Assembly: GCA_001304015.1 (NCBI GenBank)
Contig: LJUY01000006.1
Location: 22,605 to 86,604 of the forward strand
Length of the DNA: 64,000 nt
Direction of reading: 5' to 3'
From: a candidate division Zixibacteria bacterium SM23_81
GTDB lineage: Bacteria; SM23-81
Part shown: positions 1-64,000 of the stretch, in pieces
Numbering within the stretch: the stretch's first letter is position 1
How the letters are laid out: each line of letters opens with the position of its first letter
Program-made: the position numbers and the translations under genes
Notes under the pieces: model-generated
Told to the model about the DNA's origin: nothing
The model's database searches: none
The model's input: only the letters and a program-made list of their open reading frames with translations

Positions 1-22
1 AAAACGTCGGCAGCGCAATCGA

Positions 23-247
23 ATGGTCAAATCCCAGGTAAAATCCGCCGAGAAGAAGGTTCGTCAAGCGCAAAGCAGAGATCAAGCTTTAAAGGATCTG
101 GCCACAGTCACCTCTTTGCTAGACAAGGCCGCCTCCAAGGGAGTCGTCCACAGCAGAACAGCTGACCGCAAAAAATCCAAGCTGGCCAAGGCAGTGAACG
201 TCATGAAGACAGAGTCTGCCGAGAAACCCGCCGCCAAGAAAAACTAA
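23..247 (+). CDS. rpsT: 30S ribosomal protein S20
   Basis: A 74-aa basic protein. The N-terminal KSAEKKVRQ and the AAKGVVHSR-KKSKLAK stretches match the S20 family pattern (E. coli S20 KSAKKRAIQ ... AAKGLIHKNKAARHKANL). The ATG at 23 opens the frame. Confidence 0.8.
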   Translation: MVKSQVKSAEKKVRQAQSRDQALKDLATVTSLLDKAASKGVVHSRTADRKKSKLAKAVNVMKTESAEKPAAKKN

Positions 248-274
248 CACCTAACCTGTTTAGATAGAGAAAAT

Positions 275-311
275 AGCGCTTGGGTCAATTTGAGTCCGAG
301 TGCTTTTTTTA
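275..311 (+). terminator. Putative rho-independent terminator downstream of rpsT
   Basis: Imperfect hairpin with 275-285 pairing to 294-304 (11 bp, several G-U pairs) and an 8-nt loop, followed directly by a T7 run at 305-311. Confidence 0.45.
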
Positions 312-550
312 GGATACTACTATCAGGCGAGGGCGCCGTCACCAATCCGCAAATCGACGCATCGCTACCAAAGGGTAAGGCAAAAAGATCACCAACACCC
401 TCACAAGCCGCTCGGGCATGGATGACGACACGCCCGGGATGGTCCCCCCCCCGTGAACCTCGAGGAGCTATAAGGCTCAGAGGAAGCAACTTACGAGATA
501 GTCTTCCTTGATAATATGACAATTTGAGGCCTGTAGAAAGGTGTGGCTTT

Positions 551-2017
551 TTAGAGAAGGTACTCGGTGGGATTGATTTTGTGTTCCTTGGGATTGATGG
601 CTCTTTTGACCGTTCTCTTGAACTGCCCAGTCTTTTTTTCCTTTTCGCAAAGATCGACAACCTGCCTATCTAAAAGCTTTTTTCCTTTTTCATCGAAAAG
701 GAGAAGAACCCTTGGCCGACTCAGCATGCCCGGGTCAGGATTCTTCCCTAATACAAGCCCCTTCTCCCCGGTGTTGAGTTCGACGACGGTCCCCACTGGA
801 AAGATGCCCATCATCTGAATGAAGACTTTTAGGATAACGGGATCGAAGTCCTTTCCTGATTTCTCCAGCATTAAGCTCAAGCTCTGGTCTGGCGAGATAG
901 GATAAGGCCGATAACTCCGCGCTGAGGTCATGGCATCATAGCAATCCGCCACGGCCAGAATTCTTCCGAAGAAGCTGAGATCCGGTTTCGCCTCGACTTT
1001 CGGGTAACCCGTGCGATCATAACGTATGTGATGCTCGAAGGGAGCCAGGACGATCTTGGCCTTCAGCTCATGGGAAGCTTGGAGCTTTAAGATGGTGCCC
1101 ACACTGTAGAGGGGATGCTTTCTTATCTCAACCCATTCCTGATCGTCAAGCTGTCCCTTCTTGTGCAGGATTTCCTTGGGCAACATGACCTTCCCCAAAT
1201 CATGAAAAAGACCGCATATTCCCAGAACCCTCAGTGAATTTCGTTCCAGTCCGAGCCTTTTTCCAAGACAGATGGCCAGCACGGCCACGTTGACTGAATG
1301 ATTATACGTGTAATTATCATAGTTCTTCAGGGTCGTGAGACCTAAAACGATCCCTTCGTCTTCAATAACTATGTCCACGATGTTCTGAACCAGCCTTTTG
1401 GCCTTTCGGACCCCAGCTTTCTCATTGACAGTCAATTTTTGGCAGACCTCCTTCACGGCGGTGATGGAATAGAGATAGTTCTTCTTGGCCCGATCCTGAG
1501 GAGCACTGGGCTCTCTTTCGCTGTTCTCTTCATTCTCAGATTTGAGGTGGATATCGACCCAAGAAATCGAGTTCGAATCGAGCATCTCGCGAATCATTTT
1601 TTCCGGGCATTGTTCTTTCTCCGATTCTTGAAAGACCTTGAAAAATCGGAAGATTTCCTTTTCCGGTACCTGCAAAACCCCCTCTGCGAAGGAGAGTCCC
1701 GAAAGGCCTCTTCTGGAAAACACATCGATGGTCCGATTGAGAAGGTCAAAGTTCTTCGATGTGAACGGAATTTTCTCCCCGCCCAGATAGAAATGCCCCC
1801 TCGACCACAGCAAAGTGGCTTCAGCTCCAGAATTCAAAATTTCTCGGATCACTGCCTTAAAATCCGCGATTCCCTCAAGGCTCAGGCGGTTGACGGACTG
1901 ATAGATCACCACGCCCTTTATAAGACGGAAAACGGCCGCAACGAGCCTTTCTCCTTTCAGCTTAACCACTTGCTGGCCTAGGAAATCGCTGAGTTCTTTT
2001 TCTGTTTCTGAGATCAT
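551..2017 (-). CDS. HD-GYP domain protein (c-di-GMP phosphodiesterase-like)
   Basis: HD motif (GLFHDLGK), HHIRYDRTGYPK (the GYP signature) and ILAVADCYDAMTSAR. The start codon overlaps the upstream gene's stop (ATGA). Confidence 0.8.
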   Translation of the reverse strand: MISETEKELSDFLGQQVVKLKGERLVAAVFRLIKGVVIYQSVNRLSLEGIADFKAVIREILNSGAEATLLWSRGHFYLGGEKIPFTSKNFDLLNRTIDVFSRRGLSGLSFAEGVLQVPEKEIFRFFKVFQESEKEQCPEKMIREMLDSNSISWVDIHLKSENEENSEREPSAPQDRAKKNYLYSITAVKEVCQKLTVNEKAGVRKAKRLVQNIVDIVIEDEGIVLGLTTLKNYDNYTYNHSVNVAVLAICLGKRLGLERNSLRVLGICGLFHDLGKVMLPKEILHKKGQLDDQEWVEIRKHPLYSVGTILKLQASHELKAKIVLAPFEHHIRYDRTGYPKVEAKPDLSFFGRILAVADCYDAMTSARSYRPYPISPDQSLSLMLEKSGKDFDPVILKVFIQMMGIFPVGTVVELNTGEKGLVLGKNPDPGMLSRPRVLLLFDEKGKKLLDRQVVDLCEKEKKTGQFKRTVKRAINPKEHKINPTEYLL

Positions 2018-3873
2018 GACTTCTCTTCGGCTAAGGCTGCCACACAGGCCTTCCGGATGGATCGTTTCTTCGATCCCCTGCCCTCCTCCAGAAGAGAGAG
2101 AGATTCCGGCGTTCCCAGATCCTTCAGGGCCAGGGTTGCCCCGTGACGGACAGTGTGGTAATCACGGGGTAGAAATATCCCCTTTCTCAACAGCAACTTC
2201 TTGAGAAGAGGCAACGATCTTGTTGAGCCGCAGCGACCTAAAGTTTTTAATGTAATGAGGATCTGATCAGGGCCCTTCTTAAGGAAATCCTCTTCTTGAA
2301 TGTAATCGACCAAAAGGTCTTCACAAATTTTGTTCCTCTGCCTTCCGAGACACTGAAAGAGCGCCTTTCGAATACTTCTGTCCTCTTCCTCGATAAACTC
2401 GAAAATCTTTTTAAAATCCGGAGACTCTTGCCTCATCAAAACTGCCAGAGCCGATTTTTTGATCAGCGGATTCGGGCTTTGCAGAAACCCCTCTAAAACC
2501 CCGCAAGCCTCGACGCCTCCAATCCTGTCGAGAAGGAGGATCATGTCCTTTGATGGGGCTTCCTCGTTCCCATCGAGCAAGGAGGCGACCATCGAGAAGT
2601 CCTTCCTGCCCAATTCTGCCAAAACTTTTATTAATACCTCTCTGAGTTTGAAAGATTCGGTCTGCTGCAGAATCCGAAACAGCGGTTCCACCAACTGGGC
2701 CTTAAGACCTATAAGATGAAGTAGTTTGTTAAGCGGCTCCTCTTCCAAGTGGACGAGATTTTCTTCTATTATCTTAAAGGCCTGAGAGCTTACCGTCTTT
2801 GCGAAAAAGCGTTCAACCACAGGGAGAGCCCATTTTTTCTCTTTTGTACAATGAACCTCTATGAGTTGCATCCTCTTGAGAAGCTCATTGGCCCGTTCCA
2901 AATCGGACCGAACCAGACTATCGAGATAGAGTTTCTCCAGGAAGTCGATGATGGCCTCAAAGTCGCCCTGAAGATCATCCTCTGGCAGGGCATCGAGAAG
3001 CATGATCATCGTGTCGTCCATGGGGTCCCTGGTCGTCTCTCTTTGCATCAGGGAGCTCAAGTACTCCTTTTCTGCTTCGCTCAAATTGAACAGGTCCCCC
3101 TTATCTTGAATCTTAAGAGAAAGCTGTGGGGCTTTGTCCTTCGTCGTGTCGGGATCCACCCCTGGGAAGCCCTTATCGCTGTATTCCACAATTCTATCCA
3201 TGATACCCTCAGTGCTCAAGTCCTCCTGTTGGGCAAAAAGAAGCTCATCCGTTGCATAGTAATCCACATGGGGAAGCTGAGTCTCCCACAAAGCCGTCAC
3301 GATATCTCCCTTTTCAGCCTTTCGGACCTGCTCTGAGACGACGATACGAAACAAGCTGTGGAGTTCATCCAGCGCGATCCCAGAGCTTATTTCCAGCCAT
3401 TGAATCCCATCTCTGAAAAAGACGAAGGCGAAATTCCCCTCTTCCTCCGGGCCTTCGTAAACGGGTTGGCCCTCCAGGTGGAGCTCATATTTTAATATCT
3501 CCAACCTGAACCGCTGGGAAAACTTGAAATAGGCTTGGAGTCTCTTCATGGCGCTGAGAAGACTCCTCTTGCACTGGTCATTCTCTTCTGGGTAGAGGGA
3601 ATAGACCTTATAAACGATGAGAAAAGCCTTCATAACCTCTTTGGCAGCTTGAAGCGCCTCTTCTTCTATGGGGGATTTGTGCCCCTTTTTCTCGTTGACT
3701 TTGCGATTTACCACTTCTTCCTCTTTGATTTTTTTAACCTTATCGGGGAACAAAGGACGCCAAACAGGCGGTTCTCCTCTTTCAGGACGTTTCTCCGAAG
3801 GGGATCTGGCAGACGACCCACAACCACATCTCCCTGACATATGGCCAGATCTCTCAATGGAACAGCATTTCAC
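2014..3873 (-). CDS. HEAT / PBS-lyase-like repeat protein
   Basis: A 619-aa ORF with repeated HEAT-like helical units toward the C-terminus (ALAVLMRQESP..., ITLKTLGRCGSTRSLPLLKKLL, HGATLALKDLGTPESL). It is translationally coupled to the HD-GYP gene. The start is uncertain: GTG at 3873 in the track, with an alternative ATG at 3840. Confidence 0.6.
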   Translation of the reverse strand: MKCCSIERSGHMSGRCGCGSSARSPSEKRPERGEPPVWRPLFPDKVKKIKEEEVVNRKVNEKKGHKSPIEEEALQAAKEVMKAFLIVYKVYSLYPEENDQCKRSLLSAMKRLQAYFKFSQRFRLEILKYELHLEGQPVYEGPEEEGNFAFVFFRDGIQWLEISSGIALDELHSLFRIVVSEQVRKAEKGDIVTALWETQLPHVDYYATDELLFAQQEDLSTEGIMDRIVEYSDKGFPGVDPDTTKDKAPQLSLKIQDKGDLFNLSEAEKEYLSSLMQRETTRDPMDDTMIMLLDALPEDDLQGDFEAIIDFLEKLYLDSLVRSDLERANELLKRMQLIEVHCTKEKKWALPVVERFFAKTVSSQAFKIIEENLVHLEEEPLNKLLHLIGLKAQLVEPLFRILQQTESFKLREVLIKVLAELGRKDFSMVASLLDGNEEAPSKDMILLLDRIGGVEACGVLEGFLQSPNPLIKKSALAVLMRQESPDFKKIFEFIEEEDRSIRKALFQCLGRQRNKICEDLLVDYIQEEDFLKKGPDQILITLKTLGRCGSTRSLPLLKKLLLRKGIFLPRDYHTVRHGATLALKDLGTPESLSLLEEGRGSKKRSIRKACVAALAEEKS

Positions 3874-4182
3874 AGCAGCTCATTGGAAAGCAATTTTTAT
3901 ACCATTTTTATTTATAACCTTCAGCGAAAGTGTGGTTCTAGTATGACATCAAAAAGGTCTCGATGATCTTCCAGATAGATTTTGTCTTGCTGTCACAACT
4001 CCCTGTTTAGCAAGACAATATCTATACGCCCGGGAACACACAGTTTCCAAAGAAATAATCGAAGATCGATTTCTCGTGTAGTAAAATTCCGAAAATTCAC
4101 ATGAATCGATATGAAGAGAATATCGCCAAATGGGGCTGTTTCACTTTGACCTAAAAACATCGCAATTCTCAAGCCAACACAG

Positions 4183-4212
4183 AAAAAAGCCCACAACGGC
4201 GGGCTTTTTCTG
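4183..4212 (-). terminator. Rho-independent terminator, bidirectional in form, ending the HIT-leuD-like transcript
   Basis: On the minus strand the sequence AGCCCGC-CGTT-GTGGGCT forms a 7-bp stem followed by TTTTTTCTG. The same hairpin on the plus strand is preceded by an A-run and followed by a T5 run. Confidence 0.6.
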
Positions 4213-4484
4213 CATACGCGTCAGATTTTAGGTCTCTTAAACTGAATTTCGTCTAAGATCCAAAGTTCCTCTGGGGGGAGATAATGTTCTCCCCTCCAGT
4301 CCCAAGTGTTGCTCAACCCACGGGAATTCTTGGCGAAATTCGATCCTGCCGCCAGCGTTTGCCGAAACCCAAGCAGGACCGCGTTCTGAATTCTCTATGG
4401 GCAACGAGTTGCGAATAGATAACGGTGTGTTTCCCGCTTGGGACACGGGGAAATCCGCAGGGCAGCCTATGATCTTATTCCACC

Positions 4485-4973
4485 TCAGCCAACCTGGGCT
4501 TTAAAGGCTGCCTTCAATGTATCATAAGTCTCCCCCAGTGCTTGGGAAATCACTTTGGTAGAGGCTAGAGCCGGCATATAATTGGTGTCTCCCCTCCAGC
4601 GGGGTAGAATATGGAGATGGACGTGACCATCGATGCCCGCTCCGGCGATGCTGCCCAGGTTGATGCCCAGATTAAATCCCTGGGGTTGCATGGAGTTCTT
4701 CAGAGCTGTAATGCTTTTCTGAGCCAACTGCATCAGCTCAAGTGACTCATCGTTGTTCAGATTCTCCAGGCATGCCTCATGGCGATAGGGAACGATCATC
4801 AGGTGGCCGGCATTGTAGGGATATAAGTTGAGCATGACGTATCCCAATTCGCCCCGCCACAGGACATAATTGTCCTCGTCTTTATCCTCCCTGGAGACGC
4901 GACAAAGCAGGCAACCCTTCTCCTTGGGACCGAGAATGTATTTCGCCCTCCAGGGCGCCCAGAGCTTTTTCAT
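4485..4973 (-). CDS. HIT-family hydrolase/transferase
   Basis: Histidine-triad signature GHVHLHILPRW, a WAPWRAKYI N-terminus and an N-terminal CLLC pair. Confidence 0.8.
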   Translation of the reverse strand: MKKLWAPWRAKYILGPKEKGCLLCRVSREDKDEDNYVLWRGELGYVMLNLYPYNAGHLMIVPYRHEACLENLNNDESLELMQLAQKSITALKNSMQPQGFNLGINLGSIAGAGIDGHVHLHILPRWRGDTNYMPALASTKVISQALGETYDTLKAAFKAQVG

Positions 4974-4977
4974 CGAT

Positions 4978-5484
4978 TCACTCCTCCATCTCCTCTTTCA
5001 AATACGCTAGAAGACCACCTTTTTGCGTGATGTGGTGCTCCAGGCCAGAAAGAGGATGCCCCTGAATCTGTTGGCTTGTATCCAGATTCTGAATCGCCCC
5101 GGGCACCAAATCTACCTCAATCTTCTGGCCACTCTTGGCGAAACGTGAAATGCCGGAGCACTCCAACAGGGGAAAACCCAAGTTGATGGCGTTGCGATAA
5201 AAGATACGGCCGAAGGACTCGGCGATAACCAAAACGACACCGGCGTGCTGCAGGCAGAGGACAGCGTGCTCCCGAGATGAGCCGCAGCCAAAATTCCGGC
5301 CGGCCAGAATGATATCTCCCTTGTTCACTTCCCGAGCAAAGTTCTCCATACCGGGAACATACTCCATGGCATGCTTCGCCATCTCCGCTGGATCGGTCAA
5401 AGGGAGGTACTGCCCATGATAAATCTGGTCGGTGTCCACATCGTGGCCCACCACCCAGACCTTTCCCTGGATGGTCGCGCTCAT
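4978..5484 (-). CDS. 3-isopropylmalate dehydratase small-subunit-like protein (LeuD/aconitase swivel domain, short archaeal-type)
   Basis: VGHDVDTDQIY, GDIILAGRNFGCGSSREHA and VIAESFGRIFYRNAINLG match the LeuD family signature closely. No large subunit lies next to it. Confidence 0.75.
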   Translation of the reverse strand: MSATIQGKVWVVGHDVDTDQIYHGQYLPLTDPAEMAKHAMEYVPGMENFAREVNKGDIILAGRNFGCGSSREHAVLCLQHAGVVLVIAESFGRIFYRNAINLGFPLLECSGISRFAKSGQKIEVDLVPGAIQNLDTSQQIQGHPLSGLEHHITQKGGLLAYLKEEMEE

Positions 5485-6899
5485 AACTTAACCCTCTTTT
5501 CCACAACCTTTTGGAAATAATGATAAGACGAGTAGGTGGGCTCGGCGGTAATTTTTACTCTGTATTCTCCTGGTGCTGCTAAATTTCCAGCCGCATCTCG
5601 TCGATCCCACAAATATTTGCGGTCACCAAGTGGCTCTTCTTTTGCCGTCACGAGGGTTTTGATCTTCTCGCCACGGTCATCCCAGATATCGATCGTCAGG
5701 TAAGCCCTCTCGGTTAAAAAAAAACGAATCTTTACCTTTCCTTCTCCAGAATTTTGACCCACCTCCACTCGAAGCACATCCACCCCCACCCAATAGTACT
5801 GCGCCCCCTCCTTTTCGGCAACAAAAACTTGGCCGAATCTGCGCCAAATAGCCAGACCACGAGGGGAAAAAAATTCTCTGTCACCTTTGCCCTTCTTCCC
5901 GAAAGAGACGATATAATTCAGATGGCGATCGAACTTATGCACACAGTGATTTTCGGGGTCAGTAACCCACGCGTTGCCATAGTAATCTATGGCCACATAG
6001 CCAAACCGGGCTTTGGACAACCCAGTCTCTTGACTCTTGACCCTCTTGAGGAGACGGCCTTGCGGTGCCAACTTGTTGAGCCGATATCCCCCGCTGTCCA
6101 CCACGCAGATGTAAGGCTCGCCGTAATAAGACCATCTCTCCTGAGAGTCGATGACGGCGATGCTCCGCGGAGAGACGAGATCGGCCTTGATCTCCTGCAG
6201 GAAGTGGCCATAAGCATCGAAAACCTGAATCCGACCGTTGCCCGTATCGGTTACGTACAGGTGCCCCTGAGAGTCGAGAGCGACATCACAGGGCGATAGA
6301 AAATGACCCGGGCCATCCCCCTGAGACCCAACTATCCCTGCCCAATTGAGCTCTTTTCCGCTGTTGTATAGGTGAACCACCCGGTGATTTCCCGTGTCTG
6401 CCACATAAACGTTCCCCTGCTCATCAGCGGCGATACCCAGGGGATTCTGGAACCGGCCTGATCCATTTCCCTCCTGACCATAAACTCCCAGGCTGTACAT
6501 AGAGGTATTATAGATGATGTTGTGCTCGCCAGAGTTGACTCCATAGACGGTGAGCTCATCGTCGTCGTGCTGGGAGGCAGGATCGTCCCATGTCTGCAAG
6601 CGCACAGCGGCCAATCCCTGAGGATCATTGAACTTGGTTTTCAATCCCAAGAACATGAACAGGTGCAGGGAGGTGGCTTTATGTATTCCCCAGGTGTGAA
6701 GGAAAGTGGGGAAAACGAGGGTCGTGGGCGGCTCACTATGGACTTCTCCCGGGTGGTAAATCCCAGTCAGCAGGGATAACGATAATAGCGCGCATGCAAC
6801 TCTACCCGCGGGCACTCCAAATTCTCCTATAGAGTGCTTGGGTGGCCAGCACTCTCTTGACAAACTCACGGGTCTCTGGAAATTCGATGAACTCCACAA
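5481..6899 (-). CDS. NHL-repeat beta-propeller protein
   Basis: Repeated NHL units (YVADTGNHRVVHLY, YVTDTGNGRIQVFD, WVTDPENHCVHKFD, VFVAEKEGAQYY). The longest-ORF start overlaps the upstream gene by about 100 bp, so the true start is probably internal. Confidence 0.65.
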   Translation of the reverse strand: MWSSSNFQRPVSLSRECWPPKHSIGEFGVPAGRVACALLSLSLLTGIYHPGEVHSEPPTTLVFPTFLHTWGIHKATSLHLFMFLGLKTKFNDPQGLAAVRLQTWDDPASQHDDDELTVYGVNSGEHNIIYNTSMYSLGVYGQEGNGSGRFQNPLGIAADEQGNVYVADTGNHRVVHLYNSGKELNWAGIVGSQGDGPGHFLSPCDVALDSQGHLYVTDTGNGRIQVFDAYGHFLQEIKADLVSPRSIAVIDSQERWSYYGEPYICVVDSGGYRLNKLAPQGRLLKRVKSQETGLSKARFGYVAIDYYGNAWVTDPENHCVHKFDRHLNYIVSFGKKGKGDREFFSPRGLAIWRRFGQVFVAEKEGAQYYWVGVDVLRVEVGQNSGEGKVKIRFFLTERAYLTIDIWDDRGEKIKTLVTAKEEPLGDRKYLWDRRDAAGNLAAPGEYRVKITAEPTYSSYHYFQKVVEKRVKL

Positions 6900-8970
6900 A
6901 GAGTTCGGGATCTACCATCCCCCATCGCCGGAGCCAACGTTTCACGTTGCCCGGCCCGGCATTGTAAGCAGCAAGAGCTATCTCAGGTTGCCATCCAAAC
7001 GCCTCTAGCTGCTTCCAAAGATAGTAAGCCCCCATTCGGATGTTCAACTCAGGACGAAAAGAGCTGGAGGCGGGATTGACAGAAAAACCTAGCCGCTCCC
7101 CTATCTCTTTTTCCGTGGAGGGCATGATCTGCATCAGGCCCTTGGCCCCAGTGCGAGACACAGCTAGAGGGTCGAAGCGGCTCTCGATCCTGATCACCGA
7201 CATCAAAAAATATGGCTCTAAGCCGTATTTCCCCGCCTCAACACTCACCGTTTCCATGTAGCCAAGAGGGTATAGAAAAGGTTCCAGGCTTTCCCTCCAA
7301 CGGGGCCGACTTAAATGATCATTCGCTTGCTGGGCCAGCCGGAGGGCATCGCCGTATAGCTGTAACTTCTGGTAGAATCGCAGGAGATCGAGCATCACCT
7401 GCGGGTGTTCGTGAGCCACCAAATGGACTTTAGAGAGTTCCCGACGGGCATAAGGCAAGAGTCCCAGCTCGAGCAGGGATGTACCCCTCTGCAGGTGGCT
7501 GGCAAAATCATGGTCGAGACCGGGAGCTATCCTGTCCTCCTCATCCAGGAACACTTCTGGTTCGAGAGAATCCCGTTCAACCGAGGAAAGAACATCCGCA
7601 TCCAAAAGCTCTTTAGCCCTTGCGGCATAGTACCCCTGCGGATCCAACTGGACGACCTGATCCAAAAGCTGATGGGCGATGATTTCTCCACCGGATCTCT
7701 TATGAGCCCGAGCACCCCAGTAAAGAGCACCTTGAACCCAAGGACTCTGGGGATAGCGGACTCTCAGACGATCAAACAGAGCGATGGCAGCGGCATCTTC
7801 ATCCAGCCGGAAGGCGAAAAGGCCTGCCCGCCAAAGCGCCTCCTCCGCTCGCTCCCGGCTGGCATATTTCTGGCTCAAAGCCTGATATTCCCTCTGAGCT
7901 TGGTGGAGACTTCCCCTTTGCTCCTGCAGCATGGCCAATCGCCACAGCGCATCCTCGGCAAGCTCGCTCCAGGGATAGTCTTGAGCAAACTGACGATAGC
8001 GTTTCGTAGCCAGGGTGGTCCTTCCATCCGCCTCTGCACAGCGGGCCATCAGAAAACGGGCGGAAGTCGCATAGAGACCTCTGGGATAAGTCTGGAGCAA
8101 CAGTTGACACTTTGATTCGGCTTGAGAATATTGCTTACCCTGATAACAGGCCTGAGCACTTAGGTAAAGGGCTTCCTCAGCCTGCTGGCTTTCACGATGA
8201 AGCTCCGCAAATCGACTCCATAAATGGGCCGCCTCAGTAAATCGGCTCTGGTGAAATCTGACCCAGGCGGCCTCGAACAACTCTACGTCGGACAAGGGTT
8301 TCCCACGTATGGATTTCAGCTCTTCAAGAGCTCCTGGAGCTGCCGAGCTAGCCGGATGAAAGCTCAGGATCCGGGCGAAGAGAAGAGCAGCTTCATCCAG
8401 CCTGCCGGCTTTTTGGTGGGCCCGACCCAGGGAAAACCAGAGCTCAGGAAGCTGAACCTGCAGAGCAGGCTGGTGTACTAGTAGTTGAAGCATCCGGATG
8501 GCTTCATCAGCCTTTCCCGACTCCAAATACACCTGTGCCAGCAGCTGGTATGCCTCGTTCGCCAGGAAGCGATCCTCTGTCTCCAGAAGATGGATGAGCT
8601 GAGTTTGGGCCTTTTCAGGTTCACCTGAATGGGCGTAACAAATAGCCAGAAAATAATGGAGATACCCTTTTAGGAGGGCAGAATCCTCCAATAGCTTCTC
8701 AGAGATCAAAGCAGCTTCCTCCCAACGCTCTAGCTTTAGGAGACAATAGGCCATTTGGAACTGGCCAGAGAATGAGTCCGCTGCCGTTGTATCATCGGAA
8801 AGCCGCCTGTAGGCAGATTCATAGGAACCCTCCTGGATCAGCAGGCGGATGACATCGTCGCCGCCCAGAAGGCCCTCCGCGCACCAGGTCGTATCATCGA
8901 CACCTGCAGCCAAGACGACCAGGAGAACCAAGAATATCTTTTTCGCACCCATCATAGCCATCGCTGACAT
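6802..8970 (-). CDS. Soluble lytic murein transglycosylase (SLT domain with N-terminal TPR/superhelical region)
   Basis: C-terminal SLT motifs ESRFDPLAVSRTGAKGLMQIMPST and AYNAGPGNV. A signal-peptide start MSAMAMMGAKKIFLVLLVVLAAG at 8970 was chosen over the longer ORF start at 9075, which would overlap dnaE. Confidence 0.75.
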   Translation of the reverse strand: MSAMAMMGAKKIFLVLLVVLAAGVDDTTWCAEGLLGGDDVIRLLIQEGSYESAYRRLSDDTTAADSFSGQFQMAYCLLKLERWEEAALISEKLLEDSALLKGYLHYFLAICYAHSGEPEKAQTQLIHLLETEDRFLANEAYQLLAQVYLESGKADEAIRMLQLLVHQPALQVQLPELWFSLGRAHQKAGRLDEAALLFARILSFHPASSAAPGALEELKSIRGKPLSDVELFEAAWVRFHQSRFTEAAHLWSRFAELHRESQQAEEALYLSAQACYQGKQYSQAESKCQLLLQTYPRGLYATSARFLMARCAEADGRTTLATKRYRQFAQDYPWSELAEDALWRLAMLQEQRGSLHQAQREYQALSQKYASRERAEEALWRAGLFAFRLDEDAAAIALFDRLRVRYPQSPWVQGALYWGARAHKRSGGEIIAHQLLDQVVQLDPQGYYAARAKELLDADVLSSVERDSLEPEVFLDEEDRIAPGLDHDFASHLQRGTSLLELGLLPYARRELSKVHLVAHEHPQVMLDLLRFYQKLQLYGDALRLAQQANDHLSRPRWRESLEPFLYPLGYMETVSVEAGKYGLEPYFLMSVIRIESRFDPLAVSRTGAKGLMQIMPSTEKEIGERLGFSVNPASSSFRPELNIRMGAYYLWKQLEAFGWQPEIALAAYNAGPGNVKRWLRRWGMVDPELFVEFIEFPETREFVKRVLATQALYRRIWSARG

Positions 8971-9004
8971 TCCACGACTTGAGGAATCATGGAGCACATG
9001 AGGA

Positions 9005-12000
9005 TCACTCCCTGGCCGTGGAGCTCCAGGGAAAAGCATTGCGCGTGTTGGCCCGCAAGCCCACCTTGTCTTCACCCAGCATCTCTTTCAGCTGGGCGAT
9101 AAGTTCCTTAGATGGCAACACTTTGATGTTCTTCAATTGAATTCTTACATCGGGAAAATGAGGAGTCTGAACCTCCACGACGACCCGGCAGCTGCCCGGA
9201 TGTGCTTGCAGAACGCTTTTCAGATCCTCTATCACATCGGACTCCAGACCCACGCTGGATAGTGAAAGGCTCACAGTGGTCACGAACTTCTCCCTCACCT
9301 CAGACAGAGGGACCATCTCCACGATCCTCAGCTTGGCCTTCTTTTCCTCCCGGGTCGATACCCTGGCTCTGGCCAAAACGGCTGAGTCGTTGTAGATGAG
9401 GGTTCGAAATTTCTCAAAGAAATCGGCGAAGAGGATGGCCTCCGCCGATCCCGAAAAATCCTCGATGGTCACAAAAGCCATGGGCTGCCCTTTTCGATCG
9501 GTGGTCCTCTTGTATGCGGTGATGATCCCCGCCACGCTCACATCCTGCCCGTCTGTGGCCTTGTCCAGGTCAGCCAGAGAGATAGAGGCAAAGGCCTCGA
9601 CCTCATCCTGGAAGTTGGTTAAAGGGTGTCCCGAAACGTAAAATCCCAGGAGGGCCTTCTCCCTGGCCAAAAGTTCGTTGACATGCCATTCGGGAAGATC
9701 AGGCAGCTGGAGATGCGTGATGATGGAGGAGTGGTCCACTTCTGCCCTCTCGAACAGAGAAGTCTGTCCCCGCTCCCGATCCTTTTGGATTCCCTGGGCA
9801 TACTCAATAGCTGGCGCTACCCCGGCCAGCAACTGGGCTCGATTCCCCTCAAGAGAGTCCATGGCTCCGGCCTGGATGAGACTCTCCAGCACCCTCTTGT
9901 TCACAGCCCGTAGATCAACCCGCTGACATAGATCGAACAGGCTAGTAAAGGGGCCGCCTGCTTCTCGCGCCTCCACGACGGAGTTGGCGGGAGCCTGACC
10001 CACGTTCTTCACGGCCCCCAAGGCAAAGCGAATGCCCTCCTGGGTCACACGAAAATCATAGAAGCTCTCATTGACGTCTGGGGGAAATACCTGAATGCCC
10101 ATGCGACGACATTCCTCGATGAGGGCGACGATACGATCGCTGTCGTCCATCTCGCTGGTCAGGGTCGCTGCCATAAACTCCAAAGGATAGTGTGCTTTCA
10201 AATAGGCGGTTTGATAGGCAATGAGAGCATAACCTGTGGCGTGGGATTTGTTGAAACCATACCCAGCGAAAAAGGCCATCTTATCGAAAATTTTATTGGC
10301 CACGCCCTTGGCGATGCCTCGAGAATGGGCTCCTGTGATGAACTCCTCCCGCTGCTCTTTCATCACATCCACCTGCTTCTTGCCCATGGCTCGACGCAGC
10401 AAATCGGCTGTGCCCAAACTGAAACCAGCCAACTCGCTAGCGATGCGCATGACCTGCTCCTGATAGACGATGACCCCGTGAGTTTCTTTCAAAATGGGCT
10501 CCAGCAGGTGATGTTCGTATGAGCTTTCCTTCCTGCCGTGCTTGCGATGGATGAACTCATCGATCATGGCGCTGCCAAGTGGGCCGGGACGATAGAGGGC
10601 GTTCATGGCGATCATATCCTCCATAGTCTCGGGCTTTAATTTCCGGAGGTAGTCTCGCATCCCGGAGCTCTCAAACTGAAACACCCCTACCGTGTCGCCT
10701 TTGGAGAGCAGCTGAAAGGTCTTGACGTCATCCAGAGGCAGCCCTTTTAGATCGATGTCCAGCCCTTGAGCTTGTCTCAGCATCTCCACGGTGTCTTGAA
10801 TGACCGTAAGGGTTCTCAGGCCCAGGAAATCCATCTTCAGCAGGCCGATGTCCTCCAGGGACTTCATGTCGTATTGCGTGGTGATTTCGTCCTTACTGCT
10901 CTTAAACAAAGGAACATAATCGGTCAGCTTGGTGGGGGCGATGACCACGCCGGCGGCGTGAGTGGAGGCATGTCGGGCCAAACCCTCAAGGGTCCGGGCG
11001 TACGATATGAGCTGAGAGCATTTGGTATCCTGGTCCATGAGCTGTCGCAATTCCGGCACGCTTTTCAGTGCACGGTCCAGGGTCATCCCGGGCTCGGCGG
11101 GAATCATCTTGGCGATTCGGTCCACCTCCGAATAGGACATCTTCATCACGCGACCTACATCTCTGATTGCCGCCCGGGCAGCCATAGTTCCAAAGGTGAT
11201 AATCTGACACACGTTCTCCTTTTTATATTTCCCAACCACATACTGGATCACTTTCTCCCGCTCCCGGTCGGAGAAATCGATGTCGATGTCCGGCATGCTG
11301 ATTCTCTCCGGGTTTAAAAATCTCTCGAAGATCAAATTGTAATGGAGCGGATCGATGCCCGTGATGCCCATGGCATAGGCGACTAGGCTGCCGGCCACAG
11401 ATCCTCTCCCTGGTCCCACTGGCACACCCAGCCTTCTGGCCTCGTCGATAAAGTCTTTGACGATGAGAAAATAGCCGGCAAAGCCCATCTTTTCGATGAC
11501 CGAGAGCTCGTATTCCAATCGCTGTTCCATCCCTGGAGTAACCTTGGAAAATCGAGCCACAAGCCCCTTTCTGGCCAAGCTTTCCAGGTATGATTGGGCG
11601 TTCTCAAAACCTGCCGGCAAGGGAAAATGAGGAAGGTGAACCCGGCTGAAGTCCATAAGAAGGTGGCACTTTTCAGCTACCTCCCAGGTGTTGGTCAGGG
11701 CCTCCGGAAGTTCGGCGAATACCTCATACATTTCCTCCGGCGACTTGAAGTAAATCTGGTCAGTGGTGAAACGCATCCGGTCTTTGTCCTCGAGATCCTT
11801 TCCAGTCTGGATGCACAGCAGGATGTCATGAGCCGCTGAGTCCTCTCTGTTCAGATAATGGCAATCATTGGTGGCCACCAACGGAATGCCCAGCTCTTTG
11901 CCGATTTCCACCAGCCCTTTGATAACCGTGGTCTCCTCGGGGATGCCGTGGTTCTGAACTTCCAGATAGTAACTCCCCGGCCCAAACAGTTCCCGGTACT

Positions 12001-12493
12001 GGGCGGCTACTTCCTGAGCTTTCTTATGCTCCCCTCTCTGAATCAGCTGAGGCACCTCGCCATGGAGACAGCTTGATAGGGCAATGAGCCCCTCGTGATG
12101 CTCTGCTAAAACCTCCTTGTCCACTCGCGGACGGTAGTAGAAACCCTCCAGGTAACCGATGGTGGATAGCCTCATCAGATTTTGATACCCTGTCTTATTC
12201 TTGGCCAGTAATACCAGGTGGTAGGAGGTATCCGCCGCCCTGCGGACAACCTTCCTGTCCCGACGATCCCCAATGGCCACGTAGACCTCGGAGCCGATGA
12301 GAGGCCTCAGGCCAGCCTCCATGGTCTTTTTATAAAAGTGAATGGCTCCGAACATGTTGCCATGATCCGTGATGGCCACAGCCGGCATCCCAAAGGACTT
12401 CGCTGCGGCGACCATATCATCTATACGACAGGCCCCGTCCAACAGACTGTACTGGGTATGGTTATGTAAATGAACAAATTCTTTCACTGCCAT
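9005..12493 (-). CDS. dnaE: DNA polymerase III alpha subunit
   Basis: The 1162-aa protein has a PHP-domain N-terminus (FVHLHNHTQYSLLDGA, AITDHGNMFG), a polymerase core and an OB-fold tail. The full-length dnaE architecture is present. Confidence 0.95.
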   Translation of the reverse strand: MAVKEFVHLHNHTQYSLLDGACRIDDMVAAAKSFGMPAVAITDHGNMFGAIHFYKKTMEAGLRPLIGSEVYVAIGDRRDRKVVRRAADTSYHLVLLAKNKTGYQNLMRLSTIGYLEGFYYRPRVDKEVLAEHHEGLIALSSCLHGEVPQLIQRGEHKKAQEVAAQYRELFGPGSYYLEVQNHGIPEETTVIKGLVEIGKELGIPLVATNDCHYLNREDSAAHDILLCIQTGKDLEDKDRMRFTTDQIYFKSPEEMYEVFAELPEALTNTWEVAEKCHLLMDFSRVHLPHFPLPAGFENAQSYLESLARKGLVARFSKVTPGMEQRLEYELSVIEKMGFAGYFLIVKDFIDEARRLGVPVGPGRGSVAGSLVAYAMGITGIDPLHYNLIFERFLNPERISMPDIDIDFSDREREKVIQYVVGKYKKENVCQIITFGTMAARAAIRDVGRVMKMSYSEVDRIAKMIPAEPGMTLDRALKSVPELRQLMDQDTKCSQLISYARTLEGLARHASTHAAGVVIAPTKLTDYVPLFKSSKDEITTQYDMKSLEDIGLLKMDFLGLRTLTVIQDTVEMLRQAQGLDIDLKGLPLDDVKTFQLLSKGDTVGVFQFESSGMRDYLRKLKPETMEDMIAMNALYRPGPLGSAMIDEFIHRKHGRKESSYEHHLLEPILKETHGVIVYQEQVMRIASELAGFSLGTADLLRRAMGKKQVDVMKEQREEFITGAHSRGIAKGVANKIFDKMAFFAGYGFNKSHATGYALIAYQTAYLKAHYPLEFMAATLTSEMDDSDRIVALIEECRRMGIQVFPPDVNESFYDFRVTQEGIRFALGAVKNVGQAPANSVVEAREAGGPFTSLFDLCQRVDLRAVNKRVLESLIQAGAMDSLEGNRAQLLAGVAPAIEYAQGIQKDRERGQTSLFERAEVDHSSIITHLQLPDLPEWHVNELLAREKALLGFYVSGHPLTNFQDEVEAFASISLADLDKATDGQDVSVAGIITAYKRTTDRKGQPMAFVTIEDFSGSAEAILFADFFEKFRTLIYNDSAVLARARVSTREEKKAKLRIVEMVPLSEVREKFVTTVSLSLSSVGLESDVIEDLKSVLQAHPGSCRVVVEVQTPHFPDVRIQLKNIKVLPSKELIAQLKEMLGEDKVGLRANTRNAFPWSSTARE

Positions 12494-12522
12494 CTCACCT
12501 CCCTGGACCTACCCCATCCCCA

Positions 12523-14799
12523 TCATGGTATAATGGTAAACCGGCTTTGGGCTCGAGATTCATTGCCGGCCCGATCTCGAACGATAACCTCCAACAAATG
12601 CTCGCCCAGAGCCAAGGGCTTCTTGGGGCGATATGAAACCGCCTCCACGGGGGGATCGTACTGGCTGATGACCGTTTGCCCATCCAGCACCAGCATCACG
12701 TCCTCCTCTCTGCCGATGCCCGAGCCCTTATCCCTGATCCTGGCTGACAGGACTGGTCGTTGCTGCCGCGTCTGCAATCCGTTCTTGGGTCTCACCCGCC
12801 AGATGAGCGGGGCGATCTGATCCTCCAGTAAAGCAAAGGTCGAAAGGCTTTTCACTTGAGCGCCGACGGCGCCGCCCGTTCTCTCTACGATGCGCCCCGC
12901 AAAGCACCATTCCCCATCGCGACTTAGTCTATACACGCCGATGCGCTCATTCTGCTCCTGACCCTCTGGAGGGGCCAGAAATACGGTGGCTCGCCCATCG
13001 AAGACGATGTCATCAGGATATAGGAAAAAGGCCTTACTCCTCATGGATAATCCTGGCTGAGAGCCGATGGTCATTTCCTCCACGCGGCCCACGAAAGTCT
13101 GGTAGACACATCCTGGCTGGAAGACGGCCTCAATCCCCTCCTGGATGTCCCCCAAGCGCCCGCCTCCTTTCTTGGTGACGGTGTTTACGGGAAAAGAGAA
13201 ACCCGCGGCTCCCAGTCGACCGCTCAGATCCCTGCCGACGATGCTAACCACTGCATCCCCGTCCATGCCGGGGAGCAAGGGGGCCAGGCCACGATATTGA
13301 TACGGCCCCTCTAGGTGCACGGGCACCAGCCGAGGCTCCTCGCCCATCTGGTTGATCATCACCTTCGGCTCCTGGGCCAACAATCGGTCGCTTCTGATGA
13401 ATATTTCCGCGAAGTTGTGGTAAAAGGTGAGGTTCCAACCAAACTTTGGTTCTCCATCTTCACGAGGAAGAACTCCCGCGCTGCCAATTCTAGGATGGGA
13501 ACGAACGCCAAATTGATCTTCAGCCCAGGTCCGTATCAGCAGGACTGAATCGCCGGGATCCATCCGTCGGGCTCGGTAGACGTCTTCCTGGCCGGGAACA
13601 GAGACAGCCTTCAACGGTTCCCAACGGCCTCCCAGATCTTCTGAGACCTCCACCAGCACCCGTTGGATGGGGCCGTCCGGATCAGTGGCCCGAACTTCCA
13701 TGTGCAGGCTGATCGAATCCCGGTAGATGTGGACATCTTCCAGCTGCGGCCTGTTATCAAGCAACAGGAAAAACTCAACCTGGCTGGTATTCCCATAATG
13801 GTCCTCTGCCCGAATCCTGACCTGGTGTTGGCCCGGTTTTAAAATCCGAGCGTCGATGACCCCAGAGTTGAGCTCCTGGATTCCATAAAAGGGCAGATCG
13901 TTACCCTGGGCCACGTAGAGATTGTGGTAGATACCCCTACCTCTCCTGAACAGATCGTAATCGGTTTCCAGGTTCACTTTATCCGTGCTGGAGAAGGAAA
14001 ACCGGTCATAGGCGGCGGAGAAGATGCGACGCTCATCGACGAAAAGATGAAGGGCATAAACGTTCAGGCGATTCTCGGCCCCATCGGCCAAGTCATGAAC
14101 AGCCAGGGCTAACACAACCCTTCCCTCCACATGCGGGATACTGGTAAGTCGATACTGCCTTTCTTTTGCGTTCCATCTCAGCGGGTACAGTTGACTGCCC
14201 AGCTGTCCGTCCACCGCAGACCGCCAGTCAAGTGGGGTAATGCTCAGGGAAACCGGCAGAGGAGCCCGATGGTCTGCCACGGAAAAACCATGAGACAGAG
14301 GATTGACTGGGCAGTTTTCCTCGTCCCGGAGCTCGAAGTGGAGATGGGGATGGTCGCAGCCCGTTCTTCCGGAGAAACCCACCAATTCTCCCTCCCTCAC
14401 GGGAATTTCGTCGGGCTCCAGAGCGAGGTCTACGCTGTAGCGCCCCTGACGTGCCTGTTCCCCTTCTACGATCTCCCGGATAGGGATAGCGAAATCGGAA
14501 AGATGGGCATATAAGGCCGTCTTTCCGTCCTGCAGCCTCAGGTAGAGGGCTTTTCCGTAATTCCAGGGCGAGGTCCTGACGCGCCACACATACCCGTCCC
14601 CCACGGCGTGTACCCCACAGCCCACCTGGCCCCAGGTCTTTAAATCGATGCCGGCGTGGAGGTGGCCAGAGCGATGCTCGGCAAAGGTGGAGGTTAAGGC
14701 CCTGGGAGCATCCAGGGGCCAATGGTAACCGTCACCTCGAGAGGAGGCCGTCAGAACGACAAGAGACAGGCTGATGGATAGCAAAATGGGACGGGGCAT
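12523..14799 (-). CDS. Secreted M23-family metallopeptidase with a long C-terminal extension
   Basis: Signal peptide MPRPILLSISLSLVVLTASS. M23 motifs HAGIDL, YAHL and HLHFE occupy the first ~200 aa, followed by ~550 aa of unassigned beta-rich sequence. Confidence 0.8.
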   Translation of the reverse strand: MPRPILLSISLSLVVLTASSRGDGYHWPLDAPRALTSTFAEHRSGHLHAGIDLKTWGQVGCGVHAVGDGYVWRVRTSPWNYGKALYLRLQDGKTALYAHLSDFAIPIREIVEGEQARQGRYSVDLALEPDEIPVREGELVGFSGRTGCDHPHLHFELRDEENCPVNPLSHGFSVADHRAPLPVSLSITPLDWRSAVDGQLGSQLYPLRWNAKERQYRLTSIPHVEGRVVLALAVHDLADGAENRLNVYALHLFVDERRIFSAAYDRFSFSSTDKVNLETDYDLFRRGRGIYHNLYVAQGNDLPFYGIQELNSGVIDARILKPGQHQVRIRAEDHYGNTSQVEFFLLLDNRPQLEDVHIYRDSISLHMEVRATDPDGPIQRVLVEVSEDLGGRWEPLKAVSVPGQEDVYRARRMDPGDSVLLIRTWAEDQFGVRSHPRIGSAGVLPREDGEPKFGWNLTFYHNFAEIFIRSDRLLAQEPKVMINQMGEEPRLVPVHLEGPYQYRGLAPLLPGMDGDAVVSIVGRDLSGRLGAAGFSFPVNTVTKKGGGRLGDIQEGIEAVFQPGCVYQTFVGRVEEMTIGSQPGLSMRSKAFFLYPDDIVFDGRATVFLAPPEGQEQNERIGVYRLSRDGEWCFAGRIVERTGGAVGAQVKSLSTFALLEDQIAPLIWRVRPKNGLQTRQQRPVLSARIRDKGSGIGREEDVMLVLDGQTVISQYDPPVEAVSYRPKKPLALGEHLLEVIVRDRAGNESRAQSRFTIIP

Positions 14800-15075
14800 G
14801 GTTTCAGGCGTGGCGTACTTGAAGATGGATGGGTAAACGAGTGTTCCTTTCCGCTAAAAATACAATTTTCCTTCACCCTTGTCAACATCTTAAACCTCTT
14901 CGAAAGAGAAAAAACCCGCCTGTAATGGCTCACAGGTGGGCTGCCACTGTGGCGAAGAAACCAGTTCACCACCGGCCCTTTCCGTATTGGCCCTGTCTCT
15001 CATCTAGGGCTATGGTAAGGAAATTCACCAAGCGCGGCGGCCCAGCCTGGGGAGACCCGCGACCCCGGCTAGGTG

Positions 15076-15115
15076 CCAAAAAACAAGGCCGGCCCTCGGA
15101 AAAGGACCGGCCTTG
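15076..15115 (-). terminator. Rho-independent terminator after the PorV-like OMP gene
   Basis: Perfect 9-bp stem (CAAGGCCGG / CCGGCCTTG, 15084-15115) with a 12-nt loop. On the minus strand it is followed by TTTTTTGG. Confidence 0.6.
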
Positions 15116-15160
15116 CTGCCCTTGGCCTCAAGAAAAGGCCATCAGCGTGGTGGGGTTAGT

Positions 15161-16255
15161 CTAAAAACCTATGCCCACCGTGAACCATTGGGGAGCGTCG
15201 AAGAACTCGGCCATGCGATACGCATAATCGAATGAGACGGGTGTGGTGGGGGTCAGGTTGAACTTCAGGCCCGCTCCAAAACTGGGACCCCACAGGTAGT
15301 CTTCATCGCTGGCCAGAAACCCGCTGCCGTAATCAGAACCATCTTCGTCCGCCAAGGGGTGGTCTTCGCGGTAAGCTGTGGAGAAGGCTCCTCGGAGGAA
15401 AAACATGTTGTCGTAGCTATACTCCACAGCGAAGTTATACTGATCGTAGGTGTACCCGTTGTTCTGAAAACTCCCCATGGCGGTCACCATGTGCACGTCG
15501 TTAAATGGGTAGTCGTAGGACAGACCCAATTGCAGGGCTGAGGGTAAGTCAAAGGAGGCCAGGGTCGTGCGGATGGCTTCCTCCTGAGTGCCACCCTCGG
15601 TGCCCGGGAGCAGAACGGCGTGCTCAAGGTCGGGGCCGTCGAAACGCATGTTGGGACCGAGGTTCAACAGAACCACTCCGAGCTTCAGGCCGGAGATTCC
15701 GGTCATGTACTGCAGCCCGAAGTCAAAGCCCACGCCCAGGGCGCTCTCCCGCATGATCTTTTCGGAGATGAGTTTGCCGGTAACTCCGAAGAGGATGCGG
15801 TCGGTCATGGCTCGGGAGTAAGTCACGCCGATGTTGAGATAGTTGGGCGAGTAAGTGCTGCCGGTCCCGTCGGGATTCTCCACGGTCGTCTGCTGGATAT
15901 CGCCGAAGCCTATGGTCTTGAAGCTGGTGCCCAGATAGCCGAACTCGCCGACCTTTGTAATGACGGCCAGGTACTCCACATCGATGTCGGCAATCCAGTT
16001 CAGGTGGGAGAACATGACCTCCGTCCTGACATCGCTGGCAGCCACGCCCGCAGGGTTAAAGTAGAGCGCCTCCACACCGCTGATCCCCGAGGTGAAAGCA
16101 CCCCCCAAAGCGGTGCCTCTGGCGCTGACGGGAATGAGCAGCTCCGTGGCACCAGCCGTGCCCTTGCGCAGCCCGCTGCCGGCCTGCACGTCGGTGCTGA
16201 AGGCGAAGATGACCAGCAGCAAGGTACTGAATGTTAAGATCTTCCAGGCTTTCAT
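15161..16255 (-). CDS. Outer-membrane beta-barrel protein, PorV/FadL-like
   Basis: Signal peptide; an N-terminal LLIPVSARGTALGGAFTSGISGVEALYFNPAG motif typical of FadL/PorV-type barrels; alternating amphipathic strands; C-terminal aromatic residue (IGF). AAGGAG Shine-Dalgarno 9 nt upstream of the ATG. Confidence 0.7.
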   Translation of the reverse strand: MKAWKILTFSTLLLVIFAFSTDVQAGSGLRKGTAGATELLIPVSARGTALGGAFTSGISGVEALYFNPAGVAASDVRTEVMFSHLNWIADIDVEYLAVITKVGEFGYLGTSFKTIGFGDIQQTTVENPDGTGSTYSPNYLNIGVTYSRAMTDRILFGVTGKLISEKIMRESALGVGFDFGLQYMTGISGLKLGVVLLNLGPNMRFDGPDLEHAVLLPGTEGGTQEEAIRTTLASFDLPSALQLGLSYDYPFNDVHMVTAMGSFQNNGYTYDQYNFAVEYSYDNMFFLRGAFSTAYREDHPLADEDGSDYGSGFLASDEDYLWGPSFGAGLKFNLTPTTPVSFDYAYRMAEFFDAPQWFTVGIGF

Positions 16256-16338
16256 AGGATTACTCCTTCTTTTTCAGTGTCCCTTCCATGTTGGACCTCT
16301 GCCGGGGCAGGTGACCAAACATGATGTCAGCTGGCCAA

Positions 16339-19269
16339 TTAGAAATAATCCAGCCTTTCTTCCGGCGTGAACACCGCCAGCTTGAGAATCTTGTCGCCCA
16401 CGCCATCCACCTCAATATGGGCGATGTACATGCCGCTTGCCACTGGAACTTCTCCCTCGTTTCTCAGATCCCACTCCGCCATAGGCGTGTCGATGGTCCC
16501 TTGGTCCTCCCGCTCGTCATCGTCGATGACCTTGACCAGGCTGCCGCTCAAGGTGAAGATCCTGATGGTGGCACCTCTGCCGGGCAGATGGGTGAAGGTG
16601 ACGAAGCGGTCGGTGGGGATCCTCTCCTGCAGATTGAAGGCGAAGTATGGATTGGGCACCACGTTGATCTTATCCAGGTTCGTTTCCTCCACAACAGCTC
16701 CGGTTTTGGGAGCCGGTGCGTTGAACGTGAACAGATCGTTGGCGGTGTTGACGTAGTTGGGAATGAGCGTCCAGGTGCCCTCCGTCTCCAGGTAGGGATG
16801 TGTCCCTCTCAGCCTGGGCCAGTAGGCCCATTGGACATCGGCCTCAGGTGCAAAATTGACGTCATCGTATCCACCAGCCGTGGTCGCATCGTAGTCGCTG
16901 TCCATGATGAACAGATACTCCCTGCCGCCATAGGTGCTGTTGTCCGGATCCCAGATCATGTTGGCCGGCTTCACACCGGGCTCGTCGTTCTCCACAAAGG
17001 CGATGTTCAGTCTGCGGCCACCGTCGTCCATGTCATAGGCGCCACCGGGAAAAGTACCCAAACCCGGCTGAACGGCGTAACCCAGATCGCGACGGTACAC
17101 CTTGCAGTTGGTCTGGTCGGCCGGATCGCTGCTGAACCGGATCTCCACGGTGTGGTAATCCGCCGCGGTCAGGGTGCTGCCGAAGAAGTAGACCCCCAGA
17201 TCGACGGCGCCGCCGAAGATGCTGCCGCCCCAATCGACCCAGCTGAACCAGCGTTCATCATCGTAAGTATACTCCTTTCCTATCATCGGTGGACCCATGA
17301 CCTTAACCAACAATCCTTCCGCAATATCATAGTCCTGGTCCCCGGACTGGTTGGCCTGATCGTCGAGCACGACGCTATCAGGATCTACGGTTGTGTTCGT
17401 CAGCCTCCAGAGTATCTCCCCATCGGACTCGTAAAATGAGATCGCGTAATCATCGCCGGTCAGGGCGTAGGGATCCAGCACGATGGCAACGGCTGACCCG
17501 TCGCTCCCGCCTTCGTGGGTCACCTCCAGGCTGTCGCCCAAGGTGCTTTGGGCATCCTTTTTGAATTGCTCCTGGGGGAAGATGATATAGGCATCCTTGG
17601 CGGTTTCCACGACCCGCGGGATGGCGCTGGCATCGGGGTGAACCAAATAGGCAGTGACCGCGAAGTAGTATCGTCGATAGTTGCTGAAGGACGTCTGAGT
17701 AAGAATGTCTTCATCGATGATGATAAATCGCTGAAGTCCGGAATTTGAGCCTATCATCGCTGGTAGAGAAACCGGCAGCAGTGTCACCGGATCAAGGGTC
17801 TGGTCGAAGACGACATCATAGCTGTTGATCGCATCAAACGTGGCAACGCGGTGCCAGGGGCCTGCGACAGACTCACCCTGGTAGACGTTGTAACCCTCGA
17901 ACTCGTAGCCGGCAAAAGCGTAACTCTCCACGTCTTCATGGTCTTCGTACCAGGTCAGCGCGAGTCCTTGGTCTGCCTCAGCCACCTCCACCTTTGGGGC
18001 AATTGGTGAAGGTATCTGAAAATTCCCGTCATAGGCAGTCTGCGCGAAAGCGTCATAGAATTTCAACATGGCCACGGAGGTACGATTGGTGGTTGCCTGC
18101 GCGATGATCTTGGCGCCCATCACGACCTGGGTGTCCCCTGGGGCCAGGGTGAAGGGACCGGAGGACATCAAAAACCTTCGGTCACCAGGACTCTCCACCA
18201 CGCCGTCCAGATGCCCGGTGCCCGCCAGAGGATCGCCAGAGAAGGGAAACACCGTTGGATTCCCCTCGTGGTCTGTGTACGGAGTGCCGTCTCCGCCATA
18301 CCCGTTCATGAACCAGTATGCCTCGGTGGCGATCTCCGGATCGTCCCAGGGGTCGGGAGCGCCATTCCAGTACCAGGCAAAAGCCGTCATGCCTAGGTAA
18401 TTGCCACTGCCCTTAGGTACCTCAGGACCCTGGAAGAAGTCAAAGCCCAGGGCCGGGGGATTATCACCATAGTCTGAGTCGACCGGCAGGCCGTTGTAGC
18501 AGTAACCCAGACCCAGGGTGGGATCGCAGCCCACCAGGTCATCGGAGGCGTCGCCCAGATCGGGATCGTCCCACAGGGCCACAAAGCAGGAGTCAAATTG
18601 TTGGGTGCCCTTGTGGAGAAATTCCCACTTGATGAACATGATGTTGCCCAAGGGGTCGGCGCGGTTGTACCCGAAAATAGTGACCCGAGTCTCCACGTCC
18701 ATGGGCGGGGTGCTGAACACGTTGGAGTGCTGGGCAACGTTGCCGTCGTTACAGACATAGAACATGGTCTGATCACCCATTAGCAGGGGATCTCCAAATT
18801 CATCCACAGGAGCGCCCTGATCCGCGGGCCAGGTGTCCCAGTCGCCGGTGCCATCCCTGTTGATCTTGTAGATTTTGTAAGCCGGATCTGCAGATACCGA
18901 GCCCCAGGGGCCGGGCACCAGCTCGCTGGAATACTCGTTGCAGGCCGTGTAGATATTGCCATCATCGTGGCCGATGCCCACCAGCCACAGGCCGGAGTGG
19001 TAGTCGATGAGCTTGTCCGTCCCCTTGGGCCACTCCATGCCCGAGCTGCCCGTGACTCTGTGATCTACGATGGAGCCGTCGTTGGTGATGATGGCGTCGA
19101 TGGTGTTACCGTCGAAGTGCGCGTGATCGATGATGGTGGCCTTGGCCAGGGGCTCCTTTCTCGTCGCCGATGTAGCCCGGGGAGCCGCCCAAGCCGAACT
19201 CACCAGCAGCAGGGCAAGCAGAGGCACTATGACGGAGCCGATGGTCAGGAACCCTCGTTTCCGACTCAT
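16339..19269 (-). CDS. Large secreted protein with a T9SS C-terminal sorting domain (cargo, function unknown)
   Basis: Signal peptide after the ATG at 19269, with a GGAGG Shine-Dalgarno 8 nt upstream. The C-terminal ~90 aa (VVPNPYF...IRIFTLSGSLVKVI...ASGMYIAHIEVDG...KLAVF) match the T9SS / Por secretion tail pattern. Confidence 0.75.
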   Translation of the reverse strand: MSRKRGFLTIGSVIVPLLALLLVSSAWAAPRATSATRKEPLAKATIIDHAHFDGNTIDAIITNDGSIVDHRVTGSSGMEWPKGTDKLIDYHSGLWLVGIGHDDGNIYTACNEYSSELVPGPWGSVSADPAYKIYKINRDGTGDWDTWPADQGAPVDEFGDPLLMGDQTMFYVCNDGNVAQHSNVFSTPPMDVETRVTIFGYNRADPLGNIMFIKWEFLHKGTQQFDSCFVALWDDPDLGDASDDLVGCDPTLGLGYCYNGLPVDSDYGDNPPALGFDFFQGPEVPKGSGNYLGMTAFAWYWNGAPDPWDDPEIATEAYWFMNGYGGDGTPYTDHEGNPTVFPFSGDPLAGTGHLDGVVESPGDRRFLMSSGPFTLAPGDTQVVMGAKIIAQATTNRTSVAMLKFYDAFAQTAYDGNFQIPSPIAPKVEVAEADQGLALTWYEDHEDVESYAFAGYEFEGYNVYQGESVAGPWHRVATFDAINSYDVVFDQTLDPVTLLPVSLPAMIGSNSGLQRFIIIDEDILTQTSFSNYRRYYFAVTAYLVHPDASAIPRVVETAKDAYIIFPQEQFKKDAQSTLGDSLEVTHEGGSDGSAVAIVLDPYALTGDDYAISFYESDGEILWRLTNTTVDPDSVVLDDQANQSGDQDYDIAEGLLVKVMGPPMIGKEYTYDDERWFSWVDWGGSIFGGAVDLGVYFFGSTLTAADYHTVEIRFSSDPADQTNCKVYRRDLGYAVQPGLGTFPGGAYDMDDGGRRLNIAFVENDEPGVKPANMIWDPDNSTYGGREYLFIMDSDYDATTAGGYDDVNFAPEADVQWAYWPRLRGTHPYLETEGTWTLIPNYVNTANDLFTFNAPAPKTGAVVEETNLDKINVVPNPYFAFNLQERIPTDRFVTFTHLPGRGATIRIFTLSGSLVKVIDDDEREDQGTIDTPMAEWDLRNEGEVPVASGMYIAHIEVDGVGDKILKLAVFTPEERLDYF

Positions 19270-19344
19270 AATGTTTCCTCCTTCTGGTAAATGATAGAAC
19301 GCATTCATGCGCATCGCCTCATGATCTCCGGATCAGTCCGGCGA

Positions 19345-22300
19345 TCAAGGGTTGAAGTCGAAGCGCAAGCCCAGACGAATCTGCCTGGGGGTTCCCCAGT
19401 TATAAGGATGATTGATGAAGGCGCGGTACTGAGCCTCAGCCGGCGCACCACCATTGGCGGCAAGCCAGCTCTGGCCTTCAGGAGTGCTCAACCAGCCATT
19501 GTCCTCCGCAGAACCGGTGGCCTCGTAGATGCCCCGGTAATCGGTGTTGCCGATGTCCATGTTGTAGTTCCAGCGATCGAACTTGCGGCTGAACGGATTC
19601 TCGGTGCCCAGCAGGTTTATGACCCACACGTAGGCGTCAAAGTCCACACCTCCCACCTCGAAGGTCTTGTCCAGCTTCATGTCCATCTGGTGGGTCCAAT
19701 CGGTGTAGGCCGAGTTGATGGCCCCCTCGGGGAAGGCCGTGCTGAAGCGCGCCTGAAAGATGGTATCGGCAATCCTCTTGGGCGTGTATGGCAGGCCGCT
19801 GCCGAAGGACCAGTTCAAGTTCAATCCCATTCGGCCCAGAGGATGTCCGCCCATCAGCACGGGACCGTCATCGGGCTTGCTGCGGATGTCCAGGTTGACG
19901 CTACCGGTGTGTCGCTGGTCGAAGTCCAGAGGAGCTACGAAGGTGGGATAGTACTCCCGGCCGATCCAGGTCACGTAGAAGTCGCTCCCGGAGGTGGATC
20001 CGGTGCCGCCGGCAAATTGCAGCGTATAGCTGGCATGAGCTGAAATCCTCTCCGTCCGGCGCATATCGAAGTTCACGCTCAGCCCCTTGACAGAGCCATA
20101 ATCCCCGTTTTGGTACTGAGGATAGGTGTTGGGATGGGCCTCATAGCGGTTACGCAGCACGATGAGATCCCGAATCTCTTTGTAAAAAGCAGAGATGTCT
20201 ACGGCGGCGTTGTCTCCCACTTGCTGGCTGAGCCCCACCTCATACTGGGTGGTCTTGGTGGGCTTCAGATCCGGATTGCCGATCTCCACCTGATTGCCCT
20301 GGGAAATCTGGCCAGCCATGTAATCCCAGCCCGTATACAGGAAGGCCAATTGCGGCTGCTGGACAAACTTGCCAAACTGGGCGTGGAACACGGTCCGGTC
20401 GGTGACGGGAAATCCAATCCCCACCCTGGGGCTGAAGTTGTGCTGGGCCTCGGTGTCCTCCAGGCTGTCCAGTTCGATGAATCCAAACTCGTTCAGGGGA
20501 ATATGATAGGGATCCACCAGCCTCTTGTCTTTGGCATCCATCATGTCCCAGCGAAGACCCAGGTTGAGCACCAGGTCGGAGATCTCGATCTTGTCCTGAA
20601 CGTAGGCCGAGACGATGACCGGGTGCTTGGCATTATCAGGATCTGTGTCATCATCAATGGTGTCGTCAGGATCCACCGGCTGCTCGCCCCAATCGCCGAA
20701 GTAGATGGGATAGCCGAAATTGTCGGTGTAACCCACTCGGTAAGCGGCCCTCACGTCAGCGGCACTATCCGGCGGGTTGTCCGCCAGGGTTCCGGCAATC
20801 TGCATGGGTCGCGTCACGGAGTAACGCCTCAGGGTATTGTAACGGTACTCAAAACCGGCCTTGAACTCGTGGACATCCCACATCTGGCTGGTGCCGTCGA
20901 ACTTGAGCCCCCACGAGCTGGAGCGGTTGAGATAGTAGTCGTCGTACACGCTGATGGAGTCGAAAATTCCCGACCCAAATCGGAAGGGCTCGCCGGGGTT
21001 GGTACCGGGCTCGGGGAGAAATGCATTCCAGATGCCATTGCTATAAATACCATCTGGTGTGGTCAAGGTGTCGTTGTTGTCGCCATAGTCATAGATGTTA
21101 CGGCCCAAAATCCCATCGCCCCGCTCGCTGCCATGCGAGTGATAGCTAAAGGTGGCCGTGTAAAAGGTATTCGGATTGAGCGTGTGAGTGATCTTCCCAT
21201 ATGTGGACCAGGAGAACTCCTCGTCGGTGGCCATATGGGCCAGGGTTTCCTCGAGCAGGGAGCGGTGTTGATCGTACTCCTCGAAGTCCGCATTCCAGTA
21301 ATGTCCGCCGAGCTTGATCTGGATGGGCCTGAGATCCACCAGCACGTTGCCGTTGAACATCCAGTTCTTTTCGTAGTTGTGGGGCAGAGGGCCGGTGGTC
21401 GTGGTAATCTCGGCCACGCCCGCGCTGTCGCCGATATCGACCAGCACCGGATGCTCACCCAAGGAGGGCCGGCGGTCCTTCATCTCGCGCCATTCGCCGG
21501 TCAGGAAGAATTTCAGCTTGTTCTCCAGCCCGGGAACGGGGCCGCTGAGGCCCAGGTTGCCGACGTTATACCCGTAGGAGTAAGCCCCCAGGTTCTCGTC
21601 ATCCTGGCTCAACCAACTGTCGGTGACGAACTCTCCGTTGATATTGTAACTCCGTCTCCCCGTCCTGGTGGTGGTGTGAATCACGCCGGAGTTAGCGAAG
21701 CCGTATTCGGCATTGAAGCCACCAGACTGGTAGGAGATCTCCTCCACCGAGTTGATGGGCACCTCCCCTTGCGGCTCGCCGGTGCGCAGGTCGTTGACAT
21801 ACACGCCGTCCACATACCAGGCGATCTCATCTTCACGCCCGCCGCGCACGTGCATCCTATCGCCCAAAAAGACCACTCCGGGCTGAGAGGCCACTATCTC
21901 GGAGTAGCTCCTCATGGGCAGGTTTTGGAAGTCCTCCAGGCGCAGAGTCCGGGTCACGTTGGTGGCGGCCCGCTCGACCAGCGGCCGTGCGGCCGTAACC
22001 ACGATCACCTGACCCTCCAAAACGGTCTCTTCCAATGCCACATCCTGGATGGTGGTGAGATCCACATTCACGATGACATTCTGGACGCGAGTCGTCGTGT
22101 AACCGACCACACTCACGGCCATATTATAGCTGCGAGGTGGGACGTTCAGGATGATGAACACTCCCCCTCTATCGCTCGCCGCGCCCATGGTGGTCCCTTC
22201 CAGAATGACGTTGGCTCCGGGCAGCGGGTCACCGGTTCTGGCATCGGTAACAGTGCCCATGATCTTTCCCGTATCACCAGCCAACACTAAGGAGGGTAAT

Positions 22301-22350
22301 AGCAGGCCGAGGATCAGAAGACCTGCCAACGGTAAGATTTTTCTTTTCAT
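19345..22350 (-). CDS. TonB-dependent outer-membrane receptor with N-terminal carboxypeptidase-regulatory-like domain
   Basis: Signal peptide, a CarbopepD_reg-like stretch (GKIMGTVTDARTGDPLPGANVIL), a plug domain, a long barrel and a C-terminal aromatic-rich end. AAGGGGG Shine-Dalgarno upstream. Confidence 0.8.
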   Translation of the reverse strand: MKRKILPLAGLLILGLLLPSLVLAGDTGKIMGTVTDARTGDPLPGANVILEGTTMGAASDRGGVFIILNVPPRSYNMAVSVVGYTTTRVQNVIVNVDLTTIQDVALEETVLEGQVIVVTAARPLVERAATNVTRTLRLEDFQNLPMRSYSEIVASQPGVVFLGDRMHVRGGREDEIAWYVDGVYVNDLRTGEPQGEVPINSVEEISYQSGGFNAEYGFANSGVIHTTTRTGRRSYNINGEFVTDSWLSQDDENLGAYSYGYNVGNLGLSGPVPGLENKLKFFLTGEWREMKDRRPSLGEHPVLVDIGDSAGVAEITTTTGPLPHNYEKNWMFNGNVLVDLRPIQIKLGGHYWNADFEEYDQHRSLLEETLAHMATDEEFSWSTYGKITHTLNPNTFYTATFSYHSHGSERGDGILGRNIYDYGDNNDTLTTPDGIYSNGIWNAFLPEPGTNPGEPFRFGSGIFDSISVYDDYYLNRSSSWGLKFDGTSQMWDVHEFKAGFEYRYNTLRRYSVTRPMQIAGTLADNPPDSAADVRAAYRVGYTDNFGYPIYFGDWGEQPVDPDDTIDDDTDPDNAKHPVIVSAYVQDKIEISDLVLNLGLRWDMMDAKDKRLVDPYHIPLNEFGFIELDSLEDTEAQHNFSPRVGIGFPVTDRTVFHAQFGKFVQQPQLAFLYTGWDYMAGQISQGNQVEIGNPDLKPTKTTQYEVGLSQQVGDNAAVDISAFYKEIRDLIVLRNRYEAHPNTYPQYQNGDYGSVKGLSVNFDMRRTERISAHASYTLQFAGGTGSTSGSDFYVTWIGREYYPTFVAPLDFDQRHTGSVNLDIRSKPDDGPVLMGGHPLGRMGLNLNWSFGSGLPYTPKRIADTIFQARFSTAFPEGAINSAYTDWTHQMDMKLDKTFEVGGVDFDAYVWVINLLGTENPFSRKFDRWNYNMDIGNTDYRGIYEATGSAEDNGWLSTPEGQSWLAANGGAPAEAQYRAFINHPYNWGTPRQIRLGLRFDFNP

Positions 22351-23000
22351 GAGAAAAACCCCCTTTGATTGTATCTCAGAGGACTGAAATCATCGATGAC
22401 GTGAGCTCGTGCCCACGAATTTCAATAGACTCTTTCGCTTCTGTTCATCACCTCCTTCTATATCTAAAAACCCTATCTTCTCTCCGGTGGCTGAAAAATG
22501 CCTCATATCAGCGCACCGAAAGTTACAAAAATAGAAAGTAACACTTCTTATAGAATTGTCAAGGAAAAAATTTATAATACTATACACCTCCCCCTTTCCT
22601 TTGCTTCTCGAAAATATCAAATCCGCAAAGGCTCTTGGACAGTGATCATGGATTGCTACAAAATCAGCAACTATTATGCCGGACCATTACGATAGGCTAT
22701 ATTTGTGCTGCTAAAGGGAATAGAACTTCGGAGCGGGAGAGTTTATAACACACGAGCTGATGAGCTGTATAGTATTTGAACACTATCCCCTTCGCAGTGC
22801 GCAAAATTATTCAGACTCTCTAAAAATTTATATCTTTTTGAACCATTGTCAAGTAAAATTTTACCCGGCCTTAAAAAAATTGAGAGATTAACTTAGATGA
22901 AAAACCCCTTGCCTTGATCTTCTCCTTTTCGTAATTTACACATCAAAGGTTTCATTTTCATAGCGATTAGCAGATCGATAAGCAAAAAAGGAGCCAATCC

Positions 23001-24797
23001 ATGCTCAAAGCCATGCGCCAAAATACGAAACTCATCTTGTGGATTATCCTGGCCGCCTTTGTGGGCACGATCATCTTCGCCTGGGGGATGAATGTCACGG
23101 GCAGGCAGGGAAGCAGGCAGGCGGTGGTGGGTGTTGTAAACGGTCAAAAAATCTCCTATCAACAGTTTTCATACATATTTCAGAACCTCTACGATCAAAC
23201 TCAAGAGCAGTTGGGCCAGGCGTTGGACGAGGAAACTTCCCGGCAGCTCCTGGACGAAACTTGGAACCAAATTGTCAACCAGATTCTGCTCACCGAGGAG
23301 ATCGAAAAGCGAGAGATACGCGTCACCGACCTGGAAGTGGTCACCTACATTCGAGACAACCCCCCGGATTTTCTCCTGAACAACGAGAGCTTGCAGACAG
23401 ACGGCGAGTTCGATCCCCAGAAATATGCGGCGGCCCTGGCCGATCCCAGATACGACTGGAGACCTCTGGAGAATCAGGTTCGAGCAATACTGCCCGTGCA
23501 GAAGCTGCAGAGCATGATCATGGCCGCCGTCCGGGTCACCGATGCAGAGGTGTGGAACGATTACAAGGCAAAAAACGAACGAGTTCAGGTTCGCTACGTG
23601 GCTCTCCGACCCACGGATTTCGAGGTGGATCAAGCCAAAATCACTGAAGGGGAAATCAGGCATTATTTCGATGAACACCAGCACGAGTATCACCAACCGA
23701 GCAGAGCCAACCTGGATTACGTGTTCTTGGAGAAGACCGCCAGCCAAGCAGATGAGGACACCGTTCGAGCCGAGCTGGAGGCTCTCAGAGAAAGGGCCTT
23801 GGATGGAGAGGATTTCGGAGAGTTAGCCGAGATTTTCTCTCAAGGACCTTCTGGCAAGGACGGTGGGGATTTGGGATTCTTTGGTCGAGGGGTCATGGAC
23901 AGCGCCTTTGAGGCCGGGGCTTTTGCCCTTCAGGAAGGAGAGATCTCAATGCCCATCCGCTCCTCTTTTGGCTGGCATATCATTAAGTTGGAGGAAAGAC
24001 GAGCCAGCGGCACAGAAGAGGAGGTTCGAGCCCGTCATATTCTCCTGAAGGTCACTCCCAGCCAGCAGACGCTAGAGGCCCTTCTGGATCAGGTGGACAA
24101 GTTGGCTCAAAGCGCTAAGGAAGTCGGCCTGGAACAAGCCGCTCAGGAGGCTGGTTTCGAGGTCATGCAAACGGGTCTTTTCCATGAGGGCAGCCAATTT
24201 GTGCCTGGGCTGGGAAAGGCCAGCGACGCTGCCAAGTTCGCCTTTTCAAGCAAGAGAGGAGAGATCGGAGGCCCGTTCGAGAACGAGAAGGGACTTTCTT
24301 TAGTCTCCATTCGAGAACGGGAAAATGCCGGGATTCCCCCACTGGACAAAGTGAAGAAACAAGTTGAATCAGCATTGATTCGCGAAAAGCAGAAGCAGCT
24401 CGCTCGAGAAAAGGCTATGGGCTTTCAGAATCGCCTCCAGGAGGGCCAAACCCTGGCGGCGGCGGCCCAAGACATCTCCCTCATTGTGGAGGAAACCGAA
24501 CCTTTCGCCCGCAAGGATTATGTCCCCAAGATTGGTCTAGCCAACGAATTTGTGGGAACGGCCTTTGGACTCCAAGTGGGTGAGATCAGCGGTTTAGTGG
24601 AAACCAATCGCGGATACTATTTCTTGCAGGTAGTGGCTCGAGAGGAAGCAGATCTGGAGGAGTTCCAAGAACAAAAGCAGGCATTGACGTTAGATCTTCT
24701 CAGAAGAAAGCAGAATCAGGTATATGGAGACTGGTTTGAAGGAGTGAGACAAAAGGCCAACATCGAGGACTATCGCGACCGTTTCTTCAGGGTATAA
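23001..24797 (+). CDS. PpiD-like periplasmic chaperone / PpiC-type peptidyl-prolyl isomerase
   Basis: N-terminal membrane anchor, a SurA-N-like domain and a PpiC rotamase motif (GDLGFFGRGVMDSAFEAGAF...GWHIIKL). AAGGAG Shine-Dalgarno upstream. Confidence 0.8.
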   Translation: MLKAMRQNTKLILWIILAAFVGTIIFAWGMNVTGRQGSRQAVVGVVNGQKISYQQFSYIFQNLYDQTQEQLGQALDEETSRQLLDETWNQIVNQILLTEEIEKREIRVTDLEVVTYIRDNPPDFLLNNESLQTDGEFDPQKYAAALADPRYDWRPLENQVRAILPVQKLQSMIMAAVRVTDAEVWNDYKAKNERVQVRYVALRPTDFEVDQAKITEGEIRHYFDEHQHEYHQPSRANLDYVFLEKTASQADEDTVRAELEALRERALDGEDFGELAEIFSQGPSGKDGGDLGFFGRGVMDSAFEAGAFALQEGEISMPIRSSFGWHIIKLEERRASGTEEEVRARHILLKVTPSQQTLEALLDQVDKLAQSAKEVGLEQAAQEAGFEVMQTGLFHEGSQFVPGLGKASDAAKFAFSSKRGEIGGPFENEKGLSLVSIRERENAGIPPLDKVKKQVESALIREKQKQLAREKAMGFQNRLQEGQTLAAAAQDISLIVEETEPFARKDYVPKIGLANEFVGTAFGLQVGEISGLVETNRGYYFLQVVAREEADLEEFQEQKQALTLDLLRRKQNQVYGDWFEGVRQKANIEDYRDRFFRV

Positions 24798-25974
24798 CCT
24801 GGCCATGGGCGCCTTCGTCTTCTTCCCCAGCCCCGAAGGCATATAAATAGCCATCCATGGAGCCAACGTAAATCCGACCCTCCCAGGCGGCAGGAGAGGA
24901 GACGATAGCTCTTCCGGTCCTGTGGCTCCAGTTCAGTTCCCCAGTCTCAGCATCCAGGGCGTAAAGAACGCCATTGCTGGCGCCGAAGATAACTACTTGC
25001 CCGTTGCCCAATGGGGCGCTAAGTATTGGACTTCCCACCGTAAAGGACCAATTCAAAGTACCGTTCGTAGCATTAAGAGCGTACAGCGTGCCGTTATCCG
25101 ATCCAGTATACACCGTCCCGTGGCAAACCGCCGGCGAGCTAGATAGGTCTCCTTCCGTCTGGAACGACCAGACCACCTCCCCATCATCCTCCCTCAAGGC
25201 ATGGATCTTTCCATCGAAGGATGACACGTAGATGTGTCCCTCATGGGCTATGGGCGATGACCAGATGCTTCCGCCCAGCTCTCTTCTCCAAGCCTCACGA
25301 CCGGTATCAGCCTCCAGAGCATAGACAAAACCCTCCGCGGAGCCAAGGTAGATCATACCTCTCATAAAGGCGGCTGCAGTGCTCGTTCGCCCCTCTGTCT
25401 GAAACCGCCACAGCTCCTGTCCGTCCTCGGTCGACAGGGCATGGATGCTGCCCGAACCGGAGCTCACGAACACCACTCGACCAGCCAGCGTCAGCGAGGC
25501 GGAGACGTCGGGGATGTCCTTTTTCCAACGCATATCCCCGTTGATAAGATCCAAGGCGTAGACTCCATCATCGCCGAACTCTGTACCGAAAAAAACGGTC
25601 CGCACGCCGATGGCCGGTGAGGCGGATATGCTGGAACCCACTTTGAGAAAGCTGTAAGGACGACCATCGCGGGCTGACAGGAGATAAAACCTCTTGCCAA
25701 GGGAGCCAATACAGACCAACCCATCTACCACCGCCGGCGAGGAGACGATGGGACCCTTGGTGCGAAATCGCCACAAAAGGTGCATCGGGAGCCGAATATC
25801 CCCATAATATTGACCGGTATGCCCGCTGTTTCCGCCCAGCATGGGCCAACCGCCTCCGGGCTCAAAGGCATCGGGAACAACAAGACGTCCTTGACAACAG
25901 AGACCAAAAATCACCGCCAGCATAGCGAGGACGCCCAGGTATCTCAGGCTTTTTCTTCCTGTCAATAGTTCCAT
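24787..25974 (-). CDS. PQQ-like beta-propeller repeat protein (BamB-like)
   Basis: Repeating LYALD / VYALE / LYALN blades with tandem W-containing units. N-terminal signal/anchor. Overlaps the upstream Omp85-like gene by 13 nt. Confidence 0.7.
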   Translation of the reverse strand: MELLTGRKSLRYLGVLAMLAVIFGLCCQGRLVVPDAFEPGGGWPMLGGNSGHTGQYYGDIRLPMHLLWRFRTKGPIVSSPAVVDGLVCIGSLGKRFYLLSARDGRPYSFLKVGSSISASPAIGVRTVFFGTEFGDDGVYALDLINGDMRWKKDIPDVSASLTLAGRVVFVSSGSGSIHALSTEDGQELWRFQTEGRTSTAAAFMRGMIYLGSAEGFVYALEADTGREAWRRELGGSIWSSPIAHEGHIYVSSFDGKIHALREDDGEVVWSFQTEGDLSSSPAVCHGTVYTGSDNGTLYALNATNGTLNWSFTVGSPILSAPLGNGQVVIFGASNGVLYALDAETGELNWSHRTGRAIVSSPAAWEGRIYVGSMDGYLYAFGAGEEDEGAHGQVIP

Positions 25975-28781
25975 CCGAAGAAAAACTGAACCTTGGTCTC
26001 GGGGAAGATCCTGTCAAAATCGGTAATCTTGGCAAAGTCCAGCCGTAGAACGGTGAAATAACTCAGTCTGGCCCGCAGTCCCAGGCCAAAGGCACCGTGA
26101 ACCTGAGTCAGTTCCTTCTTGAGGCTGAGATCTTCGCTCCAAGCATTGCCGATGTCCATGAAAACGGCTCCCCGAATGGCCTGGAGTTCAAAATTCCCGA
26201 AAGGAAATCCCACTAGAAGGTTATCAATCACCGGGACTCTCAGTTCGTTATTCAACAGAATCAGTTTCCGTCCCATGAAGTACCTGCGAGGGTACCCTCT
26301 CATGTCCCAGCTTCCGCCCATATAGAATATCTGTGGTTCTGCCCCCTGGCTGTACAGACCGACCAGCCGAATGGCGTGACAGATCCTCCGGCTGAGCCGA
26401 AAATACTGACGCAGGTCACCCATGATGGTCCGATTAAACAGGCGACCTGACCACGGTCCCCAGGTAAGACCCATGGTCAAGTTCATCCTCAAGCCATCTA
26501 TGGGGCCCACCGGCCCCCAGAGGGAGGTGTCTTTGATGAAAGAAAGATAGGTAGAAGAAAGGAAGGCCGATCTCTTTCTTCCAGAATCGTAATTCTCCTT
26601 GTACGAATTCTTCAGGAAGGTACTCAACTCGAGTCTATGGAACTTAGAAAAGGGATGTCTTACCGCGACAAAACCCCCGTATTGCCGTTCGAAGTACCAA
26701 CCACGATAGGTATCGAAGTAGTCATCTACAAAGTGAAAACCCCCCGCTCCTATATTCGTGCGCCGGGAAAGGTTAAAATAGCTAAAGCCCAGGTTGAAGC
26801 TGGAAAGGAAATCCCGCCGGTCGCTGGCCGTGTTATTGAGCAAGAAATAGTATTGGTGATCCCCCAACATATCCGTCAATGCTATTTGAAGCCCCCCGCC
26901 AAGCCCCAAAACGGGATCGTATGAGATGGCGCTTTGAGCAATATCCAGGGAAAGCTTCTTTCGATACTTGGCTGGGGAAGGAGATCGAGCGGCAGGAAGT
27001 TTCATCGGCTCCCAAGGCTCCATTATCTGCTCCGGTCGTGAGGCTAAAACTCCAGGACCCAGGGAATCGGGGAGTTCCATACGATAGATTTGGAAGCGAC
27101 TTTGGCCATAGGCACAGAAGATGAGATGCTCTCCATTCTGGGACCAGTCGGGGTCAAAGACTCCTGTGAGAATATTGGTCAGTCGATGAACGCGACGATT
27201 CTGACCATTGACATCCTGGATGTACAGATTAAAAACGCCTTCCCGGTCCGAGCAGAAAACGATACGATTTCCCTCTGGCGCCCAGGAGGGTGATTGGTCA
27301 TTATGTGCCCCCTCAGTCAACCGCTCAAGGTCTCCGTCCTCCAGGCGACATAGATAGAGATTGTGAAATCCATGGCGACCTTGGGGGGAACGATCTGAGC
27401 TGAAAACCAAGGAACGGCCATCGGGAGACCAGCTCGGGTCCCGATCGTCATAAAGATCTGACGTGATCTGGCGAAGTTCACCACTGCGGACCTCTACTGC
27501 ATACAGGTTGACATGGCCATGGCGGTCAGCGGCCGAGAAAGCAATTCTGTCGCCCTGCGGCGACCAGCAAGGAGAGGACATGGAGATCAAGCGAGGAAAT
27601 TGGAACCTCTCTATAACCCGACCACTCTCCATGTCCCATAGGTAGAGGACATCTGTCTCCTGGCTTTTGGACACAAAGGCCAGGGTGCCAGAGCATGAAA
27701 CGTCCAGTTTGCTCTTGAGCAGATGCAGAGTTTCAAACTCGGTTGTTCGCTCACCTCGGATCAGGCGTCGAACCGCTTTCCCCTCCTCCCCAATGGTCAG
27801 CAGGTAAACGTCCACATATCCCATTCGATTGGTCATGAAGACGATCCCCCCGCCATTGGAATCCGTGGCGTGATAAACAGTCGGCTTCACGTTGGAGCCC
27901 ACAAAGGTCAACTGCTCAGCCGCCTGTTCTGGCATGTCAAGCTCCCTCAGCAGTGGATAATACCGTTTCTTGAGGCAATACTGCCACTTCCTATCCACCT
28001 CTTCGAGAGAGCTTCCCAGTGTCATTTCCAAGGCGTCGGGGAATTTCTTCGCCTTCCACCAATTTTCGCATAGCCGCAGGATTTTGTCCTCCCCATACCG
28101 CTGGGCGATAAACTCCACCGCAGACTGCCCCTCTTTATACATCTGAAAGGTGCCGTTGATGCGGTACATCTGATCCAAAGGCACCAGGTTCCCGGAGATG
28201 ACGGCATCTCGCAGGACCATCTCGGCCTCGGCATCCCATCGGCCGGACCAGTACTCGGCCAGCCCCTCGATCATCCACAGTGGGGGAAGATAATACTGAA
28301 ATTTATCGTGGTCCCGCAGCACGACCTTGAGCTTAGAGAGTGTGAACACATGAACGAGCTCATGCCGGATGACTTTCTCCAAGCTGGCATGGGAGCCCGT
28401 AAAGGGCACCACAACCCGACCCTTCATAAATTCCATAAAGCCGCCCACGCCCTCGGGCAGCATGGAGGGGATCGTGTTGGTCTGTTGAAAATAGTTATGC
28501 GCACTGTAGAGAATCAGGGGAATGGGGCGAGATATATGGTGATGAAACTTGGCCGCCAGTTGCTGGTAACTTTTTTCGGCCATGGCGGCCGCCGCCTCGG
28601 CTAACTCCCTTTCCTCGGAATAGAAGTAAATCTCGAGGTGATCGGTCTTCATGACCAGCCATTGAAAGTTGGTGTACTGAATCTTATTCTTGCCAAAATG
28701 ATACTGAGCCTGGCCATTTGCAAACAGGCCGAGGAGGCAGATCAGGCCAGTTGCCAGAAAGAGGGTTTTGATTTTTCTCAT
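25962..28781 (-). CDS. Multidomain outer-membrane protein: N-terminal HExxH domain, PD40/TolB-like beta-propeller repeats, C-terminal Omp85-like barrel
   Basis: Signal peptide; IRHELVHVF (HExxH); several PD40-type repeats (DRDPSWSPDGRSLVFSSDRS, DQSPSWAPEGNRIVFCSDREG); a C-terminal barrel ending FFFGWNY. Confidence 0.7.
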   Translation of the reverse strand: MRKIKTLFLATGLICLLGLFANGQAQYHFGKNKIQYTNFQWLVMKTDHLEIYFYSEERELAEAAAAMAEKSYQQLAAKFHHHISRPIPLILYSAHNYFQQTNTIPSMLPEGVGGFMEFMKGRVVVPFTGSHASLEKVIRHELVHVFTLSKLKVVLRDHDKFQYYLPPLWMIEGLAEYWSGRWDAEAEMVLRDAVISGNLVPLDQMYRINGTFQMYKEGQSAVEFIAQRYGEDKILRLCENWWKAKKFPDALEMTLGSSLEEVDRKWQYCLKKRYYPLLRELDMPEQAAEQLTFVGSNVKPTVYHATDSNGGGIVFMTNRMGYVDVYLLTIGEEGKAVRRLIRGERTTEFETLHLLKSKLDVSCSGTLAFVSKSQETDVLYLWDMESGRVIERFQFPRLISMSSPCWSPQGDRIAFSAADRHGHVNLYAVEVRSGELRQITSDLYDDRDPSWSPDGRSLVFSSDRSPQGRHGFHNLYLCRLEDGDLERLTEGAHNDQSPSWAPEGNRIVFCSDREGVFNLYIQDVNGQNRRVHRLTNILTGVFDPDWSQNGEHLIFCAYGQSRFQIYRMELPDSLGPGVLASRPEQIMEPWEPMKLPAARSPSPAKYRKKLSLDIAQSAISYDPVLGLGGGLQIALTDMLGDHQYYFLLNNTASDRRDFLSSFNLGFSYFNLSRRTNIGAGGFHFVDDYFDTYRGWYFERQYGGFVAVRHPFSKFHRLELSTFLKNSYKENYDSGRKRSAFLSSTYLSFIKDTSLWGPVGPIDGLRMNLTMGLTWGPWSGRLFNRTIMGDLRQYFRLSRRICHAIRLVGLYSQGAEPQIFYMGGSWDMRGYPRRYFMGRKLILLNNELRVPVIDNLLVGFPFGNFELQAIRGAVFMDIGNAWSEDLSLKKELTQVHGAFGLGLRARLSYFTVLRLDFAKITDFDRIFPETKVQFFFGWNY

Positions 28782-29012
28782 TATAGATATTTCCGCTCGT
28801 GGGTTTCAGTATCCTTCACCAAGAGAATACTCGACCATCAGTTTCGGCTAAGAAAACGGCTTAATACTAGCCCTTCTGTCCATTTTAAAATAGTTATCGA
28901 GCCTTCATCTGTCAACCTCAATTTATCGTTCGTACGGATCTATGTGGCTCAGATACATATTGCAGAAACGATAAAAATAAGAAGTTACCTCAATTAGTGG
29001 AGCAAAAAGGCG

Positions 29013-29041
29013 TTGACAAGATCAGATTGTAGCAATATATT
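29013..29041 (+). promoter_or_regulatory. Candidate sigma-70 promoter (TTGACA-N17-TATATT)
   Basis: Exact -35 hexamer at 29013-29018 and a near-consensus -10 at 29036-29041 with a 17-nt spacer, about 280 nt upstream of the sulfotransferase start. Confidence 0.3.
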
Positions 29042-29323
29042 GATTTAATGTCGGGAAGGTGCGAATTTTTCCTCTCCTTTGCGTGACAAGCTAGACTAAC
29101 CCACCAAAGGGGATAGATCAATCATAGCCAGTCTGTTCTATATTCGAGCAAGGCCTTAGGAACTATCAGCATGAAGGAACCTCTACGAGTAATTTCTGTG
29201 GATAAAGGTCTTCGATTGGTTCTTCTGCAGAGTTTCTTGACGAAAGGATTCGTGCAAAAAACTTTAGAGAAGTACATATTTTGAACTTAAGACAACAGAC
29301 CACTTTCCTTAGGAGTAATTACT

Positions 29324-30364
29324 GTGGTGGACGTGTCCCCTTTGTTTTTGATAGGCGCACAGAGATCGGGCACCACTCTTATGCGCCTGATACTGAATGC
29401 CCATTCGCAGATAGCCATTCCGGAAGAAGGTACCTTTTTAATGCCATTATTAAAAAAAAGGTTACTTAAACGGGAAATATCGGGCCCTTTTCTGAAAACT
29501 CTCCTTAGTTATTTTGCCTTAAATCCGCAGTTTAAACTATGGGGACATGACTTCAGTGAATATTTTGCACAACTCTCTAAAAGAGGTAGGACTACTGTCC
29601 GTGAATTGATGAGCGGTATTTTTTCCGTCTATTCTGGCAGCGAAGGCAAAATAATATGGGGGGACAAAACTCCTTCCTTCTTCAGAAAGATCGACATCCT
29701 CTTCGCCCTATTTCCCAAGGCCAAATTCATACATATTGTTCGCGACGGTAGAGATGTTTTTGACAGCTGGAGAAAAATGGATCCTTCTAAAAACAACTCC
29801 CCTCTTATAGCCATAGACTGGAGTTATAAACTATTTAGAATTGAAAAATCCTTCACCAAGATACCCCCCGAAAATAGAATAACGATTCGATATGAAGATC
29901 TCCTTGAAAATCCAGAAAAAGCCATAAAATCAGTCTGTTCCCTTGCGGGAGTCGAATATGAGGCCACGATGTTGGAATTCCATCGAACTAGCCATAAGTA
30001 TATTGGCACACACCACTCCAAACTGATATTTAAGCCTTTAAGCAAGAACAACAGGTACAAATGGAAAAACAATTTGACTAACCGGGAGACAAGGAGCTTT
30101 ACCCTCCTGGCCAGATATTTTCTAAAGAAGTATAATTATGAAATCGAAGACACCGGGATGAACATTCCTGACATGCTTTCTATACTTAAGAACATCATTA
30201 TCGGAGTTCCCATGAGAATAATGAGTGTATGGCGAGCAAAGAGATCTTTAGAAACAATCCTTAAGAAAGGGCAACTGATTGATTCCATGAAAGTTGGTGA
30301 ACTACCACGAGGCGTCCGAAAGAGGGCGGGGGGGATTAAAAACGCACCGGGGAAGGAGATCTGA
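29324..30364 (+). CDS. PAPS-dependent sulfotransferase (Sulfotransfer_3-like)
   Basis: 5'-PSB motif GAQRSGTTL and 3'-PB motif IVRDGRDVFDS. GTG start with an AGGAG Shine-Dalgarno 8 nt upstream. AT-rich gene. Confidence 0.8.
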   Translation: MVDVSPLFLIGAQRSGTTLMRLILNAHSQIAIPEEGTFLMPLLKKRLLKREISGPFLKTLLSYFALNPQFKLWGHDFSEYFAQLSKRGRTTVRELMSGIFSVYSGSEGKIIWGDKTPSFFRKIDILFALFPKAKFIHIVRDGRDVFDSWRKMDPSKNNSPLIAIDWSYKLFRIEKSFTKIPPENRITIRYEDLLENPEKAIKSVCSLAGVEYEATMLEFHRTSHKYIGTHHSKLIFKPLSKNNRYKWKNNLTNRETRSFTLLARYFLKKYNYEIEDTGMNIPDMLSILKNIIIGVPMRIMSVWRAKRSLETILKKGQLIDSMKVGELPRGVRKRAGGIKNAPGKEI

Positions 30365-30778
30365 GGATACCCTGAAGTTGGCAAAAGGGCTTCCAGTCAC
30401 ATTAAGAAAAAGGTAAGAGAAAAAGCCTCTCAAGCACAAACGAATGGGAATGACCGCTTGGGTCAAATCATTGGCAATTCAGCCGGTTCCTGAGTGGTTT
30501 TCCAGATCGCTTTTTGAACCAGTTGGAATCCCCATTTTGACAGCTTAAGCCATTAGAGCAATCCAAGCTGGTGTAAACCGCCACGGCTTTTCCTCGGCAA
30601 AAGACTGGCTACTGCCATCTGATGAACTTCTTCTTCACGACCTTGCATCCTTGACCTCCCACATAAATATAAAAAAGTCACCAGTAAGACTTTTCGAGGA
30701 TATTTTCAAAGAGCCAATTCGTATCGCCGATGTCCTGTTATTTAACAATAAGCTGTTGAAAAGAGGCACATATATATT

Positions 30779-31741
30779 ATGGAAGACATTCAATGCATTT
30801 TCTGCAACAGGAGCAGTGACCGAATTGTCATAGTAGAAAATGGATACACGGGCAGAAAATGTCCTCAGTGCGGTTTGATATTCATTTCACCACGGCCGAC
30901 TTTGGCCAAAATTTTGAATCTCTACGGTCACGATCAGACCGTCGTATCCGCTAGATCACATATATCAGCGGCTTTTAGCAAAAGGCTCTATGCAAAGCAC
31001 AATGTTCGTATAATTAAAAAATTTATAAAAACGGGTTCTATGCTGGAAATTGGTGCTGGTGCAGGATATTTCTTAGATGAAGCCAGAAAAGAGGGATTTG
31101 AAGTCTATGCGAATGAGCTCAATACTATTCTAGCTAATTATATTGAAAAAGTATTAGCAATACCTTGTGAAAGTTCTCCTTTGGATATTTCTCTCTTTAA
31201 CGGGAAGAAATTTGACATTATTTATCATTGTAATGTCCTAAGTCACTTGTATAACCCAGTCGTGGAATTTCAAAAGATTAATGATAAATTGAAAAAAAAT
31301 GGATTGGTTGTATTTCAGACTGGAAACCTTGGCGATGTAAAAGAAAAGTATTTTAAATTCATTTCAAAATTTATGTATCCAGACCATTTATTCTTTTTTA
31401 GTGAGGATAACTTACGGGAGCTGCTGAGACGAACTGGATTTGAATTTGTAAAAATACACAGATATTCTATATTACCACAGTTGATGTTTTCTAAAATGGC
31501 AAGAAAGGTAATGAATTTCGTCAAATCTAAAGCCAGAGCTAAAAACTTGGATCAACATAATCCGACTGAAGTTCCATCTTTTAATGTCCCTCATGCTCAC
31601 AACAACGCTGTCCATTTCAAGCAATTTATTAAGAATGCATATAGTTGTATTCTCTATCTTATTCGTTATAAAATAGGATACGTAATACCCAAAAAGCAAC
31701 GACCACAAACAGTTATTGTTGTTGCTCGCAGAACCAATTGA
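30779..31741 (+). CDS. Class I SAM-dependent methyltransferase with N-terminal Zn-ribbon
   Basis: CIFC...CPQC pair followed by SAM motif I LEIGAGAGYF and an acidic post-I residue (LDEARKEG). Confidence 0.75.
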   Translation: MEDIQCIFCNRSSDRIVIVENGYTGRKCPQCGLIFISPRPTLAKILNLYGHDQTVVSARSHISAAFSKRLYAKHNVRIIKKFIKTGSMLEIGAGAGYFLDEARKEGFEVYANELNTILANYIEKVLAIPCESSPLDISLFNGKKFDIIYHCNVLSHLYNPVVEFQKINDKLKKNGLVVFQTGNLGDVKEKYFKFISKFMYPDHLFFFSEDNLRELLRRTGFEFVKIHRYSILPQLMFSKMARKVMNFVKSKARAKNLDQHNPTEVPSFNVPHAHNNAVHFKQFIKNAYSCILYLIRYKIGYVIPKKQRPQTVIVVARRTN

Positions 31742-32100
31742 TGCCTCGCTTGACATTTGCTGGAGATATTGTAAGAACTTTTTCCCTACGGTATATGTTG
31801 TTCCTGTTGCCGTGGAAAGGCAAGACTTGGGATCTTATACCGGCCGTCAATCATATGGGCACTGGATGGCTGCAGGCCATCTGTCGGGAGTTATATTCCA
31901 GATACTACTGGATCGTTAAAAAGTTTGGAGAGGCTACCGGCATACCAGTCCTTATGAACACGTCTTTCAACCTACGCGGTAAGCTCATCGTAAGCAGTCC
32001 CGCCGGTGCGTGCAATACGTTTTCCAAAAGCGAAATAGACATATTGGTAATGAGCCAATATTTGGTAAATAAGGAGGCTTTTCAACGAATCGCCAACTAA
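31716..32100 (+). pseudogene. Carbamoyltransferase (NodU/CmcH family) C-terminal remnant, frameshifted
   Basis: IPAVNHMGTGWLQ...GIPVLMNTSFNLRG...IVSSPAGACNTF matches the conserved carbamoyltransferase C-terminal domain. The preceding segment (VVPVAVERQ) sits in a different frame, with a shift near 31835. The ~450 N-terminal residues are absent. Confidence 0.55.
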
Positions 32101-32108
32101 TAAAAAAG

Positions 32109-33287
32109 TTGTCGCTATCAGTCTTCTCCGTCTTGGCGACGCTTGTGGTCATCGAGGGGGCCCTTCGAGTTGTCAAGTTAGCGCCGACTGTCCATCATCG
32201 GCGGCAGGTGCATGAGCTATTTTGTGAGCATGACTCTCTGCTCGGATGGCGTAAAATTCCAAACTTCTCTGGATTGCGCGTAACCGAGGAGTATCAGGTT
32301 TTGGAGAAGTTCAATTCGAAGAGTATACGCGGTCCAGAGTATTCTTATGACAAGGAAGAGGGAAGCCTTCGTATACTCATCCTGGGAGACTCGTTTGTTG
32401 AAGGTTACACGGTTCCTTTTGAAAGCTTGTTCTCTGAAACAATGGAGAGGGAGCTAAAACAAGCAGGTGTATCCGCTCAAGTTATCAATATGGGCACAGG
32501 AGGATACAGTACTGACCAGGAGCTGTTGCGCTTTGAACAAGAAGGTGTCAAATATCATCCCGATATCGTCGTGCTCATGGTCTATAGTAACGACATTTGG
32601 TATAATGCTCAGAATATATATTGGATAGGACCAAAACCGATGTTCATCATCGAAGATGATGAGCTCAGGCTCACCAACGTTCCCGTGCCACTTCCGTCCG
32701 AGGGTGGGGACATCTTCGCTCAGAGAGAGCTTGGCTTCCACCGCAAGCTCATGAAATGGTTTGGGGAGAACTTTTACTTGTATCGACTGCTGGCTAAGGC
32801 CGTGACGAATGTGCATTGGTCGCGGAATATCGCTGCATCGTTAGGCCTTATTGAAGGAGGGATACCAGATCAATTAAGGGTATGGCAACGGGAACATGAT
32901 CCTGAAGTGCGTTTTGCATGGGACATCACCAAAAGGCTTCTTCTCAGACTTGAGGAGCGCGTTGAGCGATCCGGGGGAAAATTCATCATTTCCTACGTTC
33001 CGGAGCGAGCAAGCATTTATCCGCAAGAATGGGCTGCAACGAAGAGGAAGTACGGCCTCTCCGATCAGGAGTGGAGCATTGAGCAAGTGGGAATAGATTT
33101 AGAACAATTTTGTCGCCAACACTCTATACCATTTGTAGACCCGACCCGGCGATTTAGAGAAGCGGCCGATGAATTGCACTCCAGCGGTGAGAGCCTCTAT
33201 TGCGTAACAGAGGGACATTGGAATGTCAGCGGACACCGATTAGTCGGAGAAATATTGGCCCAGTATATTGAAGATTTGCTGGAATGA
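32109..33287 (+). CDS. SGNH/GDSL-family hydrolase with N-terminal membrane anchor
   Basis: ILILGDSFVEGY (GDS-x block I) and a hydrophobic N-terminus. Only a TTG start is available in frame, so the start is uncertain. Confidence 0.6.
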   Translation: MSLSVFSVLATLVVIEGALRVVKLAPTVHHRRQVHELFCEHDSLLGWRKIPNFSGLRVTEEYQVLEKFNSKSIRGPEYSYDKEEGSLRILILGDSFVEGYTVPFESLFSETMERELKQAGVSAQVINMGTGGYSTDQELLRFEQEGVKYHPDIVVLMVYSNDIWYNAQNIYWIGPKPMFIIEDDELRLTNVPVPLPSEGGDIFAQRELGFHRKLMKWFGENFYLYRLLAKAVTNVHWSRNIAASLGLIEGGIPDQLRVWQREHDPEVRFAWDITKRLLLRLEERVERSGGKFIISYVPERASIYPQEWAATKRKYGLSDQEWSIEQVGIDLEQFCRQHSIPFVDPTRRFREAADELHSSGESLYCVTEGHWNVSGHRLVGEILAQYIEDLLE

Positions 33288-33461
33288 AAAAGACGAGAAT
33301 ATTCATGTGAACTTCCCATCAACAGGTTGCCTTGATTCAGTCACTCCTCCATGACCATGAGGAGAACACGCTCATGGGAATGTCATCTTTTCCCAACGCT
33401 TGAATTCTCAAACATTGTAAAAAAGTTCTCTCTTCTGACAAACATTCATCTTCATTTTGCA

Positions 33462-33487
33462 TAAAAAAAGCCACTGTTTCCGGCGGC
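33462..33487 (-). terminator. Weak candidate terminator after the T9SS hydrolase-like gene
   Basis: On the minus strand a short GC stem (GCCGC...GTGGC with one G-U) is followed by a T7 run. Confidence 0.3.
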
Positions 33488-33514
33488 CACTTCTTGCCCA
33501 CCTTCCCTGCCCCT

Positions 33515-35440
33515 TTACTTGACCAGCAGCATCTTACAAGTTTCCCTGAAATCGCCAGCCTCAAGTGAGCAGAAGTACACTCCACTGGCCACTTCCTCCC
33601 CTCGACCGTTTCTTGCATCCCAAGATATCTGGTACTCCCCTGGTGGCTGATTCTCCTCCACCAGGGTTTTGACCGACTGTCCCAAGGAATTGTATATCCT
33701 TACCTCTACCGGCGCCTCCACAAGCAGATGATAACGAATGTTGGTGGAACCATTGAAGGGATTGGGAAAATTCTGCCACAGCTTATACTTTGAGGGCCTC
33801 GAACCTGATAAGTTGTCAGCAGATCTTTTCAGCTCTATAGCCGTCAGGGAGTGGGCGGGAAATGTATACGAAAAACTCGTATCAACAGAAGCCAAGGTTG
33901 AGTGTATGATGGTGACTGTATTGGGATCGTCCTCGTTATGAGCGGTGATGTCGGGCCCATTCAGAGTCCAAATGTTGGCCTCAGGGTGGGGCTCAAATCC
34001 CACCACCTGGATGGCCACCTCGACATCTTGTTCAAGTTGTTTATTGATCACCATGATATGCAGTTTTTTCTTTGCGGTGTCAATTGAGGTCGCGACGGAC
34101 AGTTCTGGGACTGCGGGCATGGCTGGAACGCAAGAAACTCTAACGGTTGAAAATGTGTTGCAGTCGATGGTGTTGTCAAGCAGCATATCGCCGCAATGTT
34201 CTGTGAACATCTGCTGTGCGTAGTACATTGGCCTTGCGAACCTGCGTGGCGGCCCCCAAGCGTAGCCGATGTGCCCGTGATAGACGTTGGAGCAGAGCAT
34301 CCAGCTGCAGACGAACTCGATATCCCATTCGGGGCCGTCTTCCAAAAACATCATCAGCAAATCGGCGTAATAGAGGCCCGCCAGAAGGCTGACAGCTGAC
34401 TGTTTGCCAGTTTTCTCAAAGTTAATTCCGTTGCTTCCAGCCACAATGCTGATATATGGATCAGCCTCTTGGTTAATAATCTCTCTCAACTCGCCGATGT
34501 CAATGGGCGCCTGTTGTGTTGCCGCCATGCAACCGCGGTATATATCCTCTATATCGTCGGGTAAAGCGTATGTACCAGGGTATCCCGTGTGGATGTCCAA
34601 AAAATCCATATAGCCGCAGGCGATGCTCACCAGGGCGGCGTTCCATTCCAAAGAATCCCCAGATTGAATAAAGTGGGGAATGACGACTCCAGAAACCCCG
34701 ATCTTGATCGTCGGGTCAACGGCTTTCATGGCTTCGGAGAAAGCACAGAAATCTTGTGCGTAGGTGATGACGTCCATGCCCACTTTGGGATTGTGTATCT
34801 CGTCGCCAACAACCCAGTATTTAACGCCGTATGGTTCAGGATGTCCGTTTTCGGCTCTTACTGCTGCCCAATCCGTGCCCCCTCTGGGGTTGGTGCCGTC
34901 GTTGGGCGCATTGCAGTATTCCACCCAATTGGTGGCTCTTTCTATTTTTTGTGTCAGGGGTGCTGTTTTGGATAGGTCACCGTCCATAATGCCAGAGACG
35001 GGATTAACGCAGATAAACGCCTCTGCCCCGATCATTTCGCACAGGGCCATGTGTTCGTCTGTGCCGTAGTGGAAATTACGGTCGGGTTGGCTGGGGCGTG
35101 AGTCTGGTCTGAGGTTATGGGGGCCGATGCCGTCTTCCCAGAAGTATTCATTGGCACCCCCTGGAAATCGCATTATGGTGGGTCGCAGGCCCAATACCAG
35201 CTCCTCGGCCTCTGGCGCAAATCCCCAGACCGTAAGGCTGTCGGGCTGTGTCATATCCAGCAGTCTGTTGCCGTGATGATGGGGTTGCGAGTTGCCCAGG
35301 AAAAGCGGATTAACAGGGCCAAGATACTCATTGGCATAGACGGAAATGGTGGCCGCCGATAACGGGGTCACTAACGGAGGGCAGAAAAACAGGAGAGATG
35401 GGAGAAAAAAGAAGAGAATCGCCTGTGTTGTCCTCCTCAT
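33515..35440 (-). CDS. Secreted TIM-barrel-like glycoside-hydrolase-like protein with T9SS C-terminal sorting domain
   Basis: Signal peptide after the ATG at 35440 (GGAGG Shine-Dalgarno 5 nt upstream). A central ~450-aa domain with alternating beta/alpha character (WVVGDEIHN region). The C-terminal NFPNPFNGSTNIRY...VRIYNSLGQSVKTL...ASGVYFCSLEAG...KMLLVK is a canonical T9SS CTD. The hydrolase family is not assignable by eye. Confidence 0.65.
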   Translation of the reverse strand: MRRTTQAILFFFLPSLLFFCPPLVTPLSAATISVYANEYLGPVNPLFLGNSQPHHHGNRLLDMTQPDSLTVWGFAPEAEELVLGLRPTIMRFPGGANEYFWEDGIGPHNLRPDSRPSQPDRNFHYGTDEHMALCEMIGAEAFICVNPVSGIMDGDLSKTAPLTQKIERATNWVEYCNAPNDGTNPRGGTDWAAVRAENGHPEPYGVKYWVVGDEIHNPKVGMDVITYAQDFCAFSEAMKAVDPTIKIGVSGVVIPHFIQSGDSLEWNAALVSIACGYMDFLDIHTGYPGTYALPDDIEDIYRGCMAATQQAPIDIGELREIINQEADPYISIVAGSNGINFEKTGKQSAVSLLAGLYYADLLMMFLEDGPEWDIEFVCSWMLCSNVYHGHIGYAWGPPRRFARPMYYAQQMFTEHCGDMLLDNTIDCNTFSTVRVSCVPAMPAVPELSVATSIDTAKKKLHIMVINKQLEQDVEVAIQVVGFEPHPEANIWTLNGPDITAHNEDDPNTVTIIHSTLASVDTSFSYTFPAHSLTAIELKRSADNLSGSRPSKYKLWQNFPNPFNGSTNIRYHLLVEAPVEVRIYNSLGQSVKTLVEENQPPGEYQISWDARNGRGEEVASGVYFCSLEAGDFRETCKMLLVK

Positions 35441-35830
35441 GGGAGCCTCCTGAATGGGTAGATGGTGATAGAAAACCATAGGAACCCATTCAAGCTTATT
35501 GCAAGAATCAAGCCAGAAAAAAAAGATACCCAGGAATCCTCCTAAGTATCATTTTTTTACTTTATTACCTCGATGTAAGGACGATAATATTTAAGAAACT
35601 CAGTCCAGATCTGGTTAAGTTATAAACAAAATGACCTCCAATGGATTAGATATGATAATCATGGGAAGATCCGCAAGAAAAAACAGTTCTCCTCCAAGAG
35701 GTTAACGCCCTGACGAAAAATTCACCCAATGTTCAATTGCTGAAAGCCTTGAATGTAAATTGCACATTGATAAATTGAGGCCAGAAATGACCATAACTGG
35801 TCAGATACTTTCACGCAAAGCAGCTCACTT

Positions 35831-36679
35831 TTACTTTTCAATCATGGGCGAAGGTACAAAACTCGCCGCCACCTCAGCGCCAGTTACGACGACTACTCCG
35901 GGGTTGGAAGCGGCGATCTTTATAAAATTTCTAAAAGCCGCTAATCTCCCCTTTTCCTTCCCTAACATCCAGGGATGGAAACCGATGGCAAAACATTTTC
36001 CCAGATGTTCAGGCTGCAAATACATCAACCACTGAGAAAGCATCTCTGGGGGTGATATACCTTTTCTAATATACATCCCATCAGTGCTTACTAGAGGGAT
36101 TCTCAGTATCTTCTCTCCGCGCCCTGGTGTTTCTCCCGCACATTTGATCCAATGCAGATTCTGCCAGGAGGATTTGGACGCTCTATCAATGTTATATCTA
36201 AAGCCAAGCGTGATCAGAATTTTCATCAAGGCATGTGACCAAGCGCCGTATGGGGAGCGAAAGCCCCAAAGCTCTACTGTGAATTTGCGTCTGAAGAACT
36301 CCTTTGCCTTGTGAATATCATAACGCAAATCATCTGCTGACATTTTAAGCGGTGCAACATGTCCAAAAGTATGGCAGGCTATTTCATGGCCATCCCTGAT
36401 GAGGTGTTCGATGGTTTCAGGATATTTCTCAGCAACATGCCCAACGCAATTCCAGGTACTCTTCACTCTATACTCACAGAGAATGCGCAAGATTTCATGA
36501 AAGACGTCAGATGACAATTCGCCTTGCTCGTTCCCAAACTCACGTTCGTAGTCGAAAGACAGAACGAGCCGGATCTTGCCGGAATCCTCGGCTGTCGGCC
36601 GGATGAGTTCGTGGCGCACAGATATATTCCGTATCTTCCGCCTCAAACGGTAAGGAATGAAACCGAACTGTTCAAACAA
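35831..36679 (-). CDS. Polysaccharide deacetylase (NodB-homology domain)
   Basis: NodB-domain motifs IACHTFGHV, a LVLSFDY segment and a RSPYGAW block. Confidence 0.8.
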   Translation of the reverse strand: MFEQFGFIPYRLRRKIRNISVRHELIRPTAEDSGKIRLVLSFDYEREFGNEQGELSSDVFHEILRILCEYRVKSTWNCVGHVAEKYPETIEHLIRDGHEIACHTFGHVAPLKMSADDLRYDIHKAKEFFRRKFTVELWGFRSPYGAWSHALMKILITLGFRYNIDRASKSSWQNLHWIKCAGETPGRGEKILRIPLVSTDGMYIRKGISPPEMLSQWLMYLQPEHLGKCFAIGFHPWMLGKEKGRLAAFRNFIKIAASNPGVVVVTGAEVAASFVPSPMIEK

Positions 36680-36844
36680 GAGTGACCGTCTCCTCCATAT
36701 CTGATACTCATCTCATCAGCGCTAGGCAAATACAACTCATTTTGTCCTCAACAATCACCAAGTTCTTAAAAAAAGTAGAGAGCCCAAGAAGTGTTGCCGA
36801 TGCCCTGTTTTGGTCAGCTAAAATCTATGGGTATTGAGTTAGCT

Positions 36845-37711
36845 TCATATCAACCCTGGTGCCCAATCGAGAAGAATTTCAATAAGATGTTGCTGCTTAC
36901 AAAGCGGCGTAAAGGTATGATCTGTATCTTGAATAACTTCTATCCTTAATTTGCCATATTTCTTCAACTCATGAATCTCATCTCCGAGTCTGCTTTGTAG
37001 GTAGTCCAAACCTCGATCGCCTCCGGAGTAAATAAAGAGAGGGCTAATGCCGCGGGCTGACAATACCTGCAAATCTGCTACCAGATTGTTCGCTCTTGAA
37101 GACATATCTCTTTTACGAACAAACAAGCGCTTTATCTGACTCGTGGTTGATCGTATAATCTGCTGGTAACGAGACTTCCCTTTCATCGCTCTTCGCCAAC
37201 TTTTGAGACTAAACAAGGCACTTCTCCAGTAATGGCGAGCTACTCTGTCATATACCACAGAAGACCGCATCTCTTCATTATCATCAAAATACACCGGAGC
37301 ATTGATGGGAACAACACCCACAACTCGAGGATCACACAAAGCCGCTTTAAATGATATAACTGCTCCAGAACATATGCCAATGAGAATAAATCGATCAATG
37401 CCTCTTGTCGCATTCAGATAGTTCAGCGCTTCCTGGGTTTCGTTAATCGCTCTCTCATCGGAAAGAGATTCAACCTCACTTGCTCTGCTGTCTCCAATTC
37501 CAGAGAAGTCAAATCTCAATACAAAGAACCCTTCCTCAGCCAACTTCCGCGCCGCTTTCACGTAGAGACGATGGGGACCGACTCGATGCAAGAATCCAGA
37601 ATTGAGAAAGACAAACGCAGGAAAGTCATTGCCACTGAAAACCGGAGTTGGCTCGGTAATGATACCAACCAAAGATTTGGTTTTCCCAAAAAGCACAGCT
37701 TTGTCTCTCAT
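36845..37711 (-). CDS. Alpha/beta-hydrolase fold protein (Cys at nucleophile elbow)
   Basis: LRFDFSGIGDS, then nucleophile-elbow sequence GICSG (G-x-C-x-G). Paralogous to the upstream gene and overlaps it by 4 nt. Confidence 0.7.
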   Translation of the reverse strand: MRDKAVLFGKTKSLVGIITEPTPVFSGNDFPAFVFLNSGFLHRVGPHRLYVKAARKLAEEGFFVLRFDFSGIGDSRASEVESLSDERAINETQEALNYLNATRGIDRFILIGICSGAVISFKAALCDPRVVGVVPINAPVYFDDNEEMRSSVVYDRVARHYWRSALFSLKSWRRAMKGKSRYQQIIRSTTSQIKRLFVRKRDMSSRANNLVADLQVLSARGISPLFIYSGGDRGLDYLQSRLGDEIHELKKYGKLRIEVIQDTDHTFTPLCKQQHLIEILLDWAPGLI

Positions 37712-38526
37712 GGGAACATCTCAGAAATCCAGGAGACCACAAACTGCAGTACTTTAATAGGTACCATGCCCTGACCCCAGTCATCCCTTTCAATCCAAGG
37801 TTCAAAACCAGGGATGTGTTTATACCGCAAAGAAACACCAATGCTGTTTAGATGCTCACGAAACCTTCCATCCTCACTCACGTCACTGCTTTCGATGAAC
37901 AGTATTTTGCTAGCCGGTTTCTGCCGAATTGCGTAAAGGTCCAACTTTTCAAGATCTTTCAGCATAGAATCTGGAAGGGGAAACCCAAGCGCTTCTCTGT
38001 AACTTTCTCCTTCGGAGAAGGACTTTACCCCAGGAAAAAAGTTCCTTATCTTTTCCTGATGCAAGGTTGTCAGCTCCTCAATGTATTTCCTTCCATTGAT
38101 AACCGGATTCCAAAGGACTATACCATCAATATCACCTCGTTCGGCTCCAGCCAGCATCGCAAGGTTGCCCCCTAAACGAAGGCCCGCTAAACAAATCTGA
38201 TTCAGATCGCTTCCGCCTTTTAGTTCTTCTACCGCCGTTGATATATCGGCAAGCCATTGGCGAATTTCGCCCTGGTCGCTATCGCCCTCAGAATCACCAC
38301 ATCCGTAATAATCAAACCGTAAGGTGTGAAAACCAGCCGAAGAAAGAAGCATAGCTAATCGTACAAAGGCACGATGAGAACGGATGTAGTCTTCCCCCAT
38401 GGGATAACACAGAATAACTCCAACATTGCGAGCTTTTTCGAGTTGTGGCGGGTGATAAATCCCAAAAAGCGATCTGGCTGAATTCCCGAAATAGAATGGC
38501 TCCATCATATCATACTCAGATATCAC
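37708..38526 (-). CDS. Alpha/beta-hydrolase fold protein, paralog (Arg at nucleophile-elbow position)
   Basis: LRFDYYGCGDS aligns with the partner. The corresponding elbow reads GLRLG (G-x-R-x-G) by hand alignment. Confidence 0.7.
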   Translation of the reverse strand: MISEYDMMEPFYFGNSARSLFGIYHPPQLEKARNVGVILCYPMGEDYIRSHRAFVRLAMLLSSAGFHTLRFDYYGCGDSEGDSDQGEIRQWLADISTAVEELKGGSDLNQICLAGLRLGGNLAMLAGAERGDIDGIVLWNPVINGRKYIEELTTLHQEKIRNFFPGVKSFSEGESYREALGFPLPDSMLKDLEKLDLYAIRQKPASKILFIESSDVSEDGRFREHLNSIGVSLRYKHIPGFEPWIERDDWGQGMVPIKVLQFVVSWISEMFP

Positions 38527-39214
38527 TCCGGTTGTTGGAATCTCCTACTGTCATTCCAGTAAAAATATAGCCTCGATGAAAGAAAAACTTACCCTTATGG
38601 CAAGTTCCCTTCGCAAAAAAGAGATCGGTATCAGCCATATATCTGGCTTCGAACTCACCAATATTTGGATTCACAGAAATGGTTATATCATGAAAATTCA
38701 CCCATCTTTTGCTGGTTGTATATTGACATTTATAAAAGCATTCCTTTGCACTAAAGATAAGAGCGATATATTCTTGCTGAACATCGAGAGGCAAAGAATG
38801 TATCCATGACAACTCTTGTTTGGTGCATATTGCTTTCCAATAATCCCGCTCTAATCTGCCTACACACTCCGCATCGAATCCCACGCTTTCGATCTCTGTT
38901 TTCCGGGCAAGGGCTACTCCACAGTACCCCTCGGTATGGGAGATGCTGCCAATGATACCGGGCGGCCAAATAGGACTTCTGTCAGTGGCCATCAATATGG
39001 GAAAATTTCTTATGGCCACTTGGGCTAAGGCCCTGCGAGCACAGAGACGTCCAGCGATGAATTCTTGTTTTCTTTTGGGCACGGCGTTGCATATGAACGC
39101 CTCTTCTTGGGGATAAAGCGTCCCTTCGCTGAATACAGGATTTGCCTCCTCTGTTATGACTTGATCAGGAAAAAGGCAAGCTATGATGGTATGATCGCAC
39201 TTTTCTGTTAACAT
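38516..39214 (-). CDS. 4'-phosphopantetheinyl transferase (Sfp/EntD type)
   Basis: GSISHTEGYCGVALA and VGFDAE core motifs. Confidence 0.8.
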   Translation of the reverse strand: MLTEKCDHTIIACLFPDQVITEEANPVFSEGTLYPQEEAFICNAVPKRKQEFIAGRLCARRALAQVAIRNFPILMATDRSPIWPPGIIGSISHTEGYCGVALARKTEIESVGFDAECVGRLERDYWKAICTKQELSWIHSLPLDVQQEYIALIFSAKECFYKCQYTTSKRWVNFHDITISVNPNIGEFEARYMADTDLFFAKGTCHKGKFFFHRGYIFTGMTVGDSNNRSDI

Positions 39215-39216
39215 AG

Positions 39217-42200
39217 TTACTTCTTCTGCAATTGTCTTTCCAAATTGGCCGACATTTGGCCCAAAGTTTGATTGACAAATTCTGCAAAAGGCACTTCTAT
39301 ATTAAGATTCTCTTCTATCAATGAGATTGCTCGAATGACCAAAAGCGAATGTCCTCCCAGATCAAAGAAATTGTCATGAAGCCCGACTTTATCAACGCCT
39401 AATACACCTCTCCAGATCTCAGCGATCTTTTTTTCCATGGAACTACGTGGCGCGATGTAATCCAACTTCTCTATTTCGTGACCCTCGCTCAATTGACGCA
39501 AAAGCTGGTAATCAATTTTACCATTAGGAGTGAGAGGAATGGCATCAAGTGGAATAAATTGAGAGGGAATCATGTAATCAGGAAGCACCTCTCTCAAGAA
39601 ACGCCGTAAGGACAAAGAGGAGACAAGCTCGTCACAGATGATATATGCGATTAACCTTTTATCTCCCTGGCCAATATCGGATGTTACTACAACGCAATCT
39701 TTGATGACTTCATGCTTGGACAGCGCTGATTCTATCTCACCTAATTCAATACGAAATCCCCGGATCTTCACCTGCTGGTCGATGCGCCCCAAAAACTCGA
39801 TGTTCCCATCGGGCAAATAGCGGGTCAAATCCCCTGTCTTGTACAAACGTGCGCCTGGCTTCTCATTGAAGACGTTGGGGACGAACTTCTCCGCTGTCAA
39901 CTCTGGATGCTTTAGATAACCCCTGGCCAGGCCCACACCTCCAATGTGCAATTCAGCCGGCACGCCAATGGGAACGGGTTGTAAATGGGCATCCAGCAGA
40001 AAAACTTGCGTGTTGCTAATAGGCCGACCAATAGGTGGCGTTCGCCTATCTTCTGCGCATTCAGCTACGGTTGACCAGATGGTATCTTCGGTGGGACCAT
40101 AGAGGTTAAAGATACGACGTCCCTTGATCCAGCGTGGAACGAGGTCTCCAGGACAGGCTTCTCCAGCTACATTGAGTATTCCCAACGCCGGTAATTTCTC
40201 GGTCGGTAAGGCACCCAGAACCGATGGGGTGAGTACCATACAAGTTATGCTCAAATCTTGCATTAACTTTATCAGGGCGGGGCCGGGTAGCAGGGTCTCC
40301 TCCTTCCCCAGGCAGAGCGTTGCTCCAACTCGCAAAGCCAAAACGATATCGAAGATTGATGCATCAAAACTAAAAGAAAAAAACTGCAGGACACGGTCGG
40401 TAGAGCCGAGCTTAAATGTCCTCATATGTGCGTCAGACACATTACATAGACCACCGTGCGTCACAAGGACGCCTTTGGGTTTACCCGTAGATCCCGAGGT
40501 GTAAATCACATAGGCCAGGTTGTCGGGCATCACACCGCTGATGGGATTCTTCTCGCTCAGTTCATGGATGGTGGCCCAATCTGTATCCAAGCAGACCACA
40601 CGTGCCCTATGCTCAGGCAATCCAGCGAGCAACTTTTCTTGAGTCAACAGCACCGGCACTTGGGAGTCTGACAGCATGAAGGCCAGGCGTTTCTTGGGAT
40701 AGGCCGGGTCTAAGGGCATAAACGCTCCGCCAGCCTTGAGCACACCGAGTAGTCCCACTATCATCTCCAATGACCGCTCCATGCATATCCCCACGGGCAC
40801 CTCTGGTCCCACGCCAAGATTCCGCAAGTGGTGCGCCAACTGATTGGCACGTGCATTCAAGGCACGATAGGTCAACTGCTCCCCTTCATAAACCACACCG
40901 ATGGCGTCGGGCGTCCGCCCCACCTGATCTTCAAACAGATGGTGGAAACACGTATTCTGGGGATAATCCGCCCCGGTATCGTTCCATTCCACGAGCATTT
41001 GGTGACGCTCTGTGGTTGAGAAAAGCGGAAGGTCCCAGATAGGCCGGTCTGGATGAGCAACAACGCCTTCCAGCAGAATCTGGTATTGTTTCGCCATCCG
41101 GGCAATAGTGGCAGCATCAAATAAGTCTGTATTGTACTCCAACGACCCGATCAGCCCTTCTCCTGTATCCTTCACGATCAGAGTCAAGTCAAACTTCGCT
41201 GTTCCTGTGTGGACCTCCTCCGCGGAGCCAAACACCAGTCCCGGGAGCTCCACATCCTGCCTGGGAGCATCCTGCAGAACAAACATCACCTGAAACAGCG
41301 GATTGCGGCTCATATCCCGCTCCGGCTGTATTTCCTCAACAAGTTTCTCAAAGGGCAGATCTTGATGAGCATAAGCCCTCAGTGCTTCTTGGCGCACTCG
41401 ATCTAACAATTCCCGAAAGGTTGGCCTTCCCGAGAGATCGGTCCGCATCACCAGTGTGTTGACGAAGAAGCCTATCAATCTCTCCAGCTCGGCCCGGTTA
41501 CGATTGGCGATAACCGAGCCCACAACGATGTCTTCCTGGCCGCTATAACGAGCGAGCAAGGTCACGAAGACCGCCAGCAGAGTCATAAACAGACTGGTCC
41601 CTGAACGTTGACTCAGGGCTCTTAGATTTCCTCTCAGTTGAGAATCGATCTCAAGGTGCTCGATACTCCCCTGGAAGGTCTGAACTGCCGGTCGAGGACG
41701 ATCAGTGGGAAGCTCCAGCACAGGGATATTGGCAAGATGATTCTTCCAGTAGGCCAGCTGTGCCTCCAACACATCTCCCTCTAAACAACGCCGTTGCCAA
41801 ATAGCATAGTCTGCATACTGAATGGGCAGTTCGGTCAGCGGTGAGGGTTTTTTGGAAGAGAAAGCCTCGTAGAGTGCCGCCAACTCCCGAAAGATGATTC
41901 CCAGAGACCAACCATCGGAGATAATGTGGTGCATGGTCACAAGCAACACATGCTCCTTTTCATCCAGACATAGGAGCTTGGCGCGCAGTAGCGGCCCACG
42001 GGTTAGGTTAAAAGTCCGCTTAGCCTCCTCAGCAGCCAGCCTTTGCAGCTCAGCCTCCTGTTCTGATCCCGGGAGTTCCCGAAGGGCAATCACTGGCAGG
42101 GTTAGGTTCTGAGCAGGGGTCACAACCTGAAATGGTTGTCCATCCAGCGCCACAAAAGCAGTCCGCAAGATTTCATGACGCCGCACGATTTCTCCGAGAG

Positions 42201-42501
42201 TCCGCTCGAGCGCCGCCACATCGAGCGAACCTCTCAGGCGCAAGTGCACAGGCATGTTGTAGAAAGGATTGTCAGAGACCAATTGTTCGAGAAACCACAA
42301 CCCCTGTTGGGAAAAGGAGGCCAACACGAACTTTCTATGTTCACCTAAAAGAGTGAGAATCTCTGCCTTACGTTTTGAAAGTTCCCTCCGCGAAGATGGC
42401 GTGAGAACTCCTTCAGGTGCACGACAGTGTACTTTACCACTCTCGGTCCAGAGTTCTACTCCCTTTTGTAAAAGGTTGGCTAGAAAGCTAACGGTATTCA
42501 T
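39217..42501 (-). CDS. Non-ribosomal peptide synthetase, module 2 (docking region-C-A-T)
   Basis: Condensation motif HHIISDGWS. Adenylation cores LTYRALNARANQLA, YTSGSTGKPKGV, FDASIFD, NLYGPTE, YKTGDL, GRIDQQVKIRGFRIELGEIE. Thiolation domain FFDLGGHSL. No TE or reductase domain. Confidence 0.95.
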   Translation of the reverse strand: MNTVSFLANLLQKGVELWTESGKVHCRAPEGVLTPSSRRELSKRKAEILTLLGEHRKFVLASFSQQGLWFLEQLVSDNPFYNMPVHLRLRGSLDVAALERTLGEIVRRHEILRTAFVALDGQPFQVVTPAQNLTLPVIALRELPGSEQEAELQRLAAEEAKRTFNLTRGPLLRAKLLCLDEKEHVLLVTMHHIISDGWSLGIIFRELAALYEAFSSKKPSPLTELPIQYADYAIWQRRCLEGDVLEAQLAYWKNHLANIPVLELPTDRPRPAVQTFQGSIEHLEIDSQLRGNLRALSQRSGTSLFMTLLAVFVTLLARYSGQEDIVVGSVIANRNRAELERLIGFFVNTLVMRTDLSGRPTFRELLDRVRQEALRAYAHQDLPFEKLVEEIQPERDMSRNPLFQVMFVLQDAPRQDVELPGLVFGSAEEVHTGTAKFDLTLIVKDTGEGLIGSLEYNTDLFDAATIARMAKQYQILLEGVVAHPDRPIWDLPLFSTTERHQMLVEWNDTGADYPQNTCFHHLFEDQVGRTPDAIGVVYEGEQLTYRALNARANQLAHHLRNLGVGPEVPVGICMERSLEMIVGLLGVLKAGGAFMPLDPAYPKKRLAFMLSDSQVPVLLTQEKLLAGLPEHRARVVCLDTDWATIHELSEKNPISGVMPDNLAYVIYTSGSTGKPKGVLVTHGGLCNVSDAHMRTFKLGSTDRVLQFFSFSFDASIFDIVLALRVGATLCLGKEETLLPGPALIKLMQDLSITCMVLTPSVLGALPTEKLPALGILNVAGEACPGDLVPRWIKGRRIFNLYGPTEDTIWSTVAECAEDRRTPPIGRPISNTQVFLLDAHLQPVPIGVPAELHIGGVGLARGYLKHPELTAEKFVPNVFNEKPGARLYKTGDLTRYLPDGNIEFLGRIDQQVKIRGFRIELGEIESALSKHEVIKDCVVVTSDIGQGDKRLIAYIICDELVSSLSLRRFLREVLPDYMIPSQFIPLDAIPLTPNGKIDYQLLRQLSEGHEIEKLDYIAPRSSMEKKIAEIWRGVLGVDKVGLHDNFFDLGGHSLLVIRAISLIEENLNIEVPFAEFVNQTLGQMSANLERQLQKK

Positions 42502-45500
42502 AGCTCTAACTTCTCAAAGTCCTCACGAGAGGTGATGGTGTCGATTTCAGTAGCCGACTGAGCCTTGAGGATGTCTCCATTAGCCTGGGTAAAGCCGGCT
42601 ATCGTGGGTGCCTCAAATACGCTACTGAGAGGAAGCTCCACCTTAAAGGTGTCTCGGATGTGGGACACCACCTGCATGGTAAGCAATGAGTGTCCTCCCA
42701 ACTCAAAGAAATTATCGTGCACACCGACGCGTTCAACCCCGAGTACTTGGGCCCAGATTCTGGCCAGAATTTCCTCAACTGGATTTCGTGGAGCAACAAA
42801 GTCCTTTTCCAATTCAGGTCTTATTCGCTCCGGTGCAGGAAGCCGCTGACGGTCTACCTTCTTGTTGGGCGTTAGGGGAAGCGCCTGCAGCATCATGAAA
42901 GAAGAGGGAACCATATAATCTGGCAATTTCTTGCGCAGGAAACCACTCAATTCATTGATTGTGGGTGTCTGCTGCTGCTGTGGAACCACATAGGCCACCA
43001 GGCGTTTGTCACCAGGCTGATCCTCCCGAGCCATAACAACGGTCTCTCGCACAGCAGGGTGTCCTACCAGTACAGTTTCAATTTCTCCCAACTCGATGCG
43101 GAAACCGCGAACCTTTACCTGATAATCAAGGCGACCGATAAACTCGATGTTGCCGTCGGGCAGGTAGCGGGCCAGATCCCCAGTTTTGTACAGGCGCGCT
43201 CCCGGCTCCGCGCTGAAGGGGTTGGGGATGAACTGCTCAGCCGTCATCTCAGGGTAGTTCAGATAGCCTCGGGCAAGGCCAGCGCCGCCCAGGTACAGTT
43301 CGCCAAGAACTCCAATGGGAACAGACTGGAGATGTCGGTCCTGTAGATAGACTTGCGTATTAGCGATGGGGCGGCCGATGGGCGGTGATCCCGTGGCCTC
43401 CCCCCTCACCAAGGCAAATGTAGAATAGGTGGTGTCTTCCGAGGGGCCGTAGAGATTAAAGACCTGTTGAATCGTGTTCTGCTGATAGATCTGCTGCACA
43501 AGATGTTTCTGGAGCGGTTCCCCAGCCAAGTTCACGGTGTGCACCGAGGCAGGGATGCTATCGGCTCTCACCAACTCGGCTATCGTGGAGGGAACCGTGT
43601 TGATCAGGGTTACATCATTGGCGGCGGGTAAAGTGCGCAAATGTAATGCATTCTTGACCAAAATAACCTTGCCACCCCAGCTCAGAGGCACAAACTGCTC
43701 AAAGATCGACAGGTCAAAGCAGATTGATGTAGACAGCAAGACGCTAGCAAAATCCTCTGGAGCAAAGACTTCTCTCGCCCAGTTCAACATCACCACGGTG
43801 CTATGATGCTCGATACCCACCCCTTTAGGCCTGCCGGTAGACCCCGAGGTATAGAGCACGTAGGCCATGTTATTGGCTGTCACATCAGTGACGGGGGTTC
43901 GCGCGCTCTCGCGAGCAATAATCTCCCTATCTGCATCTAGGCATACCACACTTGTTTCCTCTTTGGAAAACCGATGAGCTAACCGCTGTTGGGTCAATAG
44001 CACTGGTGCTTGGGTGTCCTCCAGCATGAAGGCCAGACGCTCTTTTGGATACCATGGATCAAATGGAACGTAGGCTCCACCGGCTTTGAGAATACCAAGT
44101 AGCCCCACCATCATCTCTACCGATCTCTCGACGCAAATACCCACTAATACCTCAGGCCCTACACCCAGCTTTTGCAGGTAGTGCGCCAGTTGATTGGCTT
44201 GGCTGTTTAGCTCTCGGTAGGTCAGCTGCTCATCTTCAAAAACCAAAGCGATGGCGTCCGGAGTCTGATCCACTTGATCTTCAAACAACTGATGGATACA
44301 CTTTTCCTCAGCATACTCTCTATGAGTGTCGTTCCAGTCTAATATCAACTGATGTCTCTCGGCCTCGGTCAGCAAAGACAATTCCGAAAGCCGTTGCTGT
44401 GGATTCTCTACAATGCCTTCCAAGAGGGTTTGCAAATGCCCCAGCATGCGAGCAATGGTAGCGTCGTTGAAGTAATGTCGATCGTATCCAATCTCCAGCA
44501 AAAGTTCTGGCTCTGAATATCCGGACAGTACCAAGGGATAATTCGTCTGACCGGTGAACCGAACTTCTCGCTTCTCCCAACCACCACCCTCCGCCTGCAA
44601 AATAGAATGAAATGTGAAGTTCTCGAACACTACCAGGCTTTCAAATAATGGTTTACCCGCGGGTATGTCACTCCATTCCATAATTCTTGGCAGTGGCGTG
44701 TGCTCATACTCTCGTAATGCCACCCACTGCGCCCGAAGTTCCTTCAACAATAGCAGTAACGACTTTTCAGGAGACAGGGATGCCCGCATTGGAAGGGTGT
44801 TGAGAAGTATTCCCACCATGGATTCAATTCCCTCCAGAGCCGAATGACGACAGGCTCTTGTGGCTCCAAAAACCACATCCTCTTCGCCGCTATAGCGGCT
44901 CAGGAGCAGGACCCAAGCTCCTTGTATGAGGGTGTTGAGGGTTAATTCATGTCGTTCAGCCAGGGATCGCAATGCTGTCGTCATGGTTTCCGTGAGTCGA
45001 ATTCCTTTCTCTTTATAATCCCCTTTCTCAACAGACTTATCACCATGGACGCGGTCTACGACCAAAGGTGTGGGAGCGGTGAAGCCTTTGAGCGTACGTC
45101 GCCAGAAAGTCTCTGCCTCAGTCAGGTCCTGTTCCTCCAGCCAATTGATGTAGTCCCGATAAGGAGGGGCATGTTTGAGGGACAAGTCCTGGTTCTGAGA
45201 AAAAGCTTCGTAAAAGGCAAAGATCTCTAACCAGAGTAAATAGGCAGATCGACCATCTAACAAGGCATGGTGCAAGGTCCAGATGAACCGGTAGTCGGCC
45301 TGGCCCACTCGAAAAAGCGCCAAGCGCACAAGGGGGGCCTCGGTGAGTTCGAAACTACGACATCGATCCGTCTGGAGATATGACAAGAGCCGGCTTTTCT
45401 GCTCCTCCGTAGGAAGATCCCGCCAGTCTTGTTCTTCGAATGGGAGGGTAACATGCGTGTGTACGTCCTGAAGAGGCTCCTTGAGCCCCTCCCAACGGAA

Positions 45501-45704
45501 ACTTGTTCTTAAGATGGCGTGCCGTTCCGCAACTCGCTGCCAGGCCCTCTTGAAGGCAGAGACGTTTAGGTCTTCATGGAAAGCACAGATAAACTGCACA
45601 TGATATACGCCGGACTGTCGCGTATTTAGGCTATGGAAGAGCATGCCCTGCTGTACGGGTGAAAGGCGGTATGAATCTTCGATATTCTCTGTTTTCATTC
45701 GCAT
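42498..45704 (-). CDS. Non-ribosomal peptide synthetase, module 1 (starter C-A-T)
   Basis: N-terminal C domain (LSPVQQGMLF, HHALLDGRS). A-domain cores (LTYRELNSQANQLA, YTSGSTGRPKGV, FDLSIFE, NLYGPSE, YKTGDL, GRLDYQVKVRGFRIELGEIE). T domain FFELGGHSL. Overlaps module 2 by 4 nt. Confidence 0.95.
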   Translation of the reverse strand: MRMKTENIEDSYRLSPVQQGMLFHSLNTRQSGVYHVQFICAFHEDLNVSAFKRAWQRVAERHAILRTSFRWEGLKEPLQDVHTHVTLPFEEQDWRDLPTEEQKSRLLSYLQTDRCRSFELTEAPLVRLALFRVGQADYRFIWTLHHALLDGRSAYLLWLEIFAFYEAFSQNQDLSLKHAPPYRDYINWLEEQDLTEAETFWRRTLKGFTAPTPLVVDRVHGDKSVEKGDYKEKGIRLTETMTTALRSLAERHELTLNTLIQGAWVLLLSRYSGEEDVVFGATRACRHSALEGIESMVGILLNTLPMRASLSPEKSLLLLLKELRAQWVALREYEHTPLPRIMEWSDIPAGKPLFESLVVFENFTFHSILQAEGGGWEKREVRFTGQTNYPLVLSGYSEPELLLEIGYDRHYFNDATIARMLGHLQTLLEGIVENPQQRLSELSLLTEAERHQLILDWNDTHREYAEEKCIHQLFEDQVDQTPDAIALVFEDEQLTYRELNSQANQLAHYLQKLGVGPEVLVGICVERSVEMMVGLLGILKAGGAYVPFDPWYPKERLAFMLEDTQAPVLLTQQRLAHRFSKEETSVVCLDADREIIARESARTPVTDVTANNMAYVLYTSGSTGRPKGVGIEHHSTVVMLNWAREVFAPEDFASVLLSTSICFDLSIFEQFVPLSWGGKVILVKNALHLRTLPAANDVTLINTVPSTIAELVRADSIPASVHTVNLAGEPLQKHLVQQIYQQNTIQQVFNLYGPSEDTTYSTFALVRGEATGSPPIGRPIANTQVYLQDRHLQSVPIGVLGELYLGGAGLARGYLNYPEMTAEQFIPNPFSAEPGARLYKTGDLARYLPDGNIEFIGRLDYQVKVRGFRIELGEIETVLVGHPAVRETVVMAREDQPGDKRLVAYVVPQQQQTPTINELSGFLRKKLPDYMVPSSFMMLQALPLTPNKKVDRQRLPAPERIRPELEKDFVAPRNPVEEILARIWAQVLGVERVGVHDNFFELGGHSLLTMQVVSHIRDTFKVELPLSSVFEAPTIAGFTQANGDILKAQSATEIDTITSREDFEKLEL

Positions 45705-45824
45705 TTTCTCTCTCGGCTTGACCGATTTTGATGATCAGATGGAAACCAGATAGGGCGGCCAGCTGCTTTTTGTATACAGGAATTAAACCGCTCTCTTTTG
45801 TCGGTAACTCACAATTTTACCAAA

Positions 45825-46457
45825 CTATGCCTCTACAAACTCAAGATGCCCTTGACCTGTTAGGGTATTGAGATCAATGTCAGCGACACACTGGACTTTA
45901 ACGTAATTAAGCGTCAGACCCCCCACAAGATGAGCATTCCCAGTTTGGTTATCGAAATCGGCCTGGTTTAAATCGGTCGTACCATGATCAAGTCTAACTC
46001 CCAGCTCTGTCCCCCCCCTTGTATCCGTGAACTTAACAAGGATATATCCTCGATCGATAGCTTCTCTAAAGAGTTTAACAGTCTTTTCAGGTCGCAGAGC
46101 TATTTCCACTGGATGATCGCCTTCTGAAAGAAATTGTCCCAAATCGTCCCTCGGGTCTTTCTTTTTATTTTTCTCTGCCTCATTTACTTTCAAGGCTTTT
46201 TCCTTATCTCCTTCCTCTCTCTTTTGGGCCATCTCCTCCATTTTCTTTCTGAGACTGAGTGGCCGCATATCCGTCCAGACTTTCTTTATGAAAGCCAGGC
46301 ACTCATCTTTAGACCCACTTTGACCAACCTTTTTCCAGCCAAGAGGCGGATTTCCTTTATGCTCAAGCCAAATAGAATACTGCTCTTCTTGATTTACGAC
46401 GACTTCGTATGTCGTCGTGTCCTCCTGGTTGTCTCTATTCATCTCGCCATCCTCCAA
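45825..46457 (-). CDS. MbtH-like protein fused to a C-terminal domain of unknown function
   Basis: The N-terminal ~70 aa (YEVVVNQEEQYSIWLEHKGNPPLGWKKVG...CLAFIKKVWTDMRP) match the MbtH signature. A K/E-rich linker and a ~100-aa beta-rich C-terminal domain follow. Confidence 0.75.
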   Translation of the reverse strand: MEDGEMNRDNQEDTTTYEVVVNQEEQYSIWLEHKGNPPLGWKKVGQSGSKDECLAFIKKVWTDMRPLSLRKKMEEMAQKREEGDKEKALKVNEAEKNKKKDPRDDLGQFLSEGDHPVEIALRPEKTVKLFREAIDRGYILVKFTDTRGGTELGVRLDHGTTDLNQADFDNQTGNAHLVGGLTLNYVKVQCVADIDLNTLTGQGHLEFVEA

Positions 46458-46754
46458 ATGGAGCCGTCTATCGAATTCTTTGACAGCCTTTCCAGTGAGA
46501 TGACACCCTACCTGATCTCTTTAGCTGCATTTCTCCAACGAAAGATAAAAAGGAAAGAGCGTCACCACTTTATCGACCTTGATTACGAAGTGCGCTCAGC
46601 GACCAGCTAGCGTGAAAGAGTTCAGTGACCCTGACAGCAGAAAAAGGACTACATTTCCGCAGGCTCTGGCAATTTATAGCAGATCAGGTAAGGCCCTTCC
46701 AATTTTCCACTGACTTCCTGGTGCGCCCATCTTCCCCGGATTCCCCTGAGCACT

Positions 46755-48116
46755 TTACACAGCCACACGCCCATCTACATCCTGGGGCACGCGAACGTCC
46801 ATCATGCTCAGAATGGTGGGCATAAGATCCATAATCTCCACATCTTCCTGTACAGAGCGCCGACCCAGCACCAACAAAAAAGCATCATCGTAAGTGTGCA
46901 TACCCACTAAGGCCGTTTTTTCAAACAACAAAGCTTTCTTAACATCCGCCTTGAGATCAAATCCATCAGTGGGAATGGCGATGAGATCTGCCGCCTGGAA
47001 CAGACTATCCCCGTGATAAATCTCCTCCCTCCTCGCTACCTTCCGGATGACCCTCTCCCCTGTATCTGGGTTCCGAAGCTCTAGGAGACCCTCGGCTACC
47101 TCCCCTCTGACTCGATCATAATCAGAGGGGTCTACACTTCCCTTGGGTTCCCGCCCCTTCATGTTGATGTAGATGCGCCCGGGAAGGAGCGTGTAGGCTT
47201 TGGAGCTGGGATGAATATCCTGGAGGCTCTCAGGTGGATTCTCTCCGAATCTCAGCCATCCCTTCTCCAATAAATATCGACTGAGATTCACCTCTTTCTT
47301 AACGGTGCAAAAGCCGTGGTCGGACAACAGGATAAAGGTAACATCATCGTTCATCCTATTGTGGAACATACCTAGAATCTCGTCGATCTGCTCATAGTAA
47401 TTCAGGAAGGGCGTTTTGTATTCGGGATGTTCCTGCTCCATATGCTCCCACATGAAGTGATTAATTCTATCGGTGCCCATAACATGGAGCTGAAAATAAT
47501 CCCAGGACTGGCGGTCCATGAAATAGGACACGGCCTGAATTCTCCTTTCCAAGGTAATGCGCAAGTCCTCCAAGAACTTGTCCAAGGATTCCCGGGCCTG
47601 GGCAGAATCCACGTCGATTCGGTAACCCATCTGTTCCAGCTGTCCAGCGATCTCCCTGGGGAATGTGGCCTTTTTCAGGTTGGTGGCCAAAAAGCCAGCC
47701 ACCAATATTCCGTTTACGGATCTGACTGGATATGTGACCGGAACGTTGATGACCACGACCCTCTTTCCTCGTTCGCTGAGGATCTCCCACAGAGTCTTGC
47801 TGGTCATGTTCAAAGAGGTGGGTATGAACATCTCGTAGGAGCTAGGACGGTGATCCACGAAGCCGAAGATGCCATGCTTTCCCGGATTTTTCCCGGTCAT
47901 GAAGGTGGACCAGGCCACTGAGGAGATGGTGGGTAATACGGATCTCATCCTGGTGAATGAGCCTTCTTCCACCATCTTGGCAAGGTGCGGAAGCCGTCCT
48001 TGGGACATCTGTGCTTCCAGGAAGCTATAAGGGACACCGTCGAGGCTGAGAACGAAAACGCGGCGTTTTTTTGGCCTAGTTCTAAAAAAAGCCATGTCCT
48101 GTGTTCCTCTGCTCAT
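46755..48116 (-). CDS. AlkP-superfamily PF01663 (type I phosphodiesterase / nucleotide pyrophosphatase-like) protein, paralog 1
   Basis: N-terminal metal-site VLSLDG. LPTISSVAW...GKNPGKHGIFGF aligns to the NPP nucleophile region P-S-x-T-F-P-N-H. The start is probably the ATG at 48095 (AGAGGA upstream). Confidence 0.75.
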   Translation of the reverse strand: MSRGTQDMAFFRTRPKKRRVFVLSLDGVPYSFLEAQMSQGRLPHLAKMVEEGSFTRMRSVLPTISSVAWSTFMTGKNPGKHGIFGFVDHRPSSYEMFIPTSLNMTSKTLWEILSERGKRVVVINVPVTYPVRSVNGILVAGFLATNLKKATFPREIAGQLEQMGYRIDVDSAQARESLDKFLEDLRITLERRIQAVSYFMDRQSWDYFQLHVMGTDRINHFMWEHMEQEHPEYKTPFLNYYEQIDEILGMFHNRMNDDVTFILLSDHGFCTVKKEVNLSRYLLEKGWLRFGENPPESLQDIHPSSKAYTLLPGRIYINMKGREPKGSVDPSDYDRVRGEVAEGLLELRNPDTGERVIRKVARREEIYHGDSLFQAADLIAIPTDGFDLKADVKKALLFEKTALVGMHTYDDAFLLVLGRRSVQEDVEIMDLMPTILSMMDVRVPQDVDGRVAV

Positions 48117-48129
48117 TCAATCTGTGGAC

Positions 48130-48765
48130 TTAGAGATACCCGAGATCCTCTAGCCTTCTCTGGATCTTCTCTTCCTCTTCCTGGGAATAAACCTCATCCT
48201 CCTCCAGCGAAGCCATCTGGTCTGCCACCGTTGACAGGGCCGGAACGTAACCCAATTCTTCTAGCTTCCGGATGACCGTATCTCGACATTCCTCTGGGCC
48301 AGTCTTATCGACCTTTAGGAGAACTTCTGGATGAAGCGGCTCTTCATAAGGATCGTCCACCCCAGTGAAGTCCTTAATCTCTCCCGCCCTGGCCTTCTTG
48401 TACATGCCCTTCACATCTCTTTGCTCACAGACCGCCACAGGGGCAGCCACAAAGACTTCCACAAAGTTGGTGGTCTCCCTTCTGGCATTGTCTCTTGCCT
48501 CTCTATATGGAGAGACAAAAGAAACCAGCACAGCTACCCCATTTCGACTTAACAGCTTGGCTACGAAAGTGACTCGCTCGATGTTTTTGTCTCGGTCCTC
48601 TTTGGAAAAACCCAAATCGCGGGTCAGGCTCTGTCTGACGATGTCTCCATCCAGACGCTCGACCCTCAAATTTCTCCTCTTCAACTCTTCGGCCACCAAA
48701 TCGGCCACCGTCGTCTTGCCGGAGCAGGGAAGCCCTGTGAACCACACGGTACATCCTGGTTGCAT
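48130..48765 (-). CDS. cysC: Adenylylsulfate (APS) kinase
   Basis: P-loop GLPCSGKTT, LDGDIVRQSL and a ~40-aa acidic C-terminal tail. Confidence 0.9.
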   Translation of the reverse strand: MQPGCTVWFTGLPCSGKTTVADLVAEELKRRNLRVERLDGDIVRQSLTRDLGFSKEDRDKNIERVTFVAKLLSRNGVAVLVSFVSPYREARDNARRETTNFVEVFVAAPVAVCEQRDVKGMYKKARAGEIKDFTGVDDPYEEPLHPEVLLKVDKTGPEECRDTVIRKLEELGYVPALSTVADQMASLEEDEVYSQEEEEKIQRRLEDLGYL

Positions 48766-48784
48766 TTTAGGATCCTCCTTGAAC

Positions 48785-50170
48785 TTAGATGATAGATTTT
48801 CCCTCCATATCTTCTGGAACTGGTAGATTGAAAATCCGAAGTATCGTCGGGGCGAGATCCATCAAATGCAGATGAGATACCTTGCCCCTGGGAAGTCCTG
48901 AGTTCTTCATAACAAATATGCCGTATTGCGAGTGATTGGCGTCGTCCGGTCCAGTATCGTTCTCAAAGGTGTGGATGTCTCCGAAGCCCACACTGCCCAC
49001 GGAACGCCAAGATAGGTTCCCGAAGTAGATGATCAAATCTGGAGCCACGTTCTTCACCTGAGGATAGATATCCTGAGGCTTGAAGACACGGGTATTGATG
49101 TTCTCACCATTCTCATCCTCGATGGCCTCCAGCTTGGTAATGAGATGGTCGCGGAACTTCTCATAGTCTTGGGGTTCGATAACTCCCTGGGGCTCCCGGT
49201 TCTTTACATTGAGGAACAGCCGGCCATAATAACCCCCGGAGCCCCAGGCTTTGGTGTGAGGCCAGTCTATGTTATCGTGGCTCAGAGGAAAAACCTCCCT
49301 GGGAGGATTTTTCAATCGCAGATACCCTTCCCTCATGAGCCATTCGTTGATGCAAATCCCACCGTCCATACGTTGAGCGCCGTGATCGGAGACGATGAAG
49401 ATCACGGTCCGCTCGTCCACCTTGCTCACTATTCGACCAACCAGGCTGTCAACATACTGGTAATATTCCTTGAGAACACTCTTGTACGGTGAGTTTGGCT
49501 CATACTTTCTATGCTGCTCATCGAAATACTTCCAGAGGCCATGATGAATCCGATCGATGCCCATATCCACGAACATAAAAAAGTCCCATTCCTTGTTTAC
49601 CAGAAGATGGTTCACAACCCGAAACCTGTTCTCGGTCATATCGTAAATCTGCTTGATGAGATCATCCTTGTCCTCTGTCCTGAACTTCTTCACGTCCAAG
49701 ATGTACTCTCCCACCACATCTTCGATCTCCCTCTTCAACTCCTGCGGATAGGTATATTGGCAGTTTGTGTCCGGGGCCAGAAATCCGGATATCATAGAAC
49801 CATTGAGAGGTTTCGGTGGATAGGTTTGAGGAACGCCAACCAGAACGCTTTTTTTGCCTGCTCGGGACAGTATGTCCCAAACTCGATCCTCCTTGACCGC
49901 TTGAGAGGTAGCGAAGTACATCTCATCATAGGAATAGTTCTTCCGATTGCGAAAGCCATAGAAACCCAACACTCCAGGACTTTTGCTAGACACCATAGAG
50001 GTCCAGGCTGGAACGGTAATGGGTGGTATTGTGCTCTCAAGTTCCCCATACACGCTCTGCTCTAGAATTGCTTTGAAATGAGGTAAATCATCAACCCAGC
50101 GGTCAAAGATCAGCTGAGGGGTAGCGCAATCCAGGCCTATGACCAGCACTTTCCTGCCGGTGTGAGGCAA
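48785..50170 (-). CDS. AlkP-superfamily PF01663-like protein, paralog 2
   Basis: VLVIGLDCATP, IPPITVPAWTSM...GFYGF. Same architecture as paralogs 1 and 3. Confidence 0.75.
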   Translation of the reverse strand: MPHTGRKVLVIGLDCATPQLIFDRWVDDLPHFKAILEQSVYGELESTIPPITVPAWTSMVSSKSPGVLGFYGFRNRKNYSYDEMYFATSQAVKEDRVWDILSRAGKKSVLVGVPQTYPPKPLNGSMISGFLAPDTNCQYTYPQELKREIEDVVGEYILDVKKFRTEDKDDLIKQIYDMTENRFRVVNHLLVNKEWDFFMFVDMGIDRIHHGLWKYFDEQHRKYEPNSPYKSVLKEYYQYVDSLVGRIVSKVDERTVIFIVSDHGAQRMDGGICINEWLMREGYLRLKNPPREVFPLSHDNIDWPHTKAWGSGGYYGRLFLNVKNREPQGVIEPQDYEKFRDHLITKLEAIEDENGENINTRVFKPQDIYPQVKNVAPDLIIYFGNLSWRSVGSVGFGDIHTFENDTGPDDANHSQYGIFVMKNSGLPRGKVSHLHLMDLAPTILRIFNLPVPEDMEGKSII

Positions 50171-50457
50171 AAAGCATCTCCTTTCATCAGATAGTTAAAA
50201 GAGTAACTCTCATCCTCTCAGAATTCACAAAACCTTCATTTTGCTCAGAAAACTCTAGCACACGCGACAAGTTACTCTAAAAAGGATTTCTTGCTTCTTA
50301 TTTTCTTAACAAGCTTTCCTCGTTGTAAACCTTTCCCACCGATTCTCCGGTGCGACAAGAAAATCGAACCTCTTGTTTCTTCCCTGTGGCATGAAGGGTC
50401 TTTCTACGAAAACCTCGAGAACTTCCTAATGATCCAGCCAGGAAGTGAATATTCTGG

Positions 50458-51981
50458 TTATGGGCTAAAAGAATCCTGAAAAATCCCTTTGAGGACTTTT
50501 CCATCAGTATCAATGGGAATGCCTATTTTTAACATATGAAGTATAGTTGGAAAGAGATCGACTATTTCCGCTCCAAAGAACTGCTTTCCCTTTTGTATAA
50601 TTTTGCCGTGTGCGATGAAAATACCCTCCAAACTGTGATCTCCAGAAGCCCAACCTGTCAATTCATATAATCTCTTTTTATATGGACTCGTGGCATAGTT
50701 TTCGTAGGTGTGAAAAACCAAATCAGGTGCTAGGTCAGAAAAGGGACCATTGAAATATTCCTCACGGTAAAATACATCCCGAATGACGGCATGGTTGTTT
50801 TGAGGATCGCGGGTGTTCAACAAGGCCTGCTTTATAAAACTCCTTAATTTCTCATACTCTTCCCCCTGGCTTACAATACCCTCTGGCTCTCTGCCCCTTA
50901 AATTTACCTGTATCCCAACTTGCTGATCCCCAGCACAATAAGCCTTAGTGTTTTTCCAGGAAACTTGGCTTTTAGGAGAGAGTATCTTCCTTCGGCCCGA
51001 TAAATTCCTTAGAACTTGGCGTCTAAGCTTGTGTATAAAGGGAATGTCCAGCGCTCGTAAGAAAGCGAGAGTTCTGGCTTTCCCCTTGCGGAACTTAAGC
51101 AGGTGGTGGGTCATCAACCAATCATTGACATCAAACTGCTTATGCGCCGACTGAAAACCGTGATCTGAGATAAGAATCAACACGGTGTCTTCATCCAACC
51201 TGGCTCGGATTTCTCCTATAGCACTGTCCAACATCATGAAAAATTCATCTATCAATGGCATATACTTTTTAGACTCTTCAGCATTGAATTCGGGATGAGT
51301 ACCATCGATATACTTCCACAAGCAATGTTGCACTCTATCTGGTCCGGTAAAAACGACTATACAAAAATCTGGCTGATAGAGGTCGAGAAGAAAAAGTGTC
51401 GCCTCTTTTCTTATTGTGGTCATTTTTTTCACGTCTTCAATGAGATCGCTCACTCTATTTTTGTACCACTTCCAGACTAGATTTATGGGGTAGTCTCCGA
51501 TTTTCTCTTTAAGCTTCTTTCCCAGCTCCTCAGGATAGGTGAATGTGCTATTTGTACTCGGGGTAAGCATGCCCGAGATTAAAAAACCATTCACTGGCTG
51601 CGGTGGGTAAGTGAGGGGCACATTTATCACGCCAACCTTTTTGCTATTGCGACTTAAAATTCTCCATAAAGTCTCACTTTTCATTACTTTCGAATGGACA
51701 ACCCTCTTTCGGTAAAAATCGGAAGAGTCAGGGATTCTAAATCCAAAAATGCTGTGTTTCCCGGGTTTTTTCCCGCTCATGAAGGAGGCCCAAGCTGCCA
51801 TGGAATTTGGCGGAATTACAGATTTTAATTCACCAAAGGTCCCTGTTTTAATGAGCTCTGCCAAATTCGGCATTTTGCCCCTGGATATCATTGGGTCCAA
51901 TATTTTGAATGTGGCTCCATCTAAACCAATAACCATCACTTTGCTCTTCACATGTCCTCCATAGATGACCTTTTTATACAA
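50458..51981 (-). CDS. AlkP-superfamily PF01663-like protein, paralog 3
   Basis: VMVIGLDGATF, IPPNSMAAWASF...GKKPGKHSIFGF. 507 aa. The start is uncertain (ATG at 51981 or 51936). Confidence 0.75.
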   Translation of the reverse strand: MYKKVIYGGHVKSKVMVIGLDGATFKILDPMISRGKMPNLAELIKTGTFGELKSVIPPNSMAAWASFMSGKKPGKHSIFGFRIPDSSDFYRKRVVHSKVMKSETLWRILSRNSKKVGVINVPLTYPPQPVNGFLISGMLTPSTNSTFTYPEELGKKLKEKIGDYPINLVWKWYKNRVSDLIEDVKKMTTIRKEATLFLLDLYQPDFCIVVFTGPDRVQHCLWKYIDGTHPEFNAEESKKYMPLIDEFFMMLDSAIGEIRARLDEDTVLILISDHGFQSAHKQFDVNDWLMTHHLLKFRKGKARTLAFLRALDIPFIHKLRRQVLRNLSGRRKILSPKSQVSWKNTKAYCAGDQQVGIQVNLRGREPEGIVSQGEEYEKLRSFIKQALLNTRDPQNNHAVIRDVFYREEYFNGPFSDLAPDLVFHTYENYATSPYKKRLYELTGWASGDHSLEGIFIAHGKIIQKGKQFFGAEIVDLFPTILHMLKIGIPIDTDGKVLKGIFQDSFSP

Positions 51982-53146
51982 TAGCTCGATAAATATCGAT
52001 AACTCTTTCAGCGTTTCTTTTCCAAGTATGGTGCTTTCTTATATGCTCCATAATCTTAGATCCAAGCTCCTTCCGAAGCTTGGAATCATTAACCAGAATG
52101 AGGATTTTCTCTTTCAAGTCCTCTGCATCACCAGGATTTATCAAAATCCCATTTTTGCCATCCTCTATGACTTCTTGAACGGGTGCTGTACGCGGGGCAA
52201 TCACCGGTTTCCCCATGGCCCCGTACTCAAAAATCTTAATTGGCGAACCATTCCAATTGGAGTTGGGCATCACACAAATATCCATTGCTGCAATATGAGC
52301 GGGCACCGCCTCAAAGGGAATCCCACCGGTGAGCGTAAAATGTTCGCTTACGCCTCTGCCTTTTAAATTCTCTTCAAACTGCCTCCTATCCCTAAAGCGA
52401 CCAACTACAAGAAAATGTAGTTCCTTCCTCTCTCTGATCAAATCCTGGGCCAATCTTATGAGAAGCTCTACGCCATGATGTTTGTGCATACTTCCCACAA
52501 ACCCAATGACTATTTTACCTCGCAGACTATATTTATTCCGAATGTCTTGGAAGGCACTGCTAGAATCAAACAATTCAGTATCTACACCATTTGGCAAGAC
52601 ATGTATCTTCCTTGAAGGAACCCCTCTTTTGACAAGATAATCCCTCATAACCCCAGATATAGTGATTATGGCATTCGTACATTTTTCAACTTTTCTTTGA
52701 ATCAATGAGGCCAAGAATGAAAAGTGAGCTGGACCAAACCGACTTCTTGCCTCTATGGGGGCATTGATTTCCAGAATGTGGGGTATTTTGAGATCTCGCG
52801 CTATTGTTGAACTTGCCCAAAAAAAATAGGAATACCTTTCATAAATAAAGTCGGGGATCTCCCTCTTAAAAAAAGACTTATAAGAGCTTAAGAAATTGTA
52901 GTTATAGTATATTTTGTACCCATCTCTCACCATCGAAGCAATAGATAGGGGTAAAATGTACTTCTGGTTTGAGAAAGACAATTTGGCTTGGCTTTCTCTT
53001 GTGCCTTGCCCAGCAATTATGGGGACGACCATATGTCCAAGTTTACGATATGCCTCTATTAAATTGACTATATGAGATGTCGATCCTGTATAAACAGAAT
53101 TATCTATTCTTAGCCCTGGATTCCCAACAACATAAAGAATCTTCAT
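51974..53146 (-). CDS. Glycosyltransferase family 4 (GT-B, retaining)
   Basis: The C-terminal EYGAMGKPVIAPRTAPVQEVIEDGKNGILI motif is the GT1/GT4 E-x7-E region. Typical ~390-aa length. Confidence 0.8.
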   Translation of the reverse strand: MKILYVVGNPGLRIDNSVYTGSTSHIVNLIEAYRKLGHMVVPIIAGQGTRESQAKLSFSNQKYILPLSIASMVRDGYKIYYNYNFLSSYKSFFKREIPDFIYERYSYFFWASSTIARDLKIPHILEINAPIEARSRFGPAHFSFLASLIQRKVEKCTNAIITISGVMRDYLVKRGVPSRKIHVLPNGVDTELFDSSSAFQDIRNKYSLRGKIVIGFVGSMHKHHGVELLIRLAQDLIRERKELHFLVVGRFRDRRQFEENLKGRGVSEHFTLTGGIPFEAVPAHIAAMDICVMPNSNWNGSPIKIFEYGAMGKPVIAPRTAPVQEVIEDGKNGILINPGDAEDLKEKILILVNDSKLRKELGSKIMEHIRKHHTWKRNAERVIDIYRAIV

Positions 53147-53258
53147 GAGGTATCACTGCGTTTCCACTTATGGTTCAAGGTAACATTTTTAGGCACAGCA
53201 GTTGCTTTGATTCCCCTGAATGCGGTGAGAGAACTTGCTTTTTCGACTTTCTCTGCCT

Positions 53259-54410
53259 CTATTCAACAAAGGGATCATCTGCGCTAGCCAAAACTTCCAC
53301 TATTTCCGGTCTCATAATCTCCGAGGCCACCTCAGCGCCCTCGGTGATGATCCCCCGTATTTTGGTCCCGCTGGGAGTTAGCCACGAGTCTTTCTGGTGG
53401 GGACAGGTCTTAGCTGTGGCCATGTTCTCACAGGCTTGACAGTAAAAAGAGTGCTCGAAGAAGAGAGGTTGAATTCCTAGATCGGGAAAATCGGCGAAAA
53501 TCCTGTGTGCGGCATAGGTATCGTAATAATCGCCAACGCCAGCGTGATCCCGTCCGATGATGTGATGGGTACAGCCGAAGTTCTTTCTGACTATGGCGTG
53601 GAAAATGGCCTCTTTGGGCCCCGCGTAGCGCATCTGCCATGGCAGAATGCTCATCACCACCCTGTTCTGAGGATAGAAGTCGTCGATGAGAGTCTGATAG
53701 GCCTTTAGGATCAGCTCATCGGTAAAGTCGCCGCTTTTTTTTCTCCCGATAACTGGATTGATGAACAAACCGTCACAGATTTCCAAAGCACACTTCTGAA
53801 TATATTCGTGGGCTCGGTGGGGCGGATTTCGCGTCTGAAAGGCTACCACCGTATCCCATCTCCTTTTCCGAAATAGATAGCGAGTCTCCTTGGGAGAGAG
53901 ATTATAGCGCTTATATGGTATCCTGATGTCCTCCAGTAAATCCACAGCACCGCTCAAGAAGACATCGTGAAGGCCGAGGAATTTTTTCACTCCAGGATGT
54001 TTTTCATCGTCGGTTCCGAAAACGCCCCTGGCGATTTTCAATTTGTCAAATCGATATTTCTCCTCTAAATGTAATAGGGCCAGAGGAATTCCGGCCTCAT
54101 CCATAAGGGTGAGGGTTTGTCCTTCCTTCAAGAACCTGGCCTGAGATTCCTCCACGGCCAACAGAATGGGAATCGTCCAGGCCAGCCCTTTGGCCAAACG
54201 CCCCTCCTTGACCACAGATTCCACATCGGCGCTGCCCATGAATCCTTCCAGAGGACTGAAGACACCCCGAGCGAGATTCTGGACCTCAGAGACGGTCTCA
54301 GCAGACACGGTCAACTGAAACATTCCAGGAATCTCAGTCAGGATGTCTGCTCCTTTCTCTGGGCTCAATATTCGATTGACCAGTTTTCCACCATGAGGTT
54401 TAATCAACAA
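53259..54410 (-). CDS. sat: Sulfate adenylyltransferase (ATP sulfurylase, single-chain Sat type)
   Basis: QTRNPPHRAHE and GRDHAG motifs. 383 aa. Confidence 0.9.
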   Translation of the reverse strand: MLIKPHGGKLVNRILSPEKGADILTEIPGMFQLTVSAETVSEVQNLARGVFSPLEGFMGSADVESVVKEGRLAKGLAWTIPILLAVEESQARFLKEGQTLTLMDEAGIPLALLHLEEKYRFDKLKIARGVFGTDDEKHPGVKKFLGLHDVFLSGAVDLLEDIRIPYKRYNLSPKETRYLFRKRRWDTVVAFQTRNPPHRAHEYIQKCALEICDGLFINPVIGRKKSGDFTDELILKAYQTLIDDFYPQNRVVMSILPWQMRYAGPKEAIFHAIVRKNFGCTHHIIGRDHAGVGDYYDTYAAHRIFADFPDLGIQPLFFEHSFYCQACENMATAKTCPHQKDSWLTPSGTKIRGIITEGAEVASEIMRPEIVEVLASADDPFVE

Positions 54411-54497
54411 TATCCCATCTCCCTTCTATGTATGATTTCTAAAAACAGGTATAGGTCGAATCGAGCATATATTCTCCTCTTCAACTATCCCACCCGG

Positions 54498-55529
54498 CTA
54501 TTGGGAGCTTCTTTTGAACACCCCCTCTCCCCAGGTGCCGGCGTAGACGACATGAGGAGTAAAGGGAGCCACCGCCAGGGCTTTGACATCTACTTCGGTG
54601 AGCCCCTCGTTCCACTGCGCCCAGTTCTGGCCTGCATCAGTGCTTCGATAAACTCCATTGTTGGTAGCGGCGTATAAGCAGTCGGTGTTAGAGGGACTCA
54701 TGCCGATCACCCTCACATCCCTGGTTCCTCCAAATCCTTTGACGACATTGGTCCACAGCCCGGCCGCATTGGTACTCTTGTAAACGCCCATGACGTTTGA
54801 ACCGACATATAAAATATTCGGGTCGATGGGATTGATCAGAACCCATTGAATTCTCGCCGAGGGGCCATTTAGGTTAATCCCATTGTTGCCGACGGACCAA
54901 CTATCGCCGCCATCTTCACTTTTGTAAAAGTTATCGAATTTCCCTCCAGCGTAGACAATCTGGGAATTCTGGGGATGAACAGCCAAAGAGGCACGATTGT
55001 AATAGAAGATATAAAACAAAGTGTCGGCGCCATTATAACTCCTGTTGATACCACCATCACACCCAATGAAGAGGGTGTCCGAATGAGTAGGGTCGGTGGC
55101 TATGCTGTAAATAGTGGGATCCACGAGACCCACCTTTTTCCCCTCCCAACTCTCGCCTCCATCCTCGCTTTTAAAAACTCCAGACCCGTAAGTGCCCACA
55201 TACATTGTTTCCGGATGCAGCGCATCGAAAGCGATGGCGGATATCTGGGAATAAGTCCACCCACTGTCCAATCGCGTCCAAGTTTGGGCACCGTCGGTGC
55301 TTTTATAAAGACCACCCCAAGTACCACTGAAAATAATGTCGGAATTGCTGGGATGAACAGCTAAAAATCGCACAAAAAGATTCTCCAGACCAGAATTAAC
55401 CGCCGACCACTGATTTGAGTCAGAATCAGTGGGCGATTTTTTACCGCAGGATATGGCCAGGATACAAAAAAAGCACCCTAGGAGAAAAAACTTGGCGGCG
55501 ATGGACCTGTCTGTCGAATATAGGTTCAT
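54498..55529 (-). CDS. BNR/Asp-box repeat beta-propeller lipoprotein (Ycf48/sortilin-like)
   Basis: Lipoprotein signal (ILAISCG). Repeated S-x-D-x-G-x-T-W boxes (STDGAQTW, SEDGGESW, SEDGGDSW, STDAGQNW). Confidence 0.7.
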   Translation of the reverse strand: MNLYSTDRSIAAKFFLLGCFFCILAISCGKKSPTDSDSNQWSAVNSGLENLFVRFLAVHPSNSDIIFSGTWGGLYKSTDGAQTWTRLDSGWTYSQISAIAFDALHPETMYVGTYGSGVFKSEDGGESWEGKKVGLVDPTIYSIATDPTHSDTLFIGCDGGINRSYNGADTLFYIFYYNRASLAVHPQNSQIVYAGGKFDNFYKSEDGGDSWSVGNNGINLNGPSARIQWVLINPIDPNILYVGSNVMGVYKSTNAAGLWTNVVKGFGGTRDVRVIGMSPSNTDCLYAATNNGVYRSTDAGQNWAQWNEGLTEVDVKALAVAPFTPHVVYAGTWGEGVFKRSSQ

Positions 55530-55559
55530 GACTCAGTTCTCCTTTGAAAACAGGAGTTC

Positions 55560-57041
55560 CTAATCCCCCTGGGTTGATGTCATATCATATAATCCACCGT
55601 AAAGGTTCGTGAAGCTGGTCTCTATCACCGTGGGGAAAGTTCTCTTCATATAGTCTTTCAACTTTCCCTCCGGATCCATCAGCCATGGCCTGCCCAGGAC
55701 CAACCACGCCCGCTGGTGACCTTGAACGCGCGCCGCGATCATCTTCTCATGGAAGCTAGGTGACCAAAAAGCTGTGTGGACGGTGAGTGGACCCTGGTAG
55801 TAGTATGTGAACGGCTTCAGGGGTGCGGCCAAGATTACATCTCCATCTTCAGAATGTGCGCTTATATATTGCGCAGCCCACCGATAGCGCGCTTTGGCGT
55901 GTCTATCTTGGAAGTAATGGCCGTGGACAGAATATAAAGTGACAACGACGACGACTCCCATGAGCCCCCACCGGATGATCCCCCTTCGTGGGGCCAGAAG
56001 GCCTCGGGTCAGGATGAGTCCATAGGCTGGCAAGGCCACTGAGGCATAACGTACATTATAGGAGATCTGTGGCCACACCAGAGATACCAGACACCCGCCC
56101 ACGATGGGGGTTATCAGATAAAGCAGAATGAAAACCAGCCGCTCCCGATCCCGCCACAGAGATCGCAGACCCAGAGCAAAGATGGCTGCGAATAAAAGGG
56201 CTACTGGCAGAATCTGACTTAGGTAAGGTCGAAGGGTGCTCAGGGAGGCCGACCAGTGCAGCTCCGCTACAGAAGGGCCATAGCTAAATCCCAGGCTAAA
56301 TGCAAAAAAAGTATAGGGAACTGAGAAAACTTGAAGAGGATTTCCGCCAGCTCCTTGGGTCAAGAAGACCACATACCGCCCACCCCCGAGGAGAAGATAA
56401 ACGATGGGCAGGACCATAATTGCTACAATTCCCAGGGAATAGCCAAATCGACGTATGACAGGGCGGTACGTCTTCAGGAATATAAAGAAGAATGCCACTT
56501 GGCACAATAGGACGAAGATGGCATAATAATGTGTGTATATGGCCAATCCCATAGTTACAGCCCACCATACGCCTGGGCGACCCCTCTGCTCTTGAAGGAA
56601 CTTGACGAAATATAGCGCCGATGCTGCGCTCAGCAAGATGAGCAGACTGTACATCCTGGCATCCTGGGAATACCAGATGTGAAATGGGGAGATGGCCAAT
56701 AAAAAAGCGCACACAAGACCGTGTTTGGTATCCCAAAGGCTTCTCCCCAGCAGATAGGCAATCCCTAGGGTGGCTATCCCGAAAAGAGCTGGTAGCAATC
56801 TGATCATCACATCGCTGCGACCCAAGTAAAGCCAAAAATGAAGCAGGATGTGATACAGAACAGGCGTTTGGCAAAAGCGGATGGCTACTACCCCCAGGTC
56901 CCTGGCCGAGAGGCAGACACTATAAACTTCGTCATAAGAGAAACTCTGGCCACCCAGCCTCACGAGCCTGAGAACGGTGCCCAGCACCAAGATGAGCAAC
57001 AGATAGATGCTCACACGCTTTTTGGGGATGGCTTCATTCAT
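55560..57041 (-). CDS. GT-C fold membrane glycosyltransferase (ArnT/PMT-like, GT39/GT83, COG1807)
   Basis: About 12 predicted TM helices. First periplasmic loop has SFSYDEVY (the DE motif of PMT/ArnT-type transferases). Hydrophilic C-terminal domain. Confidence 0.75.
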   Translation of the reverse strand: MNEAIPKKRVSIYLLLILVLGTVLRLVRLGGQSFSYDEVYSVCLSARDLGVVAIRFCQTPVLYHILLHFWLYLGRSDVMIRLLPALFGIATLGIAYLLGRSLWDTKHGLVCAFLLAISPFHIWYSQDARMYSLLILLSAASALYFVKFLQEQRGRPGVWWAVTMGLAIYTHYYAIFVLLCQVAFFFIFLKTYRPVIRRFGYSLGIVAIMVLPIVYLLLGGGRYVVFLTQGAGGNPLQVFSVPYTFFAFSLGFSYGPSVAELHWSASLSTLRPYLSQILPVALLFAAIFALGLRSLWRDRERLVFILLYLITPIVGGCLVSLVWPQISYNVRYASVALPAYGLILTRGLLAPRRGIIRWGLMGVVVVVTLYSVHGHYFQDRHAKARYRWAAQYISAHSEDGDVILAAPLKPFTYYYQGPLTVHTAFWSPSFHEKMIAARVQGHQRAWLVLGRPWLMDPEGKLKDYMKRTFPTVIETSFTNLYGGLYDMTSTQGD

Positions 57042-57780
57042 GAGTATTTTTCACCTCGGGGACTCTCTGTTGCATCTGTTCAATTCCCAGAAGGATCTTC
57101 AACGCCGAGGCCACGTATCCCCACCCATCCCGCATAAATCGAGTTTTAGCCTGCCCCTTTTCTCGAGGTCGATACACCACGGGTATCTCGCCAACGGCCG
57201 CGGAGTCGCGAATGGCATTGTACATGAGGCGGAAATGAAAATCCCCATACCCATAAAAAATCCGATTCAGATCCCATCGATTCAACAGAGATCGTTTAAC
57301 GGCCAGGAATCCATTGGTATTATCGGTTGTCTTCAGTCCCAAGGTAATCTTGAGAAACCAATTGATGGCCAGGCTGAATATGCGGGCCCGGGCGTTCCCC
57401 TGAAAACCCCCCAGGTGCAAGTAGCGAGAGCCACTGACCAAGTCGTATTCCCCCACCTTCAGGAGCAGCGCCGGCAGGTCTTCAGGATTATGGCTGAAAT
57501 CGGCATCCATCAGAACCACAACATCCGCGTAAGATGCTTTAATACCTGCCTTTATCGCGGTGGCCAGACCCCTTTGGCCATTGCGCAAGACGAGCTTGAC
57601 CTGACTCATAGTTGAGCAGTTCTGCCTGACGACATCCGCTGTTCCGTCTGGGCTGTCATCGTCCACCACCACGATCTGGTAGTCGATGCCGGAATCGGCC
57701 ATGATGCGAGAGAGACTCTGGATCAGAGGGACGATGTTCTCCCTCTCATTGTATGTGGGTAGAATTACCGCAACATTCAT
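57034..57780 (-). CDS. Polyprenyl-phosphate glycosyltransferase, GT2 (ArnC/DPM1-like, short form)
   Basis: ILPTYNEREN, VVVDDDSPDGT and LMDADFSH (DXD-equivalent) motifs. 248 aa without C-terminal TM helices. Confidence 0.85.
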   Translation of the reverse strand: MNVAVILPTYNERENIVPLIQSLSRIMADSGIDYQIVVVDDDSPDGTADVVRQNCSTMSQVKLVLRNGQRGLATAIKAGIKASYADVVVLMDADFSHNPEDLPALLLKVGEYDLVSGSRYLHLGGFQGNARARIFSLAINWFLKITLGLKTTDNTNGFLAVKRSLLNRWDLNRIFYGYGDFHFRLMYNAIRDSAAVGEIPVVYRPREKGQAKTRFMRDGWGYVASALKILLGIEQMQQRVPEVKNTHE

Positions 57781-58907
57781 AGTTTCTTAAATCCTAAAAA
57801 ATTCTTGATCTCCTGGCAGACGAAGACAATTTGATCTTCCGTTAGGGTCGCAGATGAGGGCAGAGAGAGACCTTGCCCGTAAACGCGATCGGTGGTGGGA
57901 AACTCCTCCGACCACCTCCCCCGATAACATGGCTGACGATGAAGGGGATGAAAAAAACGCCTAGTGCCAACACCCGCTTTGCTCAAGTGCGCACCCAAGG
58001 CCCCGGGATCGTCCACCAAGATGTTGGTGAACCACGGCACGGCATCACAACGGGGGTCGCCAGCGGGAAAGCGGACAGTTTCCAATTCGGATAAGCATGC
58101 CCTATACAGCTCAATGCTGTTTCGCTTTCTTTCCAAAATGTGATCCAGTCTGGTTAACTGGGCCAGGCCAAGAGCTGCCTGGAGGTCGGTGAAGCAAAAA
58201 TTGTACCCGATGTGATGATGGATAAAAGTTCCCTTCTCCGTGCGCCCATGGTTTTTCAGAATTAAGCACCTTCGCTGGATCTGCTCATCATCGGTGGTGA
58301 TCATTCCCCCCTGGCCGGTGGTGATGGTCTTATTCCCGTAAAAGGAAAAACAGCCCACAGCGCCCAAACCTCCCACATGTCGATCCTGGAATTTAGCCCC
58401 CACTCCTTGGGCGGCATCCTCGACGACGACGAGACCATGCCGTCTGGCAATGGCTAAGATGGCCTCCATGTCTGCCGATTGACCGTAAAGATGCACTGGC
58501 ATGAGAGCGCGAGTCCTGGAGGAGATCTTCTCCTCGACGCTGGCTGGGTCTATATTGAAGGTGTTCTCGTCGATGTCTGCCAGTACCGGCGTCGCACCGG
58601 CCCATATCACCGAATTGGCTGTGGCGATGAAAGTCAGGTCTGGTATTATCACCTCATGGCCTGCTCCCACCCCAAGGGCTTTGAGACAGCAGTAGAGCCC
58701 GGCGGTGGCGTTGTTCACAGCAACGGCGTGACGACACCCAACCAGCTCAGCAAACTTCATCTCGAACAGATGAGTTTTCTCCCCCTCGATGAGCCAGGTG
58801 GACTCCACCACCTCAGCGAGCTGGCGGAGCTCTTCTTCACCAATCCAGGGCTCAATCTGCGGGATCACGCCTTCCTCATGGCCACCGATGTGCTTCTTTA
58901 CCCCCAT
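57777..58907 (-). CDS. DegT/DnrJ/EryC1/StrS-family PLP-dependent sugar aminotransferase (ArnB-like)
   Basis: VNNATAGL and the lysine motif FSFYGNKTITTGQGGM. Confidence 0.85.
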   Translation of the reverse strand: MGVKKHIGGHEEGVIPQIEPWIGEEELRQLAEVVESTWLIEGEKTHLFEMKFAELVGCRHAVAVNNATAGLYCCLKALGVGAGHEVIIPDLTFIATANSVIWAGATPVLADIDENTFNIDPASVEEKISSRTRALMPVHLYGQSADMEAILAIARRHGLVVVEDAAQGVGAKFQDRHVGGLGAVGCFSFYGNKTITTGQGGMITTDDEQIQRRCLILKNHGRTEKGTFIHHHIGYNFCFTDLQAALGLAQLTRLDHILERKRNSIELYRACLSELETVRFPAGDPRCDAVPWFTNILVDDPGALGAHLSKAGVGTRRFFHPLHRQPCYRGRWSEEFPTTDRVYGQGLSLPSSATLTEDQIVFVCQEIKNFLGFKKL

Positions 58908-58921
58908 CTCTTTCGGGTTCC

Positions 58922-60823
58922 TTAAAAGTAATACCAGATGGTCCTGTAATCATCCAAGTTCTCACCCATCTCCTCAAGGCGTCTCAGATAGCTCAGGATG
59001 GGGACATCTACGTGGATGAAGCTATCCACTGGAGAGATGTTCCGCTCCCAGGGAAAAAATTCGTAGATTCGCCGACCATCTGGGGTCAACATGATCACGT
59101 CGTGATCCTGCCAAGCGATAAGGTAGCTTTTTCCCAACCGGGGAACGTTGAAGACGGCGGCATCAGAGCGGACCATTCCCGAGAACAGCCGAACTTCCTC
59201 CCTTTTTTCCTGAAGCAGCCGAGCAATGGGAGCCCGGTAGGACTCCGTCTCCTCTTTTCCTTTGGCGACAAAGGTGTAGTAAGGTTCGATGCCTATAACC
59301 CGCAATTGTCGTCGAAGAGCTGCGCTTTCAAACCTCCTACTGTTGTATGTGGTAAAGACCAGCTGATTGTACACCGGGATGCCCCTGCGACGAATTCTGG
59401 CCACAGCCATGACCATCTCTGGAGTCACCTCGTAGAGGTGCTCCACGTGGGTAACTACGACGATCTCCCTTTTAGCTGGCACGTGGTACTTGCCCAGCAG
59501 GCTCACCAGAGAGGCTGTGAACCTCTGAGGGATGGTAACCAGAAGCCGCGTTCCTAGCCGAATCCGCTCTACATGGTCAATCTCGCTGAGGTTTCTCAAA
59601 AGAGCGTCGAGCTTATTGTCGCTCATCACCAGGGGATCTCCACCGGTGACCAGCACCTCTCTAATGGCCGGATGGTTCCTGATCCAGGTGAGCGCCGCCC
59701 TTATCGCCTTTTGGGAAGCCAAGGCCCGAGGGCCCAGCACCTGATGAATCTCCCAATTTCTCTGGCAGTAAACGCAGATCTGCGGACAAGAGTTATAAGG
59801 CTTAAAAGCCACAATCTGCGGATAGCGTCTGGTGATCAAATCCATGGGAGAGGTGTCATGCTCGCCCATATAGTCCGCGGAGAGTTCTCGATCCTTTTTA
59901 TGCTGGATCATCCAACTTACATAGCTTTCCGGGGGAATAACCTGAGCCCTGATGGCGCGATCGTTTCGGTGGCTGTCAGTCCTGTCTAGCAGAGATAAGT
60001 AAAATGGCGTAATGCCAAAAGGGAGGCCGTTGGCTCGGGCACGTGCAATCTGCCGGCCCTCTTCCTCGGTCAGTTCCACCAGGCAGTTCAGGGTTCGCTC
60101 ATCTCGAATGACCTGTTGTAGATGCCAATGCCAATCATCCCAATCCTTCCTCCGGCTACTAAAATAGCGCAGGATCCGTTGTCTGTTTCGCTGGCGTCTC
60201 CTAACTACCTTGGGGTTCAGACCCGATGGATAGCGTGCCATGAACCTGTCCATAGAACGGTACATGCCATCTAGAAGTCGGGACCTCGCCTGAGCGGCTC
60301 TCCTCCCTCTCATGTCCAAGTAAGTCGGACGCCTCATATGGTCGTAGATGCCGGATTGGCCACTTATTCCCCGGAAAAGGTGGATCAGATCCTCCACGAA
60401 ATCCTCGGTCACCGACTGCAAAACCTCCACATCATCACCCCTAATTAGGTGATACAGATAATAGAGAGAACTCACACCGGTGACCTTTTCATTCCGTTTG
60501 GCCAGAATATTCCTGAACACGGCCAAGCACTCCCGTATGTTCGCTCGCTCCAGGTACTGGGTCTCTTTGAATCCCATCTCCAAAGCTCTCTGCTGGCTGT
60601 CCAGGAATTGATAGAGGCGACGGCGGGCTTCCTCGAGACTCCTGCTCCGGGATAGGATAGTGCAGATTTGCGGAGACGCATTCTTGAGCCGTTGTAGCAA
60701 GGACTTCTCCATCTGCATTGGTTCAGAAGAAGCTTGACCCACTTTGCTCTTGGTCGAAACCCCCGTTTCGGTCACGGTTTGTCCTCCGTTAGTTTCTGGG
60801 GCAATCGGAGACCTCGGGAACAA
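58922..60823 (-). CDS. KamA-family radical SAM aminomutase with ~215-aa Arg-rich N-terminal extension
   Basis: CPQICVYCQR (C-x3-C-x2-C), a KamA-like region (DWDDWHWHLQQ, ITPFYLSLLDRTD) and downstream GGDPL. Several internal Met residues make the exact start uncertain. The ORF overlaps the upstream gene by 35 nt. Confidence 0.8.
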   Translation of the reverse strand: MFPRSPIAPETNGGQTVTETGVSTKSKVGQASSEPMQMEKSLLQRLKNASPQICTILSRSRSLEEARRRLYQFLDSQQRALEMGFKETQYLERANIRECLAVFRNILAKRNEKVTGVSSLYYLYHLIRGDDVEVLQSVTEDFVEDLIHLFRGISGQSGIYDHMRRPTYLDMRGRRAAQARSRLLDGMYRSMDRFMARYPSGLNPKVVRRRQRNRQRILRYFSSRRKDWDDWHWHLQQVIRDERTLNCLVELTEEEGRQIARARANGLPFGITPFYLSLLDRTDSHRNDRAIRAQVIPPESYVSWMIQHKKDRELSADYMGEHDTSPMDLITRRYPQIVAFKPYNSCPQICVYCQRNWEIHQVLGPRALASQKAIRAALTWIRNHPAIREVLVTGGDPLVMSDNKLDALLRNLSEIDHVERIRLGTRLLVTIPQRFTASLVSLLGKYHVPAKREIVVVTHVEHLYEVTPEMVMAVARIRRRGIPVYNQLVFTTYNSRRFESAALRRQLRVIGIEPYYTFVAKGKEETESYRAPIARLLQEKREEVRLFSGMVRSDAAVFNVPRLGKSYLIAWQDHDVIMLTPDGRRIYEFFPWERNISPVDSFIHVDVPILSYLRRLEEMGENLDDYRTIWYYF

Positions 60824-61946
60824 GGTTCTCTCCCCTGGAGACAGACTCGATGGAGGGTGCCAGCAGTCCCTTTTTCCGGGACATCATCCGAACCAAACGG
60901 GTCAGACCGGTTCCATACGTGACTAGTCCGCTCACTAACAGCAAGGACCAGTAACATATCAAACGACTGGTGAGAATGGTGACACCTCTGAATGCCCTGG
61001 CTAACCCGATGAGGGAGAACAGGGAGAACTGAACGGCATCGATCTGTCCCACAGCGCCTGGCGTGATGGGAATAGTGGCCACTAAGTTGACCGTGAAAGA
61101 AACGAAAGCCACCCAGGGCCATGGCAGGGGATAGTCCAGGGCCATAAGCACCAGATACGTGACCAAAGCGTCACAGAACCATATGATCAGCGTGAGGAAA
61201 AACGCCAGGAGTATCCGCCCCCGGTTTCTGGCGATGAGTCGCACATTGTCCATCAACCGAAATATGAAAAAGATAAACCTTTGATACCTTGCCGAGGCAA
61301 ATACACCCCGTAGCCTTTTCTCCGTTTTGGGCACGAAATACAGGAACATCAACAACAGGAGAAAACAGGAGAAGGTCACTTGATACAGGCTCAAGATCCA
61401 CCTGGGTAGCCCAAAGCTGAGGATGAAAAAGCTGAACACGAGGGAACAACTCAGGATAACAAACCCATCCAGGCCACGCTCCACGAAAATGCTGCCCAAT
61501 CCGACTCGAAGGGAGATCTTCCGATCGCTTCTCAGCAGATATGCCCGGGCGACATCGCCAGCCCTGGCGGGCACAACAGCGCTGATGAACCAGCCGACCA
61601 ACAAATAGGAAAAAAGCGTGACGGAGGATAGCTTTTGATCCAAAGCCCCCAAGAGAAGCTTCCAACGCAGCGTGCGCACCGCAAAGGAAGAGTAATATAA
61701 TGCAAAAGCAGCCACAATGAACCGTGGGTCCAGAGTCCGAAACTTCTCCCAGGACGCCTGGAAACCAGACAGCTTTAAGATGGCCAAAAAGGTCACCACT
61801 CCCAAGGCGACCAGAGTGGCTGCCCGTCGCATGCTGACCTTCTTGGAAACTGGAAAAGCCCCTGTTGACATCAGCTCAATTCCCACGATCGTACTCGCTG
61901 CCCCTCTCCACGGGATTGAAGGTCCCCCTGGTGATGAGACAGACAA
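60789..61946 (-). CDS. Polytopic membrane protein, flippase-like (LPG-synthase TM-domain / UPF0104-like)
   Basis: About 8 hydrophobic helices with an RWKLLL motif region. This is the family that commonly partners with GT2 enzymes. The likely start is the ATG at 61871 or 61832. Confidence 0.6.
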   Translation of the reverse strand: MSVSSPGGPSIPWRGAASTIVGIELMSTGAFPVSKKVSMRRAATLVALGVVTFLAILKLSGFQASWEKFRTLDPRFIVAAFALYYSSFAVRTLRWKLLLGALDQKLSSVTLFSYLLVGWFISAVVPARAGDVARAYLLRSDRKISLRVGLGSIFVERGLDGFVILSCSLVFSFFILSFGLPRWILSLYQVTFSCFLLLLMFLYFVPKTEKRLRGVFASARYQRFIFFIFRLMDNVRLIARNRGRILLAFFLTLIIWFCDALVTYLVLMALDYPLPWPWVAFVSFTVNLVATIPITPGAVGQIDAVQFSLFSLIGLARAFRGVTILTSRLICYWSLLLVSGLVTYGTGLTRLVRMMSRKKGLLAPSIESVSRGENLVPEVSDCPRN

Positions 61947-63237
61947 ATGGGTAAATCATCTCCACGACAAAGGGCAGCGGGTCTTCCAGCGCAAAATCGT
62001 CATAGGATGTGTCACGCCGAAAAAATTTCAGGTAATCCAAAAGGACCCTATGCTGGCTTATGGGCCTTCTGAGATAGTCGCACAGGGCCCGCCAGTCGCC
62101 CCAAAGCCAGCGCGTCTTGACGCCCAGTGGATATTCTAATACGGGATCAACATCCCCATCCACGGCCATGCGATACAGCAAATAAGGGAAGTCAACCCCA
62201 GAGGCGACACCCTGGTACAGCGAGCCCCAAAACCGCGGATTGATCTCCATGAGAACCGGCCCCCGGTCCTCGGTGAGAGTAAACTCAGCCTCGGCGATGC
62301 CGTGCCATTCCAAGCGCTCCAGAACTTGATGGGCAATCTGCTCCATCGCGTCGTTCCTGACGCTGGTTCGCAACACCGCTGTGCCTCCCTCAATAGGGAA
62401 CTCTCGCAAGAACTTGAAGGTGAATTTTGCGCGCAGTTTTCCCCGATTATACAACATGCATACCGAGTGTTTGGCACCCGCCACGTACTCCTGGATAACG
62501 GGCGCATCTTCTGGCTGGAACCCAAATCGAGATGTCAGCTCCCCATAGGCCTCCTTTAGCTCCCTAGAGGAGTTCACGTAACGAAGTCCAAAGGCTCCGT
62601 GAGCTCGCCGCGGTTTGACCACTGCCGGATAGCTGAGCTCGTCAGCGATCTCCTCCAGCTCTTCTATCTGGCCAACATGGTAAGTTTTGGGGATGGGTAT
62701 TCCCAACTGCTGGGCCAAAGCATAAAATCGATCCTTAGAATGAAGAGTCATAATCTGGTCGTAGTCGGGCAGAGGAACTTTCAATACAGGCGTCAATCGG
62801 TCTCGATAGCGAGCGATGATGAAACCCTCCTCATGCATGGGCATTAGCACGCGACACCCGAACTCTCGAGCCTTCCGGGCCAGAGTTTCAATAAACCGCT
62901 CCGGGTACAGGTATGGCGAGGGGTAGACGAATCGGCCATGACAATATCGAGAGTAAAAACACATAGACGGGGAAAAGCTATCTCCCGCCACGACCTTAAT
63001 TCCTCTCCGGGATAGGCTCTTGAGGGCCGTATAGGCCATCCGATTTCTCCCAAAAGTGACCAGAGCGCTCACAATGGTGATACCCCCGGTGGGCAGATCT
63101 CCTTTGCCCGAGAACTGAGAGAGGAGCTGAGATTCATGGGCCTGATGTGCCTCCATGGTCAGGAGATTTGCCTTCCTCCCCACCATGCCAAACTTCTTCT
63201 TCCGTGGCCATCTTGGTCTCCCAGACCCAGCGACCAC
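61876..63237 (-). CDS. ATP-grasp domain ligase
   Basis: The central fold shows KVVAGD pre-ATP-grasp, AVVKPRRAHGAFG and EINPRFWGS (the E-x-N motif). The start is probably an internal Met at about 63156. Confidence 0.7.
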   Translation of the reverse strand: MVAGSGRPRWPRKKKFGMVGRKANLLTMEAHQAHESQLLSQFSGKGDLPTGGITIVSALVTFGRNRMAYTALKSLSRRGIKVVAGDSFSPSMCFYSRYCHGRFVYPSPYLYPERFIETLARKAREFGCRVLMPMHEEGFIIARYRDRLTPVLKVPLPDYDQIMTLHSKDRFYALAQQLGIPIPKTYHVGQIEELEEIADELSYPAVVKPRRAHGAFGLRYVNSSRELKEAYGELTSRFGFQPEDAPVIQEYVAGAKHSVCMLYNRGKLRAKFTFKFLREFPIEGGTAVLRTSVRNDAMEQIAHQVLERLEWHGIAEAEFTLTEDRGPVLMEINPRFWGSLYQGVASGVDFPYLLYRMAVDGDVDPVLEYPLGVKTRWLWGDWRALCDYLRRPISQHRVLLDYLKFFRRDTSYDDFALEDPLPFVVEMIYPFVCLITRGTFNPVERGSEYDRGN

Positions 63238-64000
63238 CGTTCTGCCGATACCAGTCGATGGTCCGTCCTAATCCCTCCTCAAGCGATATCTGAGGCCGCC
63301 AGTTAAACAGGGTCATGGCCTTAAAATAGCTGCAATTCAAGCGCTCCACGTCCAATGGACGGAGTCTGACCTTTTCAACCTGGATGTCAACTTGCTGTCG
63401 TTCCATAAGTCGAGCGATGATCTGGGCCAGCTCCTCCACAGACCAATCCCGTCCTTGTCCCAGGTTGACCACTTCACCCACGGCCTTATCGCACTGCATC
63501 AGCTCGATGGCCCCTTTGACAGCGTCGTCCACGTATGTCAAGTCTCTTCGGGCTTTCACGTTCCCCAGCTTCAGACGATTGCCCCTGTCCAGCTGCGTAA
63601 TCAGCTCGGGGATGATGTAGGGGTGTGTTTCGCGAGGGCCATAAGTATTGAACTGGCGCAGGATAATGATGGGCAGATTTTGCTCCTTGTACAAACTATA
63701 GCAGAGCCTATCGGCGGCCAGCTTGCTCACGGCGTAGGTGGAACAGGGCCTCAGGGGATGGTGTTCGTCCATGGGCACATATCGTGCGCTGCCATAAACC
63801 TCCGAGGAGGAATACTGGAGAACCCTCTGAACCCCGGCATCTTTGCAGGCCAACATCACGTTTAAAGCCCCAGTGGCGTTTACCTCAAAGAACTTGCGAG
63901 GTCGGTCGTAACAATGCGGGATGTAAGGCTCGGCGGCCAAATTGAACACGCAGTCAATTCCATTCTGGCGCATAATGTCATTCAGGTTCGGATCTAAGAT
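63134..64000 (-). CDS. NAD-dependent sugar-nucleotide epimerase/dehydratase (extended SDR; UXS / ArnA-C-terminal-like). The 5' end lies beyond the window.
   Basis: FNLAA, Y-x3-K (YAVSK) and RQFNTYGPRE motifs. The reading frame continues upstream of the first in-frame ATG to the window edge. Confidence 0.8.
   Translation of the reverse strand: MLDPNLNDIMRQNGIDCVFNLAAEPYIPHCYDRPRKFFEVNATGALNVMLACKDAGVQRVLQYSSSEVYGSARYVPMDEHHPLRPCSTYAVSKLAADRLCYSLYKEQNLPIIILRQFNTYGPRETHPYIIPELITQLDRGNRLKLGNVKARRDLTYVDDAVKGAIELMQCDKAVGEVVNLGQGRDWSVEELAQIIARLMERQQVDIQVEKVRLRPLDVERLNCSYFKAMTLFNWRPQISLEEGLGRTIDWYRQNGGRWVWETKMATEEEVWHGGEEGKSPDHGGTSGP

Follow-up and report, generated by a model that had tools for sequence, protein, structure and literature searches.

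The gap between an Omp85-like gene and a T9SS glycosidase gene in this stretch of DNA (64,000 nucleotides in full, referred to below as the window) is probably a variable glycan-tailoring slot, part of a conserved envelope locus in a Zixibacteria-like lineage. What the window carries there appears to be a hybrid, in which about 2.9 kb of low-GC DNA lies in an ancestral arrangement like that of the related contig L015 and two gene stubs have been left behind. We assign a probability of about 0.65 to this reading, according to which the islet reflects ordinary turnover of surface-glycan genes, with replacement of glycan-tailoring functions, and not a Nod-factor pathway. The original prediction, which took 28782-33300 to be an acquired and eroding set of Nod-like tailoring enzymes, is partly supported.

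Gene content and base composition of the interval

Four plus-strand genes or gene remnants lie at 29324-33287 (table 1): a sulfotransferase of the PAPS type, a SAM methyltransferase with a Zn ribbon, the 3' remainder (~100 codons) of a carbamoyltransferase gene, and an SGNH/GDSL hydrolase with a membrane anchor. These are the four identities that had been proposed, and Pfam matches confirm them. The AT-richer plus-strand block predicted between the Omp85-like and T9SS genes is also present. GC falls from 0.52-0.56 at 27-28.6 kb to 0.30-0.45 over 28650-31800 (lowest at 31200-31500, where it is 0.30) and comes back up to 0.45-0.50 over 31800-33300, so that only the left two-thirds of 28782-33300 (28.65-31.8 kb) is strongly AT-rich. 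Compared with the 26 core genes (GC3 0.630, sd 0.053), the sulfotransferase has a GC3 of 0.455 (z = -3.3) and a codon bias z of +3.7, with GC1 and GC2 shifted along with GC3, and the methyltransferase, by composition the most foreign-looking gene of the islet, has a GC3 of 0.315 (z = -5.9) and a codon bias z of +6.3. The carbamoyltransferase stub has a GC3 of 0.53, and the GDSL gene deviates only mildly (GC3 0.52, z about -2; codon bias z +1.2). Since further low-GC patches occur in the window at 36-39.2 kb, 45.8-46.5 kb and 50.5-53.1 kb, the dip is real but not unique.

Long non-coding spacers had been taken as a sign of acquisition. The 414-bp spacer between the sulfotransferase and methyltransferase genes is indeed non-coding (neither tblastn searches using every ORF from the related loci nor Pfam searches of its own ORFs found a coding remnant), but the islet spacers, at GC 0.39-0.44, are not AT-richer than the other intergenic spacers of the window (0.37-0.49). 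The leader to the left of the sulfotransferase gene has a candidate sigma-70-like site at 29013-29041 (TTGACA-17-TATATT, 11 of 12 matches, a match to the consensus only); it has no ORF with a Pfam match and no homology to the spacers of relatives. Integrase and transposase domains were absent, as predicted, and the proposed search of the flanks found no tRNA, Rfam match or meaningful repeats. Two other, independent assemblies (L001 and L002) have base for base the same arrangement, which rules out an assembly chimera.

Table 1. Features of the islet and predicted PAPS-supply genes elsewhere in the window
Feature	Coordinates	Strand	Basis or remark
Decayed GT1 (family-1/4 glycosyltransferase) 3' stub, left scar	28785..28839	-	Directly upstream of Omp85-like start codon
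AT-rich leader of inserted segment	28840..29323	+	GC about 0.39
PAPS-dependent sulfotransferase, 346 aa, cytoplasmic	29324..30364	+	Pfam Sulfotransfer_3, E 8e-36
Non-coding spacer, 414 bp	30365..30778	.	GC 0.43, local peak 0.49
Zn-ribbon class I SAM-dependent methyltransferase, 320 aa	30779..31741	+	Methyltransf_23, E 5e-21
Carbamoyltransferase remnant, 5'-truncated, right scar	31741..32100	+	Pfam Carbam_trans_C model positions 73-170 of 170 only
Membrane-anchored SGNH/GDSL hydrolase, AlgX-related, 392 aa	32109..33287	+	Lipase_GDSL_2, E 2e-11; weak ALGX and SGNH matches
Adenylyl-sulfate kinase CysC	48130..48765	-	NCBIfam PRK00889, 249 bits vs cut-off 244
Sulfate adenylyltransferase Sat, homomeric	53259..54410	-	NCBIfam PRK04149, 526 bits vs cut-off 387; Pfam ATP-sulfurylase and PUA_2

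Occupancy and probable history of the slot

Our comparison covered about ten related contigs, whose Omp85-like proteins are 66-78% identical and whose taxon labels conflict (for example, Zixibacteriota for L004 and Gemmatimonadota for L005). The order of the locus is TonB receptor, SurA, BamB-like, Omp85-like, the slot, T9SS GH51-like glycosidase, alkaline-phosphatase-superfamily genes, CysC, GT4 and Sat, and at this one site there are at least five states of occupancy. The slot is empty in L003; it contains only a GT1 gene in L025 and L026 (at least GT1 in L020 and L023); it contains GT1, DUF5989, a 172-aa protein (which no NCBIfam model matched), a carbamoyltransferase and a GDSL hydrolase in L015, which is among the closest relatives found; it contains only a sulfotransferase in L005, L007, L008/9 and L022 (L021 shows just the sulfotransferase start, at a contig end); and in the window it contains sulfotransferase, methyltransferase, carbamoyltransferase stub and GDSL hydrolase.

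The right part of the islet resembles L015. The carbamoyltransferase remnant, from a gene of ~597 codons, matches residues 495-594 of the intact L015 protein (597 aa) at 69% identity, and window positions 31788-33793 align with L015 9676-11648 at 68.7% DNA identity, a collinearity that runs into the T9SS gene. This homology starts at 31788, the methyltransferase stop codon ends at 31741, and a sharp GC step at 31741-31800 coincides with the breakpoint. The GDSL protein is 62% identical to its L015 orthologue, which adjoins the intact carbamoyltransferase. Collinearity with L015 and near-host composition indicate that the stub and the GDSL gene were inherited, and by sequence the latter appears to be the inherited partner of the lost carbamoyltransferase. 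At the left edge, 43 of 54 nucleotides match the 3' end of the L015 GT1 gene, with indels that disrupt the reading frame; this local alignment scores 36 where 500 shuffles gave 14.3±2.1 (maximum 25; z = 10.4), and the match to L026 has z = 8.1. Part of this similarity could be due to the conserved Omp85 translation-initiation region. Intact GT1 genes occupy the position of the stub in L015, L020, L023, L025 and L026.

The left part appears to have a different history. A plus-strand sulfotransferase is found at exactly the same position in a second clade of the family (the five contigs or contig pairs listed above with this gene), so the strand switch recurs at this site and is not specific to the window lineage. 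These syntenic homologues are 56-62% identical to the window protein. The odd composition is limited to the window lineage's allele, which is foreign by composition; GC3 of the gene is host-like in four relatives. Exchange of alleles at the slot is indicated by sulfotransferase identities at odds with the tree of the flanking genes: L007 differs from L005 and L008 in that its Omp85 is 83-85% identical to theirs and its sulfotransferase only 52-54%. In a neighbour-joining tree (without bootstrap and with long branches) the window sulfotransferase groups with P0002 and the syntenic L007 copy; P0002 comes from L028, a 2-kb contig of GC 0.42 that has the T9SS gene on its right and, on its left, a gene other than the Omp85-like one. 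The methyltransferase is absent from the slot in all of the relatives examined. Its homologues reach 70% identity; the ones that were checked are part of polysaccharide loci (Wzx/GT4/AsnB) on contigs of low GC. A donor sought by sequence match was not identified (best matches 63% for the sulfotransferase and 70% for the methyltransferase).

We suggest that the immediate ancestor had the L015 arrangement, with GT1 upstream of the Omp85-like gene and, on the opposite strand, an SxtK/SxtJ/SxtI/SxtL-like cassette of DUF5989, small membrane protein, carbamoyltransferase and SGNH hydrolase. A single replacement, or two events close to each other, would have removed the DNA between the terminal ~55 nt of GT1 and roughly codon 495 of the carbamoyltransferase and put in its place the ~2.9 kb of low-GC DNA with the two new genes, a sulfotransferase of the type that fills this slot in the sister clade and a methyltransferase of a family known from polysaccharide loci. 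The GC3 values of these two genes are different enough (0.455 and 0.315) that the segment may represent two acquisitions. Horizontal acquisition, as originally proposed, is supported by the foreign-looking DNA and by gene gain and loss at the site in relatives, but not in the form of one acquired island; of the two tests set for it, codon usage proved non-uniform, and the nearest relatives of the sulfotransferase share the lineage of the flanking genes, a mixed result.

Erosion likewise holds for the carbamoyltransferase pseudogene and the GT1 stub but not for the three full-length genes, which retain the family-invariant catalytic and binding residues, with no decay visible. The sulfotransferase has an invariant 5'-PSB loop (GAQRSGTT) and RDGRD...S motif, with 1 of 79 conserved columns deviating. 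The methyltransferase has CxxC...CxxC ahead of the Methyltransf_23 match (C6, C9, C28 and C31) and ExGxGxG at 90-96, all family-invariant (4 of 87 columns deviate). The GDSL protein, which has a hydrophobic helix at its N-terminus, has blocks I, II, III and V (S95, G132, N161 and H370), with E368 in place of the family D; its 5 deviating columns of 85 are inside the family range. AlphaFold2 models of all three are confident.

Predicted functions and other explanations

Sat (making APS) and CysC (making PAPS), both encoded outside the islet, would supply the sulfotransferase; CysC is conserved in the corresponding place in L007 and L008. The sulfotransferase, which has no signal peptide or membrane anchor, would O-sulfate a sugar in a surface glycan or glycolipid made by the neighbouring glycosyltransferases, and the cytoplasmic methyltransferase would methylate a nucleotide-activated or lipid-linked sugar. 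The anchored SGNH enzyme would remove or transfer an ester group, presumably outside the cytoplasm, and O-carbamoylation would have been lost in the window lineage. If this is true, the replacement is a lineage-specific shift in surface-glycan decoration akin to serotype variation. Genomic context agrees: homologues of the sulfotransferase (56-63% identical), methyltransferase (65-67%) and GDSL protein (47%) are embedded elsewhere in polysaccharide loci with Wzx/Wzy/GT/AsnB/Glyphos_transf genes. On the other hand, the closest sulfotransferase folds of known structure have peptides (TPST) or acyl-ACP (CurM ST) as their substrates and not sugars.

These structural matches bear on the proposal that sulfotransferase and methyltransferase act on what the NRPS block at 35831-46457 makes, giving a sulfated, methylated lipopeptide and not a glycan, which we consider unlikely. 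Both the NRPS block and the inserted methyltransferase gene are lineage-specific, with about 2 kb between them; the sulfotransferase model (pLDDT 91) has its best PDB matches in TPST1/2, CurM ST and OLS ST, which use acyl-ACP or peptide substrates; and the GDSL model (pLDDT 89) matches best CgnD, acetyl-xylan esterases and TesA, the nearest of which, CgnD, is a peptide-processing enzyme. All of these matches are only 18-22% identical, however, and therefore fold-level similarities only. In addition, the sulfotransferases that group with the window copy fill the slot in relatives without NRPS genes (10 kb examined), close homologues of both enzymes occur in polysaccharide loci without such genes, and the islet is on the opposite strand from the NRPS block, with the conserved T9SS gene between them.

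Quite improbable, too, is an absence of any transfer, the AT-rich dip being due to local drift or low-expression codon usage in old accessory genes and the carbamoyltransferase being internally deleted. Low GC is common among glycan loci, it recurs in patches within the window, the sulfotransferase groups with same-lineage copies, and mobility genes, tRNA and repeats were not found. Drift of this kind fits poorly with a gene that is host-like in GC3 in four relatives but shifted at all three codon positions here, with a methyltransferase found at the slot in no relative examined, or with a GC step that falls on the homology breakpoint; and internal deletion of the carbamoyltransferase leaves unexplained the missing GT1, DUF5989 and SxtJ-like genes and the GT1 stub.

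That the sulfotransferase modifies protein tyrosines in the manner of RaxST/TPST, its target being a protein that is secreted or sits in the outer membrane (for instance the adjacent T9SS glycosidase or a substrate of the Omp85-like protein), is very doubtful. Tyrosylprotein sulfotransferases are its top structural matches, and the gene is conserved beside genes for secreted or outer-membrane proteins, but the fold match, at about 20% identity, is at the family level only, the protein lacks a signal peptide or anchor, and its homologues lie inside polysaccharide loci.

The idea of one eroding island with a lipo-chitooligosaccharide tailoring set (NodH, NodS, NodU and NodB plus PAPS supply) is barely credible and largely refuted: the enzyme classes agree at the superfamily level, the composition is aberrant and a pseudogene is present, but NCBIfam equivalogs score far under their cut-offs (NoeE 34/500; NodU 33/1000, and 137/1000 for the intact relative; NodB 65/240), the NodS and NodH models have no match, nothing among the ORFs scanned matches NodA or NodC (the GT2 gene in the window is ArnC/AglJ-like), the NodB-type deacetylase lies beyond the T9SS gene in an insertion of its own, the PAPS route is homomeric Sat plus CysC and not NodPQ-type CysDN, the stub and GDSL gene are collinear with L015 and compositionally close to the host, the sulfotransferase position is common to the sister clade, and the intact genes are without erosion.

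Comparison with known systems

What the islet shares with rhizobial Nod enzymes is PAPS dependence and broad superfamilies (sulfotransferase, SAM methyltransferase, NodU/CmcH carbamoyltransferase and NodB-fold deacetylase); equivalog scores and type of ATP sulfurylase set the two apart. The nearest solved sequences to the methyltransferase are TcaB9-type sugar C-methyltransferases (~90 residues aligned, E about 1e-5). TcaB9 has a Cys4 zinc domain at its N-terminus, and the window protein similarly has four cysteines in an N-terminal motif ahead of its class I SAM methyltransferase domain, but it is about 100 residues shorter, and the match is compatible with C-, O- or N-methylation alike.

The cyanobacterial saxitoxin cluster includes the O-carbamoyltransferase SxtI, the small ORFs SxtJ and SxtK, the GDSL hydrolase SxtL (a proposed decarbamoylase), the sulfotransferase SxtN and the APS kinase SxtO, the functions of SxtJ, SxtK and SxtL being themselves only proposed (PMC2679770, PMC2885083). 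In gene make-up the L015 cassette (DUF5989, small membrane protein, ~600-aa carbamoyltransferase and ~400-aa GDSL protein) is like SxtI/J/K/L, and the window retains the GDSL gene together with the 3' end of the carbamoyltransferase gene, and also has a sulfotransferase and a nearby APS kinase. The context in the window is instead one of glycan and envelope genes, and the saxitoxin core genes that these two papers name (such as sxtG, sxtH and sxtU) were not recognised among the window ORFs scanned. XssA and XssE of the cluster for synechan, a sulfated exopolysaccharide of Synechocystis PCC 6803, are PF13469/PF00685 PAPS-type sulfotransferases for which sugar sulfation is inferred (PMC8205485). 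Compared by family and context, the window sulfotransferase is similar, being of the same Pfam family with homologues in Wzx/GT loci, although it belongs to another phylum and has no xssQ/R/S-type regulator or complete Wzx/Wzy set beside it.

O-antigen and capsule loci have variable modification-gene regions, where cassettes of low GC are swapped while the genes on either side stay conserved. The slot differs from these in being small (0-5 genes), in belonging to an uncultured organism and in being flanked by an Omp85-like/peptidase fusion gene and a T9SS glycosidase gene, not the classical flanking genes; Wzx/Wzy or ABC export genes for the glycan were not identified in the window. Like them, it has conserved flanks with content that alternates among relatives, and its cassette in the window is lower in GC than the host and shifted in codon usage, has truncated remnants at its junctions, lacks mobility genes and encodes glycan-tailoring enzymes.

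Composition and gene content of the slot

The gap between the Omp85-like gene and the gene for the GH51-like glycosidase with a T9SS sorting tail (the "slot") is occupied by a run of plus-strand genes that lies between two minus-strand genes (see the table). Their Pfam matches agree with the identities given to them in the original prediction, as do those of the two flanking genes. GC content is 0.52-0.56 at 27-28.6 kb, falls to 0.30-0.45 over 28650-31800 (with a minimum of 0.30 at 31200-31500), and is 0.45-0.50 over 31800-33300. The sulfotransferase and methyltransferase genes also deviate from the core genes in codon usage, while the spacers of the interval (GC 0.39-0.44) are like the other intergenic spacers of the window (0.37-0.49). 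The per-gene and spacer values together confine the deviant part essentially to 28.8-31.75 kb; the predicted GC dip is thus real, but it does not extend over the whole of 28782-33300. Comparable low-GC patches are present elsewhere in the window at 36-39.2, 45.8-46.5 and 50.5-53.1 kb.

Features of the slot and of other parts of the window; z values are relative to a core set of 26 genes (housekeeping genes or locus genes conserved in relatives; GC3 0.630 ± 0.053)
Feature	Position	Strand	Match or content	GC3	GC3 z	Karlin codon bias z
Left flank, 939-aa Peptidase_MA + PD40 + Omp85 fusion	25962-28781	-	Pfam			
First spacer	28782-29323					
GT1 (family-1/4 glycosyltransferase) stub	28785-28839		55 nt directly upstream of Omp85-like ATG			
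Sigma-70-like site	29013-29041	+	Near-consensus TTGACA-17-TATATT, about 280 nt upstream of sulfotransferase; consensus match only			
Sulfotransferase	29324-30364	+	Sulfotransfer_3 (Pfam), E 8e-36	0.455	-3.3	+3.7
Second spacer	30365-30778					
Methyltransferase	30779-31741	+	Methyltransf_23 (Pfam), E 5e-21; CxxC...CxxC N-terminal to domain	0.315	-5.9	+6.3
Carbamoyltransferase remnant	31738/31741-32100	+	Carbam_trans_C model positions 73-170 of 170 only	0.53	-1.8	+3.2 (118 codons, noisy)
GDSL hydrolase	32109-33287	+	Lipase_GDSL_2; weak ALGX and SGNH matches; N-terminal hydrophobic helix	0.52	-2.1	+1.2
Terminator-like hairpin	33469-33488	-	Just 3' of T9SS gene stop; consensus match only			
Right flank, GH51-like protein with T9SS sorting tail	33515-35479	-	Pfam			
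Deacetylase/NRPS block	35831-46457		Polysaccharide deacetylase, two alpha/beta hydrolases, PPTase, two NRPS C-A-T modules (one with TubC docking domain), MbtH-like gene	0.41-0.50 (small genes)		
MbtH-like ORF	45825-46457		210 aa; MbtH at residues 6-58			
Three PF01663 paralogues	46755-51981		Alkaline-phosphatase superfamily			
Third low-GC3 patch	50458-53146		Phosphodiest-family gene; GT4 gene	0.45; 0.40		
Aminomutase group	58922-63237		KamA-family radical-SAM aminomutase (633 aa, long N-terminal extension), flippase-like LPG_synthase_TM protein, ATP-grasp ligase			

This is not a classical genomic island of the integrase-mediated, tRNA-associated type. As had been noted from the sequence, no integrase or transposase is present, nor did Pfam find any other mobility domain among the window ORFs or spacer ORFs. 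The flanking tRNA or direct repeats that had been proposed as a check are likewise absent: the 64-kb window has no tRNA gene and no Rfam family match, and direct and inverted repeats around the island (14-28 nt) are at chance level. Two other assemblies carry the island without any difference, which rules out a chimera and, with it, an assembly artefact. Other than the GT1 stub described below, the two spacers that precede the sulfotransferase and methyltransferase genes contain no pseudogene fragment detectable by Pfam on spacer ORFs or by tblastn with all ORFs of at least 40 aa from 20-odd related loci.

Slot occupancy in related loci and the junction scars

About a dozen related loci were collected through a search with the Omp85-like protein and from contigs encoding homologues of the island proteins, and a metagenome scan for further copies of the site gave 8 loci, several of them short. 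The Omp85-like proteins of the related loci are 66-78% identical and their flanks are collinear, in the order TonB receptor, SurA, BamB-like, Omp85-like, slot, T9SS glycosidase, sulfatase/Phosphodiest genes, CysC, Phosphodiest and GT4; among their records L004 is labelled Candidatus Zixiibacteriota and L005 Gemmatimonadota. The slot is found in five states: it is empty in L003 (a 425-bp spacer); it holds only a minus-strand GT1 gene in L025 and L026 (and at least GT1 in L020 and L023); it holds GT1 and a plus-strand cassette in L015 (genes for DUF5989, a 172-aa membrane protein, a 597-aa carbamoyltransferase and a 394-aa GDSL hydrolase); it holds only a plus-strand sulfotransferase gene in L005, L007, L008/L009 and L022 (in L021 the start of this gene lies at the contig end); and in the window it holds the sulfotransferase, methyltransferase, carbamoyltransferase stub and GDSL genes. 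Plus-strand occupancy of this gap, by one gene or by a cassette, is thus frequent in the family, and the sulfotransferase position is common to the window and a second clade; the methyltransferase is at the slot in no relative examined. A decayed GT1 3' stub lies upstream of the Omp85-like gene at the "empty" site of L003 (about 4720-4817), so GT1 has been lost there too, either independently or in a shared ancestor.

L015, whose Omp85-like protein is 77% identical to that of the window, is among the closest relatives found, and comparison with it locates both ends of the deviant segment. When its intact carbamoyltransferase is used as a tblastn query only residues 495-594 are found in the window (31774-32073, 69% identity); the GDSL proteins are 62% identical, and a single 2-kb DNA alignment (68.7% identity) begins at 31788, takes in the GDSL gene and the spacer after it, and reaches the 3' end of the T9SS gene. 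Because the methyltransferase stop codon ends at 31741, the right junction can be placed to within some 46 nt. At the left end, the sequence directly upstream of the Omp85-like ATG is homologous to the 3' end of the GT1 genes of L015 and L026; it is identical to L015 at 43 of 54 nt (alignment score 36, against 14.3 ± 2.1 and a maximum of 25 in shuffles), and its reading frame is destroyed by indels. Truncated genes therefore lie on both sides of a low-GC segment of some 2.9 kb (28840 to ~31787), whose arrival would have cost an L015-like ancestor GT1, DUF5989, the small membrane protein and about 83% of the carbamoyltransferase gene. No recombination breakpoint is visible inside the Omp85-like gene by sliding identity, the window being nearest to L015 and L003 almost throughout. 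The GC3 values of the sulfotransferase and methyltransferase genes differ by 0.14 (>3 standard errors), and the incoming segment may itself be composite; a 414-bp spacer, for which the replacement model does not account, separates the two genes.

The interval is accordingly a mosaic and not one island: a segment of foreign composition (GC3 z -3.3 and -5.9) with two junction scars, adjoined by an inherited half-cassette. Of the horizontal acquisition originally proposed, the replacement of older genes by such a segment stands; the inherited half-cassette and a sulfotransferase position shared with the sister clade do not belong to it. The erosion said to have followed is not found in the intact genes, in which departures at columns at least 90% conserved among about 80 homologues are within the family range for the sulfotransferase (1 of 79, family median 2), methyltransferase (4 of 87, median 2) and GDSL hydrolase (5 of 85, median 3). 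The carbamoyltransferase gene is indeed decayed, as claimed; the stub nevertheless reads as an open frame, with its ATG overlapping the stop codon of the methyltransferase gene (TGATG), and since it shows no extra decay relative to the GDSL gene, its truncation is probably recent, or the frame may have been kept for translational coupling.

In a neighbour-joining tree (no support values) the sulfotransferase of the window groups with the syntenic L007 copy and with P0002, encoded by contig L028, and this group is nested in a clade that holds every syntenic copy. Its nearest group thus lies among copies of the same lineage, the outcome that would have spoken against acquisition, yet its codon usage is deviant. 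The gene has host-like GC3 in relatives, so low GC is not intrinsic to it, and its identities relative to those of the flanks fit an allele exchanged repeatedly within the lineage, with a lower-GC relative as the source in this case. The Omp85-like protein of L007 is 83-87% identical to those of L005 and L008, yet the sulfotransferase is only 52-54% and the T9SS glycosidase 50% identical, and a two-gene segment (L007 10001-13629) seems from these values to have been exchanged there also. Two database entries were rejected as donors, P0002 itself (the closest sulfotransferase, 62% identical, on a 2-kb contig of GC 0.42 with the T9SS gene 3' end downstream and a non-matching gene upstream) and the closest full-length methyltransferase (70% identical, on a 1.1-kb contig).

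As a whole the arrangement matches cassette replacement in surface-polysaccharide loci; it is a glycan-tailoring replacement islet, a known kind of event of modest interest and, taken alone, an instance of the usual turnover of accessory genes at surface-glycan loci. What makes it useful is that it is a clean, datable case, in which both junction scars are kept and the pre-replacement state is extant in a relative, and it illustrates exchange of glycan-tailoring genes without mobile-element machinery in an uncultured phylum.

Other parts of the window also differ from the relatives. The deacetylase/NRPS block is absent from L003, L005, L007, L008 and L015, where sulfatase/Phosphodiest genes directly follow the T9SS glycosidase gene; this is the second lineage-specific insertion of the window and the larger of the two, with NRPS genes whose GC3 is close to host values. 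The C-terminal region of its MbtH-like ORF matches eukaryotic CBF_beta (PF02312; E 9.5e-8, 32 bits against a cut-off of 25), an odd fusion. The third low-GC3 patch may be another exchanged segment; the best NCBIfam match of its GT4 gene is a PEP-CTERM/XrtA-system glycosyltransferase, below cut-off. The T9SS GH51-like protein has 654 aa in the window and 833-850 aa in relatives; residues ~539-742 of the L015 protein (fn3/Pur_ac_phosph_N) have no window counterpart, which indicates an internal domain deletion.

Encoded enzymes and their probable substrate

The sulfotransferase matches PF13469 with 124.7 bits (cut-off 27) and PF00685 with 42.1 bits (cut-off 22), and it has all of the residues G11, Q13, R14, S15, G16, T18 and R140-D-G-R-D144...S148 that are invariant in 37 family members; from general knowledge of the fold we take these to be the 5'-phosphosulfate-binding loop and the 3'-phosphate-binding motif of a PAPS-binding site. 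Its AlphaFold2 model (pLDDT 91) is matched by Foldseek to TPST1/2, CurM ST and OLS ST (E 1e-9 to 1e-11), but these are only 18-22% identical to it and do not settle the acceptor. The family of about 340-aa proteins has >650 database matches, with labels that include Brocadia, Desulfofervidus, Schekmanbacteria, Eiseniibacteriota and Flavobacteriia. Homologues 56-63% identical adjoin genes for Wzx flippases, GT4, AsnB, MurJ-like proteins and CDP-glycerol glycerophosphotransferase, and from this genomic context we infer that the acceptor is a glycan.

The methyltransferase belongs to a large, well conserved family (matches up to 70% identical), retains its four Zn-ribbon cysteines and SAM motif I, and has TcaB9-type sugar C-methyltransferases as its nearest solved neighbours. 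Genomic context was checked for two homologues, and each is part of a Wzx/GT4/AsnB polysaccharide locus (contig GC 0.31-0.42). Neither it nor the sulfotransferase has hydrophobic segments. The carbamoyltransferase stub lacks the entire Carbam_trans_N domain of NodU/CmcH O-carbamoyltransferases, and its Carbam_trans_C domain is incomplete, so it cannot be a carbamoyltransferase.

The GDSL protein scores 45.4 in Pfam (cut-off 32.9) and has blocks I (G93-D94-S95), II (G132), III (N161) and V (D-x-x-H; H370); in block V the acidic residue is E368, a position at which D occurs in no fewer than 90% of family members. One N-terminal membrane anchor is predicted, its AlphaFold2 model (pLDDT 89) matches CgnD, acetyl-xylan esterases and TesA in fold, and a homologue was found in a Wzx/Wzy/GT locus. 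An O-acetyltransferase of the AlgX/AlgJ type was rejected, the ALGX match being 20.2 bits against a cut-off of 26.5 and AlgX lying outside the top 50 PDB folds; no AlgI-like MBOAT partner is present among the window ORFs scanned.

The window Sat and CysC proteins, predicted to synthesize PAPS, both exceed the cut-offs of their NCBIfam models, and relatives likewise carry a conserved CysC at this locus. The most economical reading of these genes would be that sulfation and methylation of a lipid-linked or nucleotide-activated sugar take place in the cytoplasm, that the membrane-anchored SGNH enzyme afterwards processes ester groups, and that carbamoylation has been lost in the window lineage. 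We consider it possible, on balance rather doubtful, that this Zixibacteria-like family keeps PAPS synthesis and several cytoplasmic alkaline-phosphatase-superfamily enzymes beside a small hypervariable slot, whose content (sulfotransferase, carbamoylation module, GT1 or nothing) is exchanged from lineage to lineage, that these uncultured sediment bacteria thereby make a serotype-like variable sulfated surface glycan or glycolipid, and that the ~340-aa family is a general polysaccharide sulfotransferase. More interesting than the replacement itself, though unproven, is the possibility that envelope glycans of this uncultured group are sulfated, with the conserved PAPS-synthesis/sulfotransferase pairing as their marker.

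The genes for the three paralogous cytoplasmic PF01663 proteins, which have no signal peptides, are interspersed with CysC and are a conserved feature of the family (L007 14010-21071 and L008 14112-19219 in two relatives; some relatives add a PF00884 sulfatase). Further to the right, the aminomutase group adjoins ArnB/ArnC/ArnT-like genes, a gene content that suggests beta-amino-acid modification of a lipid or glycan.

Comparison with Nod-factor, synechan and saxitoxin gene clusters

The likeness to Nod-factor tailoring genes drawn in the original prediction does not hold up. NCBIfam equivalog scores are far below their cut-offs (NoeE 34 against 500; NodU 33 against 1000 for the stub and 137 against 1000 for the intact L015 protein; NodB 65 against 240), and NodS and NodH have no NCBIfam match at E <1e-3. 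NodA and NodC are absent among window ORFs of at least 150 aa by Pfam, and by NCBIfam on a subset; the sole GT2 of the window is a 248-aa ArnC/AglJ-like protein. Sulfate activation is by a homomeric Sat (PF01747 + PUA_2; NCBIfam PRK04149) and a separate CysC, and not by a NodPQ-type CysD/CysN-CysC. The deacetylase likened to NodB lies beyond the T9SS gene, in a block that is separate and itself lineage-specific; it is also unrelated to the deacetylase that adjoins a GDSL homologue in a Zixibacteria genome (L017), of which it had been considered as an orthologue.

As regards sulfation, XssA/XssE from the synechan cluster are the closest analogues that have been characterised. Among bacteria, sulfated polysaccharides have essentially been reported from cyanobacteria only (PMC8205485), and if the variable sulfated glycan considered above is real, such glycans reach well beyond that group.

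The ancestral cassette appears closer in architecture to sxtI/J/K/L of the saxitoxin cluster than to the Nod set. The products of these genes are a carbamoyltransferase, two small uncharacterised proteins and a GDSL hydrolase for which a decarbamoylase role has been proposed; a sulfotransferase and an APS kinase are encoded in the same cluster (PMC2679770, PMC2885083). The L015 cassette, likened to them by gene content alone, has the same make-up (carbamoyltransferase, two small proteins including DUF5989, and GDSL hydrolase), whereas the window retains just the GDSL gene and the carbamoyltransferase stub. The occurrence of an SxtI/J/K/L-like architecture in a glycan context could help to assign the uncharacterised SxtJ, SxtK and SxtL.

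What the first reader, a model, noticed from the sequence alone, without database searches (positions are those of the whole stretch)
33515..64000. About 30 kb of uninterrupted co-directional genes linking NRPS, sulfate activation and Arn-like lipid-carrier glycosylation
From the window edge at 64000 down to 33515 every gene is on the minus strand, with many 4-13-nt overlaps and only three short intergenic gaps. Gene order is SDR, ATP-grasp, flippase-like, KamA, DegT, GT2, GT-C, BNR lipoprotein, sat, GT4, PF01663, PF01663, cysC, PF01663, MbtH fusion, NRPS, NRPS, PPTase, hydrolase, hydrolase, NodB deacetylase, T9SS-sorted hydrolase-like protein. The NodB-type deacetylase could act as an ArnD-like deformylase/deacetylase. 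Read as one unit, the array predicts a sulfated envelope glycoconjugate, probably lipid-anchored, carrying an aminoacyl or dipeptidyl decoration. The array appears to extend past the window end.
Basis: inference. Interest (0 to 1): 0.8.

Follow-up and report, generated by a model that had tools for sequence, protein, structure and literature searches.

The report
Mosaic sulfated surface-glycan locus with NRPS
This is a large cell-surface sugar-polymer gene cluster from an uncultured sediment bacterium (Zixibacteria), built from a conserved backbone plus swappable blocks, one of which is a small peptide-synthetase module; it matters mainly because its sulfate-activation genes sit next to uncharacterised enzymes that are paired with sulfate activation in many phyla.

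Summary
The array continues at least 10 kb past the window into a Wzx/Wzy/PF00953 polysaccharide locus. There are seven intergenic gaps of 87 nt or more, not three. The window as a whole is 90% minus-strand, so co-directionality is weak evidence for one unit.

Comparison with related Zixibacteria shows a mosaic. The block SDR x3, ATP-grasp, flippase-like, KamA-family, DegT, GT2, GT-C, BNR, sat is conserved, and so is PF01663-cysC-PF01663. The NRPS block (35.8-46.5 kb) is kept in one species-level relative. It is absent at that position in two others.

The amino sugar is probably a 4-amino-4,6-dideoxyhexose, not Ara4N. The aminomutase carries a glutamate-type signature, not a lysine-type one.

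The two "hydrolases" resemble the exosortase-associated EPS pair. One has a Cys nucleophile, which suggests peptidyl transfer to the glycan.

The central PF01663 protein is 45-64% identical across more than 20 phyla. It sits next to cysC or sat in about half of the loci examined, and its function is unknown.

Verdict: a new variant of a known kind.

The parts
63134..64000 (-). SDR, LegB-like NAD-dependent 4,6-dehydratase. The gene starts at about 64177, outside the window.
   Evidence: Pfam Epimerase/GDP_Man_Dehyd. The full 347-aa protein from L007 has LegB as its best NCBIfam hit, 271 bits, below the 475 cutoff. 81% identical in L099.
61876..63186 (-). ATP-grasp ligase (436 aa), the candidate amide-forming enzyme.
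   Evidence: Pfam ATP-grasp_3 and ATPgrasp_Ter. Gene call of 436 aa. 69% identical and syntenic in L099.
60789..61832 (-). Flippase-like membrane protein (LPG_synthase_TM / TIGR00374).
   Evidence: PF03706, 162 bits. TIGR00374, 145.6 bits, above the 43.2 cutoff.
58922..60775 (-). KamA-family radical-SAM aminomutase (617 aa) with an N-terminal extension of about 200 aa and a glutamate-type substrate signature.
   Evidence: TIGR00238, 317 bits, above the 199 cutoff. Best subfamily is glutamate 2,3-aminomutase, 238 bits, below the 650 cutoff. CxxxCxxC at 330-337. LAM D293 is K505 and D330 is N543. PDB 2A5H, 141 bits.
57777..58907 (-). DegT-family sugar aminotransferase, LegC/PseC-like.
   Evidence: PF01041, 392 bits. 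LegC 305, PseC 282 and ArnB 236 bits, all below their cutoffs.
57034..57780 (-). GT2 polyprenyl-phosphate glycosyltransferase-like (ArnC/GtrB/AglJ type).
   Evidence: PF00535. Best NCBIfam hits are AglJ (70 bits) and ArnC (66 bits), far below their cutoffs. Overlaps DegT by 4 nt and GT-C by 8 nt.
55560..57041 (-). GT-C fold glycosyltransferase (PMT_2 family).
   Evidence: PF13231, 50.9 bits. Agl23-type TIGR03663, 64 bits, below cutoff. No PDB sequence match.
54498..55529 (-). BNR/Sortilin-repeat protein, probable lipoprotein.
   Evidence: PF15902. F510_1955-family glycosylhydrolase, 116 bits, below the 175 cutoff. N-terminal hydrophobic stretch ending in AISC. Follows GT-C in the relatives as well.
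53259..54410 (-). ATP sulfurylase (sat).
   Evidence: PF01747, 313 bits, plus PUA_2. 76-88% identical in the relatives.
51974..53146 (-). GT4 glycosyltransferase in a variable segment.
   Evidence: Pfam Glycos_transf_1 and Glyco_transf_4. Only 57% identical in L095. Replaced by other genes in L010 and L121. GC 0.41.
50458..51951 (-). PF01663 paralogue A (cytoplasmic NPP/alkaline-phosphatase superfamily).
   Evidence: PF01663, 136 bits. No signal peptide. Catalytic residues conserved in alignment A1.
48785..50170 (-). PF01663 paralogue B, the member conserved across phyla.
   Evidence: PF01663, 169 bits. 45-64% identical in more than 20 phyla. AlphaFold model pLDDT 89. NPP/PhnA fold at 11-17% identity. 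D14, T52, D206, H210, D262, H263 and H413 conserved.
48130..48765 (-). APS kinase (cysC).
   Evidence: PF01583, 211 bits. Lies directly between PF01663-B and PF01663-C here and in many phyla.
46755..48116 (-). PF01663 paralogue C.
   Evidence: PF01663, 163 bits. Homologues at 39-56% identity sit beside B-type genes in 17 of the 80 genome loci.
45825..46457 (-). MbtH-like protein fused to a C-terminal domain of about 100 aa of unknown function.
   Evidence: PF03621, 62.8 bits. The C-terminal part hits CBF_beta, 32 bits. No PDB match. 78% identical in L095.
42498..45704 (-). NRPS module 1: C(DCL-like)-A-T.
   Evidence: Pfam C, A and T domains. The C domain is closest to the McyB N-terminal C domain, 419 bits. 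HHALLDG at 145. A-domain code DLFTNALTYK. 94% identical in L095.
39217..42501 (-). NRPS module 2: TubC_N docking domain-C(LCL-like)-A-T, with no TE or R domain.
   Evidence: Pfam. MHHIISDGWS at 190. A-domain code DAFVNALIWK. The protein ends about 40 aa after the T-domain serine motif.
38516..39214 (-). Sfp-type 4'-phosphopantetheinyl transferase.
   Evidence: 4PPT_N, 96 bits, plus ACPS, 55 bits.
37708..38526 (-). Alpha/beta-fold protein 'hydr2-like' with Arg at the nucleophile position (G-L-R-L-G).
   Evidence: Best NCBIfam hit TIGR03101 (hydrolase 2, exosortase A-associated), 104 bits, below the 203 cutoff. The motif is conserved in L095 and L029.
36845..37711 (-). Alpha/beta-fold protein 'hydr1-like' with a Cys nucleophile (G-I-C-S-G), the candidate peptidyl transacylase.
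   Evidence: Best NCBIfam hit TIGR03100 (hydrolase 1, exosortase A-associated), 99 bits, below the 168 cutoff. G-x-C-x-G is conserved in L095 and L029.
35831..36679 (-). NodB-family polysaccharide deacetylase, part of the variable NRPS block.
   Evidence: PF01522, 69 bits. Best NCBIfam hit is the XrtA-system polysaccharide deacetylase, 66 bits, below cutoff. No ArnD hit. 79% identical to the L095 copy and unrelated to the NodB of L010 and L121.
35525..35550 (-). Terminator-like hairpin (11 bp) followed by T8, between NodB and the T9SS gene.
   Evidence: The total number of such sites in the region is not above the shuffled expectation, so position and strength are the only argument.
33515..35479 (-). 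Alpha-L-arabinofuranosidase-like glycoside hydrolase with a T9SS C-terminal sorting domain, probably its own transcript.
   Evidence: Alpha-L-AF_C, ASD1_dom and Por_Secre_tail. TIGR04183, 33 bits, above the 23 cutoff. Homologue at the same position in L010, L013 and L095. Terminator-like site at 33488-33469.
29324..30364 (+).
   Evidence: Sulfotransfer_3, 125 bits, and Sulfotransfer_1. 62% identical homologue at the same position in L010. L095 instead carries a different sulfotransferase inside the array.
30779..31741 (+). SAM-dependent methyltransferase, GC 0.35.
   Evidence: Methyltransf_23. GC.
32109..33287 (+). GDSL/SGNH protein with a weak AlgX-like region, a candidate O-acyl transferase or esterase.
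   Evidence: Lipase_GDSL_2, 45 bits. ALGX, 20 bits, below cutoff.

Best explanation
The region is the downstream two-thirds of a surface-glycan locus of 45 kb or more (O-antigen, capsule or EPS type, Wzx/Wzy-dependent) in a Candidatus Zixiibacteriota genome. It is a mosaic of conserved modules and swappable blocks, not one fixed operon.

Module 1, shown at family level. A LegB-like 4,6-dehydratase and a LegC/PseC-like aminotransferase make a nucleotide-linked 4-amino-4,6-dideoxyhexose.

Inferred step. An ATP-grasp ligase N-acylates this sugar with a beta-amino acid made by the KamA-family aminomutase. The K/N signature points to beta-glutamate rather than beta-lysine.

Module 2, works like Arn/Gtr (architecture shown, substrates inferred). 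The GT2 enzyme puts the sugar on undecaprenyl phosphate. The MprF-type flippase-like protein moves it across the membrane. The GT-C enzyme adds it to the acceptor in the periplasm.

Module 3. sat and cysC make PAPS, and a canonical sulfotransferase (29324-30364, + strand) uses it. The three cytoplasmic PF01663 enzymes are glycan-tailoring or PAPS-handling enzymes of unknown reaction. They are catalytically intact, and the pairing of this family with cysC and sat is conserved across phyla.

Module 4, lineage-specific. MbtH, two C-A-T modules and a PPTase build a short T-domain-bound peptide of two residues, the first Ala-like. With no TE domain, the peptide is probably taken over by the Cys-nucleophile 'hydr1' protein together with its partner 'hydr2' and transferred to the glycan. 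This would resemble carrier-protein-dependent aminoacylation of envelope polymers (Dlt, AlmEFG).

The T9SS-sorted glycosidase-like protein is a separately transcribed companion that is conserved in the locus.
For: Locus type:
- Wzx, Wzy_C, PF00953, GT4s and RmlD lie directly upstream on the same strand. RmlD scores 273 bits, above its cutoff.

Organism:
- The closest genome locus is Candidatus Zixiibacteriota, 83%.
- A KamA homologue is named Zixiibacteriota.

Backbone co-conservation:
- L099 and L010, from one 257-kb contig, carry Wzx, GT4, two PF01663 genes, SDR x3, ATP-grasp, LPG_TM, rSAM, DegT, GT2, GT-C, BNR, sat, then PF01663, cysC, PF01663, PF01663, sulfatase-like, T9SS AFase, sulfotransferase and Omp85-peptidase.
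- Identities there are 48-81%.
- The same right-hand flank, the Omp85 peptidase, is present in the window at 25962-28781.

NRPS block:
- Retained at the same position in L095-L098, with NRPS1 at 94%, above sat at 88%.
- It has no TE domain, exporter or regulator.
- Its two alpha/beta-fold proteins best match the exosortase-A EPS-associated hydr1/hydr2 pair.
- The GxCxG and GLRLG motifs are conserved, and a similar pair sits next to a PF01663-cysC glycan locus in a Methylomirabilota genome.

Sulfation:
- sat, cysC and Sulfotransfer_3 are present.
- A sulfotransferase is also present in L010 and L095.

PF01663:
- No signal peptide and a conserved bimetal site with a Thr nucleophile.
- NPP/PhnA fold.
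- cysC is adjacent in 19 and sat in 12 of the 41 genome loci that have at least 3 kb on both sides.
- One ORF fuses sat to PF01663.
- Homologues lie in glycosylation clusters with GT4 genes, 'sulfatase' genes and a PAPS-reductase-family gene on haloarchaeal megaplasmids.

Aminomutase signature.
Against: - No product, transcript or enzyme assay exists. All substrates are inferred from family membership, mostly below equivalog cutoffs.
- The NRPS block is missing from two related lineages. It lies behind a 297-nt gap and could be an unrelated cargo of a hypervariable region.
- NRPS1 starts with a DCL-like elongation C domain, but no upstream module, carrier or acyl ligase is visible in the locus. 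The initiation chemistry is therefore unexplained.
- hydr1 and hydr2 score below the TIGR03100 and TIGR03101 cutoffs. No exosortase or PEP-CTERM gene is seen in the window.
- The long KamA-family protein occurs alone in unrelated contexts in other phyla, so its link to the sugar pathway rests on Zixibacteria synteny only.
- The acceptor of the GT-C enzyme (polysaccharide, lipid A or protein) is unknown.
- The role of PF01663 is undetermined. A canonical sulfotransferase already accounts for PAPS use in this locus.
Confidence: 0.6

Rival explanations
1. Chance juxtaposition. The NRPS block (MbtH to NodB) is an independent small secondary-metabolite cassette that landed in a recombination-prone variable region of the glycan locus. 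It makes a free dipeptide or short lipopeptide that has nothing to do with the glycan.
For: - The block is absent at the homologous position in L010 and L013.
- It is preceded by a 297-nt gap.
- The closest NRPS1 homologues outside the lineage are generic modules at 55-63% identity. One of them (P0134) sits in an unrelated context.
- The GC content of the block is heterogeneous, 0.44-0.52.
- None of the 80 cross-phylum PF01663 loci has an NRPS nearby.
Against: - There is no TE or R release domain, no exporter and no regulator in the block.
- The two alpha/beta-fold proteins best match an EPS-associated pair, and a similar pair recurs beside another PF01663-cysC glycan locus.
- The block keeps the same position and orientation in a species-level relative, with NRPS1 more conserved (94%) than sat (88%).
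- A NodB-family polysaccharide deacetylase is the last gene of the block.
Confidence: 0.22
2. Glycopeptidolipid-like product. The NRPS makes an N-acylated dipeptide that serves as the aglycone. The 6-deoxy and amino sugars, the methyl group, the O-acyl group and the sulfate are then added to it, as in mycobacterial glycopeptidolipids.
For: - An MbtH gene lies directly upstream of two NRPS genes, as in GPL loci. MbtH is required for GPL production (PMC3537567). GPL loci hold about 30 genes in 65 kb (PMC1885439).
- RmlD, GT4s, a methyltransferase, a GDSL-type protein and a sulfotransferase are present in the same locus.
- The N-terminal C domain of NRPS1 is also similar to the PvdL C domain (about 300 bits). 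From my own knowledge, that domain follows an acyl-loading module.
Against: - There is no fatty-acyl-AMP ligase, PKS, terminal reductase or TE domain, and no MmpL-type exporter.
- The locus has a complete Wzx/Wzy/PF00953 polymer pathway and an Und-P/GT-C side-branch system. These point to a polysaccharide, not a lipopeptide core.
- Relatives keep all the sugar genes without the NRPS.
Confidence: 0.08
3. The PF01663 trio is not glycan-tailoring. These proteins would be nucleotide-handling housekeeping partners of PAPS metabolism, for example PAP 3'-phosphatases or APS/PAPS pyrophosphatases that remove inhibitory by-products. sat and cysC would simply feed the canonical sulfotransferase.
For: - NPP/PhnA-type fold with an intact phosphoryl-transfer site.
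- In Syntrophobacterales the PF01663-cysC-PF01663 set sits among unrelated housekeeping genes, with no glycosyltransferase nearby.
- The very high cross-phylum conservation, 60-64%, fits a universal small-molecule substrate.
Against: - There are three to six divergent paralogues (about 30% identical to one another) per glycan locus. That fits regiospecific tailoring better than by-product removal.
- Glycosyltransferase-like genes lie close by in Brocadiaceae, Chthoniobacterales and Methylomirabilota, and PF01663 homologues lie among annotated glycosyltransferase genes on haloarchaeal megaplasmids.
- Among the 80 genome loci, only one (L070) has a match to the window's sulfotransferase within 10 kb. 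Divergent sulfotransferase families could have been missed by this test.
Confidence: 0.3

Closest known systems
Arn (PmrHFIJKLM) pathway for L-Ara4N modification of lipid A
   Same: The logic is the same. A DegT-family aminotransferase makes an amino sugar. A GT2 enzyme loads it on undecaprenyl phosphate. A dedicated flippase moves it. A GT-C enzyme transfers it in the periplasm. A NodB-family deacylase is encoded in the locus.
   Different: - There is no ArnA. The dehydratase is LegB-like and scores 58 bits on ArnA against a cutoff of 777.
- There is no formyltransferase.
- The aminotransferase and the GT2 are far below the ArnB and ArnC cutoffs.
- The flippase is MprF-TM type, not ArnE/F.
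- NodB gave no ArnD match and belongs to the variable NRPS block.
- An ATP-grasp ligase and an aminomutase are added.
Three-component periplasmic glycosylation systems (GtrA/GtrB/GtrC type; own knowledge: Mann and Whitfield 2016)
   Same: A polyprenyl-phosphate GT2, a flippase and a GT-C enzyme are encoded together inside an O-antigen or EPS locus to add a side-branch sugar after export.
   Different: The flippase is a 347-aa LPG_synthase_TM protein rather than a small GtrA. The donor sugar is probably an N-acylated 4-amino-4,6-dideoxyhexose.
Carrier-protein-dependent aminoacylation of envelope polymers (DltABCD; Vibrio cholerae AlmEFG, PMC4278540)
   Same: An adenylation domain loads an amino acid on a phosphopantetheinyl carrier, and the residue ends up on an envelope glycolipid or polymer. 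AlmEFG adds glycine or diglycine to lipid A.
   Different: - Here there are two full C-A-T modules with MbtH and an Sfp-type PPTase.
- There is no MBOAT or AlmG-type acyltransferase.
- Transfer would go through a Cys-nucleophile alpha/beta-fold protein. This step is inferred.
Exosortase A (XrtA/PEP-CTERM) EPS loci with the 'hydrolase 1 / hydrolase 2' pair (TIGR03100, TIGR03101)
   Same: Two adjacent, mutually divergent alpha/beta-fold proteins sit next to an AMP-binding enzyme with a carrier domain inside a polysaccharide locus. NodB and GT4 also have XrtA-system families as their best hits.
   Different: All scores are below the family cutoffs. No exosortase or PEP-CTERM protein is seen. The AMP-binding partner is a two-module NRPS rather than a single acyl-CoA ligase (the latter from my memory of the TIGRFAM descriptions).
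Mycobacterial glycopeptidolipid loci (PMC3537567, PMC1885439)
   Same: MbtH and two NRPS genes are embedded among deoxy-sugar, glycosyltransferase, methyltransferase and acyl-transfer genes for an outer-envelope glycoconjugate. Sulfated GPL variants exist (own knowledge).
   Different: There is no PKS, FAAL, reductase or MmpL. A Wzx/Wzy polymer pathway and a GT-C system are present. The phylum and envelope type are different.
PAPS-dependent sulfation of bacterial glycans (NodPQ/NodH; sulfated EPS such as synechan; own knowledge)
   Same: sat and cysC are dedicated to a glycan locus together with a Sulfotransfer_1/3-family enzyme.
   Different: Three NPP-type PF01663 paralogues are interleaved with cysC. 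This partnership is conserved across more than 20 phyla and was not described in any paper I could find.

Membership tests
Wzx/Wzy-dependent surface polysaccharide locus | Wzx flippase, Wzy-type polymerase or ligase domain, and an initiating polyprenyl-phosphate sugar-phosphate transferase | tested here: met
   Polysacc_synt (Wzx), Wzy_C and PF00953 are called on the same strand 1-7 kb upstream of the window end on the source contig. Precomputed Pfam hits only.
Wzx/Wzy-dependent surface polysaccharide locus | Chain-length regulator or export proteins (Wzz, Wza/Wzc) | not tested
   None seen in the 74 kb visible. About 16 kb more of the contig upstream could not be fetched.
Arn (L-Ara4N) pathway | ArnA: UDP-GlcA oxidative decarboxylase fused to a formyltransferase | tested here: not met
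   The three SDRs score 32-58 bits on ArnA (cutoff 777). Their best hits are RmlD, GalE-like and LegB-like. No formyltransferase is present.
Arn (L-Ara4N) pathway | ArnB, ArnC and ArnD orthologues | tested here: not met
   DegT scores 236 bits on ArnB (cutoff 631). GT2 scores 66 bits on ArnC (cutoff 529). NodB gave no ArnD hit at E <= 0.001.
Arn (L-Ara4N) pathway | GT-C transferase acting on lipid A | not testable with these tools
   PMT_2 family membership only. The acceptor is unknown.
Three-component (GT2 + flippase + GT-C) periplasmic glycosylation | The three genes encoded together and co-conserved | tested here: met
   LPG_TM, rSAM, DegT, GT2 and GT-C are contiguous here and in L099. GT2 and GT-C overlap by 8 nt.
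KamA family / lysine 2,3-aminomutase | Radical-SAM CxxxCxxC motif, and family HMM above cutoff | tested here: met
   TIGR00238 at 317 bits, above the 199 cutoff. C330, C334 and C337 align to LAM C125, C129 and C132. The LAM PLP lysine (K337) fell in an alignment gap, so the PLP site was not confirmed.
KamA family / lysine 2,3-aminomutase | The two Asp residues that bind the lysine epsilon-ammonium (LAM D293, D330) | tested here: not met
   K505 and N543 occupy those positions.
Glutamate 2,3-aminomutase (TIGR04368) | Equivalog score above cutoff | tested here: not met
   238 bits against a cutoff of 650. The K/N pattern matches what I recall for this enzyme, but the protein is a distinct long clade of about 600-650 aa.
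Non-ribosomal peptide synthetase assembly line | C, A and T domains with intact core motifs, a PPTase and MbtH | tested here: met
   Pfam domains. HHxxxDG motifs and GGHS carrier serines are present.
Non-ribosomal peptide synthetase assembly line | Initiation module and a release domain (TE, R or terminal C) | tested here: not met
   NRPS1 begins with an elongation-type C domain. NRPS2 ends at its T domain. No other carrier or A domain was found in the locus.
Exosortase-A-associated hydrolase 1 / hydrolase 2 (TIGR03100, TIGR03101) | Score above the family cutoff | tested here: not met
   99 bits against 168, and 104 bits against 203. These are nevertheless the best hits.
Exosortase-A-associated hydrolase 1 / hydrolase 2 (TIGR03100, TIGR03101) | Presence of XrtA/EpsH and PEP-CTERM proteins in the genome | not testable with these tools
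   Only one contig is available.
NPP / alkaline-phosphatase superfamily (PF01663) | Bimetal ligands and a Thr nucleophile; the fold | tested here: met
   D14, D206, H210, D262 and H263 are invariant in alignment A1. T52 and H413 are nearly invariant. Foldseek matches ENPP1/3/6, Xac NPP and PhnA at E about 1e-15 and TM 0.52-0.60.
PAPS-dependent sulfotransferase (Sulfotransfer_1/3) | Family HMM above cutoff, encoded in the locus | tested here: met
The protein at 29324-30364 scores 125 bits on PF13469 (cutoff 27).
T9SS cargo | C-terminal Por_Secre_tail sorting domain | tested here: met
   TIGR04183 at 33 bits (cutoff 23), and PF18962 at 27.4 bits (cutoff 27).

The most novel reading that the evidence does not exclude
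The cytoplasmic PF01663 (COG3379-type) proteins interleaved with cysC and sat could be a new, widespread class of sulfuryl-transfer or PAPS-dependent glycan-tailoring enzymes of the alkaline-phosphatase superfamily. They would work through a covalent Thr intermediate, much as phosphoethanolamine transferases do for phosphoryl groups. This could supply the missing sulfotransferases of many bacterial and archaeal (including haloarchaeal) sulfated glycans.

A second, independent novelty is a Cys-nucleophile/pseudo-hydrolase pair that off-loads an NRPS-bound peptide onto a polysaccharide.
Probability: 0.2. Interest if true: 0.85.

Novelty: new variant of a known kind. Interest (0 to 1): 0.55.

Why it matters
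Sulfated and amino-acylated surface glycans shape how sediment bacteria bind metals, resist phage and feed the sulfated-polysaccharide pool that other microbes degrade. For most phyla the enzymes that install these groups are unknown.

This locus gives three testable leads:
1. A PF01663-cysC-sat partnership that is conserved from Zixibacteria to Chloroflexota, Planctomycetota and Verrucomicrobiota. More distant PF01663 homologues sit in glycosylation clusters on megaplasmids of cultured haloarchaea. There is no literature on either.
2. A possible route by which an NRPS decorates a polysaccharide, through a Cys-dependent alpha/beta-fold transacylase.
3. A long KamA-family clade with a glutamate-type pocket that may be a source of beta-glutamate.

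None of these overturns current concepts. Each would fill a real enzymological gap.

Tried and rejected
- Rfam and tRNA scans of the window found nothing.
- Sigma-70 promoter and terminator scans were not above the shuffled expectation. Only the position of two hairpins was used.
- The one metagenome-contig scan, with PF01663-C as query, returned only 26-41% paralogues and no close relatives. The frequency of the NRPS block among Zixibacteria could therefore not be counted.
- The last contig look-up (P0002, 86% relative) ended just after cysC, before the informative junction.
- Literature searches for PF01663 plus sulfotransferase, for COG3379, and for alkaline-phosphatase-superfamily sulfotransferases gave nothing relevant.
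- I recalled that Haloferax volcanii Agl7 might belong to this family. Agl7 is needed for sulfation of dolichol-phosphate-hexose (PMC3892788). Its family could not be verified: the supplement is not held, and other papers are silent. This is a lead only.
- Sequence searches of the PDB for PF01663-B, for GT-C and for the MbtH C-terminal domain found nothing.
- I looked for a remnant of the L095 sulfotransferase in the 287-nt gap at 50170-50458. There is none.
- I considered the long KamA-family protein as a marker of the sugar module across phyla. This was rejected because it stands alone in Fidelibacterota and in Methanotorris.
- I considered a lipoinitiation starter C domain for NRPS1. The closest solved relatives are instead N-terminal elongation C domains of McyB, TycB and SrfA-C type.

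Full report
OBSERVATION

Between 33515 and 64000 there are 22 consecutive minus-strand ORFs. In transcription order the genes are:
- SDR (63134 to beyond 64000)
- ATP-grasp (61876-63186)
- LPG_synthase_TM flippase-like (60789-61832)
- KamA-family radical SAM (58922-60775)
- DegT (57777-58907)
- GT2 (57034-57780)
- GT-C/PMT_2 (55560-57041)
- BNR/Sortilin (54498-55529)
- sat (53259-54410)
- GT4 (51974-53146)
- PF01663-A (50458-51951)
- PF01663-B (48785-50170)
- cysC (48130-48765)
- PF01663-C (46755-48116)
- MbtH fusion (45825-46457)
- NRPS1, C-A-T (42498-45704)
- NRPS2, TubC_N-C-A-T (39217-42501)
- Sfp-type PPTase (38516-39214)
- two alpha/beta-fold proteins (37708-38526 and 36845-37711)
- NodB (35831-36679)
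- an alpha-L-arabinofuranosidase-like protein with a T9SS tail (33515-35479)

The claim of 'only three short intergenic gaps' is wrong. Seven gaps are 87 nt or longer, and three of them are 287, 297 and 351 nt. The 351-nt gap holds an 11-bp hairpin followed by T8 at 35550-35525.

Co-directionality is weak evidence on its own. 35 of the 39 genes in the window are on the minus strand. These include 11 unrelated genes such as dnaE, a lytic transglycosylase and a TonB-dependent receptor. GC skew is negative throughout.

WHERE IT COMES FROM AND HOW FAR IT EXTENDS

Exact-protein look-ups place the window on a 111.7-kb ENA contig. Contigs carrying the identical DegT protein in the same gene order also occur in JGI sample 3300002052 (SMTZ1_10000122) and in other JGI samples.

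Upstream of the window, on the same strand, lie a GalE-like SDR, RmlD (273 bits, above cutoff), Wzx, Wzy_C, a PF00953 initiating transferase and GT4 genes.

The closest genome locus is Candidatus Zixiibacteriota, at 83% for PF01663-B. A KamA homologue is likewise named Zixiibacteriota.

Downstream, on the + strand, lie three more genes: a canonical sulfotransferase (29324-30364; Sulfotransfer_3, 125 bits), a methyltransferase (30779-31741) and a GDSL/AlgX-like protein (32109-33287). After these comes an Omp85-peptidase gene that also flanks the locus in relatives. The functional locus therefore spans about 29.3 kb to beyond 64 kb and is not limited to one strand.

Gene GC in the locus is 0.35-0.55, against 0.55-0.59 in the housekeeping part of the window. 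From my own knowledge, low GC of this kind is typical of glycan loci.

(a) A relative on a 257-kb JGI contig (L099 and L010), with 48-81% protein identity, has this order:
- Wzx, GT4, PF01663, PF01663
- SDR x3, ATP-grasp, LPG_TM, KamA-family, DegT, GT2, GT-C, BNR, sat
- NodB', an unknown gene, a GH127-like gene, Epimerase_2, GT4
- PF01663-B, cysC, PF01663-C, PF01663, a sulfatase-like gene
- T9SS AFase, then a sulfotransferase on the opposite strand, then the Omp85 peptidase
. The Arn-like block and sulfate activation are thus co-conserved, but there is no NRPS.

(b) L013 (NCBI GCA_975963555.1, 82-83% for PF01663-B) likewise goes from the PF01663 genes straight to the T9SS gene.

(c) L121 (86%) shares the NodB'-to-GT4 segment, but its contig ends before the junction.

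(d) L095-L098 keep the block MbtH, NRPS1, NRPS2, PPTase, abH2, abH1, NodB in the same place. Identities there are PF01663-B 90%, sat 88%, NRPS1 94% and NRPS2 88%. These loci carry a different sulfotransferase inside the array, where the window has its 287-nt gap, and they have a different downstream flank.

Conclusion: conserved modules are separated by at least three variable regions. These lie between sat and PF01663-B, between the PF01663 genes and the T9SS gene, and between the T9SS gene and the Omp85 peptidase. The NRPS block occupies the second. It is a lineage-specific accessory. It is maintained across a species-level split, with its largest gene more conserved than sat.

THE ARN-LIKE MODULE

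The last SDR is LegB-like, a 4,6-dehydratase (271 bits). DegT is LegC/PseC-like (305 and 282 bits; ArnB 236 against a cutoff of 631). None of the SDRs resembles ArnA (58 bits or less against 777), and there is no formyltransferase. The sugar is therefore most likely a 4-amino-4,6-dideoxyhexose and not Ara4N.

GT2 has polyprenyl-phosphate glycosyltransferases (AglJ, ArnC) as its best hits, at low scores. The 347-aa membrane protein passes the TIGR00374 flippase-like model. GT-C is a PMT_2 family member.

The locus therefore works like Arn or Gtr three-component systems, but it is not a member of the Arn family.

The KamA-family protein passes TIGR00238. However, it has K505 and N543 where Clostridium lysine 2,3-aminomutase has the lysine-binding D293 and D330. 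Its best subfamily hit is glutamate 2,3-aminomutase. I infer an acidic substrate, giving beta-glutamate rather than beta-lysine.

The adjacent ATP-grasp enzyme is the candidate that couples this amino acid to the sugar amine or to a uronate. From my own knowledge, N-aminoacyl 4-amino-4,6-dideoxy sugars are known in O-antigens. This step is inference.

The window's NodB is not orthologous to the NodB that follows sat in the relatives, and it gave no ArnD hit.

SULFATE MODULE

sat and cysC are unambiguous. A canonical sulfotransferase is present in the window, in L010 and in L095. Sulfation of the glycan is thus the simplest reading.

The three PF01663 proteins lack signal peptides. They keep the bimetal ligands and the Thr nucleophile. 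PF01663-B, the one modelled, folds as an NPP/PhnA-type enzyme (pLDDT 89; Foldseek E about 1e-15 at 11-17% identity).

PF01663-B is unusually conserved:
- It is 60-64% identical to proteins from Syntrophobacterales, Chloroflexota, Poribacteria, Brocadiaceae, Nitrospirota and Latescibacterota, and 45-55% identical to proteins from other phyla including cyanobacteria and some archaea.
- Across 80 genome loci, the families found most often near it are cysC, sat and further PF01663 paralogues. Among the other families, the most widespread is a sulfatase-like protein found in 12 loci.
- Among the 41 loci with at least 3 kb on both sides, cysC is adjacent in 19 and sat in 12. The median PF01663-B to cysC spacing is about 90 nt.
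- One ORF joins the sat C-terminus to a B-type PF01663 through a 14-residue linker.
- In the plasmid collection, all 48 matching records carry haloarchaeal genus names where the output names them.
- Of two megaplasmid hits inspected, the Halopiger one sits among GT4 genes, 'sulfatase' genes and a PAPS-reductase-family gene. The Haloterrigena one sits among a glycosyltransferase, an epimerase and a polysaccharide deacetylase.

I found no paper on this partnership. The reaction is unknown. Two readings remain open: sulfuryl transfer or glycan tailoring, and PAP or PAPS housekeeping.

NRPS BLOCK

Both modules have intact HHxxxDG motifs and carrier serines.

The N-terminal C domain of NRPS1 is closest to the N-terminal C domain of McyB (419 bits). 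TycB and SrfA-C are also among its hits. It is an elongation, DCL-like type, yet no upstream module is present. NRPS2 begins with a TubC_N docking domain and ends at its T domain, with no TE or R domain.

The Stachelhaus codes were extracted against a GrsA reference that reproduces DAWTIAAICK. They are DLFTNALTYK and DAFVNALIWK. The first is one residue away from the code I recall for Ala (DLFNNALTYK). The second I cannot assign.

The two 'hydrolases' best match TIGR03101 and TIGR03100, the exosortase-A EPS-associated hydrolase 2 and hydrolase 1, below cutoff. abH1 has G-x-C-x-G, a Cys nucleophile. abH2 has G-L-R-L-G, with Arg at the nucleophile position. Both motifs are conserved in L095 and in a similar pair beside a PF01663-cysC glycan locus in Methylomirabilota.

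Taken together, three features favour the view that the T-bound peptide is handed to the glycan through a thioester on abH1, rather than released as a free metabolite. The block has no TE domain, no exporter and no regulator. Its alpha/beta-fold pair is of an EPS-linked type. It ends with a NodB-family polysaccharide deacetylase. This is inference. Known analogues in principle are Dlt and AlmEFG (PMC4278540). The rival models are a mycobacterial GPL-like product (PMC3537567, PMC1885439) and an unrelated cassette.

TRANSCRIPTION UNITS

Overlaps of 4-11 nt tie together DegT-GT2-GT-C and NRPS1-NRPS2-PPTase-abH2-abH1. The larger gaps are candidate internal promoters. The T9SS gene is bracketed by terminator-like hairpins at 35550-35525 and 33488-33469, so it is probably transcribed on its own. 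No transcript data were available.

VERDICT

This is a mosaic Wzx/Wzy surface-glycan locus of a Zixibacterium. It has a co-conserved amino-sugar side-branch system and a PAPS module. It also has a lineage-specific NRPS block whose link to the glycan is plausible but unproven.

It is a new variant of a known kind. The most novel element is the uncharacterised PF01663-cysC-sat partnership, which is conserved across phyla.

Noticed in passing
window 58922-60775; homologues P0260, P0266 and others: The long (about 600-650 aa) KamA-family clade is 48-54% identical across many phyla. It has K where LAM has D293, checked in eight homologues. One of these is from Methanotorris igneus, an organism that accumulates beta-glutamate (PMC1224877). 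That review notes, however, that early NMR work argued against an aminomutase route. In Fidelibacterota and Methanotorris the gene stands alone in unrelated contexts. It could be an unrecognised beta-glutamate synthase.
   Followed up: partly
window 36845-37711 and 37708-38526; L029 1-2499: The alpha/beta-fold pair has a Cys nucleophile (G-x-C-x-G) in one member and Arg at the nucleophile position (G-L-R-L-G) in the other. Both features are conserved in a Methylomirabilota pair next to another PF01663-cysC glycan locus. This looks like a transacylase with a pseudo-enzyme partner rather than two hydrolases.
   Followed up: partly
protein P0062 (JGI, 2.66-kb contig): A single ORF joins the C-terminal 115 residues of an ATP sulfurylase (the contig edge truncates the N-terminus) to a full B-type PF01663 protein through a linker of about 14 residues. 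This is either a true fusion or a sequencing artefact.
   Followed up: partly
L123 (Halopiger xanaduensis pHALXA01, 35335-54636) and L122 (Haloterrigena turkmenica pHTUR04): The plasmid-collection matches to PF01663-B carry haloarchaeal genus names where the output names them. In Halopiger the gene sits among GT4 genes, 'sulfatase' genes, a PAPS-reductase-family gene and NDP-sugar genes. These are cultured hosts in which the family could be tested.
   Followed up: partly
window 45825-46457: The MbtH-like protein carries an extra C-terminal domain of about 100 residues. Its only hit is Pfam CBF_beta (32 bits, cutoff 25). There is no PDB sequence match. The fusion is kept in L095.
   Followed up: no
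window 50170-50458 compared with L095 4066-5480: A relative carries a 294-aa Sulfotransfer_1 gene exactly where the window has a 287-nt non-coding gap. No remnant of that gene is detectable in the window.
   Followed up: yes
window 30779-31741: The methyltransferase gene has GC 0.35, the lowest in the window. Housekeeping genes nearby are at 0.55-0.59. This suggests recent acquisition.
   Followed up: no
window 16339-19314: A 991-aa minus-strand ORF lies between a PorV-like gene and a TonB-dependent receptor and has no Pfam match at all.
   Followed up: no
L010 15154-17190; L099 1579-4620: The relative that lacks the NRPS block carries five PF01663 genes plus a 678-aa sulfatase-family gene in its version of the locus. 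The number of alkaline-phosphatase-superfamily paralogues varies between versions of the locus.
   Followed up: no

Follow-up and report, generated by a model that had tools for sequence, protein, structure and literature searches.

Arginine- and cysteine-elbow alpha/beta hydrolases encoded in tandem in polysaccharide gene clusters: a candidate two-part off-loading unit for carrier-bound peptides

In the transferases SyrC and CmaE the nucleophile is reported to be a cysteine set within a G-x-C-x-G motif. Both are alpha/beta-fold enzymes that shuttle aminoacyl groups from T domains; CouN7 moves a pyrrole acid unit, tethered to a carrier protein, in the assembly of a pyrrole-based product (PMC8748450). 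CmaE/SyrC and CouN7/CloN7 are thus stand-alone enzymes that move a carrier-bound acyl or aminoacyl group to another acceptor; for none of them is a partner with arginine at the nucleophile elbow, or a setting in a polysaccharide cluster, known. The type I thioesterase (TE) domains of NRPS and PKS take a C-terminal, post-carrier position. ObiF, like SulM, carries a Cys-TE domain. SulM gives a precedent for cysteine-dependent release (PMC11298585), and TE0 of PacP is an inactive, triad-less TE domain (PMC8748450). A further pair is already catalogued: exosortase-A-associated hydrolases 1 and 2 (hydr1_PEP, TIGR03100; hydr2_PEP, TIGR03101) are unlike alpha/beta hydrolases encoded adjacently within polysaccharide loci, and a literature search on both families, on exosortase-associated hydrolases and on GxRxG found no functional or biochemical characterisation. 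In the canonical XrtA system, to which they are assigned, the loader is an acyl-CoA ligase plus an ACP.

The window analysed here, a 64-kb stretch of DNA from a candidate division Zixibacteria bacterium, encodes a pair of this general kind on its minus strand. As the initial annotation had claimed, two alpha/beta-hydrolase genes overlap: H1 (36845..37711; 288 aa, basic, pI 9.5) and, 5′ to it, H2 (37708..38526; 272 aa counted from GTG, acidic, pI 5.1) share 4 bp (ATGA). The GTG start of H2 in turn overlaps the stop codon (38516..38518) of a gene for an Sfp/EntD-type 4′-phosphopantetheinyl transferase (PPTase; 38516..39214, minus; Pfam 4PPT_N and ACPS, NCBIfam PptT/Npt-like), to which H2 is translationally coupled. 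An in-frame ATG at 38508 coincides with the start of a homologue of 84% identity (P0002) and is likely the true start of H2. Further upstream on the same strand lie NRPS module 2 (39217..42501; TubC_N docking domain-C-A-T) and module 1 (42498..45704; C-A-T), both assigned with Pfam and NCBIfam, and an MbtH-like protein with a C-terminal extension, an A-domain helper (45825..46457; Pfam PF03621, 62.8 bits). The MbtH-like gene recurs in two other loci (L082 and L084). Pfam finds neither a TE or R domain nor a terminal C domain in either NRPS protein, and module 2 ends in its T domain. Unlike in the canonical XrtA system, loading here falls to an NRPS of two modules that is accompanied by a PPTase of its own. 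Directly downstream of H1 sits a NodB-type polysaccharide deacetylase (35831..36679, minus; Pfam Polysacc_deac_1, 69.3 bits). Its top NCBIfam match, at 65.9 bits and thus under the cut-off, is to TIGR03006, the polysaccharide deacetylase of XrtA systems. A deacetylase occupies the same position at loci L001 and L082. The window also encodes LegB/LegC-like amino-sugar genes and GT2/GT4 glycosyltransferases. Among the ORFs scanned within it, no exosortase or PEP-CTERM family scored above cut-off; the XrtA-like signals are sub-threshold only, from the XrtA-type deacetylase and an stp3 GT4.

H1 and H2 are homologous (BLASTP E=1e-7, 29% identity across 95 aa), and both have the alpha/beta-hydrolase fold, reaching the gathering score of Pfam Hydrolase_4 (PF12146) and showing the canonical β-strand/helix topology. 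They belong to the Hydrolase_4/feruloyl-esterase-like branch and not to PF00975. Their closest solved relatives are serine esterases of the feruloyl esterase, PET46 and Est1E type (8b4u, 9pjb, 2wtm, 7wwh), with which they have the fold and the RFDxxGxGxS motif in common. These esterases carry Ser-His-Asp; H1 has cysteine in place of the serine, and all three residues are missing from H2. In phmmer alignments Cys114 of H1 and Arg117 of H2 fall on the serine of G-x-S-x-G in solved serine esterases (9pjb, 8b4u, 9h0z, 7q4h). Alignment of the two family alignments with hhalign places the GiCSG column of H1 on the GLRLG column of H2 with 98.7% probability, and the AlphaFold2 models concur. Cys114 and Arg117 are thus the true nucleophile-elbow positions, and the hand-aligned pentapeptides of the initial annotation, G-I-C-S-G and G-L-R-L-G, are confirmed: the elbow of H2 holds arginine, not serine or cysteine. 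The pattern is far beyond chance: arginine is found in all 120 close homologues of H2 and cysteine in 108 of 120 homologues of H1. An alignment (MAFFT --auto) of 80 genome loci, drawn from many phyla, shows the same picture.

The elbow of H1, G112-I-C114-S-G116, is encoded at 37364..37378 on the minus strand (Cys114 codon 37370..37372). The proposed general base, His265 (36917..36919, minus), lies in a D-H-T-F motif after strand β8 and aligns to the DHTF histidine of 9pjb; Asp232 (37016..37018, minus), in the canonical acid position after strand β7, aligns with the HGxxD aspartate of the same structure, so that Cys114, Asp232 and His265 match its Ser, Asp and His. Ten of the 120 homologues have serine at the elbow, and in 78 of 79 genome loci the residue is cysteine. 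The histidine is kept in 118 of 120 homologues and 78 of 79 loci. On the strength of these residues H1 looks catalytically competent, in agreement with its earlier description as an active enzyme. The acid is not conserved family-wide (Asp236 in 36 of 80 loci, Asp232 variable), so the catalytic geometry is uncertain beyond the clade of the window. H1 also has a strongly basic lid (residues 143-205; net charge +14, family mean +10), modelled with low confidence. The fold matches of H1 are nearest to esterases and include Cys-nucleophile dienelactone hydrolases and BotH. Two assignments were discarded: the dienelactone hydrolase match is under threshold (17.6 bits, cut-off 21), and a PHA-synthase-like identity rests on a PhaC class III match that is too weak (E=0.0094, 15 bits) and comes without contextual support.

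In H2 the elbow G115-L-R117-L-G119 is encoded at 38170..38184 on the minus strand (Arg117 codon 38176..38178). Arginine is retained in 78 of 80 genome loci, and GxRxG is present in 137 of 145 cluster representatives of a family that comprises more than 4,000 clusters at 50% identity in many phyla. In the family alignment neither the aspartate after strand β7 nor the histidine after β8 is conserved at its triad position. The polar residues that are absolutely conserved besides Arg117 are Glu46, Tyr47, His51, Arg52, Asp94, Glu101, His156, Glu178 and Trp244. H2 had been called an inactive paralogue. The absence of a triad bears this out, but H2 is not a decayed copy: because the arginine is invariant, the role of H2 appears to be selected and non-nucleophilic, and its sequence conservation points to a maintained design. 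In this it differs from the triad-less TE0 of PacP, since an invariant arginine is not a random loss.

Comparison with the exosortase-associated hydrolases, also raised in the initial annotation, gave the top NCBIfam matches for both proteins. H1 scores 98.8 bits against TIGR03100 (cut-off 168.45) and H2 103.6 bits against TIGR03101 (cut-off 202.75, with profile positions 2-148 alone matched), both far short of the curated thresholds. All homologues tested likewise fell under the cut-offs: those of H1, from Dyella, Variovorax, Terriglobia and fusion proteins, at 56.7-149.3 bits, and those of H2 at 90.8-127.8 bits. Neither a tblastn search against plasmids nor a homologue search with the Dyella protein as seed yielded above-cut-off members of TIGR03101; all the proteins returned bore the name 'alpha/beta hydrolase'. 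Point variants therefore served as an indirect probe of the elbow preference of the profiles. TIGR03100 prefers cysteine (98.8 bits for H1, 91.8-93.1 bits for its Ser, Ala, Gly and Asp variants), and TIGR03101 prefers arginine (103.6 bits for H2, 99.6-100.4 bits for its Ser, Cys, Gly and Ala variants). H1 and H2 are a variant of the pair already catalogued, and uncharacterised, as hydr1_PEP/hydr2_PEP and tied to polysaccharide loci.

The tandem itself is conserved. H2 is followed by H1 in 76-78 of the 80 loci, and the phyla represented include Anaerolineae, Binatia, Calditrichota, KSB1, Acidobacteriota, Myxococcota, Planctomycetota, Gemmatimonadota and Proteobacteria. The longer order PPTase-H2-H1 recurs in Variovorax paradoxus and at locus L082. 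A T domain lies no more than 300 bp upstream of H2 in 32 of 78 loci and no more than 1.2 kb upstream in 57. About a quarter of the loci have no carrier protein inside 10 kb, among them the Dyella XrtA locus and a Burkholderia gladioli EPS cluster; the pair can thus work with distant loaders or without loaders. The gene 3′ of H1 is heterogeneous, and no single acceptor-making enzyme is conserved there. Fusions, accepted only from called proteins with motif and Pfam confirmation, place H2 at the C-terminus of complete modules, both of NRPS (TubC_N-C-A-T-H2 in P0260, C-A-T-H2 in P0262) and of PKS (KR-ACP-H2 in P0380 and P0255), and in the arrangements A_C-T-H2 (P0060) and ACP-sulfotransferase-H2 (P0342). 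H2 and H1 are themselves joined in single proteins at two loci (L051, L053), in Mycetohabitans rhizoxinica (WP_013428943.1) and B. gladioli (WP_013700104.1), and in no fewer than 10 cluster representatives. Three high-GC loci (L032, L046 and L050) show long open frames that seem to join T and H2; these are not fusions, as the T-domain and H2 matches lie in different frames. With a carrier domain usually upstream and with these natural fusions, H2 sits in the place of the usual thioesterase domain. The position is that of type I TE domains; in contrast to these, H1 and H2 split the nucleophile-bearing and the carrier-adjacent functions between two polypeptides. The suggestion that the pair is the missing NRPS off-loading step is strongly supported by this architecture, namely an NRPS that lacks a release domain, upstream T domains and fusions.

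A stand-alone alpha/beta hydrolase beside an NRPS and a PPTase could also be a type II thioesterase, H1 proof-reading mis-primed T domains and H2 being its inactive duplicate. The initial annotation had pointed to such enzymes for comparison, but PF00975 matches neither H1 nor H2 at E≤0.01, and in two related loci a separate PF00975 thioesterase gene directly follows H1. Proof-reading would moreover leave the NRPS module still without a release step and would account for neither the invariant arginine, the H2-H1 fusions nor the fusions with H2 at the TE position. We regard this reading as very improbable and reject it.

The conserved residues of H2 raise another reading, that H2 is a non-canonical catalyst acting on the tethered chain (by Arg-assisted epimerisation, cyclisation or decarboxylation), like the triad-less BotH, and that H1 acts afterwards. 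Absolute conservation of Arg117 and other polar residues would fit, as would the presence of BotH among the fold matches of H1, and the ACP-sulfotransferase-H2 order of P0342 recalls CurM, whose arrangement is ACP-ST-TE. Against this, H2 has no conserved general base near the canonical site, and no precedent for arginine at the elbow was found in the literature; catalysis by H2 therefore seems quite improbable.

The pair resides in polysaccharide clusters of the Wzx/Wzy type. In related loci it is flanked by genes for Wzx, Wzy, Wzz/Wzc, glycosyltransferases and a deacetylase. Variovorax paradoxus has NRPS-NRPS-PPTase-H2-H1-Wza-Wzc-sugar transferase-glycosyltransferases-flippase on one strand, and the Dyella pair, with elbows GARLG and GLCSG, is situated in a bona fide XrtA/PEP-CTERM EPS locus. 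The association spans phyla and includes loci without an NRPS. It could be taken to mean that the pair serves the EPS pathway by modifying the polysaccharide, as an esterase or an acyltransferase that edits O-acyl groups, for example, with the NRPS merely co-located; that the nearest HMM families are EPS-associated, and that no carrier protein is visible in the EPS loci of the Dyella and B. gladioli pairs, agrees with this. However, H2 is covalently fused to carrier domains of both NRPS and PKS, the T domain is directly upstream in most loci, and in both the window and Variovorax the pair is translationally coupled to the genes for the PPTase and the T domain. Furthermore, neither N-terminus has a hydrophobic stretch resembling a signal peptide, so both proteins look cytoplasmic. 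We consider such a role improbable.

The same context bears on the simplest form of release, plain hydrolysis, in which H1 acts as a cysteine thioesterase and sets the dipeptide free in acid form, with H2 no more than a dock or scaffold, and the peptide remains a small molecule separate from the glycan. The hydrolase-type Cys/His/Asp set of H1, its esterase and dienelactone hydrolase fold neighbours and the thioesterase position of H2 are all what hydrolysis would lead one to expect. A link to polysaccharide clusters that holds across phyla, even in the absence of an NRPS, is not, and neither is the strict preference of H1 for cysteine over serine. Such a preference is seen more typically in transferases, where a thioester intermediate is retained. 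Plain hydrolysis is on balance unlikely.

We favour the reading that H2 and H1 together act in trans, as a unit of two parts, to off-load the carrier-bound product of the C-A-T/C-A-T assembly line, with transfer probably to a glycan precursor, and give it a probability of about 0.55. That the pair off-loads the chain is likely when taken by itself; that the chain goes to a glycan is possible, at rather less than even odds. H2 would face the carrier protein as a non-nucleophilic adaptor and form a physical complex with H1. Its arginine may serve in docking the holo-T domain or in holding an anionic group, which could be the phosphate of the pantetheine or a phosphate or carboxylate of the substrate or acceptor. 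H1 would bind the chain to Cys114 in thioester linkage and then pass it on; its likeness to CmaE/SyrC is in the logic of a cysteine in the elbow. Since the pair is embedded in Wzx/Wzy-type clusters and a NodB-type deacetylase is encoded next to H1, the acceptor is most likely an amine or hydroxyl group of a sugar in a glycan precursor that is linked to a nucleotide or a lipid. The deacetylase is a possible source of a free amine for this purpose. The product would be a peptide-decorated polysaccharide.

Extended to the family, and here we are more tentative, the off-loading unit may represent a very widespread and so far unrecognised means of chain release that serves NRPS and PKS as well as stand-alone carrier proteins, in which a domain with an invariant arginine in the thioesterase position passes the chain on to its Cys hydrolase partner and peptides or polyketides are grafted onto polysaccharide precursors. 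If such grafting is widespread, exopolysaccharides decorated with peptides or polyketides would be common. We note that proteins of the H1/H2 type should not be annotated as 'pimeloyl-ACP methyl ester carboxylesterases' or as generic serine hydrolases. Homologous operons occur in culturable bacteria (Variovorax paradoxus, INQ48_42255-42275; Burkholderia gladioli BSR3, BGLA_RS37610; B. cenocepacia, Bcam1334; Mycetohabitans rhizoxinica, RBRH_RS20740; and Dyella), which opens the pair to direct genetics and EPS chemistry. The proposal, if true, would give hydr1_PEP and hydr2_PEP, annotated long ago and still uncharacterised, a testable function. It would also mean a new release logic for assembly lines, split into an arginine 'pseudo-thioesterase' and a cysteine transferase, and would tie non-ribosomal peptide and polyketide synthesis to the decoration of exopolysaccharides in many environmental phyla.

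The H1 gene (36845..37711, minus strand, 288 aa) and the H2 gene (37708..38526, minus strand, 272 aa counted from GTG) share an ATGA at their junction, which confirms the overlapping hydrolase gene pair of the initial annotation. An in-frame ATG at 38508 is an alternative start for H2 and is where its 84%-identical homologue P0002 begins. An Sfp-type phosphopantetheinyl transferase gene (PPTase; 38516..39214, minus strand) precedes H2, its stop codon overlapping the H2 GTG start. Upstream lie two NRPS genes on the same strand, encoding TubC_N-C-A-T (39217..42501) and C-A-T (42498..45704) proteins, where C, A and T denote condensation, adenylation and carrier domains. The order NRPS-NRPS-PPTase-H2-H1 thus places the pair downstream of the NRPS and PPTase genes, as had been described. 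Domain searches found no TE, R or terminal C domain in either NRPS protein. On the NRPS side of the cluster is an MbtH-like gene (45825..46457, minus strand), whose MbtH-like domain is fused to a C-terminal region of about 150 aa with a weak CBF_beta-like match. This fusion gene recurs in loci L082 (2060..2692) and L084 (9146..9748); in the latter it directly precedes H2/H1 with no NRPS nearby.

The elbow sequences are G-I-C114-S-G in H1 and G-L-R117-L-G in H2. Using phmmer against solved structures, the H1 segment ligiCsGa superposes on viGlSmGg of the serine esterase 9pjb and the H2 segment laGlRlGG on llGlSlGG of the serine esterases 9h0z and 7q4h. The proteins are homologous (BLASTP E=1e-7) and the GiCSG and GLRLG columns coincide when the two family alignments are compared with hhalign (98.7% probability). 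Cys-114 and Arg-117 are therefore assigned to the nucleophile-elbow positions, as the earlier hand alignment had placed them. H1 is predicted to be active: His-265 lies within a DHTF motif and Asp-232 aligns with the HGxxD acid of 9pjb. After b7 and b8, H2 lacks a conserved Asp and a conserved His, respectively. With Arg at the elbow of H2 and Cys, His and Asp in H1, the Cys/Arg pair therefore stands.

The Arg elbow is found in all 120 database homologues of H2; among 120 of H1, the elbow is Cys in 108 and Ser in 10, and His-265 is kept in 118. Eighty genome loci were recovered with an H2 profile from many phyla (Anaerolineae, Binatia, Calditrichota, KSB1, Cytophagia, Acidobacteriota, Myxococcota, Planctomycetota, Gemmatimonadota, Chloroflexota and Alpha-, Beta- and Gammaproteobacteria). 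Here H2 has Arg in 78 and Gly in two, and H1 retains both Cys and His-265 in 78/79 each; the H1 acid position is variable. Anaerolineae, Caldithrix and KSB1 supply the nearest genome homologues of H2. In Rhodanobacteraceae, GAR[LI]G occurs in 119 of 120 H2 homologues. Searching 1.84 billion cluster representatives with the H2 profile gave 4,427 at E<=1e-30, and of the best 150, 145 were newly returned representatives, 137 of which carry GxRxG. An invariant Arg at the usual nucleophile position indicates selection for another role rather than lost function; judged from these sequences, the elbow reflects design rather than decay. The two loci with Gly (L036 and L057, G-L-G-L-G) have a partner H1 that retains Cys; these H2 copies could be decayed or function differently.

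H1 immediately follows H2 in 76-78 of the 80 loci, the H1 match starting a median of about 2 bp after the H2 ORF ends. Upstream of H2, a same-strand NRPS T domain lies within 300 bp in 32/78 loci and within 1.2 kb in 57/78; an A or C domain occurs within 10 kb in 62/78. Natural fusions join H2 directly to carriers: TubC_N-C-A-T-H2 (P0260, 1409 aa), C-A-T-H2 (P0262), A_C-T-H2 (P0060, GGHS at residue 147 and GLRLG at 314) and PKS proteins ending KR-ACP-H2 (P0380, P0255). A GG[HDN]SL carrier motif precedes GxRxG by about 170 residues in at least 15 more representatives. The metagenomic protein P0342 (734 aa) is ACP-sulfotransferase-H2. CurM off-loads through an ACP-ST-TE arrangement; P0342 has the same carrier-ST order, but the non-nucleophilic Arg-elbow domain stands where CurM has its TE. 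In L051, L053 and at least 10 cluster representatives, H2 and H1 form a single chain whose N-terminal half contains GxRxG and whose C-terminal half contains GxCSG; RefSeq annotates such H2-H1 chains for Mycetohabitans rhizoxinica (WP_013428943.1, 617 aa) and Burkholderia gladioli BSR3 (WP_013700104.1). One protein, P0251 (1184 aa), is a tandem of two H2-H1 units (GLRLG at 134, GLCSG at 427, GVRFG at 749, GLCAG at 1029). No carrier domain was found in the best 120 H1 homologues. The natural fusions fix the order carrier, H2, H1, which puts H2 where a thioesterase would sit, with H1 as its obligatory neighbour. With the NRPS devoid of a release domain, the suggestion that the pair is the missing off-loading step is both supported and sharpened. 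An EPS esterase acting independently of the NRPS is contradicted by the carrier-H2 fusions.

H2 is thus in the position of a release domain, yet its sequence predicts that it cannot form an acyl-enzyme. We propose that H2 (acidic, pI 5.1) would dock the holo-T domain and/or grip an anionic group (pantetheine phosphate, carboxylate or sugar phosphate) through Arg-117; that H2 is itself catalytic through unusual Arg chemistry is an alternative. H1 would then receive the chain as a thioester on Cys-114. H1 is strongly basic (pI 9.5), with a net charge of +14 in lid residues 153-212 (family mean +10.4), and the lid may contact an anionic partner. Candidates are H2 or the acidic carrier protein, the membrane surface, and a sugar linked to a nucleotide or to undecaprenyl diphosphate. 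The chain would be passed on to an amine or hydroxyl of a sugar. Removal of acyl groups from T domains by alpha/beta-fold enzymes has precedents in CmaE, SyrC and CouN7 (PMC8748450), and SulM is a precedent for a Cys-dependent release domain (PMC11298585). Plain hydrolytic release by the pair is also plausible. H1 might instead be a type II editing thioesterase, but neither H1 nor H2 matches PF00975 and related loci have separate type II thioesterases near the pair.

In the window, the acceptor amine could be exposed by the NodB-type polysaccharide deacetylase directly downstream of H1 (35831..36679, minus strand; top NCBIfam match the XrtA-system deacetylase, under cut-off) or made by LegB/LegC-like enzymes. 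A LegB/LegC-like dehydratase and aminotransferase belong to a glycan cluster farther upstream on the same strand as H2/H1, together with GT2, GT39-like and GT4 proteins, sulfate activation genes, three PF01663 proteins, a KamA-type aminomutase and an ATP-grasp ligase. The radical SAM aminomutase (633 aa) matches KamA from about residue 216, leaving an N-terminal extension of about 215 aa. It adjoins a protein with a flippase-like/LPG-synthase-type membrane domain (60789..61946) and the ATP-grasp ligase (61876..63237); the set (58922..63237, minus strand) is flanked by the LegB/LegC-like genes and resembles a branch of the cluster for an amino sugar decorated with a beta-amino acid. The PF01663 proteins (phosphodiesterase/alkaline-phosphatase superfamily; 46755..48116, 48785..50170 and 50458..51981, minus strand) are paralogous. 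An APS kinase gene (48130..48765) is interleaved with them and sulfate adenylyltransferase (53259..54410, minus strand) is near; despite these PAPS-making genes, no recognisable sulfotransferase was found in the window. The remainder of the window holds housekeeping and type IX secretion genes (DnaE, PorV, TonB receptors), with a PorV/PorQ-family gene at 15161..16255 (minus strand). An arabinofuranosidase (33515..35479, minus strand) bears a C-terminal sorting domain for type IX secretion. Taken with the nearest H2 homologues, the sorting domain and the PorV/PorQ-family gene suggest an FCB-group bacterium, such as KSB1 or Calditrichota, as the source of the DNA. Just past the glycan/NRPS cluster, GC dips to 0.40-0.45 (28000..32000) vs 0.50-0.59 across most of the window.

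All annotated neighbourhoods examined embed H2/H1 in polysaccharide clusters. The neighbours are Wzx, Wzz, a tyrosine kinase, GT2/GT4 and Wzy in L081; PKS-NRPS, H2, H1 and Wzx in L083; and MbtH, H2, H1, GT4s and a flippase, adjoined by lipid A genes, in L084. Flippases are the commonest families among 33 operonic genes 3′ of H1, which also include deacetylases, GT4, sugar epimerases, Wzc and pyruvyl transferase. Variovorax paradoxus VAI-C has a co-directional NRPS-NRPS-PPTase-H2-H1-Wza-Wzc-initiating sugar transferase-GTs-flippase array, and the B. gladioli fusion lies in a Wzx/Wzy/Wza/Wzc cluster. In M. rhizoxinica an amino acid:[ACP] ligase with an ACP, not an NRPS, serves as the loader. There (L085, pBRH01, 7391..16791) the H2-H1 fusion is 3′ of an operon for an acyltransferase, ACP, an acyl-CoA dehydrogenase-family protein, the ligase, DUF1839 and beta-mannosidase, an alternative carrier-protein loading route feeding H2/H1.

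The top NCBIfam matches are the exosortase-A-associated hydrolases hydr1_PEP for H1 (TIGR03100; 98.8 vs a curated cut-off of 168.45) and hydr2_PEP for H2 (TIGR03101; 103.6 vs 202.75). All tested homologues fall under these cut-offs, including those of Dyella, where the pair lies in a true XrtA/PEP-CTERM EPS locus whose export protein and chain-length determinant exceed their cut-offs; no exosortase was found in the 64-kb window. The elbow preference of each HMM was gauged indirectly, by scoring point variants of the sub-cut-off H1 and H2: TIGR03100 is best satisfied by Cys (98.8 bits vs 91.8-93.1 for other variants) and TIGR03101 by Arg (103.6 vs 99.6-100.4). The Cys/Arg split thus dates far back and marks the hydr1/hydr2 superfamily as a whole; the window pair shares it, differing in its coupling to an NRPS. 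No paper on an Arg elbow, or on what either family does, emerged from our literature search; a B. cenocepacia biofilm EPS cluster includes Bcam1334, merely listed as a TIGR03100 hit (PMC3584217). H2/H1 is a new NRPS-coupled variant of this catalogued family pair. The conserved motifs and gene order most likely reflect a general principle, an Arg ‘pseudo-thioesterase’ working with a Cys transferase in polysaccharide clusters. We found no description of such a principle in the literature searched, and it is open to testing in culturable bacteria.
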